Source: Parcubacteria group bacterium GW2011_GWA2_47_26
GTDB taxonomy: Bacteria; Patescibacteriota; Patescibacteriia; GWA2-47-26
Length of the DNA stretch: 46,291 bases
Direction of reading: 5' to 3'
Assembly (NCBI GenBank): GCA_001001705.1
Contig: LCOG01000003.1
Span: 1 to 46,291, forward strand
The notes under the pieces were generated by a model. That model saw nothing but the letters and a program-made list of their open reading frames with translations, searched no databases and had not been told where the DNA came from. Made by a program: the position numbers and the translations under genes. Position 1 is the first letter of the stretch. Each line of letters starts with the position of its first letter. Below are positions 1-46,291 of the stretch, piece by piece.

Positions 1-28
1 TTGATGAAAGAATGATACGATCAACGCC

Positions 29-211
29 TCACAGAGGCGATGTGTATGATAATCGCATTATTGTTTGATCAATTTGGGGATTCGGCAACAGTCCCATCAT
101 GAAGAGGGGCAAGAGCCCCAGCATGAGGTAGAACGAGAACCGCTCCCACATCTCCGTGAGAAAGAGCTGGAGAAGCTCTTTCGGGTGTCTCTCTCTGTTA
201 TTCACAGCCAC
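29..211 (-). pseudogene. Truncated N-terminal fragment of a POT/PTR-family peptide:H+ symporter (MFS)
   Basis: HPKELLQLFLTEMWERFSFYLM matches the POT TM1 ExxERFxYY motif; SD-like AGAGGTG before a GTG start; the frame stops after 60 aa, far short of a ~500-aa transporter. Confidence 0.7.
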
Positions 212-471
212 GGTTCACCTCTTCTTCCGCCCATGATGGGCGTACTTTTCTGGATTTTGAGTTTGTATTAGGAACAATTATAAACGCGGGTGGGTTCCTC
301 CTACCCGCGTTATGTCCTTACCTTAGCAAATCGCCCACTTAGCTGTCAACGCCCCGTACGAAAGGAGACGCATAAATACTGCCGCCCAGATAAACATGAT
401 ATGCTATTGCTTTGCGATTGGCGTTCTTGCTTTGTACCAGATTTCGTTCGGGGTCAACCCCGCGCAATCAT

Positions 472-635
472 TAGACTTGTCCCTGAATAAGCTTTTGCGA
501 TAATTTTTTATGTTTTCAAGCGAAAACCGTTTCGCAGGAATGAGGCGTAATGGCTTAATTACGGCGAATTCCGAGAAGCGGTTTGCAGCCGAAAATCGGG
601 GAAATTAGCCAGAATGTTATTCAGGGACAAGTCTA
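472..635. mobile_element. MITE-like element, family D copy 1 (164 bp)
   Basis: Terminal inverted repeats TAGACTTGTCCCTGAATAA / TTATTCAGGGACAAGTCTA with TA ends; close homologue at 7784-7946 and partial inverted copy at 43449. Confidence 0.85.
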
Positions 636-1910
636 TTATTCTCCACGAATTGATATCAGCTGTTGAGTCTTGGCCCAACCTAGACCTTCATTAAAAATTT
701 TTTCATCGTCTTTGATCAAAAATGCATAATCAGGAAATTCCCTTTTTTCCAGCAACTCTTGCACCCGTTTTTGAAAACGATCAAATAACTCATTTGAATG
801 CCATCTCAACGCAAAATTAAATACCTCCTTAAGAAGTGCGCTAATCTGCGGCTCAAAAAGAACCTTCAAACGAGCTTGAACCTCTTGATCAATAGGTTGT
901 TTCCGCTGCAAGCGCAAGGGGAACGAACGAATAAGTTGTTCAGACTCGTGAAGCGGCGCGGGCGTCAAGGTAAGCGCCTGATCAATCGCGCGTACCTTTC
1001 CATCCGCGGTAATCATAAAATTATTATTCTTTCCGTCTAGATTCTCTAATATATAGTCCATCGCGGAAAGAAGCTGCAACTGTTTTCCATCGGCATCCAT
1101 CCAGCTAAACCCATAGGCCTCTTGTGCTGTGGCCGCTATAACCCCGTCCACAAAATCCTGCGCAGATCCTATGCGCCCATCAACTAAACGAATAACTGTG
1201 GCTGGCACCATAGGTTCTTCTTCTCCTCGGCTTAGCGCTTCGGATATAAACCCCGCGAGCCACTCATGGCGATATTGAGTCTGCGGATCCATTCCGTACA
1301 CTCCATGGATTTTTCCTTCCTTATCAATCATTAATGGTTCTCCCTCTTCTGATTTCCAAATTGCTTTGTGCAAACCTTCTTTGCTTTTGAGAGAAATTTC
1401 CGCCACCTCATTGCTAACCCATACAGGCTCCTCTGTTCGCAAATCGGCATCCCTGCGATGCTTAAACACTCGCGGTTCTCCCTGAAGTTCTGCATCTCGC
1501 AATTCGCGTTTTAGCTCAAGCCGCTCAAGAATTTTGCGCCCTGCCTCTGGTCCACTCTTCTGGACAGCCATTCTATAGAGAACCTCGGTCAACTTACCCT
1601 CAAGTTTTGCGGCCTGATGCACTTCGCGTTGCACTAGTCGCTCGCGCAGCTCCTCTTTCACGCGTGCCGCACGCTCCTCCTCTTCAGGACTCACTTGAGG
1701 GCCATGAACGACGGCTTCGACGCGAGTTCTACGCTCCGAAGTGGTCGTTGCCTCAAGCGTGTCCTGCCCTGAATGCACTACTATTACCGCGTGACTTTCT
1801 CTTAGAGGGACTGTTGCTAAATACGCTTTCGTAGCGAAAGGTAAGAATTTTGAGCGAGACGAAGTGAAACATTTGAAGCATATACGGCGTATATGTTGAG
1901 AATGTTTCAA
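636..1910 (-). CDS. PI3/PI4-kinase-like (HipA/CtkA-related) kinase domain protein with charged coiled N-terminus; true start probably downstream of 1865
   Basis: Motifs AIWK, RHEWLA, VPATVIR..GSAQDFV, ENLDGKNNNFM, AIDQAL; first ~15 codons of the ORF derive from a palindromic repeat. Confidence 0.7.
   Translation of the reverse strand: MKHSQHIRRICFKCFTSSRSKFLPFATKAYLATVPLRESHAVIVVHSGQDTLEATTTSERRTRVEAVVHGPQVSPEEEERAARVKEELRERLVQREVHQAAKLEGKLTEVLYRMAVQKSGPEAGRKILERLELKRELRDAELQGEPRVFKHRRDADLRTEEPVWVSNEVAEISLKSKEGLHKAIWKSEEGEPLMIDKEGKIHGVYGMDPQTQYRHEWLAGFISEALSRGEEEPMVPATVIRLVDGRIGSAQDFVDGVIAATAQEAYGFSWMDADGKQLQLLSAMDYILENLDGKNNNFMITADGKVRAIDQALTLTPAPLHESEQLIRSFPLRLQRKQPIDQEVQARLKVLFEPQISALLKEVFNFALRWHSNELFDRFQKRVQELLEKREFPDYAFLIKDDEKIFNEGLGWAKTQQLISIRGE
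1865..1909. repeat. Palindromic repeat, family H copy 1
   Basis: TGAAACATT-TGAAG-CATATACG-G-CGTATATG-TTGAG-AATGTTTCA; reverse-complement copy at 43684-43725. Confidence 0.8.
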
Positions 1911-2246
1911 CTATCCCCCTTGAATGTTTGTAGCGTAAAGATAGGCAGTTCGGTAAGCCATCGAAAGCGCCTTGAGAAACCGCTCCCCATCTTCACACGT
2001 AAAAGTACGCGGCGCGGCGCCGGATACTGGATCCAGAAACGTAACGCCGTGACTGTTCAATTGCTCCGCAATACGCGGCTCTCCCACGCATCGCACAACT
2101 CCGTCTTGCCCCAGCGTACAGCGGACAACCCTGCGTTCTCCCCCTTTAGGAGTCCGCTCAATGATCTCAACAAACGCGCCAGCCCGCGGATCATCAGTTT
2201 TGCGTTGTGCGGTTTGCATGGTTTTTTTAGACTCCTCTTTCTTCAT
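1911..2246 (-). CDS. Hypothetical protein (~111 aa) upstream of the kinase
   Basis: ORF 1911-2303; ATG at 2246 (MKKEESKK) follows an AT-rich promoter-like stretch. Confidence 0.6.
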   Translation of the reverse strand: MKKEESKKTMQTAQRKTDDPRAGAFVEIIERTPKGGERRVVRCTLGQDGVVRCVGEPRIAEQLNSHGVTFLDPVSGAAPRTFTCEDGERFLKALSMAYRTAYLYATNIQGG

Positions 2247-2280
2247 ATAAACATAGTATACACAAACTGTCAAGGCTTGG

Positions 2281-3552
2281 CTAGAGACCGTTGCAAAACT
2301 CAATTTTCGTCATCCCCGCGAACGCGGGGATCCAGCAATACCAATAAATCGTGGATTCCCGCTTCCGCTGGAATGACAGCAGAGAATGATTTGGGAGTTT
2401 TGCAATGAGCTCAACTATGTGGTTATTCGTCAAGTAGCGGTCTTTTGAATGTAGCGGTCTTTTGATAAAAATTTTAACAAGAGCCGTGGCCTCTCTGCTA
2501 TTTTTTACCCAGCGCACACTTCCATCTCTCCTCATCCACGCCATCTGTCTCCGCACATAAGCATGTGTATTGTATTTAATACGCTGGGCAACCTCTTTTA
2601 GCACAGCCACTTTCTGCGTGCCCGAAACATTGCGCGGCAATTCAAAATACGGCTTCCATTCCCGATAACCTATACCGGTAAAAGCAGGCAGTTTCCACAC
2701 ACATCCTGTCATTACTAGCATACTAGCTAGTATGCTAGTTTTTTTATCATGTAGAGTTCTTCGCAGATGTTTGTATGTCTTATGGTATACCCTTTTAACT
2801 TCATCAAATAATCCTGCTCGCAACATCTTTTCTACCCGCGCATCAATTGCCGGATAAAGTTTTGCCCTCGGCACATCAACACCGATTTTTAGCACCTCAA
2901 AAAGCGGCTGGCCTTTTTTTCGCAATTTAGAAAACGGCTTGCCTGTGGCTAGGCACACCTCCAGCGCCCGAATAATCCGCCGTGGATTATCTTTTGGCAC
3001 AAACTGCTCCGCATCCAGATCAAGTTTTAAAAGCCGCTTGTACCACTTTTCTAAAACCCGCGATTCTTGCCTGCCCCGTACTGAACTTGTTCTAGTGCGG
3101 GGATTCTTGCCTGCCCCGTACTGAACTTGTTCTAGTGCGGGGATTCTTGATTCTTGCAACGCGCGTTCAAACTCCTCTCTTAATTTTTTATTCGGTGGCA
3201 CATTTGGAATATCTAAATTGTCCACAACTGCCTGAACCCATAAATTTGTTCCGCCTACTAAAATCGGAAGCTTCCCCCTCCTTAAAATATCTTGAATAAT
3301 TGCCAGCGCATCGCACTTAAAATCAGCCACATTGTATTCTTCCCACGGCTCCACAATATCAAGCAGATGATGAGGCGCTCCACTTGTATTCATCACCTTC
3401 CCGGTCCCGATATCCATACCTTTATAAATCTGCCGCGAATCCGCGCTGATGATTTCCCCATTAAACTTTTTTGTCAAATCAATAGCCAGATTACTTTTCC
3501 CCGATCCCGTCGGACCGACTATGACAATCAGTTTAGATAAGTCAAGTTTCAT
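2281..3552 (-). CDS. miaA: tRNA dimethylallyltransferase with repeat-derived internal insertion and C-terminal extension
   Basis: GPTGSGKS P-loop, ISADSRQIYKGMDIGTGK, PHHLLD, VGGT, RRIIRALEV, GIGYRE. Confidence 0.95.
   Translation of the reverse strand: MKLDLSKLIVIVGPTGSGKSNLAIDLTKKFNGEIISADSRQIYKGMDIGTGKVMNTSGAPHHLLDIVEPWEEYNVADFKCDALAIIQDILRRGKLPILVGGTNLWVQAVVDNLDIPNVPPNKKLREEFERALQESRIPALEQVQYGAGKNPRTRTSSVRGRQESRVLEKWYKRLLKLDLDAEQFVPKDNPRRIIRALEVCLATGKPFSKLRKKGQPLFEVLKIGVDVPRAKLYPAIDARVEKMLRAGLFDEVKRVYHKTYKHLRRTLHDKKTSILASMLVMTGCVWKLPAFTGIGYREWKPYFELPRNVSGTQKVAVLKEVAQRIKYNTHAYVRRQMAWMRRDGSVRWVKNSREATALVKIFIKRPLHSKDRYLTNNHIVELIAKLPNHSLLSFQRKRESTIYWYCWIPAFAGMTKIEFCNGL
2282..2414. repeat. 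Composite palindromic element (outer TTGCAAAACTC/GAGTTTTGCAA arms around a CGTCATCCCCGCG...GGAATGACA unit at 2308-2378) forming the miaA 3' end
   Basis: Inverted arms visible; translates as WIPAFAGMT; miaA stop TAG lies at the element end. Confidence 0.75.
3062..3157. repeat. Exact tandem duplication of a 40-bp family E hairpin unit within miaA
   Basis: GATTCTTGCCTGCCCCGTACTGAACTTGTTCTAGTGCGGG x2 followed by GATTCTT heptamers. Confidence 0.9.
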
Positions 3553-3598
3553 AATATCCGCGACTTTATGATATACTTTGAGCATAGTATCTCGTCTT

Positions 3599-3693
3599 CG
3601 TCATCCTGAGCGAAGCGAAGGATCTCTGGCGAATGCCAGATCCCCGCACATTCGTGCGAGATTCTTCAGTCGCTTTGCTCCTTCAGAATAACA
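3599..3693. repeat. Family A (CGTC/TGTC-tagged REP-like doublet), intergenic
   Basis: CGTCATCCTGAGCGAAGCGAAGGATCT...GAGATTCTTC...CAGAATAACA. Confidence 0.85.
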
Positions 3694-3724
3694 CATAGCC
3701 GTGTTTTGCCACTCTATCCTTTCT

Positions 3725-4615
3725 ATGTCTCACACAACACATTCAATGAGTAAGACCCTCGCCACCGCTATCATTTTAAGCCTAGCCACTTTGATTTTGG
3801 AAGTAGCGGGCGGCATTTACACCGGCAGCCTTGCTCTTTTATCCGACGCCAGCCACCTATTTTCCGATTTTTTAGCCTTAACCATAACCCTCATTGCCCT
3901 GCGCATTGCGCGCCGCCCTGCTACTGCCAAACACACTTTTGGCTACCACCGCGCCGAGGTTTTTGGCGCGCTTATAAACGGTTTGCTTCTGCTTATTATG
4001 GCCGCATCCATTGGAGTCGCGGCGTGGCAACGTCTAAATATGCCGCATGAAGTTAAAGCTGAACTCGTCTCAATTATCGGTTTAATCGGCATCCTGCCCA
4101 ACATCTGGACTGTAATTCGTTTGAGGCAATCCCGCAATATCAACATAAAAAGCGCGTTTCTGCACGCTTTAGGCGATACTGCCTCATCAGTCGTTGTTGT
4201 CGTAAGCGGAGTTGTCATCGCACTTACGGGCCTAAACCAGTTTGACGCACTAGCTAGCTTTGTTGTCGTCGCTTTCCTGCTAATCGGCGCAATTCGTCTT
4301 ATCAAAAATGTCGCAATTATTTTTTTGGAGGGCGCGCCGCCGAATCTCAATCGCGAAAAAATTTCAAAAGCCGTCTGCGGTTTGCCTGGAGTTGTCTCCA
4401 CCCATGACGTTCATCTTTGGACCCTTTGTTCCGATGTAGTTTATTTTACGGGACACCTTATAATAGATGGCAAACCGAATTTACGCGAGGCGCAGGAAAT
4501 TGTAGCCAAAGCCGCAAAAACTTTGGACCATTTAGGCGTCCATCACACGACTTTGCAAATTGAGACTCCAGACCACGCCTGCACAAAAATCGAGATCTGC
4601 GAAATCGCCTACTAA
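3725..4615 (+). CDS. Cation diffusion facilitator (CzcD/ZitB-like Zn/Co/Cd exporter)
   Basis: SLALLSDASHLFSD, TFGYHRAEV, NIKSAFLHALGD, HDVHLWTL, HTTLQIE. Confidence 0.93.
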   Translation: MSHTTHSMSKTLATAIILSLATLILEVAGGIYTGSLALLSDASHLFSDFLALTITLIALRIARRPATAKHTFGYHRAEVFGALINGLLLLIMAASIGVAAWQRLNMPHEVKAELVSIIGLIGILPNIWTVIRLRQSRNINIKSAFLHALGDTASSVVVVVSGVVIALTGLNQFDALASFVVVAFLLIGAIRLIKNVAIIFLEGAPPNLNREKISKAVCGLPGVVSTHDVHLWTLCSDVVYFTGHLIIDGKPNLREAQEIVAKAAKTLDHLGVHHTTLQIETPDHACTKIEICEIAY

Positions 4616-4617
4616 AC

Positions 4618-6486
4618 TTAAGGCGCTACTTTTCTCCCCTCTATCTCTTTTTTAATTTTTTTTATAAACGCGCTCACACTCATCTGTTTCATGACTGCTG
4701 CTTGTCCGACTGAACTTTTGCCCCTGGCAAAAGTTGGGCGGGTTTCCTGGCCGCGAATGCGCACTGTTAATTTTTGGAGATTTTTTTCGCGATCGCCTAT
4801 AACTAAGATATAGGGTATTTTTTGCTTCTCCGCTTTGCGCACTTTATAAGGCACGGTCTCGCGCGCTTCATCAACCTCAACCCGGATGCCCTGATTGCTC
4901 AACATCTTGCCTAGCTTGCGCGAAGTTGCGCAGTGCGCTTTGCCCACCGGCGCGACATAGGCCTGTACAGGCGCAAGCCAAACCGGAAACGCGCCGGCGT
5001 ATTTTTCAATCATAAATGCGATGGTGCGCTCCAGCGCGCCAATTGAAGAACGATGCACAACAACAGGTTGCTCCTTTTCGCCTTTTTCATTAATATATTC
5101 CAGATTAAATCTCGCTGGCAGACAAAAATCATACTGAACAGTAAAAACAGTCTCTTCTTTAGCCATGATATTTTTCATCTGTATGTCAATCTTGGGTCCA
5201 TAAAATGCCGCCTCGCCTTTAGCTTCCACAAATGGAGCATGCAGATCTTTTAACACACTGCGCAGAACCGCCTCCGCTTCATCCCATGCTTTTGGAGCAT
5301 CATAATATTTTTCTTTATTCAACCGATCTCCCAGCGACAACCGATAAGAATAGTCCGTGCCTTTTTTAAAACCTAATATACCTACCGCATAATCAATGAG
5401 GTTAATCACCCGTTTAATTTCATCTTCTGCTTGATCCGTACGGCAAAAAATATGCGAATCCGCCAAACAAAAACTCCGTACCCGCATCAGTCCCGTTAGT
5501 TCTCCGGATTTTTCATAGCGATAGAGTTTAGCGAGCTCGGCAAAACGTATTGGCAGTTCGCGATAACTCCGCATCTTGTCCTTATACAACATAAAATGAT
5601 GCGGGCAAGTCATTGGGCGCAGAACTAGTTTATCCTCATCAACTTGCATAACCGGATACATCGTATCTTTGTAATAAGGATAGTGTCCGGAAATCTCATA
5701 AAGCTTCACGCGGGCAAGATCGGGAGTTATGACATGGCGATAACCGCGCTTTAGCTCTTCATCAACGATAAACCGTTCAAGTTCGCGGCGTATTGTTGCG
5801 CCACGTTCAGTCCAAAGCGGGAGTCCGGGTCCGACTTCTTCAGCCATCACAAATAAATCCAGGGCTTTGCCAAGCTTGCGATGATCCCGCTTCTCCGCTT
5901 CAGCCATCATGGCAACATACTGCTTTAATTCTTCCTCTGTCAAAAAAGCCAAACTGTAAATTCTCTGCAATTGCTTATTTTTCTCGCTGCCGCGCCAATA
6001 AGCTCCCGCAATACTTGTAAGCTTAAAAGCGCCAATCTGCCCCGCGTTATCAACATGCGGCCCTCGGCAAAGGTCCACAAATTTTCCAGTTTCATAAATA
6101 GTAACATCTTCCACCTTGCCCGATGCCGGAACATCCGCGGTTTCCTCTGGCCGAACTTTAGTCGTGCCATGCTTTTTTAAGTCTTCCAAAAGAGCTACTT
6201 TAAATTCTTGCTTGTGCTCCTTAAAATACGCAATCGCCTCTTCAAGCGACATTTCCTTGCGCACAAACTTTTCCTTGCGTTTCATAATCTCACGCATCCG
6301 TTTTTCAATGCGCGGCAAATCATCCGGCTTAAACGGCCGCGGCGGATCAAAATCATAAAAAAATCCATTTTCAATAACTGGTCCAACCCCTAGTTTAGTG
6401 CCCGGAAACAATTCCAAAACCGCCGCCGCCATAACATGGGCGGTGGAATGACGAATAGTTTCAATAGGTAATTTTGTCTCTCCCAT
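4618..6486 (-). CDS. thrS: Threonyl-tRNA synthetase
   Basis: RHSTAHVMA, DLCRGPH, RDHRKLG, PMTCPHH, AFYGPKID, anticodon-binding C-terminus. Confidence 0.98.
   Translation of the reverse strand: MGETKLPIETIRHSTAHVMAAAVLELFPGTKLGVGPVIENGFFYDFDPPRPFKPDDLPRIEKRMREIMKRKEKFVRKEMSLEEAIAYFKEHKQEFKVALLEDLKKHGTTKVRPEETADVPASGKVEDVTIYETGKFVDLCRGPHVDNAGQIGAFKLTSIAGAYWRGSEKNKQLQRIYSLAFLTEEELKQYVAMMAEAEKRDHRKLGKALDLFVMAEEVGPGLPLWTERGATIRRELERFIVDEELKRGYRHVITPDLARVKLYEISGHYPYYKDTMYPVMQVDEDKLVLRPMTCPHHFMLYKDKMRSYRELPIRFAELAKLYRYEKSGELTGLMRVRSFCLADSHIFCRTDQAEDEIKRVINLIDYAVGILGFKKGTDYSYRLSLGDRLNKEKYYDAPKAWDEAEAVLRSVLKDLHAPFVEAKGEAAFYGPKIDIQMKNIMAKEETVFTVQYDFCLPARFNLEYINEKGEKEQPVVVHRSSIGALERTIAFMIEKYAGAFPVWLAPVQAYVAPVGKAHCATSRKLGKMLSNQGIRVEVDEARETVPYKVRKAEKQKIPYILVIGDREKNLQKLTVRIRGQETRPTFARGKSSVGQAAVMKQMSVSAFIKKIKKEIEGRKVAP
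4701..4742. repeat. Family G-like palindrome inserted in-frame near the thrS C-terminus
   Basis: CTTGTCCGACTGAACTTTTGCC-CCT-GGCAAAAGTTGGGCGGG; encodes RPTFARGKSSVGQA; resembles CTTGCCCGCCCAAATTTT at 45782. Confidence 0.7.
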
Positions 6487-6540
6487 AATAAAAAATCGCA
6501 AACAAAATAGCGTGTTTTCGGGCGGGTAGGGCAAGGGTTT

Positions 6541-7695
6541 CTAACGTTTCATCACTATCTTCACCCTATCCGGAATCGTGGGTATCCGTTTTTGCCAAGA
6601 CGGAAATAATCTTATCTCAACGCGCTCTATTGCGTCAAAGCTCTGCAAATAACGCTCGGCCTCCTCCGGCATCATCCCCGCGATTTTTGCCGGATCCAAA
6701 ATCGGGCTGGACGGCGTTATGCGCACCTCGCCATCAGCGTAGACCTGTAATTGAACTTCTCCCCGCTGCGTATCAACATTTTTCAATCTCAAAATCATAG
6801 CCTCCCCATTAAACACAACGAGCTCTCGATCAACCGGAATAGCTTCTTTAACCTTATTTAATGCAAGAATTTCCAACTGCATTTTGTCATAAGCTAGAAG
6901 TTTAGCGCGCACCTTAACTTTTATTGTAAAAGTCTGTTTTGCCTCGCCTGCTCGCGCGTTAGCTGTAGCCTCTAAAATCTCATGGCTCGCCATTAAGCCT
7001 TGAAAACCCGCCGCGTTTGCCGATTGCCTTGCGTCGTCTTGCGCCTTCTTCACTGCTTTTTCAGCAACTTCCGCCTTTGCCCTTTCTAAATCCGCCGCGC
7101 CGACTACCCGCATTTGTCCGGAACTGCCTTGCATAGCTTCCTTGCTTTCACCATAAATTAATTTTTGCTTTGCGGCATTAAGGCCGGGAATAGTAAATCG
7201 CGTTGGTCCAATATCACCTTGCGATCCCGGCTGATCAGCATAAACCTCCACCTCAACACTGCCATTAGCCGGCACAGTCGCCCCGCTCTTCATCCTAAAA
7301 AGCACATTGCTCGGCGACAATAAGCGCGTCGTAGCTACAAGCGGCTGGGCCACTCCGCTAGTATTCATTAGAGTAACGCGGCCAGTGGCTCTCCCCTCCC
7401 TGGTTTCAAGTTGAGTGGATTCAAATTGCCCTTCCTCTTCCATAATCTTTTCTTCATACTTGCCGGAGATAGTGCCACTACCGTCACCTGCCACTGTTAT
7501 ACCTTCTATCACTGTCACCAAAAACTCCGCGCTCCGGATTTCCTTTTTAGGCGTTATAACAACTGTGGCTTTGGACATTGAAAAAAATACAATAATCCCT
7601 ACCAAAAGCACAGTCAAAACCACAAAACTTATGGCGATTTTGCGATAAATAGTAGAAAGGGGTGGAACTACAATGGGCTTTTTTTGTTTTGACAT
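6541..7695 (-). CDS. Membrane-anchored protein with baseplate J/gp47-like domain
   Basis: Single N-terminal TM; ATGRVTLMN, TRLLS, VEVYADQPGSQGDIGPTRFTIPGL pattern typical of this CPR family. Confidence 0.6.
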   Translation of the reverse strand: MSKQKKPIVVPPLSTIYRKIAISFVVLTVLLVGIIVFFSMSKATVVITPKKEIRSAEFLVTVIEGITVAGDGSGTISGKYEEKIMEEEGQFESTQLETREGRATGRVTLMNTSGVAQPLVATTRLLSPSNVLFRMKSGATVPANGSVEVEVYADQPGSQGDIGPTRFTIPGLNAAKQKLIYGESKEAMQGSSGQMRVVGAADLERAKAEVAEKAVKKAQDDARQSANAAGFQGLMASHEILEATANARAGEAKQTFTIKVKVRAKLLAYDKMQLEILALNKVKEAIPVDRELVVFNGEAMILRLKNVDTQRGEVQLQVYADGEVRITPSSPILDPAKIAGMMPEEAERYLQSFDAIERVEIRLFPSWQKRIPTIPDRVKIVMKR

Positions 7696-7783
7696 AGGCC
7701 TCCTATAAATTATGGATTATTAACATTACTAGTATAACAAACTAACCCCATAGTAAGCAACACCAATTTCAACCTGTCAAAAT

Positions 7784-7946
7784 TAGACCTGTCCCCAAAT
7801 AAGCTTTTGAGATAATTGTCCTGATTTTTGAGCGAAAACTGTTTCGCAGGAATGAGGCGTAATAGATGATTACGGCGAATTCCGAGAAACGGTTTGTAGC
7901 CGAAAATCAGGAGAATTAGCCAGAATGTTATTTGGGGACAGGTCTA
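7784..7946. mobile_element. MITE-like element, family D copy 2
   Basis: TAGACCTGTCCCCAAATAA / TTATTTGGGGACAGGTCTA TIRs; internal sequence homologous to 472-635; its end overlaps the TAG stop of the adjacent gene. Confidence 0.85.
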
Positions 7947-9029
7947 TTTTATAACTTCCGCCCTGCGTCTAAACACTGCCCATATACCCAACCCGACCAT
8001 CACTACCAACAACATTCCCAACGCAATCAATTTATATCTACTCTGCAAAAACAGCGTAGTAATTCCAAACAAAGCCGAGACTAACCATAATGAAAGCACA
8101 GCGCCGCGATGTGAAAAACCAGCATCCAGCAAACGAAAATGCAAATGCTTTCTATCCGGAAGCGTTGGCGATTTTCTTTCCCAAAACATGCGTCGCCCAA
8201 TTACCCACAACGTATCAAGTATGGGAATGCCTAATACCAAAAGCGCGGTCGCAATCTTGCCTCCGGAGACAATGGCCAGCGTGCCAAGCATAAACCCCGC
8301 CAAAGTACTCCCTCCTGTGCCTAAAAAAATTTTGGCCGGGTGCCAGTTCCATACCAAAAATCCCATAAACGCCCCTGCCGTAAGAATAGCCAGCATCCCA
8401 ACCTCGGGCTGAAAAAATTTCGTGGTTGTGGCAAGAAAAAAAATCATCATCGCTCCAATCGCAGTAATACCCGAGGCCAAACCATCGAGCCCGTCCAGCA
8501 ATTTGGTCGTGTACATAATAACCATAAGCCACACCAAGGTAAAAAAATCAGCCGGCAGAGTCAAGCGGTAGCCGATCCCCTGCCACCAAAATAAAACCCT
8601 TTCCCAAGATACTAATGATATAGTTCCGCCAAATGGATTGGTAATTTGACGAATCCCGATACCGCTCGCAACGACTATAAGCGCGGCGGCAATGGCAAAC
8701 AAAATTTGCCGCGACGGCTTTAAATCATATTTATCGTCAAGCCAGCCGCCCGCGATAAGCACTAGCCCACCCGCAAAAATCCCCCAAAGATTTTTAATTT
8801 TTATAGAGGTGTCCAGAATATAAGGGGTAGTGAGCGCCATATACCACAACACTAAAAAAAGTCCGGCAAAAATTGCAAGCCCCCCTAAAAGCGCGGTGGG
8901 ATTTTTATGAATCTTTCTGGCTTCCCCGGGCCAATCAACAATACGCCACTTTAAAGCCAGCGCCCGCACTACGCGAGTCAACAAAAACACCGCCAAAAAC
9001 GAAGCAGCTAACGCAAAAATATAACGCAT
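7944..9029 (-). CDS. MraY/WecA/TagO-family undecaprenyl-phosphate sugar-1-phosphate transferase
   Basis: RKIHKNPTALLGG, GWLDD, LDGLDGLA, NWHPAKIFLG, PDRKHLHFRL; many TM helices. Confidence 0.9.
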   Translation of the reverse strand: MRYIFALAASFLAVFLLTRVVRALALKWRIVDWPGEARKIHKNPTALLGGLAIFAGLFLVLWYMALTTPYILDTSIKIKNLWGIFAGGLVLIAGGWLDDKYDLKPSRQILFAIAAALIVVASGIGIRQITNPFGGTISLVSWERVLFWWQGIGYRLTLPADFFTLVWLMVIMYTTKLLDGLDGLASGITAIGAMMIFFLATTTKFFQPEVGMLAILTAGAFMGFLVWNWHPAKIFLGTGGSTLAGFMLGTLAIVSGGKIATALLVLGIPILDTLWVIGRRMFWERKSPTLPDRKHLHFRLLDAGFSHRGAVLSLWLVSALFGITTLFLQSRYKLIALGMLLVVMVGLGIWAVFRRRAEVIK

Positions 9030-9155
9030 TTTATCAGCCCCGTACGAAATGGAGTAATTTAAGAGTGTTCCTAATATACCACATCTCCTTATCTAAAACA
9101 ACAATTATCTTAGCGGCCTTTATCCTCAACGCCCTCCGCCCCACCCTGCATGGCT

Positions 9156-9201
9156 AACTCGTCTTGCATTTAGCGCGATCGCGCTAAATGCAAGACGAGT
9201 T
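9156..9201. repeat. Perfect 46-bp palindrome downstream of PaaX-like gene 1
   Basis: AACTCGTCTTGCATTTAGCGCGA|TCGCGCTAAATGCAAGACGAGTT. Confidence 0.9.
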
Positions 9202-9227
9202 GGAAAGCATATTTCGACGCCATCCAT

Positions 9228-9815
9228 TTACATCCTATTCACTTCTGCAAACTTACGCAAAAGTCGCGGGCTGCATTTTTTACAATCCGCTTCAATCAGC
9301 TCATAGTATTTTTCAATCCCCAAATACTGAAATAAGTTTGAAAGATGTGGTTCCGGATTATATGGCGAAACCCACACCGAAAGCTGCCACATACGAAAGC
9401 CGTTGACGCGCATGAGCTTTCGTAAAAAATCGCGATACTTTTTTTGAATCTCCGGCACATCAAACAGAATCAGCCGCCACTTCCGATCCCATGCTCGTTT
9501 TCTTTGTGCTTGCATATGCAATGCAAATTGCAGCCGCAATATTTCGTACTTGGCTTTCGTAGTCAGACGAACCAATCGCTCCTCTCCCTCCTTCTTCGTT
9601 TCAATATAATGCCTGCTCTTAAGATAATCAATGTGTTTACGAAGCTGTGCTTGTTCTTTCTTTGCTCGCCGGCGCCCTTTCTCGATAAAATAAGTGGGCT
9701 CATACTTTAAACTCGGATATAGTGGCCGATAAGACGCCAGTGCATCATCAATATCCCTGTAGGCCGCGAGAAGCTCAAGAAGCGTAATCTGTACTTTGGT
9801 CAATTTCGAGCCCAT
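9228..9815 (-). CDS. PaaX-like protein (winged helix plus Cas2-like ferredoxin fold), copy 1
   Basis: LKSRHYIE..VRLTTKAK wing; WDRKWRLILFDVPE..RDFLR..GF..WQLSVWVSPY. Confidence 0.85.
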   Translation of the reverse strand: MGSKLTKVQITLLELLAAYRDIDDALASYRPLYPSLKYEPTYFIEKGRRRAKKEQAQLRKHIDYLKSRHYIETKKEGEERLVRLTTKAKYEILRLQFALHMQAQRKRAWDRKWRLILFDVPEIQKKYRDFLRKLMRVNGFRMWQLSVWVSPYNPEPHLSNLFQYLGIEKYYELIEADCKKCSPRLLRKFAEVNRM

Positions 9816-9862
9816 AGCTATTTACGCAAAAATTATTACCATCCTAACTTTTAAACGTTTCC

Positions 9863-9908
9863 AACTCGTCCCGCGATTGGCGCGATCGAGTCAAGTGCAG
9901 GACGAGTT
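9863..9908. repeat. Degenerate 46-bp sister palindrome upstream of PaaX-like gene 1
   Basis: AACTCGTC...CGCGATCG...GACGAGTT; same length, ends and centre as 9156-9201. Confidence 0.85.
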
Positions 9909-9966
9909 AGTTATTTACCGTTTTTCTTCTTCTCTTCTCACCCAACCGCGCGAGTAGATCACCCAT

Positions 9967-10344
9967 TTAAAAATAACTAACCATCTTTGGCGATTCATTC
10001 TTAGTAATCTGCTCTTGATAATCAGGGTCGTAAATTTGAATGATTTTATACTTGCCGGAGGTAGTCTGATTACCACTACTTCCCTGTTTTATAGTTTGCT
10101 CCAATACCACTATTTTCCCCCAATACAACCATTTCCCATTTATATTATGCACTAAAAAACATCTTGTTGACGGCGGGTGATAAATCCTCGCGCCTGGTTT
10201 ATCGTGAAATTCAAATATCTTATCTTTGACATCATTCAATTTTATCGGATTCTTTTTGTGCCTGTTTAAATTCAACACTCTCACCGGAAACCCCTGTTCT
10301 TTAGTAATTTGGAGAGTATCATTAAATTCTATAAAACTTCCCAT
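9967..10344 (-). CDS. Hypothetical protein (125 aa, AT-rich)
   Basis: Clean ORF starting 3 bp after the glyQS stop. Confidence 0.75.
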   Translation of the reverse strand: MGSFIEFNDTLQITKEQGFPVRVLNLNRHKKNPIKLNDVKDKIFEFHDKPGARIYHPPSTRCFLVHNINGKWLYWGKIVVLEQTIKQGSSGNQTTSGKYKIIQIYDPDYQEQITKNESPKMVSYF

Positions 10345-10347
10345 ATG

Positions 10348-11685
10348 TTAGAGACTAAACTTCTCTTGTAAATACTGCTTTAATTCTGCTACCACCACTC
10401 GCTCCTGCTTCATAGTATCTCTATCCCTCACCGTCACCTTTTTATCTTCCAAACTTTCAAAATCCACTGTCACGCAATATGGAGTGCCGATTTCGTCTTG
10501 GCGGCGATAGCGGCGGCCAATAGAGCCGGCCTCATCATATTGAATAATCCAGTTTTTGCGTAACATCTGCGCGACATCTTGAGCCAGCGCAATAAGCGCA
10601 TCTTTCTTTGAAAGCGGCAGTACGGCTACTTTAATCGGTGCAAGACGGCGGTCAAAACGCAACACTGTCTCAATTTCTTTTACTGATTTGGTAGTAGTTG
10701 TGCGTCCCCCCTCTACCTCCTCATACGCATCAATAATAAACGCCAGCGTCGCACGATCAGCACCGGCAGACGTTTCTATAATATAGGGAATAAATTTTTC
10801 CCCAGTCTTCTCATCCTGATAAGATAAATCTTGACCGCTAAATTGTGAATGTCGTGATAAATCCCAATCGCCGCGATTATGAATCCCTTCTATTTCATGC
10901 CAGCCAAAAGGAAACAGATACTCAATATCTTCTGCTGCTTTTGCATAATGGGCAAGTTCACTTTTTTCATGCGGTCGGAAACGAAGATGATCGGGATTTA
11001 TACCCAAATCCACATACCATTTCATACGCTCTTGTCTCCAATAAACGAACCACTTATCAGCCTCGCTGTGATGCACAAAAAATTGCATCTCCATCTGCTC
11101 AAATTCGCGCATACGATAGGTAAAATGACCGGGGGTAATCTCATTGCGAAAGGCTTTTCCTACTTGTGCAATCCCAAAGGGAATTCTCATACGCATTGTT
11201 TCCACCACCGAAGCGAAATTCACATAAATGCCTTGCGTTGTTTCACCGCGAAGATATGTTAATGTAGAGTCATCTTCCACCGGACCAAGATGCGTCTTGA
11301 CTAGCAAATTAAAGCGTTTTGTTTCCGTAAGCGCTCCGCCGCATTCCGGACATTTTGTTTTACCCTCCTCGGTAAGATGATCTGCACGCCATCGCTTATG
11401 GCATTTCTTGCATTCCTGCAACGGGTCAGTAAATCCCGCCGAAGTATGTCCCGAGGCATCCCACACCTTACGCTCCATCAAAATACTGGCGTCAACTTCA
11501 ACAATGTTATCGTGCATGTGCGTCATCGTATACCGCCACTGATCCCGTACGTTTTGCTTCAAATGCGAACCAACTGGACCATAATCATAAGTTCCAGCCA
11601 ATCCTCCATAGATCTCGGAGCCGGGGAATATAAACCCACGCCTCTTACAAAGCGACACTATCTTTTCCATTATATTCTCGTTCAT
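10348..11685 (-). CDS. glyQS: Glycyl-tRNA synthetase, alpha2 type
   Basis: LCKRRGFIF, YDYGPVG, LRGETTQG, GKAFRNEITP, REFEQME, IGRRYRRQDEIGTP. Confidence 0.97.
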   Translation of the reverse strand: MNENIMEKIVSLCKRRGFIFPGSEIYGGLAGTYDYGPVGSHLKQNVRDQWRYTMTHMHDNIVEVDASILMERKVWDASGHTSAGFTDPLQECKKCHKRWRADHLTEEGKTKCPECGGALTETKRFNLLVKTHLGPVEDDSTLTYLRGETTQGIYVNFASVVETMRMRIPFGIAQVGKAFRNEITPGHFTYRMREFEQMEMQFFVHHSEADKWFVYWRQERMKWYVDLGINPDHLRFRPHEKSELAHYAKAAEDIEYLFPFGWHEIEGIHNRGDWDLSRHSQFSGQDLSYQDEKTGEKFIPYIIETSAGADRATLAFIIDAYEEVEGGRTTTTKSVKEIETVLRFDRRLAPIKVAVLPLSKKDALIALAQDVAQMLRKNWIIQYDEAGSIGRRYRRQDEIGTPYCVTVDFESLEDKKVTVRDRDTMKQERVVVAELKQYLQEKFSL

Positions 11686-12233
11686 ACCGTCATTATTTCT
11701 TTCTCTTTACCCTCCCCTATTTTTTTAATTTGCTCATTATACTCCCCGACCCTTTTATCCAATTTTTCCAACTGCCTGAATTTCTCATCTTCGCCAATTT
11801 CTTTTTTCTTTTCGCTCTCCAAAACCATTTGCCGAAGCTTCTCGCGCAACGTGCGCACGCGATCGCGCACCTCTTCAGTCTTATTGCGCACAATCTTCAC
11901 TAACTCCTTCCGGCTCTCCTCGGTCAACGGCGGCAAAACTATACGCAAAAGCTGTCCTTCATTAACGGGATTTACGCCGACATTCGCTAGATGGATCGCT
12001 CGTTCGATCTCCTTAATAACGGACTTATCCCAAGGCTCAACCACTAAAGTTTTTGGGTCCAAAACAGAAATTGACGACAACGCTTTAAGCGGCTGTCTGC
12101 CGCCATAAACATCTACCTGAACGCCCTCAACCAAAGCCGGGGTAGCTCGCGTGCCTCGCAAAGCGCCTAATTCAGATCTTAAATAGCTGACTATTTTCTC
12201 AAAATCCGGTTTTGATGATTCCAGATTTAACAT
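11682..12233 (-). CDS. frr: Ribosome recycling factor
   Basis: RATPALV, VEPWDKS, PPLTEESRKELVK, KEKEIMTV. Confidence 0.97.
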   Translation of the reverse strand: MLNLESSKPDFEKIVSYLRSELGALRGTRATPALVEGVQVDVYGGRQPLKALSSISVLDPKTLVVEPWDKSVIKEIERAIHLANVGVNPVNEGQLLRIVLPPLTEESRKELVKIVRNKTEEVRDRVRTLREKLRQMVLESEKKKEIGEDEKFRQLEKLDKRVGEYNEQIKKIGEGKEKEIMTV

Positions 12234-12246
12234 ACAAATATCAATG

Positions 12247-12291
12247 CTTAATTCTTAATCCTTAATTCTAGATTCTAGATTCTAGATTCTA
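12247..12291. repeat. Heptamer tandem repeat
   Basis: CTTAATT/CTTAATC/CTTAATT then CTAGATT x3. Confidence 0.75.
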
Positions 12292-13344
12292 CTGCTTTAT
12301 CGTAGCTGCACCTAAGTAAATTATCTGGGGAGTATCAAAATCCACAAGCAATGCACTCGTCGCTCTAGTGCTAGGCAATTTTTTAGTTGACCAGTTCTTG
12401 CCTCCATCCGCTGTTTTGTAGAAAGTCGTAGCCGTCCCATAATAAATTTGCGCGGATGAGCGCGGGTTAACCGCTAGGGCAAATATTTCCACAGTGGATG
12501 GACTGATAATTGGCAAAAGTGCCCATGTTAAACCGCCGTCAGTTGAGCGCAAGAGTTTAGATCGCGATGCCAATAAAAATGCGTTGGCCGTGGCGCGATC
12601 CGCTATAAGATGCCGCGCGTCCTGCGCTCCCTCGTGCTTACGTAATCCTTCGGATATATCTTTGTAATTCGCGCCGTCATTTTCAGTTTTCCAAAGCCCG
12701 CGCCCAGAAATCGTCAACAGCCGCGTTGAGGAATTCCGCGGATCAGCAACTATGTCAAGAATCCGGCCCTGAAAATTGTATTCCAACGCCCAAGTCCTTC
12801 CTGCATCCCTCGTCCTCAAAAGAGTGCCCGTCGCTGTGCCCGCATAAAGAAACAACGGATTAAACGGATTAATAGTAAGCGCCGTGATAAAAGTCTGCGG
12901 GGACGGTTCGCGATAAATTTCAGCAAAGGTGCGATTGCAATCCGTGGACTTTAAAATGCGATTGCCAGTCGCCGCGTAAATCGTGCACTTATCCGCCGGA
13001 TCAATCGCAATAGCCGCGACAAAACCCGCAGTTATATCTTTTGGCTGACGCCACGAATCTCCGCCGTCAAATGAATAAAACATTCCATTTTCCTTGGTTC
13101 CCGTATAAATAGCCATGTGATCCTGCGGATCTATAGCAAAAGTATTGATGTTAACGCCGGAAAAATTCCGAATACCAGCGGCAGTAGGAATCGCCACTTT
13201 TTGCTGCCACTCCTCGCCGCTATTTTGCGATTTGAATACTCCGCCGTCTACACCTCGCCCTGCGCCGCGCTGAAAACTGATGCACCCCTGACCTAAAAGC
13301 GCCACCGCACTAAAGAAAATACCAATTTTATAGAATCGCGACAT
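12289..13344 (-). CDS. Putative lipoprotein, BNR/Asp-box (Ycf48/sortilin-like) beta-propeller
   Basis: Signal peptide ending LLGQGC; repeated S/T-x-D-G-G-x-x-W boxes. Confidence 0.85.
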   Translation of the reverse strand: MSRFYKIGIFFSAVALLGQGCISFQRGAGRGVDGGVFKSQNSGEEWQQKVAIPTAAGIRNFSGVNINTFAIDPQDHMAIYTGTKENGMFYSFDGGDSWRQPKDITAGFVAAIAIDPADKCTIYAATGNRILKSTDCNRTFAEIYREPSPQTFITALTINPFNPLFLYAGTATGTLLRTRDAGRTWALEYNFQGRILDIVADPRNSSTRLLTISGRGLWKTENDGANYKDISEGLRKHEGAQDARHLIADRATANAFLLASRSKLLRSTDGGLTWALLPIISPSTVEIFALAVNPRSSAQIYYGTATTFYKTADGGKNWSTKKLPSTRATSALLVDFDTPQIIYLGAATIKQ

Positions 13345-13390
13345 AAGTTTTGAGATTAACTTTTAATATCTAATTACAATACCCCTCAAC

Positions 13391-13482
13391 TGTCATTCTG
13401 AAGGAACAAAGCGACCGAAGAATCTCGCACGAATGTGCGTTCGCGCATACGTGCGGGATCCTTCGCTACGCTCAGGATGACA
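13391..13482. repeat. Family A doublet downstream of holB
   Basis: TGTCATTCTGAAGG...GATCCTTCGCTACGCTCAGGATGACA; near reverse complement of 3599-3693. Confidence 0.85.
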
Positions 13483-13484
13483 CT

Positions 13485-14450
13485 TCACTCACCAACCAGC
13501 ATATACTCTATTGCAAGCCGCGGATCAACATTAGCCCTAATCAAATGTTTTGCCTCTTGCACACGTCGCAAACTGCGTACAATCTGAAACGGCGTCATCT
13601 TCCCTGCGCACTCTGCGATCTTGTCTCCCATAAATCGATGCACTGGCTCTATTTTATATAAACCTAGCATTGCATCGCGCAATACGGATTCAAAAATTTC
13701 CATCAAACTACGCGCTTGATCCCGGCGTTCGTTCATCTTTGATATAGAACCAAGATTCTCTGCCGCCCATATCAATTTTTCACCATCATCTCCAGACAAT
13801 ACTTGAAGCGCCGCCGCGGACCTTGACTCATATTCTTCATACTGCGCACGCTCTGCCAAACGTATAGCCAATCCTGGCCTCCCTGCCGCAAGACTGGCGA
13901 TTTCCATACTATGCGGATGCTTACCTAAGTGCTTTATGATCTCGCGAGAACCTACAAAGCCAAACCTAATTCTCTGGCACCGCGAAGTAATCGTAGGCAA
14001 AAGCTCGCCATGCGTCACTAAAAACAACACCACATGAATGCCCGGCTCTTCCAATGTTTTCAGTAGGGAATTAGCGGCTTCAGTCGTCAACAAAGCCGCC
14101 TCTTCTATCATACCAATTCGGAGCGATCCGAGCAACGGCCGCGTTGACAACACAGAAATCAATTCGCGCGCCTTTTCAACAGATATGTGGGGGTCTTCGC
14201 CAATATCAAGCAAATGAAAATCCGGATGCGCATTATGCTCAAAAGTAGTGCAAGCGCGGCAAAACCCGCAAGGAATACTTGTTGCGCCCTCGCATAAAAT
14301 AGTTTTGGACAAAATTTTTGCAAAGGTAAATTTGCCAACATGCTCCGGACCCTGAAATAAATAAGCATGGTGCAATTTTCCGCTCCCTAGAGCTTTGGAA
14401 AAACAACCCTTGATGTTCTCGTGCCCAATAATCGGCCAATCAAATCGCAT
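13485..14450 (-). CDS. holB: DNA polymerase III delta-prime subunit
   Basis: HHAYLFQGPEHVGK, C4 zinc motif, HPDF, AANSLLKTLEEP, LPTITSRC. Confidence 0.93.
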   Translation of the reverse strand: MRFDWPIIGHENIKGCFSKALGSGKLHHAYLFQGPEHVGKFTFAKILSKTILCEGATSIPCGFCRACTTFEHNAHPDFHLLDIGEDPHISVEKARELISVLSTRPLLGSLRIGMIEEAALLTTEAANSLLKTLEEPGIHVVLFLVTHGELLPTITSRCQRIRFGFVGSREIIKHLGKHPHSMEIASLAAGRPGLAIRLAERAQYEEYESRSAAALQVLSGDDGEKLIWAAENLGSISKMNERRDQARSLMEIFESVLRDAMLGLYKIEPVHRFMGDKIAECAGKMTPFQIVRSLRRVQEAKHLIRANVDPRLAIEYMLVGE

Positions 14451-14567
14451 CCCGTTAGAAGCAGGTCGCGGTCATCCCGTCCTGCTTATTATTATTTATA
14501 TTTGATAAATTGATCTTTCGCATAAATATCATGTCCAGCAACTATCGCGACCGCGGCTTCTAACGGG
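14451..14567. mobile_element. MITE-like element, family F (CCCGTTAGAAGC...GCTTCTAACGGG)
   Basis: ~20-bp inverted ends, AT-rich core, AT on both flanks; homologue at 38790-38905. Confidence 0.85.
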
Positions 14568-15721
14568 ATGCATAAACTCGTTATTGTGTTCCACGTCTCC
14601 CTCGCCGCCTTGTCCCAGCTAAATTCGCGAGCGCGTTCCTTGCCTTTACTAATCATTTCTTGTCGTAATTTTGTATTATGCAATACTTCCGCCATGCCTC
14701 GCGCAATATCCTCGCTGTTTTGAGAATCAACATAATAGGCTGCCTCGCCGCCAACCTCGTGTAGCGCCGGAATAGCTGAACATACGACCGGCACGCCCGC
14801 GGCCATGGCTTCCAAAACCGGCAAACCAAAACCTTCTCCAAATGACGGCAACATCAGCAGCGCCGCATTTTTAAGCAACTCAAAATATTGCTCCCGCGAA
14901 GTCCAGCCTAAGTGTAGCACATGATCTTGAAGTTTTAAAGTATTGATGGCGTGTAATATTTCATCTCCACCATAGCCAAGTTGGCCGGCAAGAATAAGCT
15001 TCAAATCGGATGTAACTCCTCCATTCGCCTGCAGCGAATCTCCCCCTCTTAAGGTAAGAGGGGGTTGGGGGGCGTTATCAATCAATCTCCTAAATGCCCG
15101 AATCAACCCAAGCACATTTTTCTTTTTCTCCAGGCGGCTGATGAATAAAATGAACCCAGAAAAAGGGGACAGACCCCTTTTTGAATCAAAAAGGGGTCTG
15201 TCCCCTTTTTCCACTCCATGCGGGATCACTGCAATTCTTTCTTCTTTAACTCCCACGTGTACTAAATCATCTCGCGTTGCTTTTGAGGGCACAATTATCT
15301 GCCTTGCGCCTTTTAACGCCATGTTCAAACTTCGTCGCTGTCGTTTTAGATCTGCGGCATCATAAAGATCCGGCTGCAACAAAAAAATCACATCGTGAAT
15401 AGTTACCACCGTATTTTTAGGATGAACAAATGGAATTGTATAAGCAGGGACGAAAAGAACGTCCGGCTTGTTAAACATCATCTCTAAAGACAACCGTCCC
15501 TGCGTCCAACCCCGTCCAATCCATTTAAGTACTTTCCACTCCCAATTCCCATTCTTCATTCTCCATTCTTCATTCTCCATTTGCGGCGTATACAATCTAA
15601 CTTTCCACCCCTCCGGCGTACATTTTTCCATGGCTCGTAATAAAAAATAAGAGTACCACTCTACTCCTGTTTTCTCTTTCTTTATCGCGCGTGAAGCATC
15701 AATTCCCAAAACCTTTGGCAT
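14492..15721 (-). CDS. Glycosyltransferase family 4 (GT-B) with several repeat-derived insertions
   Basis: VVTIHD, SRLEKKKN, PSFGEGFGLPVLEAMAAGVPV, FSWDKAARET. Confidence 0.92.
   Translation of the reverse strand: MPKVLGIDASRAIKKEKTGVEWYSYFLLRAMEKCTPEGWKVRLYTPQMENEEWRMKNGNWEWKVLKWIGRGWTQGRLSLEMMFNKPDVLFVPAYTIPFVHPKNTVVTIHDVIFLLQPDLYDAADLKRQRRSLNMALKGARQIIVPSKATRDDLVHVGVKEERIAVIPHGVEKGDRPLFDSKRGLSPFSGFILFISRLEKKKNVLGLIRAFRRLIDNAPQPPLTLRGGDSLQANGGVTSDLKLILAGQLGYGGDEILHAINTLKLQDHVLHLGWTSREQYFELLKNAALLMLPSFGEGFGLPVLEAMAAGVPVVCSAIPALHEVGGEAAYYVDSQNSEDIARGMAEVLHNTKLRQEMISKGKERAREFSWDKAARETWNTITSLCIPLEAAVAIVAGHDIYAKDQFIKYK
15012..15077. repeat. CCCCTCTTAAGGTAAGAGGGG-type palindrome in-frame in the glycosyltransferase
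   Basis: Encodes NAPQPPLTLRGGDSLQANGGVT. Confidence 0.7.
15159..15211. repeat. Family C palindrome in-frame in the glycosyltransferase
   Basis: GAAAAAGGGGACAGACCCCTTTTTGA-A-TCAAAAAGGGGTCTGTCCCCTTTTTC. Confidence 0.85.
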
Positions 15722-17027
15722 ATGTGAGTGCTGTAATTCCCGGCAGCGGTTTTCCGCTCATGAACTGGAGTATCGCCCCGCCTCCCGTAGAAACAAAATC
15801 CACATCCTGCATCATGCCAGTCTGCTTCAGCGCGTCAATTGTCTCCCCCCCTCCAGCCACTCCAAAAGCCTTACCCCTTGAACGCGCCGCAAAAAGCCGC
15901 CCCAAAGCCGATGTCCCATGCGAAAAACGTTTTACTTCATAAAATCCCATTGGGCCATTCCAGAGTAACGTCGCCGCACTCTTGATATAATGCGCAAATT
16001 CTAAAATCGTCTTCGGCCCAATGTCCAAAATGGCGTATGGCTTAGAGCAAATCTGTAGGGCCGGGCCTTGCCTGCCCCGCACCGAACTCTGTTGCCGTGC
16101 GGTGGATGCCACGTCCCGCCCTGGCGGGAGGACAAGCCCCGGCCCTACATGTTGCATTTCCACCACTCGCGCCCCTTCCCCATCCTCTTTCCCCACCACT
16201 ACATCCAGCGGAAGCACAATTTTTCTATTCCCCACCAACTTTTTCGCCAGCCGCACTCCTTCCGCCTCGATCCGCGAACCGCCCACTCCATAGCCCATAG
16301 CCTTAAAAAAATGTAAAGCCAAAATGCCGCCAACGAGCACTGCCTCGGCTTTTCTCGTCATTATCTGCATCATAGCAATCTTATCCGTTATCTTAGCTCC
16401 ACCCATCAACACAATAAATGGCTTCTTTGGCGCCTTGAGAATGCTCCCGAGTGTATCTACCTCTTTTATAAGCGTAAATCCGGCATAGCTTGGTAAAAAT
16501 TTCGGTACACCTACAACTGAAGCATGCTTGCGATGACATACCGAGAATGCCTCATTGACATAAAAATCCGCCAACCCAGCTAACCCTTGAGCAAACGGTT
16601 TGCTATTCTTTTCTTCACCAGTCTGCAAGCGCAAATTCGGCAGCATCAACACTTGGCCACCCTTCATCGCTTTGATCATCTGCCCAATTTCTACCCAATC
16701 CCATTTATCTGCCATCTGCACTTTCTTTTTTAACAACTCACCCAAGCGAAAAATTGTCATTCTGAGGCCAGATGCCGAAGAATCCCGTAATTCTCTTCTT
16801 GAACGAGATCCTTCGCTACGCTCAGGATGACGAGAGAGAATCGGTCTTCCAAAATGCGACATCAAAATCACCTTCGCCCCTTTTTGTGCTAGCCACTCAA
16901 TCGTCAACACAGTCGTCCTAATCCTCGTATCATCCTCAATCTCACCATGTACGACCGGAACATTAAAATCCACGCGCACCAGCACTCGCTTCCCGCGAAT
17001 ATTTTTTAATTCATTCACCGACTTCAT
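15699..17027 (-). CDS. pgk: Phosphoglycerate kinase with two in-frame repeat insertions
   Basis: RVDFNVP, SHFGRP, HRKHAS, GGAKITDK, DIGPKT, WNGPMG, STGGGA. Confidence 0.96.
   Translation of the reverse strand: MKSVNELKNIRGKRVLVRVDFNVPVVHGEIEDDTRIRTTVLTIEWLAQKGAKVILMSHFGRPILSRHPERSEGSRSRRELRDSSASGLRMTIFRLGELLKKKVQMADKWDWVEIGQMIKAMKGGQVLMLPNLRLQTGEEKNSKPFAQGLAGLADFYVNEAFSVCHRKHASVVGVPKFLPSYAGFTLIKEVDTLGSILKAPKKPFIVLMGGAKITDKIAMMQIMTRKAEAVLVGGILALHFFKAMGYGVGGSRIEAEGVRLAKKLVGNRKIVLPLDVVVGKEDGEGARVVEMQHVGPGLVLPPGRDVASTARQQSSVRGRQGPALQICSKPYAILDIGPKTILEFAHYIKSAATLLWNGPMGFYEVKRFSHGTSALGRLFAARSRGKAFGVAGGGETIDALKQTGMMQDVDFVSTGGGAILQFMSGKPLPGITALTYAKGFGN
16054..16149. repeat. GTAG-tagged REP doublet with nested family E unit, in-frame in pgk
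   Basis: TGTAGGGCCGGGCCTTG...CAAGCCCCGGCCCTACA enclosing GCCTGCCCCGCAC...GTGCGG. Confidence 0.8.
16755..16832. repeat. Family A doublet in-frame in pgk
   Basis: Encodes RHPERSEGSRSRRELRDSSASGLRMT shortly after SHFGRP. Confidence 0.88.
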
Positions 17028-17073
17028 AGTTTGCGTCTTTTGCGCAGACTTCCCACGCACGGCCACACTCCCC

Positions 17074-18375
17074 TTAGTCATTTTTAGTATACACCCTCAC
17101 TCCCCTAAAAAAAAAATTCAGCGCCGCAAATAACGGCATGATGGATAAAAAGTAACGCAAATCCGCGGCCTGCCGCACTACCCATCCCACAAATCCATCA
17201 AAAATCAAATTTTTAAAAACAATAATAGCGCGTTTTCCGCCAATAGGATTTGCTGTTGGAAATTCAGGAAATGAATAATTGATAAGCGCCATGCCCTGAA
17301 TCAAACTCGCAATATTTTTTGCGGCAATTTTAGCTTCCGCAATTGCGGCTTGAGCAAGCATCGGCACCGCTTGATTATTTTGCGGGTTAATCAATAATGC
17401 ATTATCCCCCAACGCAAATACGTCTTCCATATCTTTAACCCGCATCTGCGCATTTACCTCAACTCGACCCTTGCGATCAGTCGTGAGTCCGCACTGCGCC
17501 AAAAGTCCATTGGATTTTATTCCACCAGCCCACACAATCAAATCCGCTTTCATCTTTTTTTCATGCTCCGGCAAAAACTCACATACCAAATCGTTCTCTT
17601 TCTCTCCGGATTTAAGCGGTCTAGGAGCAAGAATAATCTCGCCGGGAGCCGCGCTCTTGATACAGGTGTCCAACATTATTTTAACGCCTTGTTTTTCTAA
17701 GCGTGCCAGTGCCAGCGCCGAAGCCTTGAGCGATAAAACAGAGAGCAAGCGCGGCAAAGCTTCAACCAACGTAATCTGCCAATCGCCTGCCCTTAATACT
17801 CCATAATTTTTTAGGCACAAAAACGACTGTACTAATTCCGCAGCAAACTCTACCCCGGTGGCGCCCCCTCCACCAATTATAATATTAATTTTTGATAGCT
17901 CTCCTTTACGCTTGCGTTCAATAAAATCAGAAATGCGCCGACGCAGCTTCAGGGCATCCGCCAGTCCGCCAAAGGTGCAGGCATTTGCCTCCAGTCCGGG
18001 GACTCCAAAATAATCCGGCGCCGAACCAAGAGCTAAAACTAAATATGAAAACTGCAAAGTTTTTCCGTCACGCAAGCTAATTGATTTCTTCTTGCAATCA
18101 ATCCTTACGACCTCGTCTTGCAAAAATTGCACCCGCTTGCCAAGCAATTGAGAAATGTTAAGGCAACAGCCCTGGGCCAGGATTTCTTCTGTAGGTTTAT
18201 TGTTACCAAAATATCCCGTGGCCACCTCATAGAGCAAAGGTATATAAAGATGACAATCGTTGCGATCCACTAAATAAATCTGCCACTCCGGACTTGGCAG
18301 TTTTTTCTGCAAATCTAAAGCCACGCGCAACCCACCAAACCCCGCCCCAAGAATCACTATATTGTTTTGCGTCAT
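17074..18375 (-). CDS. ndh: Type II NADH dehydrogenase-like FAD-dependent oxidoreductase
   Basis: GAGFGG, LVLALGS, GGGATGVEFAAEL, VFALGDNA, LAQAA. Confidence 0.85.
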   Translation of the reverse strand: MTQNNIVILGAGFGGLRVALDLQKKLPSPEWQIYLVDRNDCHLYIPLLYEVATGYFGNNKPTEEILAQGCCLNISQLLGKRVQFLQDEVVRIDCKKKSISLRDGKTLQFSYLVLALGSAPDYFGVPGLEANACTFGGLADALKLRRRISDFIERKRKGELSKINIIIGGGGATGVEFAAELVQSFLCLKNYGVLRAGDWQITLVEALPRLLSVLSLKASALALARLEKQGVKIMLDTCIKSAAPGEIILAPRPLKSGEKENDLVCEFLPEHEKKMKADLIVWAGGIKSNGLLAQCGLTTDRKGRVEVNAQMRVKDMEDVFALGDNALLINPQNNQAVPMLAQAAIAEAKIAAKNIASLIQGMALINYSFPEFPTANPIGGKRAIIVFKNLIFDGFVGWVVRQAADLRYFLSIMPLFAALNFFFRGVRVYTKND

Positions 18376-18448
18376 ACTCCCTAACTATTATACTCGCCCG
18401 GTGCCACAACTTCGATTGTGGCAGGCCGGGCTTCGCTTTATATATCCA

Positions 18449-19477
18449 TCACCTCTTGCTAATCATATTTCCAATATGTTGCACCATATCCATAAGGTGT
18501 ACCGAGTAGCCCCATTCGTTGTCATACCAAGCCATGACTTTGACTAGGTCGCCATCAACGACACGCGTCATTTCTAAATCCACTACCGAAGAATAGGACG
18601 AACCAACAAAATCACTGGAAACTAGCGGCTTATCCGTTACCCCCAGCACGCCTTTCCAACGTGCGCTCTTGGCCGCTTTTTTAAATGTCGTATTAATTTC
18701 TTCTACCGTGGTCTTGCGCTTCAAAAGCAAGGTGAAATCTGAAAGCGAAACATCAATTGAAGGCACGCGCACTGCAATACCATCAAAAAGTCCTTTAAGC
18801 TCTGGCACTGCTTCAGTCGTTGCCTTAGCCGCGCCAGTAGAGGTAGGCACAATGTTGATCATGGCCGAACGCGCCCTACGCAAATCCGGATGCAAGGCCG
18901 GCGGAAGACCGTCAACCAAGTTTTGCTCGGCAGTCACGGAGTGCACTGTTGTCATCATGGCTTTGCGCACTCCAAAAGTCTCATTCATAATCGCCACGAC
19001 TGGCGCAATAGAGTTTGTTGTACAAGAAGCGTTATTGATGACTTCTGCATTTTTGGGACAAGCCTCGTGATTTACACCCATTAAATACGTAGGCACTTCT
19101 TTGGCCGGCGCGGAAATCACCACGCGCTTTGCGCCAGCCTTCAAATGCTCTCGCGCAGATTCCATATTTGTAAAACGCCCAGTTGATTCAATAACCACAT
19201 CCACATTGTACTGCTTCCAAGGTAGCTTCAGCGGCTCTTTTTCCGCCACAATCGGAATTTTCACGCCATCAACAATTATATGCGTCTCATCAAACCCAAC
19301 CTCGCGCTCCCAAGTCCGGAACACCGAATCGTATTTCAAAAGATGAGCGAGAATCTCCGGCTTGGTTAAATCATTAATAACCACAAACTCCACTCCCGGC
19401 CTCCCCCATCCGGCTTTAAAAGTTGTCCGGCCAATTCGGCCAAAACCATTGATCGCCACGCGAATCTTTTTTGCCAT
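18449..19477 (-). CDS. gap: Glyceraldehyde-3-phosphate dehydrogenase, type I
   Basis: INGFGRIGR, ESTGRF, NASCTTN, WYDNEWGYS. Confidence 0.98.
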   Translation of the reverse strand: MAKKIRVAINGFGRIGRTTFKAGWGRPGVEFVVINDLTKPEILAHLLKYDSVFRTWEREVGFDETHIIVDGVKIPIVAEKEPLKLPWKQYNVDVVIESTGRFTNMESAREHLKAGAKRVVISAPAKEVPTYLMGVNHEACPKNAEVINNASCTTNSIAPVVAIMNETFGVRKAMMTTVHSVTAEQNLVDGLPPALHPDLRRARSAMINIVPTSTGAAKATTEAVPELKGLFDGIAVRVPSIDVSLSDFTLLLKRKTTVEEINTTFKKAAKSARWKGVLGVTDKPLVSSDFVGSSYSSVVDLEMTRVVDGDLVKVMAWYDNEWGYSVHLMDMVQHIGNMISKR

Positions 19478-19537
19478 ATTTTTCAATGAATAATTAGTTA
19501 ATCGCCACTCCCAGTATACCAAAATTCTCAAAATACA

Positions 19538-19566
19538 AAAAGTGGGGACAGAATCCCCACTTTTTT
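19538..19566 (-). terminator. Hairpin with A/T tracts after tsf (possible intrinsic terminator or family C half-site)
   Basis: AAAAGTGGGGA-CAGAA-TCCCCACTTTT. Confidence 0.55.
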
Positions 19567-19583
19567 ATGTGGATATTATTAGT

Positions 19584-20186
19584 TCAGCACACCGAGGTGC
19601 CACCATCTTGCAAACTATACCGTACAAATCTGCGGACTTGGATATTTTCACCCAGTTTGGCAATCTTACTCTGAATTAACTCGCCAATGGTCGTATCCTC
19701 ATCTTTGATAAAAGGCTGATTCATCAAACAAACCTCCGAATACCACTTTTCTAACTTTCCCTCTACAATCTTGTCTACTATATTCGCCGGCTTCTCGGCC
19801 ACCTCTTCGCTGTAAATTGACTTTTCTTTCTCCACCACTTCTTGCGGAATATCCTCGGATTTAACATATAAAGGATTAGCCGCGGCAATTTGCATGGCCA
19901 AATCATGTGCTAAATTTTCAAATTCAGGATTGCGCGCAACAAAATCTGTTTCGCACAAAAGCTCCAAAAGCACTCCCACTTTTCCGCCGCCATGAATATA
20001 CGCATGAACAAGCCCCTCATTAGTGGCTCGCTCGGATTTTTTGGCTGCTTTGATAGCCCCGCTTTTGCGCAAAACCTCTACAGCTTTTTCAATATCGCCG
20101 CCCGATTCTTCAAGGGCATGCTTTGCCTCAAGAACCCCTGCGCCAGTTTGAGCGCGCAGTTGCATGACTAATTTTGAATCAATCAT
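19584..20186 (-). CDS. tsf: Elongation factor Ts (short form)
   Basis: LRAQTGAG, LCETDFVAR, LAMQIAA, LGENIQVRRF; follows rpsB. Confidence 0.96.
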   Translation of the reverse strand: MIDSKLVMQLRAQTGAGVLEAKHALEESGGDIEKAVEVLRKSGAIKAAKKSERATNEGLVHAYIHGGGKVGVLLELLCETDFVARNPEFENLAHDLAMQIAAANPLYVKSEDIPQEVVEKEKSIYSEEVAEKPANIVDKIVEGKLEKWYSEVCLMNQPFIKDEDTTIGELIQSKIAKLGENIQVRRFVRYSLQDGGTSVC

Positions 20187-20199
20187 AATCTTTACTACT

Positions 20200-20940
20200 T
20201 TACACGGCCGCCTCGGACACCTTTGGCTCCTCTGCCACTTTGATTGCATTCCTCTCTCCTGCCCCTTCCTTATACGCCTGGGTCATAAGTTGAGTAACTA
20301 ATTCAATAGATTTAAGCGCGTCGTCATTGCCCGGAATAGGATATTGAACCAACTCCGCATTCACATTAGTATCACATAATGCCACAACCGGCACGCTCTT
20401 TTGACTCGCCTCGCGCACTACTATATCTTCTCGCTTAATATCAATAATATAAATCGCGTCCGGAATTTTAGTCAGTGTTGATATGCCGCCAACCAACTGC
20501 GACATCCGTTCAATATCTTTGGAAAATTCAGACTGTTCCTTTTTCGTATATTTTTGCAGTCCGCCCTTTTCTTGCTGACCCTTAAGATCCACATATTTTT
20601 TAATCAGCTTAAAAATCTCCATCCAATTCGTAATAGTTCCGCCCAGCCAGCGATGCTCAACATAAGGCATGCCGCACTCCATCGCGCACTTTTGAACAAT
20701 AGCCGCGGCTTGCTTTTTGGTCCCGACAAATAAAAGCACCTTGCCCTCTTTGCCTAGATTTTTTACAAAATCCATGGCCTCTTTGAGCTTCGCTTGCGTT
20801 TGCTCAAGATTAACAATATGCACTCCTCCGCGCTCGCCAAAAATAAAAGGCTTCATTTTGGGATGCCAGCGCGAAGTTTTATGCCCAAAATGAACCCCAG
20901 CTTTTAGCAAATCAAGTAATTCAGGAATAATTGTTGTCAT
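20200..20940 (-). CDS. rpsB: 30S ribosomal protein S2
   Basis: AGVHFGH, WHPKM, LFVGTKKQA, RWLGGT, DTN, PGNDD. Confidence 0.98.
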   Translation of the reverse strand: MTTIIPELLDLLKAGVHFGHKTSRWHPKMKPFIFGERGGVHIVNLEQTQAKLKEAMDFVKNLGKEGKVLLFVGTKKQAAAIVQKCAMECGMPYVEHRWLGGTITNWMEIFKLIKKYVDLKGQQEKGGLQKYTKKEQSEFSKDIERMSQLVGGISTLTKIPDAIYIIDIKREDIVVREASQKSVPVVALCDTNVNAELVQYPIPGNDDALKSIELVTQLMTQAYKEGAGERNAIKVAEEPKVSEAAV

Positions 20941-20982
20941 AGTGTTTGGAGCAGTCTACCATGACCTGCTTTTATCTGTCAA

Positions 20983-21051
20983 TTATGTTTGTGGGGTTGA
21001 ACATTATACGTATGTTTGTGGGGTTGAACATTATGTTCGTGGGATTGAACA
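20983..21051. repeat. Three ~20-bp direct repeats upstream of rpsB
   Basis: TATGTTTGTGGGGTTGAACA x2 plus TATGTTCGTGGGATTGAACA. Confidence 0.8.
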
Positions 21052-21366
21052 CTCACTCTTGGAAAGAAATCCAAGGGCGCGGATCACTTGGACCAGTCGA
21101 GTTATAACCTGATTATCGGTTACTTGCACCGCAGGTTTGAACACGCAGTAACCGGCACAGAGTAAAACCAGCTCTTCAAGATCGTGAATTTTGCGAACAT
21201 GCTGCTCGGAAAAAGCAAGGAAAGCTTTGAGACATTTTTCTGCCGCTTGCTGGGCAAGAAAACAGATAATTGATAATGAACCGCCTTCGCGCGCCAATAC
21301 ATCAGCGGAATCCAAATCGTCATTGGCGCGTTCAAGCCATTGCATCACATACTTAGTTTTTGGCAT
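21031..21366 (-). pseudogene. Truncated HEPN domain gene fused to an unrelated relic
   Basis: WLERANDDL..A, CFLAQQAAEKCLKAFL, KIHDLEEL; the usual C-terminal RYP helix is absent and the sequence continues as GYCVFKPAVQV. Confidence 0.8.
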
Positions 21367-21682
21367 ACAAAATCTTTCCGTTTTTAACGATATCTTCAAT
21401 AAAAAGATTGCGATCTTGTCTGATCATATTCTGAACTTCTGTTGGCGTATATACTAATAAGTCCATCGCCATGTCACTACCCCAAAGCAGATCGCGCAAG
21501 GTTGTCATCCTTTTTATCGGGGGTATTTTTGTATCTTTAACAATCAATAAGTCCACATCGCTATCCGGCCCGGGTTTGCCCCAGGCATAAGAACCAAAAA
21601 GTATGATCTTTTCAGGATCAAACTTCTCCACAATCTTTTTTGTAATTTCATTGATTTGGTGATTTTTGTACTTTATGGTCAT
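21353..21682 (-). CDS. Minimal nucleotidyltransferase (MNT) of an MNT-HEPN pair
   Basis: PEKIILFGSYAWG..DSDVDLL, MDLLVYTP; overlaps the HEPN start. Confidence 0.92.
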   Translation of the reverse strand: MTIKYKNHQINEITKKIVEKFDPEKIILFGSYAWGKPGPDSDVDLLIVKDTKIPPIKRMTTLRDLLWGSDMAMDLLVYTPTEVQNMIRQDRNLFIEDIVKNGKILYAKN

Positions 21683-21715
21683 ACCATGAGTTTAGTGTAC
21701 ACGCTTTAAGCCGCC

Positions 21716-21744
21716 TTGACAAGATCGGGATATTTTGCTAGGCT
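21716..21744 (+). promoter_or_regulatory. Sigma70-like promoter of the lipoprotein gene
   Basis: TTGACA-17 bp-TAGGCT. Confidence 0.6.
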
Positions 21745-21796
21745 CAAGGTAGGAGAAAACAGAACCCCCGAAGGCTTTCGGGAGAGGAGGAAGCTC

Positions 21797-22399
21797 ATGC
21801 AACGCTCTTTGAGACATCTGACGAGACATCTGACGGTGGTCGGTAGTCTGTGTGCGGTCGTCGGCCTTGCCGCCTGTGGCGGGGGGGATACGACCAATCC
21901 CCCGGTGGGTGATGGGGGGGTCGGTGATCAGGTAATGGGCGACAACCTCGCCGACGCCGGTGGCGACAATACGCACGGCGCCTGTGACAATTGGTACGCC
22001 GGCAGCTGCATGGCCTGGTTCTTTGACTGTTTCAGGGCTGAAGGAGCTTGCACCATACACGTTACCTCCCGGAGACCCGACGGCGGAGTGCTGTATAGCG
22101 AGGCGTGTTGGGACAGTGGATCACGGGTAAGAAGAAGCAGTAGCGACACCATCGACTTCTACAGTCCGGAAGGCAGAATCTGTGCCAGTTTCATCTTTAA
22201 CAACCCTCCCTACTTTGACTTTACTTTCAGGCGCGACGACGGTAGAGAATACCGAATCGCGGTTTCTCATCAGTACGGCTGGAGAATCTACTGTCCGGAC
22301 GGCCGAATAGAAGAGTATAGTGAAGACATCGTCACGAACTGCTGGTGGGGAGGCTGGTATCCGCGAGGGCCTAGGTGTCAGGAAGGCACTTGCCCGTAA
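21797..22399 (+). CDS. Cys-rich putative lipoprotein (200 aa)
   Basis: AGGAGG SD, signal peptide with LAAC lipobox, G/D-rich linker, Cys-rich domain. Confidence 0.75.
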   Translation: MQRSLRHLTRHLTVVGSLCAVVGLAACGGGDTTNPPVGDGGVGDQVMGDNLADAGGDNTHGACDNWYAGSCMAWFFDCFRAEGACTIHVTSRRPDGGVLYSEACWDSGSRVRRSSSDTIDFYSPEGRICASFIFNNPPYFDFTFRRDDGREYRIAVSHQYGWRIYCPDGRIEEYSEDIVTNCWWGGWYPRGPRCQEGTCP

Positions 22400-22415
22400 G
22401 AAGGAGGAGCACAAG

Positions 22416-22451
22416 AAGCCGGTTCTGCGTTTGCAGGCCGGCTGTTTTTTT
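22416..22451 (+). terminator. Intrinsic terminator after the lipoprotein gene
   Basis: AGCCGGTTCTGC-GTTT-GCAGGCCGGCT followed by a T tract. Confidence 0.65.
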
Positions 22452-22459
22452 AAGGAGTG

Positions 22460-22515
22460 AAAAAAGGGACCACTTCTAAATTTTGCAAAGCAAAATTAGA
22501 GGCGGTCCCCTTTTT
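22460..22515. repeat. Family B palindrome downstream of the giant gene
   Basis: AAAAAGGGACCACTTCTAAATTTTGC-AAA-GCAAAATTAGAGGCGGTCCCCTTTTT; 6 related copies in window. Confidence 0.85.
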
Positions 22516-22534
22516 CAAAACGATCTCTTTTATC

Positions 22535-25500
22535 CTATTCCCTAACCCTCGGGGCCACGGCAATTACGCCTTGGAACGGAATCCAAGGCTGATCAGTATT
22601 AACAGCACCGTCAGGGTCATATTCAGCATAACACTCATCATCGCGGCATCCAACAGCTTGTGGCTCGCCCGGGCATACACCAACACAAATATCCCAGTTA
22701 TCTCTAACCTGCACTGCGGGTTTGAACACACAACAGCCAGCGTAACGATCGCGGAAATCAGCAACAGGACAGGCAGAGCCTGCACGCCAAGATGGGCTTA
22801 ACCGATCGCAGGTGTAAATGTAATCGTATTTGTAATATCCTTCAAAACAAGACTTTGGGTCATTTTGCGTAGCGAGGAGTGTACCAAAGTCTGAATTATT
22901 GCACCCTGAAGTGCCGGCCCCACTTCCAGTTCTGCCCCGCGCGTTGCGATACAAACCCTGACCCGTAAGAGAGGATAGACCATCACCCCAATTAATAGCA
23001 ATACTGCGTATGGGCATCTGATTAGAATTGGCCCAGGCAAAAAACTTCATTGTTACTGCCATGAATCCATCAGCTCCTTGAACAACATCTTCAGGGGCAT
23101 ATTTATCATTAACAGTGAACCCCTGACTCAATTCCTCCAAACCGTTAAACCCAGCCCCAACCGAATTAACAGCCGGTGCCGTACCACTAGTACGATTATC
23201 CCAGTAAGCAGCGGCCAAGTCACTGACACCACGGAGAGTATAACTAGTGTCAGTTGGCCTCATCCACTGATAACTCTGGTACCGGCGAGCGAATAATTGA
23301 CTAAAAGAGTTGCGCGCCGCATCCGGAGTATTTGGATCACTTGTGCTCTCAAACGCGTTCAGGGGCACAACAGGATTCTCACCGCCACCTCCCAGAGGAA
23401 CATTTGGCAAGGCTCTCGCATGAACACTGCAGGCAGTTTCTGCTGTTTCGCAACCATAAGGCCAGCCGGCAAAAGGCACAGCGTCTAAAGGGCCTACTGG
23501 TGGCGCGGACTCTAATAAGTTATGATTTAAAAACCACGGATGATCGGGGGGGACAGAGGTTGGCGCTTCAGTGGAAGTGGAAGCGCCCCAGGGTTGGGGT
23601 TCAAGTGAATAACTGTAATCAATACGCTCCGGGGGCAAACAATCCCCCCCCTCTACATTGTCATCCATAGACGGACACGCCCAACAGCCACGAATATCAT
23701 CCTGACGTAAATTATTATCATAGCCGAGCACTCGAATCCCTCTTTGTGACGGTGGGTTGAGGGCACAATTCCCTCCAACTGCTGGTTTTGGTACACAAAA
23801 AGTCGGGGATGTTGTTCCAGGGTATATACGTGGCGAGGCTAGATTGCAAAGAGGCGCCCTGGCTCTGCTGTGTATTATGGGACGACTACCTGCCCAAAAT
23901 CTATTTGTCTGCGGCGCACTGCCCGGTGAGGCGGGCAACTGATCAATTTGGGTAACTTCAGTGCAGTGAGGATAGGTGTTAATTAAAACCCGGACCCTTA
24001 AAAGCTCTGTCTCGTGATTACCATCATTATAAAAACCAAAACGAATATACTCTAACTTTTTGGTTGTAGAATTGAATTTGAATATCGTGGTAGCTTGATC
24101 GGAGTCATTAGAAGTTGTTGCATCATCAAAGTTCTCTACTGTCATCCCTCCGAAAGAATTCCAAGTGGCTATTAAACCCATGCCTGTATCACCCTCATGA
24201 ATGCCCTGCACGTTATTTAAACTTGAAACAAACAACGGACTGCCGCCACTGCTAGTATCTGTATTGATAAGTCTTGCAAACAAAGCCATATTTAACCCGT
24301 TCCCATCATCAGCTCCCCACCACCACCAACTATGATTATTGTCTACACCTGACGGATCATTCTCGTCTTCAAAATCATAAGCCCAGCGATAGTTTCGCAC
24401 TCCCAATATCCAATCTTCTCCAGTGGTCCTGGTCCAGGATGGTTTCTCGGTAAATGCCCCCATTGGTCCATAAATAGTTGCTGGATTTCTAGGCGCAACT
24501 CTCGCTGTATCTATTATCTCCCCTTGGGGGCAAAAAATCGGATCTGAACAAACCGCGTTCATGTCACTAATCTCCACTAATATGCCTTGAATATCGTGCT
24601 GATAAATATCCGCTCCTGATGGCCTTTTAGTAAGAACATTTATGTAACTATCCGCGACACTGAAGCGCTCATCAAATACAACTCGCTGGTTTTCTGCTCC
24701 GCTTGCGAAGATGCAATAGAATTGCCGATCATTTGCCGGTATGTATCCGGCCGAATCAAACTGATTATAAACATCTGGCGCACCGGAAAGGCGATCTACG
24801 GGCCACCAGGTTAAACAGGGATTTTGATCTGGGGCCGCGTTGATATTGCGCGAGGAGTCGCGTTCAAGACAATAACCTTGCCAACCCACGGCCGTGCTGG
24901 TGCGACCAAGACCTTGGCAAGCGCCGCCGCCGGTTGTGCATTCACTCTCTCTCACTTGTAATGCAGTGGGTGTATCGGCATCGGGGACGCAGGTCTTGCC
25001 AGCCACGCTCCCCGACCCAGTTGCGGACCCTCCCACGCAAATTCTTGGAGGAAGGTCCGTAGCCATCTGCCGGCGATAAACTGGCTGTCCGCCATATTCG
25101 GCTTTAATGTAACTGCATTCGCAAGCTAGGGGTTGATTAACCGATGGCGTACCACTTGGCGGCTGACTGCAACGCGAAGCATTATTAAAGGCTGATGCTT
25201 CGCTACGCACCTCCCCGCGCACCTCGGCGGTATTGGGAAAGGGCGAGCTAGTCTCGGGATAACCGCGGCATTGCAGTTGATCTTGGGCCATGATGTTTGG
25301 CAGCGCGGCAGGAGCGCTCGGTTCACCACTACCGTTTGGATTAACAGCGCAACCGGCGCTGGTACAAGTCTGATCTGTTGGACAAGAGACCGTGGCACTG
25401 CACGGTTGACCAGTGGGATGGGCAAGACGAAAGACGTTGGAGCCGCCCGAGCGAATATTAACCTCTCTTAACTGATCAATGGCGTAAATGTTCGGGACAG

Positions 25501-28500
25501 AATAGCCGGTATATTCATGCCCTTGAAAACGGCGGTCGCGAAGAAGGTAGGTACGATCAGTCAGCCTGCCCAGCATACAAAGTCCGTTAGTTTCAGATGG
25601 CGACGCACCTTGACCTTGCCAAACGCCACCCAATTGCTCACAAGCATTTTTATCACTAGCGGACCCCGTGGCTAGATCGCAATAATATTCTAATTGCCCC
25701 GCGGTAGTGGGCCGAGATAACCACGCGCCGTTGATCACCTCGCAAGTCGCCTGACTGACATTAGGGGCTTGGGTTAGCACAGGATTGGGACTCCAACTTC
25801 CGCACTGCACAATTGATCCGCTAGGAAGCGCTCTGGTTGGATTCAACTCATCGCACCGCGCCACAAGAGCGCAAACGGCTCTAAATCCTCCGCCACTGCT
25901 CACGGTTGGATCCCAAACCCACTGGGCCGAGGCGCATTGGAACCATTCGGCGCATTCGCGGTCGCGCAAAACGCGCAAAACGATATTCGTGTCATTTACA
26001 GATTGACAGCGGCCGCCGCTTGTTGTACATGCGGTAGTCAAGACTTGGGTGGACGCGTCATTTACCGTTGCCACGCAAACCTTGCCATTATTAATTGCGG
26101 TACTGCTTCCCCGACACATCTGCCGATTATCGAATTGCGCCGCGACTCGGCCGCCGGGATTATTGCGCAGATTGTCGCTTTCATAATAAGTCTGTTCCGT
26201 TCCCCATAATTTCTGCACATTCTCGGTTTTATCAAACAAGACACAGCCTTCTTTGCGTGAAACTTGGCCGTTGCAAGCCCGCCGCGCTTCGTCCAGCCGC
26301 GCATTTTCCTTAAAGTAATAAGCTTGGCCGCGAGAGCTTTGGGTTCGGTCAGTCGGATCAATAAATTCGGTGCAGGTGGCTTGATCCTGCGGGCAATCTC
26401 CAGAACGATTTTGATAAAGCGCGTCGCCATTGCGGCGGATACCAAAGGTTGTGCCGCCGATAAGATAGGTTCCGGTTACATTTATGGCCACGCGCGGCAA
26501 GTCATCCGTGCCCGTAACTTGCACACTGCCATAACAAGGGGTGTCAGCCACACAGGTTCCGTTAGTTGCCCCGACACCGGTCGGGGCGTCTTCTTGCCAA
26601 GTTCCTTGCGCGCCGCTATTACAAAGTCGGGCGCAGTTAGCGCAAGCTGCACCAGTGCAGGTTCCGGGAGTGCACGAGGCCGGCCAGTCAGCCCAAATTC
26701 CCGAAGCTAATGGAGCGGGCGGAGTAGCGCCGCGTGTTATTGAGGCGCCGCCGGGAGCCACACAAGTTTTAGTCGCGTTGTTCCATGTTCCATAACCACT
26801 GCATTCTTCGCGACGATCAATTTTGTCATCATCCACCACCGCCTGTTTATTTTTTCTAAACCAGCCAGAATAACTCGTGCCACCGATGTTTACATTTGTG
26901 CGCCACTCGCAACCGAGCGCTCCGGGATCTTTAAAGTAAGCCAGACTTTGATCGGTGCGCTGCCAGGTGGCACAGCCTTCGGCTTCAAATTGGCAAAGTG
27001 TGGAAGAATAAAGATTGGGGTCGTCTTTAAGATAGGCTGTGGTATAGGCGCCCGAGCTATCGGAACGCCCGAGGGCGCGGCAACCTTTTTGCGCCGCTTG
27101 GCAGGCTTTGGTTGGGTCAACTACGACATAGCGATGTTCGTCAGCCGGGACAGTCCAGTCATCAATTTGAATATTCCGACTATAACTACAGGAGGTCTCG
27201 CCTGCGGCTACAGTACAGACGACAGTATCACTGCTATTCACAACGCCATCGCCATTGGTGTCTACACGACATTCGCCCGGACTGCCGCGGCAGGTGCCGC
27301 TGTTTGTAGTATTAAATTGCTGCGCGGCCTGGTTATCTGAACCTTGAGTATCAATCAAATCCTGACAGCCCACAGCTTCGTTGCGGCAAAGCGCGTTAAA
27401 GGATTTGAGATTATGGGTAGTATTAGCCCTATCGTTATAGCTAGCACAGCCAACCATGGCTCCGCGCAAACGTCCGCCGCCGAGCTCGGCAGGTAGGGTA
27501 TTGCAAGAATCCGGAATGCTCCATGAGTTTTTTACGAGGTAGATGGTGTCGGATACGCGCCTTAAACTAATATCATCAAGATAAAAGTTAATATTGCCGC
27601 CAGTGTTCACCGCCGCATTGCGGAAGAATAATTCTGGGTCATCAAGATACGTGCAGGAAGTTGCGCCGACAGGCACTGTGCAGACTTCTGCCGCGGGAGA
27701 ACCAGCAGAACAACGGGTTGGCGCGGTTGCGGGCGTAGCGGGGCTCAATGTGCAGATGCTCGGCGTTAAGTCGCTAATGGTGACGGGTCCCAATTGGAAC
27801 AGACGCCAGTCCGGCGTAAGCGAGACTGAACCCAAAGACCAGGTTGGCGGGCTTGTGCCGCTATTGTTGCGAAAAACTGACTCAATATTCGCGCCAAGCG
27901 TACCTTTAGCTATAAAGGATACCAAGAAAGTCTGGCCAGTTTGAATTTGGGGAGAAGAACGACTGGGCGCCGCCAAATTATACGCCGCGCCAGAGCCGGG
28001 CCCGGGCGGAGCGCCGGCGACTCTTGGCGCCGCGTTTTGCACGCGCAAAGAATGGCCGCTTACAGTCAGGGCTTCAGATGATGAACTCACAGTTGTGCCA
28101 CCAGGCGCGTCCCAGTTGGCAACCCCGCCTTCAAAATTTTCAGTCAGTACCACTTCCACGTTTGATCCAGTATTGCCTTTATATCCACGACAACCGGAGA
28201 CTTGGCTGCTGCAAGAGCGCGACTGCGAAGGCACGCCAAGATAAATGCATTGATTAGTCGCGATATTCCAGGAGCCATGACCGTGGGTACAGGCTTCACG
28301 TTCTAATTCCACACGGGTGGCGGCAGGAGTGCGGGTAACTTCCGGAAGAGTTGGAAAACCGGTCCAGCGGTAAGCTCGACATTCACTTGTTGAAAGAATG
28401 GTGCGCGAGAGCAAGCGATAGAAAATATTGCCGGCCGCATCATAAAACGCGCGGCAATCCGACCGATCCGGATTTAAGCTGTCAGCCTTGGTACAAAAGG

Positions 28501-31500
28501 CTTGTGTTCCGAGCGGAAATCCTCCGGCTGGCGGTGTTAGAAGCGAAACTGTGTCCGCGCTTGTGCCAGACATGGATATATCAGTGCAAGTTACATTGAT
28601 GCCCCCAGCCGCTGTCACAGCCACTTGATAGTTTGTACAGGGTGGACGCGCCGGGGTCGCTGTAGATGTAATAGTATTTACCACGCAATCCGCACCCGAT
28701 GAACAAACGCTTTGATAGCCATTGGTACAACGGCGCAAAGTACCGGCTGACGGCGCACTACATAAGCCGCTCACGGCAGTAGAAGCAGAAATAGCGGCGG
28801 CATCAGCGATACGCTTCAAACTCCAAGTTTTTAATTGATAACCCGCAGTATCTGAACCCTCCCAAGTGTAGTAAGTTTGCGAGTCAGGCGCGGGCTGCTC
28901 ACAAGCGCGCAGTTCTGAATAGTATTCGCGTTGCTCGGTTTGTAAATTAGTAAATTCATCGCAACCATTATCTTGCGCACTGCATTCACGCGTGCGAGAC
29001 GGAATAATTAAGTAGAGATTTTCGCCAGCGAGTTTAGGCTCAAAAGTTGAGGCCTGTTTAATATAAGTATTGTAACCAAGGCATTCGGAAGGACAGCGAT
29101 CCGCGGCTGTAACAATACCCGGCACTGCCCCGTTAGAGCCCGCGGACGCACCAGTGCGTCCTGCCTCTAACGGGGTGTAACGCTCGCATCCAACTTCTTC
29201 ACGGCGGCAAAGACGGCTATAGGTTGCGCATTCCGCGCGGTCAGTAACCTCGCCCGTACAACCAAGATAAGCCGGCGGCACGCGGAAATAAGCTTTTTGC
29301 GCGTCAGAGGCATAGCTCTCGCGGTAATTGGTGGCCGTTGTGCCGGACTCAAGTTGGACCGCGTCAACATACACATCGGCAACGGCGCCAGTATTTTTCT
29401 TCAGTTGCAACTCGGCGCTGCGCGCTTGCGCTGGAACAGTTAAAGTGCAGGATTGTCGTACATAAGTTGCGGCGTTGTTGCCCGCCAAAAAATAAGGGGC
29501 GAAAACCAGCGCAGTGTAACCACTGCCTCCTCCATCCGAAACGCAACTAGACGCTTCATCTACTACTGTAAGGGTAGTTCCGCTTCCATCTTTAATTGTG
29601 AGCATCGCCAGGGCCTGGTCATCTGGTGCAGACGCGTCTCCTCCTTTGGCATACATTGATAGCGTATAGGTTGTGCTGCCCTGAATTGGTATCTGTAGAG
29701 TATGGCGAGCGGCTGTCATATTTAGCTTCAAGGCTCCTCTTCCTTCAAAAGCCTGTGTTCCATCCGATATCCAATGTCCTTGGGCGGGAGTCCAGCTATC
29801 TGGCTCTCCAGTTGGCGCCGCCTCATCCCTTTCAAATCCCGGATTTTGGATTAAGTTCGCTGAACCAGAAGTGATAAATTCTCGACAGCCGTCGGCGGCG
29901 GCAGTGCAAGCGCCAGCGTCTTTGTCCAGATAAAGCCGCCGCAGCGGTGAAGAGTCGCTCCACGCTAGCGCTCCGCTAGCGCCCGAGGGCGTCTGGCTTG
30001 TTAAATAGCCAGTGCACCCGGCGTTATCCGCATTGCAAATTCCAAAATTTAAAGTATTTTCTAAAAGCGAGACTTGTTGGGCCGCCGCAACAGTCGCGCC
30101 CGGCGGGGCCGTCTGCTTTCTAAAGGTATCGCAAGAGGCATACTGGCTGTCGCAAGCATCACCATCAAAACGCCAGATATTTTTCTCCCGCGTGCAATAG
30201 CCCCAAGCGTGACAATTGCCTAATTCATCTTGAGAAACACAATGGCGGACATCCGCGCAAATTTCTTGCCGACCAATTCCAGAACCATCTAGCAAAGCGC
30301 CCCAGACTCGGGCTCCACAGCTTGCCACTGGCGCTTTCAAAACCCAATTTTCATCAACTAAACCGCAAAATCGCGATTCTCCGGGATCGGTTGGAACCCC
30401 TCCCGCGCCTGGCCCTTGGCACCCGGGCGTATCGCCTTCTTGCCTATAACCATTAAGCACATCGCCAAGCGTGGCGGGAGTGCCATCAGCCAGAATACGT
30501 TCGGCGGCCAACTCCCAGCCAATCGGAATAATTCGCAACAGCCGCAGTTTTTTCATTGATGAATAAGAATAGCCAGCAGTATAGTCGGGTTCTTGAGGTG
30601 GAGTGCCGCGCGGCTGTACATAACCAAAAGGTTTGGCGCGATCAAGATAACCTCCTTGGGCTGGGCCAGCGGCTTCTTTAACGGTTAGGGGCGAACCGGC
30701 GCTTGCGCGCTGAATGGCCACCATGAATTGCTGATCTATGGCGCAGTTAAATTGAGTGGCCATTTTGCGATCTTGCGGGCAGGCTCCCAGCTCGCTTAGA
30801 AAATCATACGCGCCAGTTGAAGTTCTAATTTGCGGAGCAAGCAAGGCCGAGGCCGCGGCAGAAAGACCCGCGCCGCCCCGCCTTCCGCGCGCTCCACCGG
30901 AAAAGGGCGCCATAAGATCCGGCCGCGTCTCATCGCCGGCGCCAAGACTGAACAGTCCCTGAATAGCCATTTTTAACATGCGCGCCGCTAAAGTATTTAC
31001 AAAAGTAGAAAGCACGGTCGTGCCCACTGCCAGCCAAACATCTCCGCCGCCAATGGCGCCGGCCAATGCTAAAGCTGATGGTGGCTGTGTTGATGCTTCG
31101 CCAGTTCTGGCAAGCTTATTAAAATTCTCACGCATGACTTGAGCCGGTGTTTTTACTCCACCACCAATAATGCTCTCCTTTGGTAAAATGCCGCCGCCTT
31201 CCAAACGTTTAGTAAATTCGCCTAGCTTTTTAGCTTCGTATTGGATGCGAAATGCCTCATTAGCTTTAAAGGCCTGACCTAAATCAGTCTGCCCCGGATC
31301 AAAATTAACTGAAAGATGGCGCAACAGGGCCTGCGGATCGCGGGCTTCTGCCACGACCGACTGCCAGTTTTGAACAGTTTGCGCAAAATCGCATCTCGGT
31401 GCCGGACGCTGAAATTGTTCAGCAAGCCCCAAAGCAATGGAAAGCCCGACATCCGGTATACGCGGGCTGCACAGGTCTAGACCGAGGCTTTCCCAAGGTC

Positions 31501-31879
31501 CGGCAAGATTGCCAATAAACTCGCCAGCGGCATCAAAAGCCACATCAGTAAAATACTCTTTGGGATTTTTGGCAAAAGCGCAGGCTTGCTCTCCTTTGCA
31601 CCCCGTAGAAAGTCCGACCGCCATGTCATAAGCCATTTGTTGGGCGAAAAGAGTGGTCGCATTGATTATGCCCACCAACGCTGAAGACCATATTGAACGC
31701 CACCAACCTTGTTGGATCGGTTCTCGCAAAATTGCGGTCAGGAGCGGACCCGGGGCTTCCTCGGTAAAGAGTTGTGCGCGAACTGGACGCGGAATTGCTA
31801 TTGCACTTACCACAAAAACAAAAGCAAAGCAGAAGAGAAGGATTTTAAGAATAGCGCGCTGGAAAAACCTGTGATACAT
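22535..31879 (-). CDS. Giant (3114 aa) Cys-rich exported/surface protein with CBM4/9-like jelly-roll domains
   Basis: Signal peptide (PVRAQ), hydrophobic N-terminal segments, NLIQNPGFE...YVDAVQLE and ENFEGG...FYLDDISL domains, DTNGDG Ca-binding loop, very many Cys. Confidence 0.85.
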   Translation of the reverse strand: MYHRFFQRAILKILLFCFAFVFVVSAIAIPRPVRAQLFTEEAPGPLLTAILREPIQQGWWRSIWSSALVGIINATTLFAQQMAYDMAVGLSTGCKGEQACAFAKNPKEYFTDVAFDAAGEFIGNLAGPWESLGLDLCSPRIPDVGLSIALGLAEQFQRPAPRCDFAQTVQNWQSVVAEARDPQALLRHLSVNFDPGQTDLGQAFKANEAFRIQYEAKKLGEFTKRLEGGGILPKESIIGGGVKTPAQVMRENFNKLARTGEASTQPPSALALAGAIGGGDVWLAVGTTVLSTFVNTLAARMLKMAIQGLFSLGAGDETRPDLMAPFSGGARGRRGGAGLSAAASALLAPQIRTSTGAYDFLSELGACPQDRKMATQFNCAIDQQFMVAIQRASAGSPLTVKEAAGPAQGGYLDRAKPFGYVQPRGTPPQEPDYTAGYSYSSMKKLRLLRIIPIGWELAAERILADGTPATLGDVLNGYRQEGDTPGCQGPGAGGVPTDPGESRFCGLVDENWVLKAPVASCGARVWGALLDGSGIGRQEICADVRHCVSQDELGNCHAWGYCTREKNIWRFDGDACDSQYASCDTFRKQTAPPGATVAAAQQVSLLENTLNFGICNADNAGCTGYLTSQTPSGASGALAWSDSSPLRRLYLDKDAGACTAAADGCREFITSGSANLIQNPGFERDEAAPTGEPDSWTPAQGHWISDGTQAFEGRGALKLNMTAARHTLQIPIQGSTTYTLSMYAKGGDASAPDDQALAMLTIKDGSGTTLTVVDEASSCVSDGGGSGYTALVFAPYFLAGNNAATYVRQSCTLTVPAQARSAELQLKKNTGAVADVYVDAVQLESGTTATNYRESYASDAQKAYFRVPPAYLGCTGEVTDRAECATYSRLCRREEVGCERYTPLEAGRTGASAGSNGAVPGIVTAADRCPSECLGYNTYIKQASTFEPKLAGENLYLIIPSRTRECSAQDNGCDEFTNLQTEQREYYSELRACEQPAPDSQTYYTWEGSDTAGYQLKTWSLKRIADAAAISASTAVSGLCSAPSAGTLRRCTNGYQSVCSSGADCVVNTITSTATPARPPCTNYQVAVTAAGGINVTCTDISMSGTSADTVSLLTPPAGGFPLGTQAFCTKADSLNPDRSDCRAFYDAAGNIFYRLLSRTILSTSECRAYRWTGFPTLPEVTRTPAATRVELEREACTHGHGSWNIATNQCIYLGVPSQSRSCSSQVSGCRGYKGNTGSNVEVVLTENFEGGVANWDAPGGTTVSSSSEALTVSGHSLRVQNAAPRVAGAPPGPGSGAAYNLAAPSRSSPQIQTGQTFLVSFIAKGTLGANIESVFRNNSGTSPPTWSLGSVSLTPDWRLFQLGPVTISDLTPSICTLSPATPATAPTRCSAGSPAAEVCTVPVGATSCTYLDDPELFFRNAAVNTGGNINFYLDDISLRRVSDTIYLVKNSWSIPDSCNTLPAELGGGRLRGAMVGCASYNDRANTTHNLKSFNALCRNEAVGCQDLIDTQGSDNQAAQQFNTTNSGTCRGSPGECRVDTNGDGVVNSSDTVVCTVAAGETSCSYSRNIQIDDWTVPADEHRYVVVDPTKACQAAQKGCRALGRSDSSGAYTTAYLKDDPNLYSSTLCQFEAEGCATWQRTDQSLAYFKDPGALGCEWRTNVNIGGTSYSGWFRKNKQAVVDDDKIDRREECSGYGTWNNATKTCVAPGGASITRGATPPAPLASGIWADWPASCTPGTCTGAACANCARLCNSGAQGTWQEDAPTGVGATNGTCVADTPCYGSVQVTGTDDLPRVAINVTGTYLIGGTTFGIRRNGDALYQNRSGDCPQDQATCTEFIDPTDRTQSSRGQAYYFKENARLDEARRACNGQVSRKEGCVLFDKTENVQKLWGTEQTYYESDNLRNNPGGRVAAQFDNRQMCRGSSTAINNGKVCVATVNDASTQVLTTACTTSGGRCQSVNDTNIVLRVLRDRECAEWFQCASAQWVWDPTVSSGGGFRAVCALVARCDELNPTRALPSGSIVQCGSWSPNPVLTQAPNVSQATCEVINGAWLSRPTTAGQLEYYCDLATGSASDKNACEQLGGVWQGQGASPSETNGLCMLGRLTDRTYLLRDRRFQGHEYTGYSVPNIYAIDQLREVNIRSGGSNVFRLAHPTGQPCSATVSCPTDQTCTSAGCAVNPNGSGEPSAPAALPNIMAQDQLQCRGYPETSSPFPNTAEVRGEVRSEASAFNNASRCSQPPSGTPSVNQPLACECSYIKAEYGGQPVYRRQMATDLPPRICVGGSATGSGSVAGKTCVPDADTPTALQVRESECTTGGGACQGLGRTSTAVGWQGYCLERDSSRNINAAPDQNPCLTWWPVDRLSGAPDVYNQFDSAGYIPANDRQFYCIFASGAENQRVVFDERFSVADSYINVLTKRPSGADIYQHDIQGILVEISDMNAVCSDPIFCPQGEIIDTARVAPRNPATIYGPMGAFTEKPSWTRTTGEDWILGVRNYRWAYDFEDENDPSGVDNNHSWWWWGADDGNGLNMALFARLINTDTSSGGSPLFVSSLNNVQGIHEGDTGMGLIATWNSFGGMTVENFDDATTSNDSDQATTIFKFNSTTKKLEYIRFGFYNDGNHETELLRVRVLINTYPHCTEVTQIDQLPASPGSAPQTNRFWAGSRPIIHSRARAPLCNLASPRIYPGTTSPTFCVPKPAVGGNCALNPPSQRGIRVLGYDNNLRQDDIRGCWACPSMDDNVEGGDCLPPERIDYSYSLEPQPWGASTSTEAPTSVPPDHPWFLNHNLLESAPPVGPLDAVPFAGWPYGCETAETACSVHARALPNVPLGGGGENPVVPLNAFESTSDPNTPDAARNSFSQLFARRYQSYQWMRPTDTSYTLRGVSDLAAAYWDNRTSGTAPAVNSVGAGFNGLEELSQGFTVNDKYAPEDVVQGADGFMAVTMKFFAWANSNQMPIRSIAINWGDGLSSLTGQGLYRNARGRTGSGAGTSGCNNSDFGTLLATQNDPKSCFEGYYKYDYIYTCDRLSPSWRAGSACPVADFRDRYAGCCVFKPAVQVRDNWDICVGVCPGEPQAVGCRDDECYAEYDPDGAVNTDQPWIPFQGVIAVAPRVRE
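29128..29175. repeat. Short family F-like palindrome in-frame in the giant gene
   Basis: CCCCGTTAGAG...GGACGCAC-CA-GTGCGTCC...CTCTAACGGGG, 48 bp. Confidence 0.75.
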
Positions 31880-31899
31880 ACTGGATCACTTTTGGTTAG

Positions 31900-31959
31900 G
31901 AGAAAATAGGGACACTTCTAAATTTTGCTACGCAAAATTAGAGGCGTCCCTATTTTCTC
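31900..31959. repeat. Family B palindrome upstream of the giant gene
   Basis: GAGAAAATAGGGACACTTCTAAATTTTGC...GCAAAATTAGAGGCGTCCCTATTTTCTC. Confidence 0.85.
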
Positions 31960-31983
31960 ACTAGAATGACAATACTTCATACA

Positions 31984-32748
31984 TTAATTTTGATTTTTAT
32001 TTACATCCATCAAAGTCTCTCGATATAATCTCAAAAGTGTGGCATCATCAAATTTTTTCAACATGTCTTCGTCCATTCCAGCTGACTTTAGCAAATCGCG
32101 AATTTCCTGCGGGGTGGGATTCTGCGGCAGGGCGCTTGAATTTCCATCCCCAACCGTTTGCTCGCTTGATGAAACGCTCGGCGCCTGTTGCGCCTCTTGG
32201 AACATTCTTATTAGGGCTTCGTCATTAAATTGATTCAGAACTGTTTCCGAAACTCCGCCTCGGCGCAAAAAAGTACGGATGGAATTCGCATCACTGATAC
32301 CCGGCACGCCTGTTTGCTGAAGTCGCGAGATAATTGTCGCATCATATAAACTGCTACCCATTTGCTGTCTTTGCACTTCTTGCGCGGAAGGCAAGATTGC
32401 AAGGCGGCAATCTTTGCCAGTTGGACAATTTGGATCAGTCCCAGCCTCAATCTCGAATTTATCAGATAGACCATCGGAATCAGAATCTTCTAAAAAGGGG
32501 CTGGTTTTGTAAACTTGCAATTCTTGAGCGTCCGTCAGACCGTCGCGATCAGTATCTTTGGTGCTAGTCAATAAATCTTCCACTGTAAAACTCGAATTGG
32601 CGCGCGGAGGCGGAGGCGGCAAACGGAACGGAGCCTGTAAGCGCGTTTTGAATGTTGACAAAGCCAGAGTCAAGGTTGACGCGCCTAATATAAAAAGAAC
32701 AATAACCGCAATAGTAATACCCAAGCGCGTTTTCCGAACCTGCTCCAT
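31984..32748 (-). CDS. Membrane-anchored protein with bacterial thrombospondin type 3-like Ca-binding repeats
   Basis: N-terminal TM; DTDRDGLTDAQE, DSDSDGLSDKFE..GTDP; duplicated helical motif IRxxLxxxG..LxxFxDxxL. Confidence 0.75.
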   Translation of the reverse strand: MEQVRKTRLGITIAVIVLFILGASTLTLALSTFKTRLQAPFRLPPPPPRANSSFTVEDLLTSTKDTDRDGLTDAQELQVYKTSPFLEDSDSDGLSDKFEIEAGTDPNCPTGKDCRLAILPSAQEVQRQQMGSSLYDATIISRLQQTGVPGISDANSIRTFLRRGGVSETVLNQFNDEALIRMFQEAQQAPSVSSSEQTVGDGNSSALPQNPTPQEIRDLLKSAGMDEDMLKKFDDATLLRLYRETLMDVNKNQN

Positions 32749-32822
32749 ATACCATATTGTATCAAAAGATAAAGCTGGTGTAAATTAGGAGGAGTGTGTA
32801 TAATTCACAAAATGGCAAATTT

Positions 32823-32904
32823 TGTCATCCTGAGCGTCAGCGAAGGATCCCGCACTTTTACGCACGAGATTCTTCGCCCCGCCAAGGCGGGGCTCAGAAT
32901 GACA
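32823..32904. repeat. Family A doublet upstream of glyA
   Basis: TGTCATCCTGAGCGTCAGCGAAGGATCC...GAGATTCTTCG...GCTCAGAATGACA. Confidence 0.85.
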
Positions 32905-32933
32905 GTATTTCAACAGACACTAATTCCACTTCT

Positions 32934-34226
32934 ATGTCCCATCTCTCTCAATTCGACCCCGAAATCGCGAACGCCATTGAAAGCGAACTTATTCGCCAGC
33001 GCCAGGTTTTGGAAATGATCCCGTCAGAAAATTTTACCTCGGAAGCGGTACTTGAAGCAATGGGTAGCGTGCTTACCAATAAGTACTCTGAAGGTTATCC
33101 TGGCAAGCGCTACTATGGCGGCAATGAATATATTGATCAGATAGAAAACCTCGCCCGTGACAGAGCTAAAGCTTTGTTTGGCGTAAGCCACGCCAATGTG
33201 CAATCCTACTCCGGCTCGCCGGCTAATCAAGCGGTGTGCTTTGGACTGGTCAGCCCGGGCGATAAAATCATGGGCCTGCACCTTTTTTACGGCGGGCATT
33301 TGACGCACGGCTGGAATGTTAATTTTTCCGGAGTGTATTATACATCGGTGCAGTATGTTACCGGGCGCGATGGATATATTGATTATGACGCGCTTGCTAA
33401 GCAAGTTTCCGAGGAGAAACCCAAATTGATCTTTGTGGGCGCCACGGCGTACCCGCGTAAATTTGATTTTTCCACACTGGCGCAAATCGCAAAAAGTGTT
33501 GATGCCTACCTTGTTGCGGATATTTCGCATATTGCCGGACTTGTAATTTCCGAAGACCATCCTTCACCAGTAGGACACGCTGATGTCATAACTACGACGA
33601 CGCACAAAACTCTGCGCGGACCGCGCGGAGCCATTATTCTTTGCAATGGCGAATCAAGCGAACCATTAAAAGCGCCGCCAGAGCGCTCACGGAAATATTT
33701 GCCCACTATGATTGATCGCGCGGTCTTTCCGGGGCTACAAGGCGGGCCGCACAACCACCAGACTGCCGCGATTGCTGTTGCCTTAAAAGAAGCCGCTACG
33801 CCGGAATTCAAAGAATATGGCCATCAAGTTATGCGCAATGCTAAGGCTTTGGCTCAAGCCTTGCTTGATGAAGGCATTGCCTTGATAACCGGCGGCACAG
33901 ACAACCACCTTATCCTTGCGGATTTAACACCATTAAATATTGGAGGCAAGCAAGCGCAAAATGTCCTTGATGAAGTTGGCATCACGCTTAATAAAAATAT
34001 GATACCTTTTGACACGCGCAAACCTTTTGACCCTTCGGGGATTCGTTTGGGAACTCCGGCTTTGACTACCCGCGGATTTAATGAAGAGGACATGCGTGTT
34101 ATTGGAAAAATAATTGGCGAGGTTTTGAAGGATTCCACTAATGAAACAATAAAAAACAAAGCGCGAGACACCGTACGCGAGCTTACGGAAAAGCATCCGC
34201 TGTATCCGGGACTGACCGTATTGTAG
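32934..34226 (+). CDS. glyA: Serine hydroxymethyltransferase
   Basis: IPSENF, NKYSEGYPGKRYYGG, GGHLTHG, TTTTHKTLRGPRG, SGIRLGTPALTTRG. Confidence 0.98.
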   Translation: MSHLSQFDPEIANAIESELIRQRQVLEMIPSENFTSEAVLEAMGSVLTNKYSEGYPGKRYYGGNEYIDQIENLARDRAKALFGVSHANVQSYSGSPANQAVCFGLVSPGDKIMGLHLFYGGHLTHGWNVNFSGVYYTSVQYVTGRDGYIDYDALAKQVSEEKPKLIFVGATAYPRKFDFSTLAQIAKSVDAYLVADISHIAGLVISEDHPSPVGHADVITTTTHKTLRGPRGAIILCNGESSEPLKAPPERSRKYLPTMIDRAVFPGLQGGPHNHQTAAIAVALKEAATPEFKEYGHQVMRNAKALAQALLDEGIALITGGTDNHLILADLTPLNIGGKQAQNVLDEVGITLNKNMIPFDTRKPFDPSGIRLGTPALTTRGFNEEDMRVIGKIIGEVLKDSTNETIKNKARDTVRELTEKHPLYPGLTVL

Positions 34227-34278
34227 TAAAAAGGGAACGTTTCTCTTTTTACTTCCTTTTTACCCTTTTTACTTCCCT

Positions 34279-35295
34279 ATGCAACTCATTGACGGCCGCG
34301 CAATTGCTGACAAAATCCGCCAAGAAGTAAAAGAAGAAATTACACGGCTCGGGATTACCCCGGGTCTTGGTGTTATTTTGGTTGGCAACGATCCGGCCTC
34401 GTATCTCTATGTGTCGTTGAAACAAAAGGCCTGCCAAGAGGTCGGCATTAAATTTGAAAAATATGTGTTGCCAACGACTGATACGCACAAAGGTGTCATT
34501 CCGAGGCGCGCAGCCGAGGAATCCCGTGCTGACCAGAATAACGAGATTCTTCGCTACGCTCAGAATGACAATGTGTGTGGATGCGAACAGTGTATTATTA
34601 ATCTAATTAGAAATCTCAATGTGCGTCCTGACATTCACGGCATTCTTGTCCAGGTGCCGCTACCGCCGCCATATAACAAAAATAAAATAATCAGCACTCT
34701 GGAACCAGACAAAGACGTTGATGGATTTCACCAAGTTAATCTGCGCGCCACTTTGGAGGGAGAGGCGCGCATCATTCCGGGAGTGGCTTTGGGGGTTGAT
34801 GCGCTTATTGGCGAGACATTGCGAGTAAAAGGAGCCGCCTCTAATTTTACGGAGCAAAATTTAGAAGTGGGTCCTTTTGCTAACTCACTTACAAATAAAA
34901 AAGCGGTATTGCTCATGAACAGTACCACTTTTGCATTGCCAATTGAATATTTACTGGAGGGGCGCGGAGCACTTGTGCATATTATTTTACGCCCTAGCGA
35001 GATTACCCCCGAGATCATCGCACAATTAAAAACTGCGGATATTTTTGTCGTGGCAATAGGGCGGCCGCAGATCATTAAGGGCGACATGCTTAAAGACGGC
35101 GCAATTGTTATTGATGTCGGCACTAATCGTTTACCGGATGGGAAGCTCGTTGGTGATGTAGATTTTGAAACTACCCAAAACAAACCCGGCTTTATTACAC
35201 CCGTGCCCGGAGGAGTGGGCCCGATGACTGTAGCGATGCTACTACGGAATACTATAGAGCTTGCCAAGGCGCAATCGAAGGCGCAAACGCGCTAA
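34279..35295 (+). CDS. folD: Bifunctional methylene-THF dehydrogenase/cyclohydrolase with two in-frame repeat insertions
   Basis: GILVQVPLP, KDVDGFH, IDVG, GDVDF, ITPVPGGVGPMTVAML. Confidence 0.96.
   Translation: MQLIDGRAIADKIRQEVKEEITRLGITPGLGVILVGNDPASYLYVSLKQKACQEVGIKFEKYVLPTTDTHKGVIPRRAAEESRADQNNEILRYAQNDNVCGCEQCIINLIRNLNVRPDIHGILVQVPLPPPYNKNKIISTLEPDKDVDGFHQVNLRATLEGEARIIPGVALGVDALIGETLRVKGAASNFTEQNLEVGPFANSLTNKKAVLLMNSTTFALPIEYLLEGRGALVHIILRPSEITPEIIAQLKTADIFVVAIGRPQIIKGDMLKDGAIVIDVGTNRLPDGKLVGDVDFETTQNKPGFITPVPGGVGPMTVAMLLRNTIELAKAQSKAQTR
34494..34570. repeat. Family A doublet in-frame in folD
   Basis: Encodes VIPRRAAEESRADQNNEILRYAQND. Confidence 0.88.
34827..34878. repeat. Family B palindrome in-frame in folD
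   Basis: Encodes KGAASNFTEQNLEVGPF. Confidence 0.85.
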
Positions 35296-35323
35296 TTCGT
35301 ATTGCCATGGCAATTTGAATTAG
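35292..35323. repeat. Palindrome downstream of PaaX-like gene 2 containing both convergent stop codons
   Basis: CTAATTCGTATTGCCATGGCAATTTGAATTAG. Confidence 0.85.
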
Positions 35324-35883
35324 GGGTGAAGTTTAAAATGATAACATACCGCCTTTTCATGCAGGCCAAGGGAAGTCGCAAGTAAAAGTGAGACATGCTT
35401 CTCGATCTCATAAAACTTACAAACACGGCACAATTCCTCCTCGCACGGATATGGACACACAAAGATACTCTTCTGAATATGGTAAAATCCTAGTGCTTTT
35501 AAATGTTGGCGAAGGAACTCGCGGGAGACTTTTTTAACAGTTGGCACATCGAACGCAACTACCCGCCAGAGGCCATCCCATTTAACTGGCTTTTTGAGAT
35601 TCATTTGCCAAAGCTCTCCTCTCTCCAGTGCTGCCTTACCTTTTGGCGCAAGTTTTGCAATAATTCGCCCTTCATGATCCTCTCTTAGCGCAATCAGTTT
35701 CAAGCGCTGTAATCTTTTGAGTTGCTGACGTATATACCACATCTTATACTTTGCAAACCGTGTAAGTAGTTTTGGCGCCAATGGTCCGGCAAAGCCCGCG
35801 AGCGTGATCACAAGCACAGAATCCCGCAACGTTTCAAGAATTAGCTTTGTTAGTTCTCGTTTGTAAGGTTTTTTCTTGTTCAT
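35320..35883 (-). CDS. PaaX-like protein (winged helix plus Cas2-like fold), copy 2
   Basis: LKRLQRLKLI..KLAPKGK; KWDGLWRVVAFDVP..REFLRQHLKALGFYHIQKSIFVCPYPCEEE. Confidence 0.87.
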   Translation of the reverse strand: MNKKKPYKRELTKLILETLRDSVLVITLAGFAGPLAPKLLTRFAKYKMWYIRQQLKRLQRLKLIALREDHEGRIIAKLAPKGKAALERGELWQMNLKKPVKWDGLWRVVAFDVPTVKKVSREFLRQHLKALGFYHIQKSIFVCPYPCEEELCRVCKFYEIEKHVSLLLATSLGLHEKAVCYHFKLHP

Positions 35884-35947
35884 ATATATTACCAGCGCCA
35901 CGCATCAGCAGGCTATGACAGGACTTTAGCCACAGGTAGTCCACAAT

Positions 35948-35995
35948 CATCATAGCTAATTCGTATTGCCATGGCAATACGAATTAGCTATGATG
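35948..35995. repeat. Perfect 48-bp palindrome upstream of PaaX-like gene 2
   Basis: CATCATAGCTAATTCGTATTGCCA|TGGCAATACGAATTAGCTATGATG. Confidence 0.9.
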
Positions 35996-36062
35996 TGTCA
36001 TCCCTGTCAGTAAAGCATAAGGCTGAACCTTAAATCCGTGGAGCATATTCGGCAATAATCCT

Positions 36063-37226
36063 TTAAAGCAGGCCCGCTAATTTTTGAATGACGCCGACCA
36101 GTAGCAGAGCAATCATCGCGAGGCCAAGAATGGTTTTTAGATTACGGCTGCGAACATGTTTCCGTTTAAAAAACGCCAACGCGACTAAAATAATCATAAT
36201 TGCATCAAACCCACCAAAGACACTGCCTACAATATCAATGACTTGCACAAAATTACGCGCTCCGGCCAGGAAAAGAAAAAATGGAACCCAGACCGCGAAA
36301 ATCCAGGCCGGTATAGCCTTGACTCTAAAATCATAGGCAAAAGTTTCCTTAAGGTACAGCGCGACAACCAAATAAGAAGTGACTACCGCAAAAAAGCCAA
36401 AGAGCGCGCCAAGCCAGATTATATTGCTACCGAGCGTGCTTCTTAACCCTTCAAAAGCTTCTTCAGTAGTTGCCGTGCCAGAAATACCTACGACGACTAG
36501 AGCAAAAAGTAAGGTAATTATTACTGGTACGATAGTCCCGACAATAATGCTGCCACGCATAACAAAAAGGGAACGTTTCTCTTTTTTCCGAAAAAAGAGA
36601 AACGTTCCCTTTTTGTTGACCATATCCCACATCTCCGGGATTGCCGCGGCGCCACTTAAAGCAAAAAGTATAATGCCATAAGGAAAAAATAATCCCGCAC
36701 CTGTGCCAGCGCCAATCAAATTGCTGGCTTCAATATGGGGAACGCCTAAAACAAGAATCACCGCTATAATCGCAAGCAGAAGCCAAGTCATCCAAAATTC
36801 AACCCGATCAAAAATACGCAAGCCTAAAAAGGTTATAGTAGCCACAAAGCCGAATAATAAAATTGTATAAAAGAAGCTACTGCTCCCATTGCCGCCTTGG
36901 AAGAGTATTTTTAAAAACGTTCCTCCAACCAACATGTAGGCTACTTGCGCGCCCCAAAAACTTAGGGTTTGAGAAATGGTAACAATTTTTTTTGCCGAAT
37001 GACCGAGATAGCGATCCGCATAGCCAACTAGACGATGCTTGCCCGGCGTTCCCGCTACTACTTCGCCAAAATACAGATTAATCAGAAGTGAAACTGCGCC
37101 TAAAAGCACAATCCAAAAAAGTCCAATGCCAAATCCGGCCCGCGCTGAAACATAAGGCACGGCAAAAAGCCCAACACCAATAATCATGCCCATTAAAATG
37201 ATTGTACCGTGTAAAAATTGCCGCAT
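36063..37226 (-). CDS. Aromatic amino acid permease family (HAAAP/TyrP-like) transporter
   Basis: GMIIGVGLFAVPY..AG, PYGIILFA, AVVTSYL; about 11 TM helices. Confidence 0.85.
   Translation of the reverse strand: MRQFLHGTIILMGMIIGVGLFAVPYVSARAGFGIGLFWIVLLGAVSLLINLYFGEVVAGTPGKHRLVGYADRYLGHSAKKIVTISQTLSFWGAQVAYMLVGGTFLKILFQGGNGSSSFFYTILLFGFVATITFLGLRIFDRVEFWMTWLLLAIIAVILVLGVPHIEASNLIGAGTGAGLFFPYGIILFALSGAAAIPEMWDMVNKKGTFLFFRKKEKRSLFVMRGSIIVGTIVPVIITLLFALVVVGISGTATTEEAFEGLRSTLGSNIIWLGALFGFFAVVTSYLVVALYLKETFAYDFRVKAIPAWIFAVWVPFFLFLAGARNFVQVIDIVGSVFGGFDAIMIILVALAFFKRKHVRSRNLKTILGLAMIALLLVGVIQKLAGLL
36561..36617. repeat. Family C-like 57-bp palindrome in-frame in the permease
   Basis: AACAAAAAGGGAACGTTTCTCTTTTTTC-C-GAAAAAAGAGAAACGTTCCCTTTTTGTT; half copy at about 34228. 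Confidence 0.85.
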
Positions 37227-37376
37227 ACCCGGCGCTACAACACTTCATTAAAACCCTTAACTTGATCTATTAAATATGCTTGCTTGGCGCCGGCGCCGCT
37301 TTACTTTCTATAGTTGTAGCACCTGGCATACCCCTTTAGTGTATCACATTCCACAATCCACACACAGGAAAACCAC

Positions 37377-37405
37377 TTGACGCCCTCTTCCCTACAAGAT
37401 AAGGT
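37377..37405 (+). promoter_or_regulatory. Possible sigma70 promoter of dnaB (near-leaderless)
   Basis: TTGACG-17 bp-TAAGGT a few bases before ATG. Confidence 0.4.
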
Positions 37406-37408
37406 GGA

Positions 37409-38788
37409 ATGAATATGCCAAAACCTCTTTCCCTTGCCGAACGCGTTCCTCCTCAAAATATTGAGGCCGAGCAGTCTCTTTTAGGATCCCTGCTCATTGA
37501 CCGCGACGCACTTATAAAGATCGCGGACATTGTTACAGTGGAAGATTTTTACAAAGACAGCCATCGCATGATCTTTGAGGCCATGCTGGATTTGTTCAAA
37601 AATCGCGAACCAATTGATCTCCTCTCTTTAGGCAATCGTCTGGAAGAAAAACGCCAACTTGAAACTGTCGGAGGACGCACTTATCTTATTGAACTATCAA
37701 ACATCGTCCCAACTGCGGCCCATGTTCCACATTACGCTACCATTGTACAAAAAAAAGCGACCTTGCGGCGCTTGCTTGCGGCGGCAGCGGAAATTACGGG
37801 TCTCGGATTTGAGGAAGCGGAAGAAGTAGACAATATTCTAGACAAAGCTGAACAGAAACTCTTTGGGGTATCCCAAAAATATCTTAAGCAATCCTTCATC
37901 CCAATTCACGATGTGCTTTCCGAGGCCTTTGATCGCATTGACGAGCTGCACCGAGAAAAAGGCAAATTGCGCGGGCTTTCAACCGGCTTTGCTGAACTTG
38001 ATAACATTCTAGCGGGATTGCAAAAATCAGATTTAGTTATTTTGGCGGCGCGGCCATCAGTTGGAAAAACCAGTCTTGCCTTGGATATTGCGCGCTATGC
38101 CGCCACGCGACAAAAAATTCCAGTGGGCATCTTCAGTTTGGAAATGTCCAAAGAACAACTCGTGGATCGCCTCATCTGCGCGGAAGCCGGTGTTGACCTC
38201 TGGCGCATGCGCACCGGAAGACTTTCCGATCATCCGGAACAAGATGATTTTCCGCGAATTGGACACGCGCTCGGCACTCTTTCCGAAGCCGCGCTATATA
38301 TTGATGATTCCGCTTCCTCATCAGTCATGGAAATCCGCACCAAATCCCGCCGCTTGCAAATGGAAAAAGGCATGGGGTTGCTGATCGTTGATTATTTGCA
38401 ACTCATGGAATCGCGCACTAGAATTGAGAACCGCGTGCAAGAAATCGCGGAGATAACGCGCGCGCTCAAATCCATTGCGCGAGAACTTAACATTCCTGTG
38501 CTCGCGCTTTCCCAGCTTTCACGCGCTGTGGAGGCGCGCTCGCCCGCAATTCCCAAACTTGCTGATCTGCGCGAAAGCGGCAGTATTGAACAAGATGCGG
38601 ACGTGGTGCTTTTTATCTATCGCAAAGCCATGGATAGAAGCATACAATCCTTAAGCCCGGAAGAACGCAGTATCGCTGATATTCACATTGCCAAACACAG
38701 AAACGGCCCGACCGGACAAGTACAGCTTTATTTTGACGAACAAAAAGTCAGCTTCCGCAATCTGCAAAAAACGAGTCAGCCGTTCTAG
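37409..38788 (+). CDS. dnaB: Replicative DNA helicase
   Basis: PPQNIEAEQSLLG, AARPSVGKT, FSLEM, VDYLQLM, LSQLSR, DLRESGSIEQDAD, KHRNGPTG. Confidence 0.98.
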   Translation: MNMPKPLSLAERVPPQNIEAEQSLLGSLLIDRDALIKIADIVTVEDFYKDSHRMIFEAMLDLFKNREPIDLLSLGNRLEEKRQLETVGGRTYLIELSNIVPTAAHVPHYATIVQKKATLRRLLAAAAEITGLGFEEAEEVDNILDKAEQKLFGVSQKYLKQSFIPIHDVLSEAFDRIDELHREKGKLRGLSTGFAELDNILAGLQKSDLVILAARPSVGKTSLALDIARYAATRQKIPVGIFSLEMSKEQLVDRLICAEAGVDLWRMRTGRLSDHPEQDDFPRIGHALGTLSEAALYIDDSASSSVMEIRTKSRRLQMEKGMGLLIVDYLQLMESRTRIENRVQEIAEITRALKSIARELNIPVLALSQLSRAVEARSPAIPKLADLRESGSIEQDADVVLFIYRKAMDRSIQSLSPEERSIADIHIAKHRNGPTGQVQLYFDEQKVSFRNLQKTSQPF

Positions 38789-38789
38789 T

Positions 38790-38905
38790 CCCGTTAGAAG
38801 CCGCGGTCGCGACATACTGGAAAGCTAAATATACGCAAAAGGTCTCTATTATAATACTAAATATTAATCAGCAGGGTAGCACGACCGCGACCTGCTTCTA
38901 ACGGG
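38790..38905. mobile_element. MITE-like element, family F, filling the dnaB-recR gap
   Basis: CCCGTTAGAAGCCGCGGTCG...CGACCGCGACCTGCTTCTAACGGG directly followed by the recR ATG. Confidence 0.85.
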
Positions 38906-39505
38906 ATGAATTTTCCTCCTCCAATAACACGCTTAATCCAGCACTTTCGGGGTTTGCCGGGCGTAGGTCCGCGCACCGCCACGCGTTTTGTTTTTGCATT
39001 GCTTAATAAATCCGAAGACGAGCTGCGCGCTTTTGGCCATACTCTTGTAGATTTTAAACACAGCATCCGCACCTGCAAAGAATGCTTTAATATTTCCCTG
39101 CAAGACCCCTGCGAAATTTGCAGTAACCAAAAACGCGAACGTACTCTTCTTTGCATTGTTGCGCGCCCCCAGGACATTCAAGCTATTGAAGAAACGCGTG
39201 AATATAACGGCCTATATCACGTCTTGGGCGGAGTTTTGAATCCGATTGACGGCGTAACGCCCGAGCAATTAAGAATCAAGGAGTTGCTTACGCGACTTGA
39301 GGGGGAACAAAAATTTCAAGAGATCATACTGGCGCTGAACCTAGATATTGAAGGTGAGGCGACCGCGCTGTATTTGGCAAAGCTGCTTAAATCACGCGTG
39401 CCAAAAGTAACGCGGTTGGCGCGCGGTTTGCCTCAAGGCGCTGATCTTGAGTATGCTGACGAGGTTACGCTTATAAACGCCTTGAAAGGCAGACGCGATA
39501 TTTAA
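38906..39505 (+). CDS. recR: Recombination mediator RecR
   Basis: LPGVGPRTA HhH, C4 zinc finger, YHVLGG, EGEATA, RLARGLP..LEYADEVTL. Confidence 0.97.
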   Translation: MNFPPPITRLIQHFRGLPGVGPRTATRFVFALLNKSEDELRAFGHTLVDFKHSIRTCKECFNISLQDPCEICSNQKRERTLLCIVARPQDIQAIEETREYNGLYHVLGGVLNPIDGVTPEQLRIKELLTRLEGEQKFQEIILALNLDIEGEATALYLAKLLKSRVPKVTRLARGLPQGADLEYADEVTLINALKGRRDI

Positions 39506-39507
39506 AA

Positions 39508-39567
39508 AGAAAAAAAGAGAACACTTCTAAATTTTGTAAGCAAAATTAGATGCGTTCTCTTTTTTCT
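39508..39567. repeat. Family B palindrome between convergent recR and rplU
   Basis: AGAACACTTCTAAATTTTG...CAAAATTAGATGCGTTCT. Confidence 0.8.
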
Positions 39568-39582
39568 ATTGTAACGCGAATG

Positions 39583-39903
39583 TTATCTAGAAATCTTTTC
39601 GATCTTGATCTTTGTATATTCTTGACGGTGGCCGTGCTCTCTCTTATAACGCACCTTGCGCTTGAATTTTATGACAGAAACTTTTTTACTGCGGCCTTGT
39701 TCAATTATAGCTCCGTCTACACTAGCTCCCGATACAAATGGCGCGCCAATTTTTATTTCGCCGCCTTCATCACCCACCAATAATACCTGATCAAAATTAA
39801 TTTTATCTCCGGATGCACCGGGCAATTTTTCTACTTTCAAGACACTGCCATCTTTGACAATGTACTGTTTTCCTCCCGTACTAATTACTGCGATTGTGGC
39901 CAT
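39583..39903 (-). CDS. rplU: 50S ribosomal protein L21
   Basis: AVISTGGKQY, VEKL, IGAPFV, GHRQEYT. Confidence 0.97.
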   Translation of the reverse strand: MATIAVISTGGKQYIVKDGSVLKVEKLPGASGDKINFDQVLLVGDEGGEIKIGAPFVSGASVDGAIIEQGRSKKVSVIKFKRKVRYKREHGHRQEYTKIKIEKISR

Positions 39904-39965
39904 ACAAAACAAAATTCGTGAGATTAAAACGTAAGGTTAAACTATACCAGCCCAGAAAAGATACG

Positions 39966-42314
39966 TCAAGTGGCTATTGCCGGGGCTTTTATCGCCTCCT
40001 CTAATTTAAGCGACAGGATTTTGGAAATGCCCTCGGCCGCCATGGTAACGCCGTAAAGCACTTGCGCGACGTGCATGGTCGCACGATTATGCGTTATAAC
40101 AATAAATTGGGTGCGGTTGCTTAACTCTTGAAGTATTGAAGCGAAACGCGCCGAGTTAGATTCGTCAAGAGCGGCGTCAACTTCATCAAGCACTACAAAC
40201 GGCGGCGGATTTAACGCAAGAATCGCCGACAAAAGCGCGATCGAGGTCATGGCGCGCTCTCCGCCAGAAAGCATGGCGATTGATTTGAGTTTTTTGCCGG
40301 GCGGAGTCGCGGAAATTTCCACGCCGCGGTAGGTATTATTTTTAGTGAATTTGTCTAGAAGCGACGGCCGCTCTGCTTGTCTGGATCCAGCTAGCGGGGA
40401 CGCTTCTAAATTTTGTTGCACAAAATTAGAAGCGTCCCCTTTCTCGCTTGCCGTCTCTGACTCCTTGGCAATGATCTTTGAAAGCTTGGCCTGTCCGCCG
40501 CCAAAAAGAATTTTGAAATAATTGCCAAACTCTTCATTGATTTTATCAAAGGCTGTTTCAAACTGGATTTTTATTGTTTGGTCAAGTTCTTCAAGCAAGG
40601 TTACCAATGATTTCAAAGAATTCTCTAAATCCCCTATTTGGCTGGCTAAAAATTCGTACCGTTCGCTGACTTCTTTATATTCCTTAACGACCTCGGCATC
40701 CACTCCGCCAATTGCTTCAAGCTGGCGTTTTAAGCGCTGAATTTCAGGCAAGATAGTCTGGGGATCGGCGGAACGCGATTCTTCATGATCCAGACCTTGG
40801 CGGGATTCGTTTAAAACGGCCAGATAGTTCTCCCCCATCTCCTGTTGAGCTTCAGCTTTCAAGGTTTCATAACGCGTTTCGATTTTGGCAATTTCGATTT
40901 TGGCGTTGTTCAAGTCTGCTTCGAGCGCGTGCACTTCCGACTGCTTGGCAGACAACTTTCTCTGTATATCAAAAAAGGATTGCTTTTTTTCTTCAGCCAG
41001 CCGGCCAACTCTTTGCAATTCCAGACGCAGCTTTTCAAGCTCTTGATCAATTGTGTTAAGATTGGCCACAATAGCGTCCAACTCTTTTGTAATTGCCGTA
41101 GCGCTTGCGGGAGCCTTTTCACCTTTAAGGCGGGCGAGGAGATCGGAAACAGTAGTATAGAGTGTGCGAAGATTACTTTTTATGTCATCCTGAGTTAACG
41201 TAGCGAGCGAAGGATTTCCTAAGGATGCGGAGCGCGTATTCATGCGAGATTCTTCGCTACGCTCAGAATGACGAAGCAAAACGTCGAGTTCCGTGCGCAC
41301 CCCTTCCAATATCTGCGCTATCTCATATACTGGCACGGACACAGCTTCTTTTTTAGTCTCTAGGAGCTTGCGCTTGAGGTCAAATTCTTTTTCGCGCATT
41401 TTTTCTTTGCGCGCGATAAGCGCCGAATACTCATCCTGGATCTTTAAAAGTTCTGCAGGCTTGGTTTCGCTTTTTTCCAGTACGCGCATCTCTAATTCAA
41501 TTGTTTTAAGCTCGGCGGTCTTTGAATCCAGTTTTGATTGCGCTTGTTCCATTTTATCGCGCCATGTTTTTGCTTCAGTTTCACCGCTTTGCAATAGGCG
41601 ACCGTAATACTGGATTTGTAAACTGCGCAGGTCCCGTTCAATATCGCCGCGCTGCTCTAGGCGGCGCACTTGACGGGTAAGCGATTTAAGACGCGGCGTA
41701 ATTTCTTCTTCTAGCATACGCGCCTGATATAGATTCTCCTCGGTCGCGGCTAGCTTTTTCAAAGCTTGCTCTTTTTTTAATTGCAGGGGGCGGACCCCTG
41801 TTGCTTCATCAAAAAAAACTTTGCGCTCCTCGGGCGAGGCAATTAAAATCTGATCAATCTGGCCTTGTCCGATTACGCTATACCCTTCTTTGCCAAACGC
41901 GGCTTTGGCCAAAAGCATTTGGATATCCATTAAACGCGTGGTCTTCCCATTTAAAAGATACTCGGACTCGCCATCGCGATAAAGCCGGCGCGTAATTGTT
42001 ACTTCTGCAATATCAAGCGGAATCCGGCCGTCTTCATTATTGACGGTTAATTGCACCTCGGACAGGCCGGCTCGCGCTCTTCGGGCTGATCCGCTAAAGA
42101 TAATGTCTTCGGATTTTTTTCCTCGGATCGCTTTGATGCTCTGTTCGCCCAAAACCCAACGTACGGCATCGGCGATGTTTGACTTTCCAGAACCATTTGG
42201 GCCAACAATAGCGGTGAGTGTAAGTTGCCCAGAAGCATCGGGAGAAGAAAATAAGAGCGTGGTCTTATCAGCAAAAGATTTAAAACCTTGGAGCTGGATT
42301 TGTTTGAGATACAT
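39966..42314 (-). CDS. smc: Short SMC-family ATPase (782 aa) with in-frame repeat insertions
   Basis: GFKSF, VGPNGSGKSNIADA, LSGGE, LDEVDAALD, ITH; no recognisable hinge domain. Confidence 0.9.
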   Translation of the reverse strand: MYLKQIQLQGFKSFADKTTLLFSSPDASGQLTLTAIVGPNGSGKSNIADAVRWVLGEQSIKAIRGKKSEDIIFSGSARRARAGLSEVQLTVNNEDGRIPLDIAEVTITRRLYRDGESEYLLNGKTTRLMDIQMLLAKAAFGKEGYSVIGQGQIDQILIASPEERKVFFDEATGVRPLQLKKEQALKKLAATEENLYQARMLEEEITPRLKSLTRQVRRLEQRGDIERDLRSLQIQYYGRLLQSGETEAKTWRDKMEQAQSKLDSKTAELKTIELEMRVLEKSETKPAELLKIQDEYSALIARKEKMREKEFDLKRKLLETKKEAVSVPVYEIAQILEGVRTELDVLLRHSERSEESRMNTRSASLGNPSLATLTQDDIKSNLRTLYTTVSDLLARLKGEKAPASATAITKELDAIVANLNTIDQELEKLRLELQRVGRLAEEKKQSFFDIQRKLSAKQSEVHALEADLNNAKIEIAKIETRYETLKAEAQQEMGENYLAVLNESRQGLDHEESRSADPQTILPEIQRLKRQLEAIGGVDAEVVKEYKEVSERYEFLASQIGDLENSLKSLVTLLEELDQTIKIQFETAFDKINEEFGNYFKILFGGGQAKLSKIIAKESETASEKGDASNFVQQNLEASPLAGSRQAERPSLLDKFTKNNTYRGVEISATPPGKKLKSIAMLSGGERAMTSIALLSAILALNPPPFVVLDEVDAALDESNSARFASILQELSNRTQFIVITHNRATMHVAQVLYGVTMAAEGISKILSLKLEEAIKAPAIAT
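40396..40439. repeat. Family B palindrome in-frame in smc
   Basis: Encodes GDASNFVQQNLEASP. Confidence 0.85.
41183..41273. repeat. Family A doublet in-frame in smc
   Basis: Encodes RHSERSEESRMNTRSASLGNPSLATLTQDD. Confidence 0.88.
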
Positions 42315-42374
42315 AATTGAAATATTTTAGCGCATTGATAACAAATAGTAAATACGCGCATATAACATCCACAT

Positions 42375-42413
42375 AAAAAGAAAAGAGGGGCCGGCACGCA
42401 GTGGCAGCCCCTC
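42375..42413 (-). terminator. Intrinsic terminator after the small acidic ORF
   Basis: Minus strand GAGGGGCTG...CGGCCCCTC followed by TTTTCTTTTT. Confidence 0.65.
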
Positions 42414-42471
42414 GGCGGGAACGAAAAAGAGCGGCTTCCGGCGGTGTGGAGACGAGCTTGTGGAGGGTCTT

Positions 42472-42591
42472 CTACCCGGCGGGCGTGGGCGCGGGTTCGG
42501 GCGCGGCGGTCTCGGCGGGCGGCGCGGGTTCGGGCGCGGCGGTCTCGGCGACGGGGGTCTCCTCGGCGGGGGGCGTGCCCTGGTCGTCCAT
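42472..42591 (-). CDS. Small acidic Pro/Ala-rich protein, 39 aa (not in ORF track)
   Basis: GAGGAGGAGG SD, ATG at 42591; MDDQGTPPAEETPVAETAAPEPAPPAETAAPEPAPTPAG*; nearly all third positions G/C. Confidence 0.65.
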   Translation of the reverse strand: MDDQGTPPAEETPVAETAAPEPAPPAETAAPEPAPTPAG

Positions 42592-42763
42592 GGCGATCCT
42601 CCTCCTCGGGTTGAGTCCCTTTTCTAAAGGGTTCCGAGGCGCTAGACTATATAAAAATATGGTCTAACGCCTCAAAACCAAGGAATGCCAACTGTTTTCA
42701 TTGCCCCTATAAACAAGTACCACCGCTATTCTACTAGGTTGGCAAATTTAGTCAATGGGCCTC

Positions 42764-42792
42764 TTGCACAGCTTAATATGCTAGTGTATGCT
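42764..42792 (+). promoter_or_regulatory. Sigma70-like promoter for the tRNA cluster
   Basis: TTGCAC-17 bp-TATGCT. Confidence 0.5.
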
Positions 42793-42812
42793 ACCAACAG
42801 TTTTGCGAGGCC

Positions 42813-42847
42813 AAGACTAAGCCTTGGGTCGCCCAAGGCTTAGTCTT
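42813..42847. repeat. Hairpin palindrome before the tRNA cluster
   Basis: AAGACTAAGCCTTGGG-TCG-CCCAAGGCTTAGTCTT. Confidence 0.8.
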
Positions 42848-42867
42848 AAACTGGTCCCGTACCGTTT

Positions 42868-42940
42868 GCGCCCATAGCTCAATTGGCAGAGCAGGGGCCT
42901 CTTAAGCCCAAGGTTCCAGGTTCAATCCCTGGTGGGCGCA
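42868..42940 (+). tRNA. tRNA-Lys(CTT)
   Basis: Acceptor GCGCCCA/TGGGCGC, D arm TAGCTCAATTGGCAGAGC, anticodon loop CTCTTAA, T loop TTCAATC. Confidence 0.92.
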
Positions 42941-43120
42941 AAAGGTACGGGGTAGACGCCGCAGCAAGATAGTTCTGGGCCTGCCCCGCATTTAACGCGA
43001 AGCGTTATAGTGCGGGGTTCGACCCACAGCGGATGCACCATAATAAAACTATTGCGTACTTGCGCTTACGCAATTATGCAATATCATAATAGCATGGCAT
43101 AGTCCCGTATAAATGCTTGG

Positions 43121-43192
43121 GCCTGGGTAGCTCAGTGGTAGAGCGCAGGCCTGAAGAGCCTGGCGTCGTCAGTTCGATCCTGACCCCAGGCA
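43121..43192 (+). tRNA. tRNA-Phe(GAA)
   Basis: Acceptor GCCTGGG/CCCAGGC, anticodon arm CAGGC-CTGAAGA-GCCTG, T loop TTCGATC. Confidence 0.92.
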
Positions 43193-43263
43193 TTTGTACG
43201 GGATAAATTTAACCTGAACAGTAGCACCCTGATAGGCATCGGGGTTCTCACTCTAGGCATTTT

Positions 43264-43447
43264 GCCTGTGTAGCTCAATGTAGTTAGAGCGAGGGATTTT
43301 CACCCGCCCAAATTTTTGGCTGGATAGCTCAGTTAGTTAGAGCGAGGGACTCATAAGCCCTAGGTCGGTGGTGCAATTCCACCTCCAGCCAAAAATTTGG
43401 GCGGGCAAGTAAGCCCTAGGTCGGTGGTGCAATTCCACCCGCAGGCA
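43264..43447 (+). pseudogene. Outer tRNA(CAT)-type gene split in its anticodon loop by an inverted-repeat element
   Basis: 5' half GCCTGTGTAGCTCAATGTAGTTAGAGCGAGGGA; 3' half TAAGCCCTAGGTCGGTGGTGCAATTCCACCCGCAGGCA; acceptor GCCTGTG pairs with CGCAGGC. Confidence 0.8.
43318..43391 (+). tRNA. tRNA with CAT anticodon (probably elongator Met), nested inside the outer copy
   Basis: Acceptor GGCTGGA/TCCAGCC, anticodon loop CTCATAA, T arm GGTGG-TGCAATT-CCACC. Confidence 0.88.
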
Positions 43448-43448
43448 T

Positions 43449-43533
43449 TAGACTTGTCCCCAAATAACATTCTGGCTAATTTCCCTGATTTTCGGCTACA
43501 AACCACTTCTCGGAATTCGCCGTAATTAAACCA
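43449..43533. mobile_element. Truncated family D MITE (inverted), cut off next to a family B palindrome
   Basis: TAGACTTGTCCCCAAATAACATTCTGGCTAATTTCCCTGATTTTCGGCTACAAACC...GGAATTCGCCGTAAT. Confidence 0.8.
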
Positions 43534-43540
43534 CTAACAT

Positions 43541-43594
43541 AAAAAGGGACCACTTCTAAATTTTGCTGCGCAAAATTAGAGGCGGTCCCTTTTT
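43541..43594. repeat. Family B palindrome
   Basis: Nearly identical to 22460-22515. Confidence 0.85.
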
Positions 43595-43683
43595 GATTCC
43601 GTTTCTCTCTGCAAGTACATCGTCTGGGGCCTGTTGCCGAATACCATTTCTACTGCAAGATAAGAATTTTGGCTGCGACTTTG

Positions 43684-43725
43684 TGAAACATTCTCAACAT
43701 ATACGCCGTATATGCTTCAAATGTT
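43684..43725. repeat. Family H palindrome copy 2, just past the 16S 3' end
   Basis: Reverse complement of 1868-1909. Confidence 0.8.
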
Positions 43726-43909
43726 GATGATCCGAAGTTATTCGGACCAATACATCTCCTTAGAAAGGAGGTGATCCATCCCCAGCTTCCGCTAGGGATG
43801 CCTTGTTACGACTTAGCCCCTCTCACGAGGCCTTCCTTGGACGCCGGCTCTTACCCCGGCGGCTTCAGGAATTCCCCGCTCGCTTGGCTTGACGGGCGGT
43901 GAGTACAAG

Positions 43910-44193
43910 CATCTTTTTCCATTGTTACCAATGGGATGGACTATATCTTCTTCCATCGTAGTGCGCAGGCTAAAGCCTGCAGCTACCACGTTTAGGAAGG
44001 TGAGCGTATAATTGTAGTTTGTTTTCCCCATTATGGGGCACCTACAATATAAGTCTCTACGGGGTCCGACTTTGGTCGGACTTCCCACGGTATTGACCAC
44101 AAAGTCTCACCAGACTGTTATGGCGTTCACCGTTATTAGCTCACTTTGCATCTCGACATTACTGCCGAGAGGGGCCTTGCGCACTTTGCGCTA
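43910..44193 (-). ncRNA. Group I intron in 16S (284 nt, no homing endonuclease ORF), near E. coli position 1388
   Basis: Interrupts CUCGGGU|CUUGUACUCACC; 5' exon ends in U, intron ends in G; P7 elements GUAGAGACU and AAGAUAUAGUCC; GGCCC internal guide. Confidence 0.88.
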
Positions 44194-44494
44194 ACCCGAG
44201 AACGTATTCAACGCACCGTGGCTGATGCGCGTTTACTAGCGATTCCGGCTTCATGGGGGCGAGTTGCAGCCCCCAATCCGAACTGGGACCGGTTTTGATG
44301 GGATTGGCTCCATCTTGCGACTTGGCGTCCCATTGTACCGGCCATTGTATCACGTGTGTAGCCCAGGACGTAAGGGCCATGCTGATTTGACGTCATCCCC
44401 GCCTTCCTCTCCGTATACCGGAGCAGTCTCGTCTGACACAGTAACAGACAATAGGGGTTGCGCTCGTTACCCAACTTAATGGAACGCCTCACGG

Positions 44495-44526
<32 letters not shown>

Positions 44527-44646
44527 CTTCACCCTCGAAGGTCACACGTTTCCGTGCGCTTGCAGAAGCATGTCAAGCCCTGGTAAGGTTCCTCGCTTAT
44601 CGTCGAATTAAACCACATGATCCACCGCTTGTGCGGGTCCCCGTCT

Positions 44647-44678
<32 letters not shown>

Positions 44679-45093
44679 TCCCAGGCGGGATGCTTAACGG
44701 TTTCCCTTATGAAAACGCCACTGGAAGGGTCGATACTTCCAATAGCTAGCATCCATCGTTTAGGGCGTGGACTACTAGGGTATCTAATCCTATTCGCTCC
44801 CCACGCTTTCGTCCATGAGTGTCAGAGCCGTTCTAGCAAGCTGCCTTCGCCTTTGGTGTTCCTACCGATATTAATGCATTTTACCGCTACACCGGTAGTT
44901 CCACTTGCCTCTCCCGGCCTCAATCCACCCAGTTTTTTTCGCAGCTTCAAGTTGAGCCTGAAGATTTAACGAAAAACTTAGGTGGACACCTGCGGACGCT
45001 TTAAGCCCAGTAAATCCGGGTAACGCTTGAGGTCTCTGTATTACCGCTCCTGCTGGCACAGAGTTAGGAACCCCTTATTCTCCGCCTACATTC

Positions 45094-45197
45094 AGCCCGC
45101 CTAAGTTTCGCCAAAACTAGATTATTCATTTATCAGCACTCTCTTAGGTTATGTTTTCGCCTTGTATTTCTTTCGCTTAGCGAAATTTAGGCGGGCT
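45094..45197. repeat. Family G palindromic insertion in the 16S V3 region
   Basis: AGCCCGCCTAAGTTTCGC...GCGAAATTTAGGCGGGCT around an AT-rich core. Confidence 0.8.
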
Positions 45198-45781
45198 TAT
45201 TCGGCGGCAAAAGCAGTTTACACCCCGAAGGGCTTCTTCCTGCACGCGGCGTCGCTGGGTCAGGCTTTCGCCCATTGCCCAATATTCCTGACTGCAGCCT
45301 CCCGTAGGAGTGTGGACAGTGTCTCAGTTCCACTGAGGCGGGTCGTGCTCTCACACCCGCTACCCGTCGTAGCCTTGGTAGGCCGTTACCCCACCAACAA
45401 GCTGATAGGCCATAGGCCCCTCTTGAAGCGTCTTTTGGACTTTACATGAGAATGGCTTGCGCCCCCTCATGTCCATCGGGAATTAGTTCGCCTTTCGGCG
45501 AATTATGCCCGTCTTCAAGGCAGGTTGCCAATGTGTTACTCTCCCGTCTGCCACTCGCGCGCCCCTTGCGGGGCACACTCGTTCGACTTGCATGCCTTAG
45601 GCACGCCGCCAGCGTTCACCCTGAGCTAGGATCAAACTCTCAAAGAATTGAGAATCATAATCCCACCAAAACGAATCTTGTTCAAGACCCGCTGGATAGG
45701 ATCTCCGCCTCCTCGGCGGATGCGCCGTTGAGGCGCAAAACTCTCAAAAAGATTTTTTGAAGTAATAGATCGGTTAATCCG

Positions 45782-45820
45782 CTTGCCCGCCCAAATTTTC
45801 TTACGAAAACTTGAGAGGGC
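45782..45820. repeat. Family G palindrome in the 16S leader
   Basis: CTTGCCCGCCCAAATTTTC-TTAC-GAAAACTTGAGAGGGC. Confidence 0.7.
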
Positions 45821-46033
45821 TAGATGTACCTGCAGAGAGAAAAAGAATTTCTACTCTCTGCTCGTTAAATTGTCAACGAGCTTCTGGGGCCTAGTGCCCC
45901 TTCTTTTCTTCAAAACTGGAGTGAAGAAAAGACAGAGAAACCCGTAAAGGCACCTCTGTCTTTTCTTCCTATTAGATTTTCAATATTTTAAAGCGAAACT
46001 TTAGATCATACGCTTTAAGTTTTGAACATCACT

Positions 46034-46062
46034 ACTATACAACACCCCAAAAAACATGTCAA
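46034..46062 (-). promoter_or_regulatory. Sigma70 promoter of the 16S rRNA gene
   Basis: Minus strand TTGACA-17 bp-TATAGT. Confidence 0.7.
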
Positions 46063-46103
46063 GCCGCTGTATTCCGCAGGGTGAAAATTTGAAATTAGAC
46101 AAG

Positions 46104-46291
46104 TTAGATGGCTACCCTCCCCATCCCCACCTCCAACTTCACAATCTGGGAAGCACGAGGCGGGGTAAGGTCCAGGATAGTAGAACGGTAATGGAGGTAA
46201 CCTTGTTTTTCCAGGGTAATGTAGTATTTGCTCCGGCCCACCAAGAAAGCATACTTGCCAGAGTCATCCGTGATTTGGGTTTCCAGGAGTT
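46104..46291 (-). CDS. 3' end of a gene with a carboxypeptidase-regulatory-like (beta-sandwich) domain; partial at window edge
   Basis: ...LLETQITDDSGKYAFLVGRSKYYITLEKQGY...RVAI*. Confidence 0.65.
   Translation of the reverse strand, partial: LLETQITDDSGKYAFLVGRSKYYITLEKQGYLHYRSTILDLTPPRASQIVKLEVGMGRVAI

Follow-up and report, generated by a model that had tools for sequence, protein, structure and literature searches.

Interspersed palindromic elements carried in frame by housekeeping genes of a Candidatus Uhrbacteria-like bacterium

Fourteen in-frame, hairpin-forming stretches were located by orthologue alignments across seven genes (miaA, thrS, GT4, pgk, folD, permease and smc) of a Candidatus Uhrbacteria-like (CPR) bacterium. 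The window analysed, 46,291 nt, is a whole contig of its 842-kb genome (G000), the assembly of which is 80%-complete. A hairpin is predicted by folding at all 14 sites, and 13 of the 14 inserts have at least one further copy in this 80%-complete genome. The inserts are members of interspersed palindromic families, frame-preserving and lineage-specific as Rickettsia palindromic elements (RPEs) are. The explanation we favor, with a probability of roughly 80%, is that at least nine non-autonomous hairpin families of the REP/MITE type colonise the window, the copies surviving inside genes being those that keep the frame, lack stops, lie in permissive sites and are translated.

Mechanistically, hairpin elements of about 35-100 nt would have spread within the Uhrbacteria-like CPR lineage, inserting anywhere, with selection retaining harmless copies only. 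Intergenic copies would persist, often as terminator-like hairpins just past stop codons. Inside genes, survivors would combine a frame-keeping length and a stop-free element frame with a position in a permissive loop or linker, and would be transcribed and translated into extra hydrophilic loop peptides.

Hairpin inserts in seven housekeeping genes

The features inside genes are listed below in window coordinates, with the number of other loci in the genome where it was determined.

2281..3585, minus strand: miaA (IPP transferase) host gene, Pfam IPPT 1.4e-65, aligned with 5 orthologues
3062..3141, minus strand: miaA insert 1, a 40-nt unit twice in tandem, aa 141-174; 1 other locus
2707..2778, minus strand: miaA insert 2, 24 aa, containing a perfect palindrome of 13 bp (2714-2739); 3 other loci
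2284..2460, minus strand: miaA C-terminal extension, 59 codons, spanning two hairpin elements; 5 other loci
4684..4731, minus strand: thrS insert, 16 aa, a hairpin with a 10-bp stem in the anticodon-binding domain
15159..15211, minus strand: GT4 insert 1, with perfect arms of 26 nt (AAAAAGGGG...CCCCTTTTT) and the look of a terminator; 5 other loci
about 15030..15085, minus strand: GT4 insert 2, family-1 element (PQPPLTLRGG) with a nested small hairpin; 23 other loci
14448..14575, minus strand: composite element of family 4, an AT-rich spacer enclosed by the arms TCCCGTTAGAAGC..CGCGGTCGCG; 32 other loci
16755..16833, minus strand: pgk insert 1, family-0 doublet (GTCATCCTGAGCG.AGCGAAGGATC ... 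GATTCTTCGG..CTCAGAATGAC); 34 other loci
16053..16136, minus strand: pgk insert 2, 28 aa, GC-rich nested hairpin; 6 other loci
34486..34584, plus strand: folD insert 1, 33 aa, family-0 doublet read VIPRR...ILRYAQND
34819..34878, plus strand: folD insert 2, 20 aa, family-3 hairpin read KGAASNFTEQNLEVGPF
36561..36617, minus strand: permease insert with perfect arms of 28 nt, resembling a terminator on either strand; 3 other loci
about 41195..41273, minus strand: smc insert 1, family-0 element read RHSERSEES...; 22 other loci
40391..40444, minus strand: smc insert 2, family-3 hairpin read KGDASNFVQQNLEASPL; 9 other loci

The protein encoded by miaA has 434 aa vs 307-339 aa in most relatives; relatives stop at about residue 375, ahead of the extension peptide ...IPAFAGMT.... 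The first miaA insert shares its low-copy family with pgk insert 2. The hairpin in thrS stands alone, with no other locus in the 80%-complete genome. In the GT4 glycosyltransferase, insert 1 takes the place of a variable inter-domain linker with no net gain in length by orthologue alignment, and the reading frame both enters and ends within the family-4 element, which supplies a C-terminal insert (14537-14569) and the tail IPLEAAVAIVA.... Immediately behind the GRP motif, pgk insert 1 reads HPERSEGS...GLRMT, and none of the best 120 homologues found in a search of 5.8 billion proteins reaches the length of this PGK. The first smc insert lies midway in the coiled-coil region, where other hairpin inserts are found in G003 and G005.

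Eight genes had been named as carrying in-frame inserts in the original prediction, and seven of them proved to do so on comparison with orthologues from genomes of the same bacterial family (G001-G005). The giant gene (22535-31879) has to be struck from the list, as it contains no family member or convincing hairpin, the sole trace being a 26-nt match at 77% identity. The inserts are missing in the same-family genomes, bar one GT4 element common to G005. For folD the comparison was extended to 19 class relatives: insert 1 is missing in all 19 and insert 2 in 18, G003 having a different hairpin at the site of the latter. Relatives bear hairpin inserts of their own, sometimes in the same loop, and in the same seven genes G003 has 6 private inserts vs 7 in G000. 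The core of family 3 occurs in G000 only among 151 class genomes; together with the perfect 26-28-nt arms of some in-gene hairpins, this specificity suggests recent activity. One family confined to this genome and another distributed patchily across the class are new observations.

Repeats from other community members might have been collapsed into genes of this genome during assembly or binning, and the setting does favor misassembly, as bins holding families 0 and 4 show a 5- to 20-fold higher depth, implying that the same repeats are present in many other organisms of the samples. Nevertheless, contigs from runs of two other studies, independent and made with a different assembler, bridge three of the inserts with 0 differences: thrS (X1 record 1 and X4 record 19), miaA insert 2 (X4 record 17) and pgk insert 2 (X4 record 22). 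Each insert, moreover, preserves the frame of a conserved gene, and similar inserts are present in relatives from other assemblies. An artefact is already largely refuted by these observations, and we regard it as extremely improbable. No empty-site allele was seen among the other-run contigs or the PGK homologues, so that mobility of the elements is inferred.

Families, reading frames and fate of the inserts

The same families also lie between genes, as had been anticipated from the sequence; the intergenic copies in the window, to which no strand is assigned, are the following.

3599..3693: family-0 copy between miaA and a cation-efflux gene
13392..13483: family-0 doublet
22461..22514: family-3 hairpin with convergent genes on either side, 21 nt past the giant-gene stop
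31903..31956: family-3 hairpin, 28 nt past the stop of ORF 31984-32748
38788..38911: the other copy in the window of the composite family-4 element, lying between dnaB and recR
39511..39564: family-3 hairpin, 6 nt past the recR stop
43541..43594: family-3 hairpin

Core motifs of two families occur 5 times each in the window, vs 0 in 100 shuffles. Across the genome, 478 repeat segments were counted in 61 families (27,179 nt, 3.2% of the DNA), and the alignments of the families are clean. Almost half of the segments (231/478) fall within ORFs, and when perfect stems are strictly required, a repeat is found in 54 of the 595 ORFs with at least 150 aa. Pfam recognises 73 of the 99 host ORFs scanned, including many aminoacyl-tRNA synthetases, DnaE, PolA, SecA and UvrA. 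Families 0, 1 and 3 each occur in both coding and intergenic DNA, their segments being divided among ORFs, intergenic DNA and edges as 43/24/9, 44/11/2 and 20/11/5, respectively. Family 2 (window 1806-1909 and 43625-43725) has the terminal inverted repeat GGGACTGTTGCCGAATA, with TTA at both flanks in the inspected copies. The density, which had been thought exceptional, is indeed high, as 138 of 827 crude ORFs contain a repeat segment. The trait itself is not peculiar to this genome, being also found in the relative G003.

The family originally called A is read in different frames, as proposed (HPERSEGS or VILNAVKD; ILRYAQND or FFxxxRMT), and the choice of frame is far from free. Among intergenic copies of family 3, one frame is open in 13/15, with both remaining frames closed in 15/15; the in-ORF sense copies use the open frame in 10/10 cases (12/12 at a looser threshold). 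The closed frame of family 0 is used in 0 of 12 in-gene copies, and 34 of 38 family-1 copies have the PPLxLRGG reading. AF2 models keep the PGK and FolD folds (pLDDT 85.6 and 87.6), with low confidence only at inserts and termini: below 50 at PGK residues 88-92 (insert 1) and 314-338 (insert 2), low-confidence blocks at FolD residues 71-100 (insert 1) and values below 50 at 189-197 (insert 2), although low pLDDT at these inserts is partly due to empty alignment columns. Because in-gene copies use stop-free frames only and the modelled folds are kept, translation is the likely fate of the inserts, the argument from frame usage being partly one of survivorship.

The inserts might instead be lost before a protein is completed, either by RNA excision (e.g., cleavage of the stem and then ligation by RtcB) or by bypassing during translation. 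RtcB is encoded in the genome, and intervening sequences in rRNA genes are a known trait of CPR genomes. Removal would make frame and stop content irrelevant, and the exclusive use of stop-free frames, together with a host frame that is always held, therefore speaks against it; we also know of no self-splicing capacity in short hairpins. We consider such removal very unlikely.

A different function has to be weighed for the families that resemble terminators (family 3 and the permease/GT4 type), in which a GC stem stands between an A-run and a T-run. The hairpins could be functional cis-elements and more than tolerated selfish DNA, the in-gene copies acting as translation-dependent attenuators or mRNA-stability elements whose spread into coding DNA is favored by selection. 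In the window, a stop codon precedes three of the four intergenic family-3 copies by 6-28 nt, and in-gene copies of this family mostly retain runs of 4-5 T. The permease insert and the hairpin behind the glyA stop (34228-34250) both score as terminator-like and have one arm identical. Furthermore, the first 40 nt of GT4 insert 2 are identical in G000 and G005 (40/40), a perfect conservation between two genera with diverged flanks, which an old insertion followed by drift, in its simple form, does not explain. On the other hand, relatives differ both in their elements and in the places these occupy, which fits accident and subsequent filtering better than a conserved design, and a terminator scan was not enriched overall (31 found vs 27.0 expected from shuffles). 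A regulatory role as the reason for the coding spread is accordingly judged improbable, and colonisation by non-autonomous elements with selective survival is preferred.

The candidate mobiliser

The search for a mobiliser proposed with the original prediction was fruitful in one respect, as a single RAYT-like gene was found, but this gene shows no tie to the families of the window. It lies at C5:68001-68600 and matches Y1_Tnp (PF01797) with 32.9 bits (cut-off 23), while its score of 32.3 bits against the NCBIfam RAYT model NF047646 is below the cut-off of 80. The protein shows HUH-like HFH and YIHLN motifs, and its best PDB match, ISDra2 TnpA, is weak (E 0.92). Hairpins of the GTGGCTAGGCCAC type flank the gene on both sides, at -140 and across its 3' end; their 18 loci include 5-6 that lie deep inside long ORFs, one of which was checked against orthologues. 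Homologues in G003, G016, G026 and G038 have other hairpins, their own, at the flanks, the pattern being found in 5 of 10 loci examined.

The flanking hairpin is distinct from families 0, 1 and 3. None of 12 RAYT-like genes has a family-0 motif within 1.5 kb, and co-occurrence of family 0 with a RAYT gene across 46 genomes is weak (9/8/5/24, Fisher p 0.019). DDE_3, DDE_Tnp_1, rve and TnpB gave no match in the 80%-complete assembly, so that the window families stand without a found transposase, and the strand bias expected for single-strand transposition was not seen. Small free-standing GIY-YIG genes number 3-4 in the genome, none flanked by one family on both sides. The RAYT-like gene is the only candidate mobiliser found.

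A more far-reaching proposal is that the in-gene terminator hairpins form a genome-wide, translation-coupled attenuation layer, and that the RAYT-like gene is the first mobiliser of protein-coding palindromes. As only a translating ribosome keeps such a hairpin melted, transcription of the host gene would depend on ongoing translation, and the element load would then amount to such a layer in an organism whose regulators are very few. To our knowledge, the mobiliser of RPEs has never been found. We hold this double proposal to be improbable.

Relation to known palindromic repeats

The phenomenon is a denser and more varied version of RPEs, its closest known parallel, in a comparison of features. 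As summarised in PMC10969869 and PMC1779305, RPE-1 to RPE-10 (Ogata et al. 2000, 2002) are likewise palindromes interspersed between genes and in frame within unrelated housekeeping genes, aminoacyl-tRNA synthetases included, with families proliferating lineage-wise in a small host genome and folds predicted to tolerate the insert. According to these summaries RPEs measure 100-150 bp, in contrast to about 35-100 nt here, and their host is an intracellular alphaproteobacterium instead of a free-living or episymbiotic groundwater CPR bacterium. Further differences are the presence here of at least nine families in one 46-kb window, of some terminator-like families and of one hairpin family flanking a RAYT-like gene.

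In-frame MITEs of other bacteria (ERIC, Anabaena MITEs and Coxiella QMITE1, named in PMC10969869) are likewise small and non-autonomous and bring an open frame of their own, by which they fuse with host ORFs; such cases are occasional, whereas about one in ten to one in six ORFs are affected here. SPRITE of Streptococcus pneumoniae (PMC10969869) resembles the present families in its terminator-like hairpins, found here past stop codons. The hairpin repeats flanking the Ssn GIY-YIG nuclease (PMC11893778) recall the small free-standing GIY-YIG genes noted above, but no GIY-YIG gene here has a family on both sides. In-frame coding copies, present here, do not feature in the descriptions of SPRITE and Ssn repeats given in these sources.

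With regard to REP/REPIN-RAYT systems (Nunvar 2010, PMC2817692; Bertels and Rainey 2011, PMC3116915), no literature joining them with Patescibacteria was found, and a GTAG or CGTC tag is not evident in the RAYT-flanking hairpin. REPs are extragenic by definition and usually present in over 100 copies, unlike the 18 loci, partly inside long ORFs, of the flanking hairpin here. The likeness lies in a single-copy HUH/Y1 gene flanked by a dispersed hairpin, with homologues in other genomes flanked by genome-specific hairpins. New here is the single RAYT-like transposase gene, flanked by hairpins whose family also includes copies inside genes.

In-frame hairpin inserts in housekeeping genes

The window of 46,291 bases makes up the entire contig C3. 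Its genes are mostly housekeeping, accompanied by one 16S rRNA gene and three tRNAs, and the genome they belong to (G000) comprises 842,361 bases in 26 contigs, rated 80% complete. The original prediction held that palindromic repeats of several families had been inserted into many of these genes without breaking the frame. Orthologues of each named gene were sought in five genomes of the same family (G001–G005) and aligned, and the comparison of pgk and folD was widened to about 20 further relatives from the class. The insertions were borne out in seven genes, which carry segments that the relatives are without:

Inserts by gene, from alignment with orthologues
miaA: two inserts within the gene, plus an extension of 59 codons at the C-terminus
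thrS: one insert
GT4 glycosyltransferase: inserts at two internal positions, plus a C-terminal tail
pgk: two inserts
folD: two inserts
Permease: one insert
smc: two inserts

A hairpin fold was found at all 14 insert stretches, several with perfect arms of 13–28 nt, and 13 of them have at least one further copy in G000 (34 loci at the maximum), the thrS hairpin being without any. Of 19 relatives compared for folD, all 19 lack its first insert and 18 its second; the core motifs of two families occur five times each in the window, vs. none in 100 shuffles. The first GT4 insert swaps out a variable linker with zero net gain in length. An insert had also been claimed for the giant gene (22535–31879), and this claim fell: comparison with the genome at E ≤ 1e-3 gave zero repeat matches and no strong or convincing hairpin, the sole trace being a 26-nt match of 77% identity. 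Separately, the family-0 copy in glyA (32822–32900) was considered as an in-frame insert and left uncounted, because it falls in an over-extended N-terminus, the Pfam SHMT match beginning only at residue 50.

That the inserts are assembly artefacts was checked with Logan contigs, taken from four DNA runs of as many studies and compared over 2200–22199, which they cover with zero differences in the pieces listed. Pieces from two studies (runs X1 and X4) bridge the thrS insert, and those of X4 also bridge miaA insert 2 and pgk insert 2, which argues against such artefacts; run X1 possibly represents the source sample. None of the 15 joints listed, out of 53 in the four runs, removes an insert, in contigs that drop rare variants. 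Bins with families 0 and 4 show a 5- to 20-fold jump in depth, and the same repeats therefore occur in many other organisms of the samples. In the protein database, the top relatives of this PGK bear the names Candidatus Uhrbacteria or Patescibacteria, and the closest other PGK shows no more than 61% identity.

Reading frames and protein folds

Family 3 has one frame that is free of stops in 13 of its 15 intergenic copies and two that are closed in all 15, and the sense copies within ORFs use the open frame in 10 of 10 cases (12 of 12 at a looser threshold). The left arm of family 0 offers two open frames and one closed; the copies in ORFs fall 10 and 2 in the open frames and 0 in the closed one. 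Family 1 reads PPLxLRGG in 34 of its 38 copies. Excision at the RNA level would make frame and stops irrelevant, so this usage speaks against excision and for translated inserts, although, read from sequence, it is an argument from survivorship. AlphaFold2 models of PGK and FolD, built on the orthologue alignments, predict that both folds are preserved with the inserts in place. Mean pLDDT is 85.6 for the PGK model, which drops below 50 only at residues 1–15, 88–92, 314–338 and 456–460; for that of FolD it is 87.6, and low blocks lie at 71–100 and 181–200. In these models the low stretches match the inserts and termini, although they partly reflect empty alignment columns.

Repeat families, genomic load and spread

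Comparison of G000 with itself gave 478 repeat segments in 61 linked families, 27,179 nt in total or 3.2% of the genome. At least nine families contribute to the in-frame inserts of the window, plus the thrS singleton.

Families 0 to 4 of G000
Family 0: imperfect doublet, GTCATCCTGAGCG.AGCGAAGGATC ... GATTCTTCGCT.CGCTCAGAATGAC
Family 1: TAAC.CCCC...CCCCTCTTAA..TAAGAGGGG...GTTA
Family 2: TIR-type MITE of about 160 nt
Family 3: AAAAAGGGACCGCCTCTAATTTTGC...GCAAAATTTAGAAGTGGTCCCTTTTT
Family 4: composite with an AT-rich spacer between two arms, at gene junctions

The family-4 composites at 14448–14575 and 38788–38911 have inverted arms TCCCGTTAGAAGC..CGCGGTCGCG around an AT-rich spacer of ~70 nt; the genome has about 13 more such loci, nearly always at gene junctions and overlapping gene ends, and the arms recur with other spacers in contigs of other community members (many 68–78-nt joints). 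A MITE-like family of ~165 nt with TIRs TAGACTTGTCCC...GGGACAAGTCTA has three copies in the window (470–637, 7782–7948 and 43435–43536), all intergenic.

A crude ORF call on G000 (827 ORFs, 91% coding) placed 231 segments in 138 ORFs, 155 in intergenic DNA and 92 across an ORF edge. Under a strict criterion (families with a perfect stem of 8 or more in at least 60% of members, which family 0 escapes), 87 of 148 segments lie in ORFs, 58 ORFs in all, among them 54 of the 595 that reach 150 aa; 7% of random 90-nt pieces pass the stem test. A Pfam census covered 99 of the 138 host ORFs (outside it stand 10 more of at least 120 aa, 7 in the window and 22 below 120 aa), and 73 of the 99 show a Pfam family at E ≤ 1e-8. 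The hosts so identified include tRNA synthetases (PheS, PheT and Ile/Val/Leu/Cys/Arg/Trp-type), DnaE, PolA, DnaG, RecG, RecJ, UvrA, UvrD, SecA, LepA, GatA, GatB, ATP synthase a and gamma, MurJ, MurG and penicillin-binding proteins. Two of the scanned ORFs of G000 deserve mention for their domains. The 1061-aa leucyl-tRNA synthetase ORF (contig C13:5376–8558; locus L158:3576–6758) has a Ser_hydrolase/alpha-beta hydrolase domain (residues 460–633) embedded between synthetase parts; that at C5:28233–29405 (L139:18198–19370) joins a DUF559 endonuclease-like domain (1.3e-32) to a type IV secretion pilin domain, and may be two genes merged by the crude call.

Rfam at gathering thresholds recognized only the 16S rRNA and the three tRNAs in the window, with zero hairpins assigned to any family. 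Regarding terminators, the window has four intergenic copies of family 3, of which three follow a stop codon at a distance of 6–28 nt, and the permease insert scores as a terminator on both strands, one arm being identical to the hairpin directly after glyA; taken as a whole, the terminator scan gave no enrichment vs. shuffles.

The family-3 core has 29 matches in G000 and 0 in 150 other class genomes sampled, three of the same family among them. The family-0 core is found in 17 of 46 genomes (one sampled per family), a reversed control giving zero matches; counts are highest in G000 (33), followed by G024 (18). Matches deep in ORFs of at least 150 aa amount to 16 of 33 in G000 vs. 3 of 24 in other genomes, the latter being best-match loci and thus a non-random sample. 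Over the seven genes, private internal inserts of at least 8 aa number 7 in G000, 6 in G003, 1 each in G002 and G005, and 0 in G001 and G004. Six hand-picked inserts of relatives all fold as hairpins: three belong to G003, two to G005, and the last is the G003 folD insert at the shared site. Certain loops have been struck repeatedly by different elements across genera. In PGK this holds for the post-GRP loop, in SMC for the middle of the coiled coil and in folD for the site at residue 181; the linker of GT4 is a further case. Over its first 40 nt, the family-1 element of GT4 (15030–15085) is identical in the G005 orthologue (L031), at the same codon in two genera, whereas the flanking coding DNA is only about 75–80% identical; this suggests either same-site insertion twice or homogenisation by gene conversion.

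Candidate mobilisers and known systems

The G000 assembly holds one Y1/HUH transposase gene (C5:68001–68600), which matches PF01797 at 32.9 bits (cut-off 23) and the NCBIfam RAYT model at 32.3 bits, below the cut-off of 80. This RAYT-like gene has a full-length homologue in G003, 68% identical, and homologues in 14 of 46 class genomes. A GTGGCTAGGCCAC/GTGGCCTAGCCAC hairpin stands upstream of it and again across its 3' end, and the homologues of G003, G016, G026 and G038 have a different, genome-specific hairpin on both sides, which is how REP-RAYT loci are arranged. The GTGGCTAGGCCAC/GTGGCCTAGCCAC hairpin occupies 18 loci in G000, 5–6 of them deep in long ORFs and zero in the window; its copy in UDP-glucose dehydrogenase lies in a variable loop, adding 4–11 residues relative to four orthologues. 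A RAYT-flanked hairpin family with in-gene copies offers a concrete candidate enzyme for a mobiliser assay. As a separate observation, the G004 orthologue of that dehydrogenase (C1:16714–19446; L182, L184) is a single 916-aa open frame with ~1.4 kb inserted directly after GGAC, at the motif of the catalytic cysteine; this insertion resembles an intein.

None of the families of the window, family 0 included, lies beside RAYT-like genes (0 of 12 loci), and the co-occurrence of family 0 with such genes is weak (both in 9 genomes, family 0 only in 8, the gene only in 5, neither in 24; Fisher p 0.019). DDE_3, DDE_Tnp_1, rve and TnpB gave zero matches in the 80% complete assembly. GIY-YIG genes were considered as mobilisers and set aside: there are seven matches, three or four of them small and free-standing, and 0 is bracketed by a repeat family. 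The orientation of families 3 and 0 does not track GC skew or gene strand (p 0.18 to 1.0).

Selfish palindromes translated within proteins have so far been regarded as a curiosity of Rickettsia and Wolbachia. The closest known phenomenon is the Rickettsia palindromic elements, described as repeats of 100–150 bp that occur both between genes and in coding DNA and have spread in bursts in particular lineages, one of them lying in pheT (PMC10969869, PMC1779305). The present case works alike, but differs in element size, number of families, host, and the REP-RAYT and terminator-like links. Our literature search found no account of in-frame palindromic repeats for CPR bacteria or Patescibacteria, and no paper on RAYT/REPIN in Patescibacteria. 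Here a several-fold higher density and many short families are met in a CPR genome of less than 1 Mb, and in some relatives too. If true, a large share of the lineage-specific loop insertions behind odd-looking CPR proteins may have been left by mobile elements; recurrent junk peptides (e.g., HPERSEGS, ILRYAQND, PPLTLRGG) will turn up in gene calling and homology searches, and the inserts amount to a natural experiment that can tell which loops of a protein accept insertions.

Other repeats were observed in the window. Two paralogous PaaX-like genes (9228–9815 and 35320–35901; 31% identical, both with a PaaX_M Cas2-like domain) have a near-perfect palindrome of 44–53 nt on both sides of each (9154–9910; 35291–35995); the palindromes may serve as operators, or a long inverted repeat may enclose each gene. 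A GC-rich 30–33-nt tandem repeat, GGCGCGGGTTCGGGCGCGGCGGTCTCGGCG, is present at 42488–42565 in two exact copies and a partial one; this stretch lies upstream of smc and has no long ORF. Finally, the 3' half of tRNA-Met (43354–43391; region 43317–43447) is repeated 56 nt downstream at 43410–43447 with 92% identity, and a MITE copy comes next (43449–43536); the pattern resembles what an integration at the tRNA would leave behind.

Follow-up and report, generated by a model that had tools for sequence, protein, structure and literature searches.

What does a short gene do that lies between two copies of a palindrome of its own? The window, the whole stretch of 46,291 nucleotides analysed here, comes from Parcubacteria group bacterium GW2011_GWA2_47_26, an ultra-small groundwater bacterium, and contains two genes for small PaaX-like proteins (mini-PaaX), each bracketed by a different palindrome. 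An earlier note on this DNA had suggested that the proteins recognise their palindromes specifically, with autoregulation by looping between two operators as the alternative. We examined how far either view holds for the cassette at 35292-35995, and what else the arrangement could mean.

The mini-PaaX gene, its palindromes and its protein

Table 1 Features of the mini-PaaX cassette and of its paralogue, in positions of the window
Feature	Position	Strand	Description
mini-PaaX gene (P1)	35320-35883	-	187 aa; PaaX_M and Cas2 matches
folD	34279-35295	+	convergent neighbour of the mini-PaaX gene
Upstream palindrome copy	35948-35995	.	arms 35948-35971 and 35972-35995, 24 nt each, 100% complementary
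Downstream palindrome copy	35292-35323	.	32 bp, 2 mismatches; overlapping arms of 18 nt, 89%
Promoter-like element	35949-35977	-	TTGCCA, 17-nt spacer, TATGAT; 10/12 consensus matches
Paralogous cassette (P2)	9156-9908	-	palindrome 9156-9201, gene 9228-9815, palindrome 9863-9908

The mini-PaaX gene has folD and an amino-acid permease gene as neighbours. Its open reading frame was called mechanically as 35320-35901, from a GTG at 35901, but the orthologue favours the ATG at 35883, which is the likely start codon. The upstream palindrome, 65-112 bp from this ATG, has a CCATGG centre and no spacer, and as single-stranded DNA it is predicted to fold with -23.7 kcal/mol (z = -9.9). The downstream copy lies 664 bp away and is 86% identical to it across 42 nt, so that the perfect 48-bp palindrome and 32-bp near-copy of the earlier note are borne out in arms, mismatches and mutual identity. 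Matches to the 23-nt core named in the earlier note were confined to the two flanking sites (4 strand-matches with at most 3 mismatches), against an expectation of 0.00 by chance (100 shuffles).

Both convergent genes end within the downstream copy, as the earlier note had observed (folD TAA at 35293-35295 on the + strand; mini-PaaX stop at 35320-35322 on the - strand). A 12-bp tandem duplication (35266-35289) lengthens folD so that its 3′ end reaches the palindrome, and at the syntenic orthologue locus of a relative, G003, folD stops 19 bp short of the palindrome. On this comparison, the overlap between the folD stop and the palindrome is a local accident and no part of the cassette design.

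The promoter-like element, a consensus match only, lies inside the upstream palindrome and is oriented toward the mini-PaaX gene. Its -35 hexamer falls within the conserved core and its -10 hexamer in the outer arms, which are present in the upstream copy alone. The symmetry of the palindrome also puts a mirror-image promoter-like element on the + strand. The sole terminator-like match at the palindromes was a weak 5-pair stem adjoining the palindrome; no T-run follows the palindrome hairpins, and Rfam gave only sub-threshold matches to plant microRNA hairpins (28 bits against the 83-84 required).

The protein of the paralogous cassette is 26% identical to P1. Its palindrome at 9156-9201 is perfect, 46 bp long and centred on CGATCG, and the P2 pair has no sequence similarity to the P1 pair, as had been claimed.

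In the predicted structure of mini-PaaX (mean pLDDT 94.5), residues 1-100 fold as a PadR-like winged helix and residues 106-182 as a Cas2-like beta-alpha-beta-beta-alpha-beta domain (strand 106-111, helix 115-130, strands 134-137 and 140-143, helix 148-157, strand 164-169), which carries the FDVP motif (D112), R121, R125 and S139. The protein matched PF20803 (PaaX_M) with an E-value of 1.8e-20 (73.2 bits, cut-off 24) and Cas2 with 3.3e-05 (Pfam PF09827, 24.4 against a cut-off of 23.8). For the NCBIfam cas2 model (TIGR01573), P1 scored 22.4, below the cut-off of 24.5, and three paralogues scored above it (27.2-35.4). Against the whole-protein model TIGR02277, the score was 22.1 bits (paralogues 24-44 bits; cut-off 264.55). 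There was no PaaX_C domain (PF08223) at E ≤ 0.01, and the protein ends at residue 187, directly past the Cas2-like domain. PADLOC matches were restricted to Cas2 models. While a single-sequence search of the PDB gave nothing meaningful, fold relatives came from the profile search. In a full-length structure search of the PDB the best match was E. coli PaaX (8A39, E = 2.6e-05). The N-terminal domain matched PadR/LmrR/RosR structures with Z of 10-11, including 5H20 (Z 11.3, rmsd 3.4 over 93 residues) and operator-bound PadR (5X11, Z 9.7).

A profile alignment places the FD of mini-PaaX on the Cas2 FFDLP motif. D112 and S139 are kept in 156 of 156 aligned family members and R121 in 154 of them, whereas the Asp is lost in E. 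coli PaaX, which has LLLSE in place of FDVP. Because the Cas2 signature residues are kept here and the Asp is lost in PaaX, the Cas2-like domain may have a role beyond dimerisation. Cas1 (PF01867) had no match in the 80%-complete genome.

Distribution, conservation and copying of the palindromes

A private palindrome pair was found at all five PaaX_M genes of the 842-kb genome. Among relatives, 22 of 30 loci with full flanks have one at a score of at least 15 (19 of 30 at 20 or more), against shuffled-flank maxima of 9-16; across Patescibacteria the count is 35 of 55 full-flank loci (shuffle maximum 14). No pair was detectable at the other 8 and 20 loci, respectively. The view that each paralogue has its own pair, beyond coincidence, thus holds well outside the window. 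All 26 loci with a defined dyad centre have C-N4-G there, as would be expected if a conserved region of the protein touches the dyad. Among 25 loci, the best alignment column reached 1.68 bits of mutual information between residue and centre type, a value reached in 11 of 300 label shuffles, and this column tracks one clade.

Paired sites are 560-950 bp apart, and the palindrome centre lies 0 to 145 bp from the start codon at paired loci. A promoter-like match over the upstream copy was seen at 4 of 22 paired loci, and at three of the five cassettes of this genome. The neighbours of the five cassettes have no function in common. No genes for phenylacetate (paa) catabolism lie beside the mini-PaaX gene, and the other four cassettes likewise adjoin unrelated genes.

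The mini-PaaX family is large and without described function: its profile matches 7332 representatives of clusters formed at 50% identity (E ≤ 0.001), it spans Patescibacteria, and its genes occur in 15 of 41 genomes with 1-10 copies each. A word-indexed homologue search gave 7 close relatives. Viral contigs searched with a single mini-PaaX protein contained no relative, and tblastn of the paralogue P3 gave no phage match and one plasmid, with a canonical PaaX only.

In G003, which belongs to another genus, the order of folD, palindrome, orthologue and palindrome is the same. The P1 proteins are 74% identical there at saturated synonymous sites (pS 0.82), and the folD products 65.6%. P2 and its syntenic orthologue in G005 are 90% identical (dN/dS 0.05), and their DNA is 79.6% identical over 761 bp, bounded exactly from palindrome to palindrome (9157-9909). 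Across orthologues, the P1 palindromes conserve the boxes ATTGCCATGGCAAT and TTC/GAA at positions 10-12 from the centre, and the P2 palindromes conserve outer ACTCGTC boxes and the centre. Unpaired positions are tolerated in these flanking copies (8-9 from the centre in P1; mid-arm in P2). By these comparisons, the cassette is old and constrained. Among copies within the genome, we found three compensated symmetric double changes where 0.08 were expected (three or more in 0 of 20000 simulations); one partner change yields a T-G combination. Four of five related variants with two mismatches are also symmetric, the exception being G005:C4:156895. The compensated changes point to base-pairing, or to templating of one arm from the other, and not to two independent half-site contacts.

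The earlier note would have given up its view had the palindromes been generic high-copy repeats spread independently of the genes. Instead they are low-copy, with 3 to 6 copies each, and those of P1, P3 and P4 are mostly confined to genomes with the cognate gene. The P1 core (at most 1 mismatch) occurs three times in G000 and once in G003, where the other flanking copy differs from it at 2 positions, and is absent from G001, G002 and G005, which have no orthologue. The P3 and P4 cores occur six and five times in G000; among 40 other relatives, the P4 core was found in none and the P3 core in one, as a single symmetric copy with two mismatches (G008). This P3-like copy and two orphan palindromes (one in G003, one in G000), for which no matching cassette exists in the same genome, are the exceptions.

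Solo copies number one for P1, four for P3, three for P4 and none for P5; the G029 family has none either. By mechanical ORF calls, four of the eight solos lie between convergent genes, two between co-directional genes and two inside ORFs, and none between divergent genes. The in-frame copies occupy variable loops of proteins, and comparison with five orthologues shows one in G003 to be a clean insertion of 7 aa. Each pair is private to its gene, but the palindromes are not confined to these genes. Neither a target-site duplication nor defined element ends were seen at the copies.

Four public groundwater or soil runs contain the stretch, at depths of 2-8, and none of their contigs joins across the cassette or shows an excision or circle joint. 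No RNA run was listed for the stretch. In run X10 both flanks are covered and 35338-36005 is missing, at a depth too low to indicate an empty site. A scan of metagenomes with a degenerate P1 pattern gave seven loci, with neither a close relative nor an empty site among them: two cassettes of the G003 type, one homologue (34% identical, with its own CCATGG pair) and four short matches without a relative of the gene.

Possible roles of the protein and its palindromes

We consider it somewhat more probable than its opposite that mini-PaaX is an autoregulated, site-specific DNA binder bracketed by its own sites, which would also be REP-like repeats. The protein would be small, probably a dimer, and its cognate site would be the CCATGG-centred palindrome on both sides of its own gene. 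With the promoter placed in the upstream copy and its -35 hexamer inside the conserved core, the bound protein would switch off its own transcription. The downstream copy at the folD junction would be a second operator, either looping with the first or insulating the cassette by acting as a roadblock. Long resident in the chromosome, the cassette would have been inherited vertically under strong constraint and would regulate no neighbouring pathway. Copying would have placed its site at a few further positions in this lineage, both at the ends of genes and in frame within them, with its two-fold symmetry kept. The protein-palindrome pair would then act like a low-copy REP/RAYT system. What the sequences show is the anatomy, its generality and conservation, the joint occurrence of gene and palindrome and the symmetric changes; binding, autorepression, looping or roadblock and any share of the protein in spreading the site are inferences.

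The private pairs at all three scales support this autoregulated binder, as do the PaaX/PadR-like fold with its likeness to operator-bound PadR, the promoter-like element facing the gene, the conservation of the cassette and the co-occurrence of gene and palindrome, the invariant C-N4-G centre, and the lack of a function common to the neighbours. Several observations fit it less well. The promoter-like match recurs at few paired loci, the distance between palindrome centre and start codon varies widely (0 to 145 bp), palindromes of 36-48 bp far exceed what a winged-helix dimer needs, and solo copies avoid operator positions, none of the eight being between divergent genes. Some members have no detectable pair and two palindromes are orphans. 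The retained Cas2 signature residues and the compensated symmetric changes also count against it. Autoregulation, the alternative of the earlier note, gains some support from the TTGCCA-17-TATGAT element, but a simple operator model does not predict the symmetric changes. If these proteins are self-bracketed autorepressors, they offer a compact means of insulating a gene at both ends.

Those same changes and residues favour a REP/RAYT-like replicator, which we regard as possible though doubtful. Here the protein would bind the palindrome and copy or maintain it, its Cas2-like active site sitting on the dyad above the C-N4-G centre and nicking or resolving the extruded hairpin or cruciform; new copies would be seeded at gene ends and in frame in genes, and the flanking pair would be the mark of the master element. 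Such a replicator agrees with a private palindrome family with solo copies for each gene, with copies that are near-identical within a genome and lineage-specific, with in-frame copies in variable loops such as the 7-aa insertion, and with the patchy, multi-copy distribution of the gene. Vertical inheritance of palindromes with their cognate gene also fits, as this is reported for REPIN-RAYT systems. Against it, the protein has no transposase or recombinase fold: its matches are limited to PaaX_M, Cas2 and winged-helix models, with none to an HUH (Y1) transposase. Solos number 1-4 and not hundreds, with none for P5 and the G029 family. The copies show no target-site duplication or element ends, no excision or insertion joint appeared at the low depth available, and the conserved Asp could be a structural helix cap. 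Its boldest form, in which an undescribed class of REP-like mobile palindromes extends through the phylum and mini-PaaX proteins act on them in trans, the PadR-type winged helix reading the private arms and the Cas2-type site nicking or resolving the hairpin at the C-N4-G dyad, is speculative and a shade less likely still. If true, a functional analogue of RAYT transposases without an HUH enzyme would copy the palindrome to further positions, some of them in frame within housekeeping genes, and would be a free-living relative of the Cas2 fold still working on palindromic repeats.

Stand-alone Cas2/VapD ribonucleases bind or cut RNA hairpins. The palindromes could likewise work as transcript hairpins, either 3′-end stabilisers or bidirectional terminators, bound or cut by the Cas2-like domain, but we judge this improbable. 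The two convergent mRNAs do share the downstream copy at their 3′ ends, half of the solos lie between convergent genes, and pairing-preserving changes are seen, along with the T-G combination. In contrast, the hairpins lack a following T-run and the only terminator-like stem is beside the palindrome, the upstream copy would go untranscribed given the predicted promoter, the flanking copies tolerate unpaired positions while keeping discrete boxes, and the N-terminal domain is a typical reader of duplex DNA.

It is very improbable that the palindromes are chromosome-organising or centromere-like sites on which the protein nucleates to mark or pair loci, as with AspA of pNOB8 or ParB/parS. The sites are few and dispersed for each protein and the family profile matches AspA (5K1Y, E = 2.1e-04), but this match lies in the winged-helix part and is a generic winged helix only; no partner ATPase gene adjoins any of the five cassettes, and five to ten parallel systems would be odd in a genome of 0.8-1.2 Mb. 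Strongly disfavoured, and just as improbable, are protein-independent repeats, one of many hairpin families that gather at gene ends and meet mini-PaaX incidentally: the genome does hold 97 palindromes with arms of at least 14 nt in many families, several without a PaaX_M gene in the assembly, and orphan copies exist, but each of the five genes has the same private family on both flanks, the pattern recurs at loci elsewhere, and the palindromes are conserved with orthologues despite saturated synonymous sites.

Comparison with known systems

In the literature searched, nothing was found that links PaaX with Cas2, Patescibacteria or the winged helix, nor any paper on this module. With their roughly 800 genes, these bacteria still carry up to 10 such cassettes.

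PaaX, a repressor that responds to phenylacetyl-CoA and binds palindromic operators, is the best PDB match by both fold and profile and shares with mini-PaaX an N-terminal winged helix and, after it, a Cas2-like middle domain (E. coli W 8A39; TIGR02277; PF07848, PF20803). Mini-PaaX differs in having no PaaX_C (187 aa against about 305) and no nearby paa genes, in keeping the Cas2 Asp, and in being bracketed by its own sites. With Cas2 it shares the ferredoxin-like fold and an aligned F-D-[IV]-P ... R ... R ... G-F ... Q-x-S-V-[WF] signature, including the Asp that ends beta-1, but its Cas2-like domain is fused to a winged helix and no Cas1 was found in the 80%-complete genome.

Autoregulated repressors of the PadR/LmrR type resemble mini-PaaX in residues 1-100 and in a palindrome over a promoter-like element, and the lac repressor with its auxiliary operators in that the two mini-PaaX sites could loop. 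Unlike these repressors, mini-PaaX carries a Cas2-like domain in addition, its sites are 36-48 bp long, its second site is at the 3′ end of its own gene, and further copies lie away from promoters. Rickettsia palindromic elements (RPEs) likewise form hairpins and occur as in-frame insertions in protein-coding genes. RPEs are not known to have a cognate protein gene, whereas each mini-PaaX palindrome family has one.

The REP/REPIN-RAYT systems of Pseudomonas and enterobacteria are likewise reported to have a single-copy gene between its own palindromic repeats, a separate family for each paralogue, dispersed extragenic copies, repeats that are absent where the gene is absent, and long vertical inheritance. 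Mini-PaaX differs from RAYT in having no HUH/Y1 transposase and only 1-4 solos in place of tens to hundreds, and its copies are single perfect palindromes, some in frame inside genes, and not REP doublets. If the mini-PaaX proteins drive the spread of their palindromes, this would account for the in-frame hairpin insertions with which the housekeeping genes of these bacteria are riddled, would represent a second, independent system of the REP/RAYT type built on the Cas2 fold, and would bear on the route by which Cas2 came to palindromic repeats.

The P1 cassette and its protein

The source genome assembly (842 kb in 26 contigs, 80% complete, the window being contig C3) contains in P1 a mini-PaaX gene, that is, a PadR-like winged helix joined to a Cas2-like domain. 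The likely start of P1 is the ATG at 35883, giving a protein of 187 aa. An earlier note, made from the sequence alone, had described a palindrome upstream of this gene, a near-copy downstream that holds the stops of both folD and P1, and an unrelated palindrome pair around the paralogue P2. Both palindromes were found again at the same coordinates, the two stops lie in the downstream copy, and the shared core has no further occurrence in the window (0.00 expected in shuffles). The P2 pair is centred on CGATCG and is unrelated to the P1 pair, which is centred on CCATGG; the two proteins are 26% identical. Since these points and the domain matches below were all confirmed, the observation, as distinct from its interpretation, is correct in every particular. 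The stop of folD falls inside the P1 palindrome because a 12-bp tandem duplication, which adds about 7 residues, lengthens the gene; in the related genome G003, folD ends 19 bp short of the palindrome.

Positions of the P1 cassette and of other genes and repeats (window coordinates unless a genome and contig are given; G000, source genome)
Feature	Position	Strand	Description
P1 ORF	35320-35901	minus	mechanical ORF between two copies of one palindrome
P1 upstream copy	35948-35995		perfect 48-bp palindrome
P1 downstream copy	35292-35323		32 bp, two mismatches; contains folD TAA and P1 stop
P2 gene	9228-9815		paralogue of P1
Tandem duplication in folD	35266-35289		AAGGCGCAATCG / AAGGCGCAAACG
folD insert	34490-34580		about 35 aa, VIPRRAAEESRADQNNEILRYAQNDN; also noted: 32869-32900, glyA ORF start
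Stacked metagenome contigs	34503-34669		four runs, summed depth 87-2234
Amino-acid permease ORF	36063-37226		
Palindrome in permease ORF	36561-36617		57 bp, in frame; arms 28 nt, loop 1; AACAAAAAGGGAACGTTTCTC...
Shorter relatives of the 57-bp palindrome	34223-34255; 15159-15211		the first between glyA and folD
P1 solo copy	G000:C5:76918-76951		encodes SKFVLPWQYEFA
Orphan palindrome	G000:C2:36455-36498 (L084, about 1491-1534)		GCGGCCGC-centred, 44 bp; 83 bp upstream of a 92-aa ArsR-like ORF
Wzy_C-type gene	G000:C14:13441-14943 (L074, 529-2031)		O-antigen ligase-like; orthologues in L153-L157
Small array (locus L085)	G017:C1:966001-969024		CCGGCCGG-centred palindrome, three copies at 713, 1501 and 2470
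P2-like palindromes	G000:C2:54920-54973; C19:4102-4153; C8:34688-34739; C9:33354-33402		ACTCGTCCCG...CGATCG...

The P1 protein matched Pfam PaaX_M (1.8e-20) and, weakly, Cas2. Its AlphaFold model is confident (mean pLDDT 94.5), and the best full-length PDB match was E. coli PaaX (8A39). In structure comparison, residues 1-100 matched winged helices of the PadR/LmrR/RosR type (Z 10-11; Z 9.7 against PadR on its operator), and residues 106-182 form a beta-alpha-beta-beta-alpha-beta domain that is matched by Cas2 structures. The family profile matched PaaX (5.6e-05), the AspA winged helix (2.1e-04) and several Cas2 proteins (2.5e-03 and weaker). This profile aligns FD[IV]P, including its Asp, with FFDLP of Cas2, as had been proposed; E. 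coli PaaX has LLLSE there. D112 is invariant in 32/32 relatives. Among 156 aligned family members, a sample biased because it is made up of the best-scoring representatives, D112 and S139 never vary, and 154 have R121. P1 is neither a PaaX equivalog (22 bits against a cut-off of 264.55, and no PaaX_C domain) nor an ordinary Cas2, as a winged helix is fused to it and Cas1 was not found in the 80%-complete assembly.

Other repeats occur in and around the window. The 57-bp palindrome and its relatives form a family of separate hairpin repeats unrelated to the mini-PaaX palindromes. The folD insert is missing from orthologues (288-305 aa, versus 338 in G000), and it is a very abundant repeat common to other organisms, because metagenome contigs pile up there. 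The four P2-like palindromes are embedded in a longer dispersed repeat, with at least 40 nt of flank shared on each side.

Private palindrome pairs and their families

All five PaaX_M genes of the source genome (P1-P5) are flanked by their own private repeat pair, the copies lying 664-813 bp apart. Their neighbours (folD and a permease; a glycosyltransferase and GlyRS; a FabH-like gene; a DNA polymerase A fragment; unknowns) have nothing in common. PaaX_M-type genes were found in 15 of 41 related genomes, with 1-10 copies per genome. We fetched 33 loci from these relatives; among the 30 with full flanks, a flanking pair was detected in 22 at a score of at least 15 and in 19 at a score of at least 20 (shuffled-flank maxima, 9-16). 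A second, independent scan with the P1 clade as query and one genome per species yielded 62 loci in many Patescibacteria lineages, and a pair was present in 35 of the 55 whose flanks were complete (shuffle maximum, 14). The claim that each paralogue has its own palindrome pair, made for P1 and P2, thus extends well beyond them. A family profile search returned 7332 cluster representatives at E <= 0.001, most of them 170-240 aa long and matched end to end. In 26 of 60 loci examined, palindromes on the two flanks shared their central hexamer, and in all 26 this hexamer had the form C-N4-G, whatever its class (CGATCG, 9; CTATAG, 7; CCATGG, 4; CGGCCG, 4; CAGCTG, 1; CACGTG, 1).

The source genome is rich in palindromes (97 with arms of at least 14 nt, in many families), and the families flanking mini-PaaX genes are low-copy. 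A genome-wide search found three copies for P1, six for P3, five for P4 and two for P5, of which one, four, three and none, respectively, were solo copies away from a cassette. With 2-6 copies per family, these are not the generic high-copy repeats that, according to the earlier note, would have refuted its reading. At up to one mismatch, the P1 core occurs three times in G000 and once in G003 (where the second flanking copy has two mismatches) and is absent from G001, G002 and G005; the P1 gene is held by the same two genomes. Of the 40 other relatives, none gave a match to the P4 core and one (G008) gave a match to the P3 core, a single symmetric copy with two mismatches. The G029 family consists of two flanking copies and no others. 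The G004 family has two flanking copies and one solo inside a gene; elsewhere, it recurs as a three-copy set in G017 and as a symmetric variant, the G000 orphan on C2, for which no matching cassette was found in the 80%-complete assembly. Counter-examples to co-occurrence are this orphan and, within a gene of G003, a palindrome of 44 bp, the nearest cassette to which is in G005 and not in G003. In the small array of G017, the order is palindrome, mini-PaaX (minus), palindrome, 242-aa gene (plus), palindrome. The 242-aa gene, which by eye looks like a member of the endonuclease/exonuclease/phosphatase family, is an unrelated neighbour that is bracketed too, because the third copy lies beyond it.

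Proposed autoregulation and its alternatives

The reading that best fits the evidence, and that we consider somewhat probable, is that of a protein that binds DNA site-specifically and whose own target site stands at both ends of its gene. Of the two copies, the upstream one would be a promoter-operator, and the downstream one a loop partner or a roadblock at the convergent junction. In a consensus scan, the upstream P1 palindrome contained TTGCCA and TATGAT, 17 nt apart and directed at P1; the -35 hexamer lies in the conserved core and the -10 hexamer in the outer arms, which are unique to this copy. The same simple scan placed a promoter-like match over the upstream copy in three of the five G000 cassettes and in 4/22 paired loci overall, an insensitive measure, as any match within 260 bp upstream was found in just 7/22. 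Such matches may lend modest support to autorepression.

Comparison of orthologues shows the cassette to be old and under constraint. G003, which belongs to a different genus, has the order folD, palindrome, P1 orthologue, palindrome, cutA-like gene, permease. Between G000 and G003, amino-acid identity is 74% for P1 (pN 0.18; pS 0.82, saturated) and 65.6% for folD. P2 is 90% identical to its syntenic counterpart in G005 (dN/dS 0.05), and the DNA similarity (79.6% over 761 bp) is bounded exactly by the two palindromes. P1-group palindromes keep ATTGCCATGGCAAT at the centre and, 10-12 positions out from it, TTC/GAA, and positions 8-9 are variable and often unpaired; P2-group palindromes keep the outer ACTCGTC boxes and the centre, and the middle of the arms decays. 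Discrete boxes kept across orthologues are what selection on a protein-binding site would leave.

Solo copies were scored against mechanical ORFs with a minimum length of 100 aa. Of the eight solos of P1, P3 and P4, four lie between convergent genes, two between co-directional genes, two inside ORFs and none between divergent genes. These positions are not those of operators, and the solos look like tolerated insertions. The P1 solo codes for part of a variable loop in a 507-aa protein, whose orthologues are 7-13 residues shorter at this site. In-frame palindromes have a hotspot in the Wzy_C-type gene: the G000 gene contains three of different families, one being a P3 solo; the G004 orthologue has, in the position of one of these, a GCGGCCGC-centred palindrome cognate to a G004 cassette; and in the G003 orthologue a 44-bp palindrome lies elsewhere in the gene, as a 7-aa insertion relative to five other orthologues.

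Symmetry was examined over the 34 central bases of 14 copies of the P1, P3 and P4 families. Three copies have exactly two changes each, and all three pairs are complementary changes at partner positions; eight changes affect one side alone. When equally many changes were placed at random, the mean number of compensated pairs was 0.08, and 0/20000 simulations reached three. Two-mismatch variants related to the G004-family and G003-gene palindromes are symmetric in four of five cases (exception, G005:C4:156895). Symmetric changes are not predicted for a homodimer reading its half-sites independently. They would be predicted by selection for a hairpin or cruciform, or by copying in which one arm templates the other. 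The P1-type site behaves like a slowly spreading repeat that keeps its symmetry. That the protein itself drives this spread as an active replicator, through its conserved Cas2-type residues, seems unlikely to us; the role of these residues may be confined to dimerisation, to contact with DNA at the C-N4-G dyad, or to an effector. Even when taken jointly, the readings as an RNA-level device, as an incidental association or as a centromere-like site are improbable.

In a full-text literature search, no paper turned up that connects PaaX with Cas2, with a Cas2-like domain and a palindrome, with Patescibacteria or with a winged helix. The mini-PaaX sites follow the REP/RAYT pattern, with a low copy number and another protein fold.

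Follow-up and report, generated by a model that had tools for sequence, protein, structure and literature searches.

What is a complete tRNA gene doing in the anticodon loop of another tRNA gene, and which of the two serves the cell? The question is raised by positions 43264-43447 (+ strand) of contig LCOG01000003.1 from a Parcubacteria group bacterium, where a junction (TTCA), a 14-nt arm, an intact tRNA(CAT), the complementary arm and a second junction (CAAG) follow one another within an outer tRNA. By the window we mean the whole stretch of 46,291 nt that was analysed; it represents one contig (C3) of an 842-kb genome assembly in 26 contigs that is 80% complete.

Anatomy of the nested locus

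The outer tRNA is interrupted directly after the CA of its anticodon by an insert of 107 bp (43303-43409), just as the original prediction had read it, with the acceptor strands GCCTGTG and CGCAGGC on either side. Its 5′ half and junction cover 43264-43302 (+) and hold the acceptor strand, the D arm and the anticodon-stem strand (43264-43296: GCCTGTG TA GCTC AATGTAGTTA GAGC G AGGGA), followed by TTTTCA, a loop remnant with two extra T that ends in the TTCA junction (43299-43302). The left arm CCCGCCCAAATTTT lies at 43303-43316 (+) and the right arm AAAATTTGGGCGGG at 43392-43405 (+). A single T separates the left arm from the GGCTGGA that opens the inner tRNA, and the right arm is followed by CAAG (43406-43409, +), an instance of the CRAG that recurs in other cassettes. 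The outer 3′ half (43410-43447, +) reads TAA GCCCT AGGTC GGTGG TGCAATT CCACC CGCAGGC A, closing with its acceptor strand and the discriminator A.

The inner gene (43318-43391, +) is called by ARAGORN (43317-43392) and by the Rfam tRNA model (43318-43391, 64 bits). It runs from GGCTGGA through CTCATAA to TCCAGCC A, is of the elongator type (G1-C72), has no encoded CCA and is the sole non-initiator CAT tRNA found in the 80% complete assembly, in which neither a third CAT tRNA nor TilS was found. Met and Ile2 identity are both possible for the inner and the outer CAT tRNA. That the inner tRNA is complete and differs from the outer one in its acceptor stem had been claimed as well and holds: the two agree throughout a 16-nt stretch (16/16) in the 5′ half and at 35 of the 38 nt in the 3′ half, and the differences consist of compensatory acceptor-stem pairs and the D-loop. 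The arms together with the inner acceptor stem form a perfect inverted repeat (22 nt, 100% complementary), and in the fold of the 184 nt, one cloverleaf is set into the anticodon arm of another (-89.7 kcal/mol, z -7.05, with 0 of 200 shuffles as good).

The insert comprises 74 nt of tRNA and 33 non-tRNA nt, contains no ORF, and a promoter scan of 42600-43700 gave no promoter-like site on the + strand. Running a gene finder on both genes, as had been suggested, succeeded for the inner one; the outer one with merely 43303-43409 removed is left with a 9-nt anticodon loop and receives a nonsense call from ARAGORN. It is recognized as tRNA-Met(CAT) solely in the X-CA-Y join, in which the two extra T are dropped too.

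Such a structure may raise the suspicion of an assembly artefact, with reads of two strains or of two tRNA genes merged into a chimeric nested contig. Logan contigs from public runs of two studies cover the left junction (43000-43363 and 43028-43365) with 0 differences. The coverage check that the original prediction called for is passed on this side only: a Logan contig covers 43409-43580, and none of the listed pieces bridges 43392-43409, where a 30-nt exact direct repeat lies at the right junction. Four further nests on other contigs of the assembly, and the same architecture in many independent assemblies, including those of one to three contigs (e.g., G039), nonetheless make an artefact hardly credible. 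In public runs, the stretch was found as groundwater metagenome contigs only, with at most 0.45 of its sampled words, and RNA-labelled runs contain 0.05 of these words.

The nest is not the only hairpin element in the window. A tRNA-Lys(CTT) (42856-42951, +; arms CCCGTACCGTTT / AAAGGTACGGG) and a tRNA-Phe(GAA) (43104-43202, +; arms CCCGTATAAATGC / GCATTTGTACGGG) sit in the same kind of hairpin, both without CCA. A decayed copy of a tRNA 3′ end (43247-43262, +), 81% like the end of tRNA-Phe, may be what is left of an earlier outer tRNA-Phe, and directly 3′ of the outer tRNA lies a truncated copy (43449-43533, +) of a 145-nt palindromic repeat family (CCCCAAATAA...). Allowing up to two mismatches, the arm 14-mer was counted 7 times in the window (1.09 expected), a number reached by 0 of 100 shuffles. 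Arms devoid of tRNA had been announced for the 16S leader, the 16S V3 region and probably thrS. In the leader, an exact solo right arm plus CAAG is present (45782-45799, -; 18 nt identical to 43392-43409), and V3 holds a 100-nt hairpin with related arms CCCGCCTAAATTTCGC / GGCGAAACTTAGGCGGG (45096-45195, -; 89 extra nt relative to the Rfam model), in a 16S gene that is single copy in the genome. The thrS case has to be withdrawn, as this one-mismatch, partnerless arm inside a ThrRS-like ORF is at chance level.

Recurrence in the genome and in the class

Searching the genome with ARAGORN (introns allowed) and inspecting the flanks of all tRNAs revealed four further nests, namely Val-TAC (C14), Leu-CAG (C16), Ile-GAT (C7) and Pro-TGG (C7). 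Inner and outer tRNA share anticodon and orientation in every nest of the genome, and the inner genes are the sole intact copies of their anticodons in the assembly, which is a provisional statement at 80% completeness. The nests vary in their details. The Leu-CAG gene is interrupted in its D arm, and its outer copy has an intact anticodon arm and an encoded CCA; the outer Ile-GAT gene bears one extra 35-nt hairpin, and its junction is precise (CTGA/...CAGG/TAA, slashes marking the breaks); in the Pro-TGG nest, the cassette feet are inverted and the outer 3′ half is decayed. For X-CA-Y joins, ARAGORN calls Met(CAT), Val(TAC) and Leu(CAG); Met and Val are called for this join alone and the D-arm case Leu in nearly all variants.

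A leader-trailer helix directly at the tRNA ends is found in 12 of the 36 tRNAs, including tRNA-Lys and tRNA-Phe of the window. In this count, one ARAGORN call (C5:61050) lacking Infernal support was left aside, as were Thr-GGT and Tyr on C15, whose scores stem from a neighbouring repeat and gene. An encoded CCA is present in 0/12 armed versus 13/24 other tRNAs of the genome (p 0.002), and in 4/27 armed versus 25/41 other tRNAs in the relatives' loci, which were chosen for their cassettes. By these encoded-CCA counts, the hairpin-armed tRNAs are a separate class.

To look beyond the genome, the junction pattern (TTCACCCS, 85-110 nt, SGGGCRAG) was searched in 401 genomes of the class and returned 62 matches in 47 of them, versus 10 for the reversed control. 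ARAGORN found a tRNA inside 27 of the 62 matches, in 22 genomes; 15 of these come from a first set and 12 were fetched since their printed start looked tRNA-like, whereas 18 examined loci hold no tRNA and 17 matches were left out of the tRNA check. The search for arm-tRNA-arm units in this genome and its relatives, another proposal of the original prediction, hence shows a recurrent arrangement, and many families of the class contain such cassettes. The relatives that bear it are groundwater bacteria.

The cargo is diverse (Met, Val-TAC, Val-CAC, Leu-CAG, Leu-TAG, Ile-GAT, Pro-TGG, Pro-GGG, Arg-CCG and Arg-CCT) and can point either way with respect to TTCA..CAAG. All tRNA-bearing cassettes with legible flanks lie within relics of a tRNA of the same type and orientation. 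In a panel test of flanks oriented like the cargo, about 13 of 15 loci best match the cargo or a tRNA for the same amino acid on at least one side, and relics of the same tRNA are legible for most of the other 12. A BLAST search of the locus against 61 class genomes found a nested tRNA-Met with the same junction in G048, G030, G053 and G006, with signs of decay in the outer genes: G048 has lost the outer 5′ half and has a T-loop insert in the 3′ half, and G030 has lost the outer 3′ half. In eight other genomes (G094, G132, G222, G122, G143, G039, G247 and G237), the outer genes hold two to four inserts, at least one of which contains a tRNA. The inserts fall on a few fixed points, namely the D-loop (AGC/TG/GTTA and GGTTA/.../GAGC), the anticodon loop and the T-loop (GGTTC/.../ATCC). 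G176 even has tRNA-Leu nested three layers deep, and the arms of this nest are identical.

The junctions follow a rule. Four nests of this genome (that of the window, C14, C16 and Pro) show X-TT-CA-[CCCS...SGGG]-CA-(A/G)G-Y in place of the native X-CA-Y. We read by eye the flanks of 31 cassettes (the 27 tRNA-bearing matches, G006 and G053 at locus L005, and the C16 and C7 Ile nests of this genome): about 20 follow the change from CA to TTCA..CRAG, 5 depart from it and 6 could not be read. Among the 5, G176 and G039 have the insertion behind a native TTCA, with no added TT. No standard target duplication fits the change from CA to TTCA...CAAG.

Only the feet are conserved, as the arms vary widely between genomes yet pair almost perfectly (381 Watson-Crick, 4 G-T, 8 A-C and 2 other pairs in the 31 cassettes). 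On the tRNA strand of these arms, there is no excess of G-U over A-C, and so nothing indicates selection on an RNA helix. For the second possibility raised in the original prediction, that the arms might help to process the inner tRNA out of the transcript, these counts likewise give no sign of selection at the RNA level. The space between arm and tRNA measures 0-10 nt. The terminal repeat CCCGTTAGA(A/G), present in the arms of Val and Leu cassettes, recurs at the ends of non-tRNA, MITE-like repeats. This non-tRNA family (~100-118 nt) has 46 left and 42 right ends in the present genome, and G357 has 36 ends of the same type; of 8 complete non-tRNA copies in G357, 4 have 4-bp direct repeats (TTTA, TTGA) and 3 have TTCA/CAAG. 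The window's own arm type has a handful of clear relatives only. As terminal repeats of cassettes, we also noted CCCCGTTAGA... and CCCGCC....

A direct comparison of empty and filled loci is offered by genus g82, for a Val(CAC) cassette at a different locus from that of the window. G173, G206 and G086 have a plain tRNA-Val(CAC) there, with the same upstream and downstream flanks, and G237 has, between these flanks, a cassette in the D-loop of the gene (GGACGAT TA GCTC AGG-CTTG[arm-tRNA-Val(CAC)-arm′]TGAA-GTTAGAGC...) plus a double hairpin in the T-loop. These three plain genomes and one nested genome of a single genus are a DNA insertion polymorphism. G291 has the nested locus and one further outer relic. 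As in the window, the inner gene of g82 shares its whole body with the plain resident gene and differs in the acceptor stem alone, and the outer body of G237 belongs to a different lineage. Shared bodies with differing acceptor stems point to gene conversion or recombination between the layers, which would also explain why the window's outer halves look fresh.

Splicing, processing or insertion as DNA

Three families of explanation deserve attention here, the first being removal at the RNA level. The original prediction had already set aside group I and group II introns, and rightly so: at Rfam gathering scores, no intron family matches in the window, and the insert of 107 bp is tRNA for 74 nt, leaving a group I intron 33 nt. 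Another option is a new protein-spliced bacterial intron, with an endonuclease for cleavage at the helix foot and archease-RtcB for joining the halves again; the outer tRNA would then be functional and the inner one a passenger, like the C/D box RNAs in archaeal tRNA introns. It gains some appeal from the archease-RtcB-DEAD-box helicase cluster that this ~1 Mb genome possesses, and from the roughly fourfold enrichment of RtcB (47/401 class genomes) among cassette genomes (7/22 versus 40/379 others, p 0.008, relatedness not controlled). The related hairpins within the single 16S gene would suit it too, as would the precisely removable D-loop hairpins (GGTTA/.../GAGC) of relatives, the conserved helix feet with covarying arms, and the outer Leu gene on C16 with its intact anticodon arm and encoded CCA.

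The structural requirements of splicing, though, are hard to reconcile with the loci. No contiguous excision yields a 7-nt anticodon loop in the window, the C14 nest or the Pro nest on C7. At the foot, 5′-UUUU-3′ opposite 5′-CAAG-3′ gives 3 pairs and a mismatch, and pairing by hand in the window and the other nests produced no consistent bulge-helix-bulge (BHB), with stem distances that differ from nest to nest. The splicing endonuclease domain tRNA_int_endo (EndA) had no match in the 80% complete genome, with the control positive in 4 archaea, and RtcB was undetected in 15 of the 22 cassette genomes, several of them 99-100% complete. Moreover, the outer copies of relatives are truncated or full of inserts, and the arms lack the G-U excess. 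An in silico hairpin-removal screen of the genome (229 candidates), which required exact 8-nt arms starting with CC[CG], recovered the three nested tRNAs on C3, C14 and C16 alone, all of which possess an intact inner copy; it found no sole-copy tRNA with an interruption, and missed the Ile and Pro nests on C7 because of that requirement. With neither endonuclease nor BHB, with gaps in the RtcB distribution and with no sole-copy interruption, we rate a protein-spliced intron as very improbable. As a candidate nuclease, we also considered a 172-aa protein encoded upstream of archease-RtcB; it has no Pfam/NCBIfam match, is hydrophobic, follows an MreC-like fragment and is probably a membrane protein.

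A second and somewhat less remote option does without a mobile element: the arms would be ordinary leader-trailer processing helices, and the nests would result from local duplication, recombination and gene conversion. Helices of this kind do flank 12 of the 36 tRNAs, the inner tRNA has the same body as the outer one both in the window and in G291, as recombination between copies would produce, and the genome yielded no transposase. Tandem duplication, however, gives genes that stand side by side, not nested ones. Nor would it be expected that, in many families of the class, the same feet and related arms are found around different tRNAs and around non-tRNA repeats, that the cargo takes either orientation relative to TTCA..CAAG, that the borders of the empty/filled polymorphism are sharp or that insertions fall on a few fixed points of the D-loop and the anticodon loop. 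We consider this explanation unlikely.

In our view, the nest is probably the work of a MITE-like palindromic cassette, devoid of a promoter, that carries a replacement tRNA into the cognate gene and leaves the outer copy as a relic. The original prediction of a tiny palindromic element with a whole tRNA as cargo, which renders its own insertion harmless, has gained in substance through the four additional nests, the 22 of 401 genomes, the empty and filled loci, the decay of outer genes, the sole-copy inner genes and the related arms on non-tRNA repeats. Its argument that integrase-type elements with a partial duplication do not fit is likewise upheld, since both outer halves are present, flanking a complete inner gene, and the insert has no ORF.

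The cassette would consist of the feet TTCA-CCCS...SGGG-CRAG, variable and perfectly pairing arms, and a complete tRNA without encoded CCA. It may have entered, as DNA, the anticodon loop of the resident gene for the same kind of tRNA, in the orientation of that gene. There being no room for a promoter in the cassette, the inner gene would be read from the promoter of the resident, presumably by co-transcription, and this would account for the co-orientation. Ordinary pre-tRNA enzymes, namely RNase P, a 3′ nuclease and the CCA-adding enzyme, could then release the inner tRNA, which would now be the working copy beside a relic outer gene. Gene conversion between the nearby copies would most likely account for the identity of the outer gene's middle part with the inner one, and the outer acceptor stem would still mark the older lineage. 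The match between cargo and target may at least partly be a matter of survivorship, as the cell would not survive an insertion into an essential tRNA gene of another kind than the cargo.

That the cassettes are mobile is suggested by their distribution, and their transposition as DNA would presumably rely on an enzyme acting in trans. In this 80% complete genome, no transposase tied to the arms was identified and TnpB was not found; a search for long elements with the arm motifs at both ends returned only separate small elements flanking genes. A RAYT-like Y1/HUH (Y1_Tnp) ORF on C5 was dismissed as mobilizer, as it is flanked by GTGGCCTAGCCAC palindromes and not by CCCG arms. It is the sole Y1_Tnp ORF, and with its different hairpins, a REP/REPIN system with RAYT was rejected as well.

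Critically speaking, the cassette explanation has its own costs. It needs gene conversion or a recent event for the well-formed outer halves in the window, and it does not account for the TT/RG additions at the junction. Targeting essential single-copy genes is unusual unless the insertion is harmless, a circumstance that also fits removal at the RNA level.

Going one step further, the cassettes might be gene-drive-like selfish tRNA genes that home into the cognate tRNA via its sequence or structure, instead of random insertions filtered by survival. The resident gene would be broken and the cell made dependent on the incoming copy, and repeated rounds could give rise to Russian-doll nests (G176) and chimeric, 'cleaned-up' genes (genus g82), amounting to a horizontal turnover of tRNA genes, cassette by cassette. 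This extension is conceivable, and we put it forward tentatively, leaning toward its being wrong.

Significance and comparison with known systems

The arrangement is real, recurrent and apparently undescribed: the literature searched, supplements excepted, contained no account of bacterial tRNAs nested in one another or of hairpin cassettes that bear a tRNA. tRNA genes are usually regarded as fixed, vertically inherited housekeeping genes. In this genome, at least 5 of the 36 (and perhaps up to twelve) look like incoming cassettes that destroyed and replaced the residents, so cassettes may offer a route for the horizontal exchange of tRNA genes. Bringing a spare would be a strategy by which a mobile element can inhabit an essential single-copy gene without splicing. 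Cassettes may also explain odd tRNA annotations in metagenome genomes, such as half tRNAs and the 'introns' called by gene finders. On the experimental side, they could provide a testable system for tRNA-directed DNA insertion, and the nested precursor would be a natural substrate on which RNase P and the 3′ nuclease have to choose between two stacked tRNA structures.

Among known elements, MITEs and the Rickettsia palindromic elements (RPEs) come to mind first. They are non-coding, palindromic, multicopy elements of about 100 nt that can sit in essential genes. The cassette resembles them in being short (107 bp) and palindromic, in lacking an ORF, in having related copies with shared ends and in its presence/absence polymorphism. 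MITEs and RPEs, however, carry no gene and survive because the product tolerates them, whereas the cassette holds a replacement tRNA; moreover, unlike that of a MITE, its junction is not a fixed-length target-site duplication. REP/REPIN sequences combine a variable hairpin with a conserved foot tetranucleotide, and their doublets form long hairpins that are mobilized in trans by RAYT. The cassette has the variable hairpin and the conserved foot as well, but REPINs carry no gene and the RAYT-like gene of this genome is associated with another repeat.

Integrating elements and phages that use tRNA genes measure kilobases, possess an integrase gene and duplicate no more than the 3′ part of their target, leaving the order tRNA, element, half tRNA. 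Like the cassette, they target a tRNA, often in the anticodon loop, and preserve the tRNA supply of the host; the cassette, on the other hand, produces the order half, whole, half and has no integrase. Group I introns also occur in the anticodon loops of bacterial tRNAs, in the same position as the cassette, but the self-splicing ribozyme needs about 200 nt or more, against the 33 non-tRNA nt available here. Introns in the rRNA of CPR bacteria are reportedly the subject of Tsurumaki et al. 2022.

Short inserts at several tRNA positions are a feature of archaea, with their BHB introns, split and permuted tRNAs and the transposition of introns in Thermoproteales (PMC10714607, a meeting report). 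The cassettes share with these introns and split tRNAs the presence of related inserts in different tRNAs and of complementary arms that hold two halves together. Archaeal introns are removed by EndA at the BHB from a tRNA that is the sole copy (PMC10714607), whereas the cassettes show no BHB, EndA was not found in the present genome, excision would not restore the loop and an intact copy is always supplied. Closest in target choice are the Dada DNA transposons of fish, whose specific insertion sites are tRNA genes, near the anticodon and at the boundary of the D arm, and which often replace the flanking target by a fixed sequence (PMC8869645). The cassette likewise sits at anticodon and D-arm sites with flanking target sequence replaced. 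The Dada elements are eukaryotic and autonomous, encode a transposase, use multicopy targets and bring no replacement tRNA (PMC8869645), unlike the cassette, which arrives with one.

Possible tRNA remnants and AUA decoding

Apparent remnants of tRNA genes lie beside armed tRNAs at two places in the source genome. In the window, the spacer between tRNA-Lys and tRNA-Phe holds a stretch (42952-43040) ending in ...GGGGTTCGACCCACAGCGGATGCACCA, which resembles the degraded 3' portion of a tRNA-like gene that encodes its CCA; ARAGORN, with introns allowed, joined it to tRNA-Lys. On contig C2, the initiator tRNA (5716-5792) likewise has short arms (GCGCAT/ATGCGC), and an initiator-like 5' fragment (AGCGGGGTAGAGCAGG...) lies immediately upstream. 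Because this fragment adjoins the armed initiator tRNA, the region (C2:5660-5900) may be a sixth, decayed nest, that is, an armed tRNA cassette inside an older tRNA gene of the same type.

As to the reading of AUA, the whole assembly, which is 80% complete, yielded no TilS (PF01171), no tRNA-Ile(UAU), and no third CAT tRNA.

Hairpin inserts and palindromic repeats

Dead tRNA copies in relatives carry two more site-specific types of hairpin insert, each found repeatedly across different tRNAs and families. These are a D-loop insert, CCCGCC..GGCGGG between GGTTA and GAGC (extracted loci L025, L038, L044, and L060), and a T-loop double hairpin, TGCGCC..GGCGCA TCCGCC..GGCGGA (L002, L064, and L063).

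Many contigs of the source genome also contain a palindromic family of ~100-118 nt with ends CCCGTTAGAAG and AT..AT flanks (e.g., window 14451-14567 and 38790-38905), which directly abuts ATG start codons in a single fixed orientation. Contig C5 encodes a 199-aa Y1/HUH ORF (IS200-like, RAYT-like; 68001-68600, L051:1363-1962), and the 20-nt inverted repeats on both its sides contain the palindrome GTGGCCTAGCCAC, also present upstream of tRNA-Thr on C15.

The 16S gene

On the minus strand of the window, the 16S gene contains an insert of ~210 nt (44121-43910), bordered by GGTGAACGCC and CTTGTACTCACCGCCCGTCA, and its true end lies near 43770 (GGATCACCTCCTTTCTA) rather than at 44136, the position implied by the Rfam match. 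Its leader TCTCTCTGCAGGTACATC (45840-45823, minus) is complementary to the trailer GATGTACTTGCAGAGAGA (43621-43604, minus) at 17 of 18 positions, likely forming a processing stem. A hairpin terminator (43541-43594) lies 3' of the gene, and no 23S was found downstream within the window.

An archease-RtcB-helicase cluster

Contig C4 has three consecutive genes, for an archease, a 536-aa RtcB, and a DEAD-box helicase (29553-32914; L052:785-4146), preceded by MreC-like and membrane-protein ORFs. RtcB occurs in only 47 of the 401 genomes surveyed in the class. In this genome of ~1 Mb, the archease, RtcB, and helicase together make up an RNA ligase set of archaeal/eukaryote-like type.
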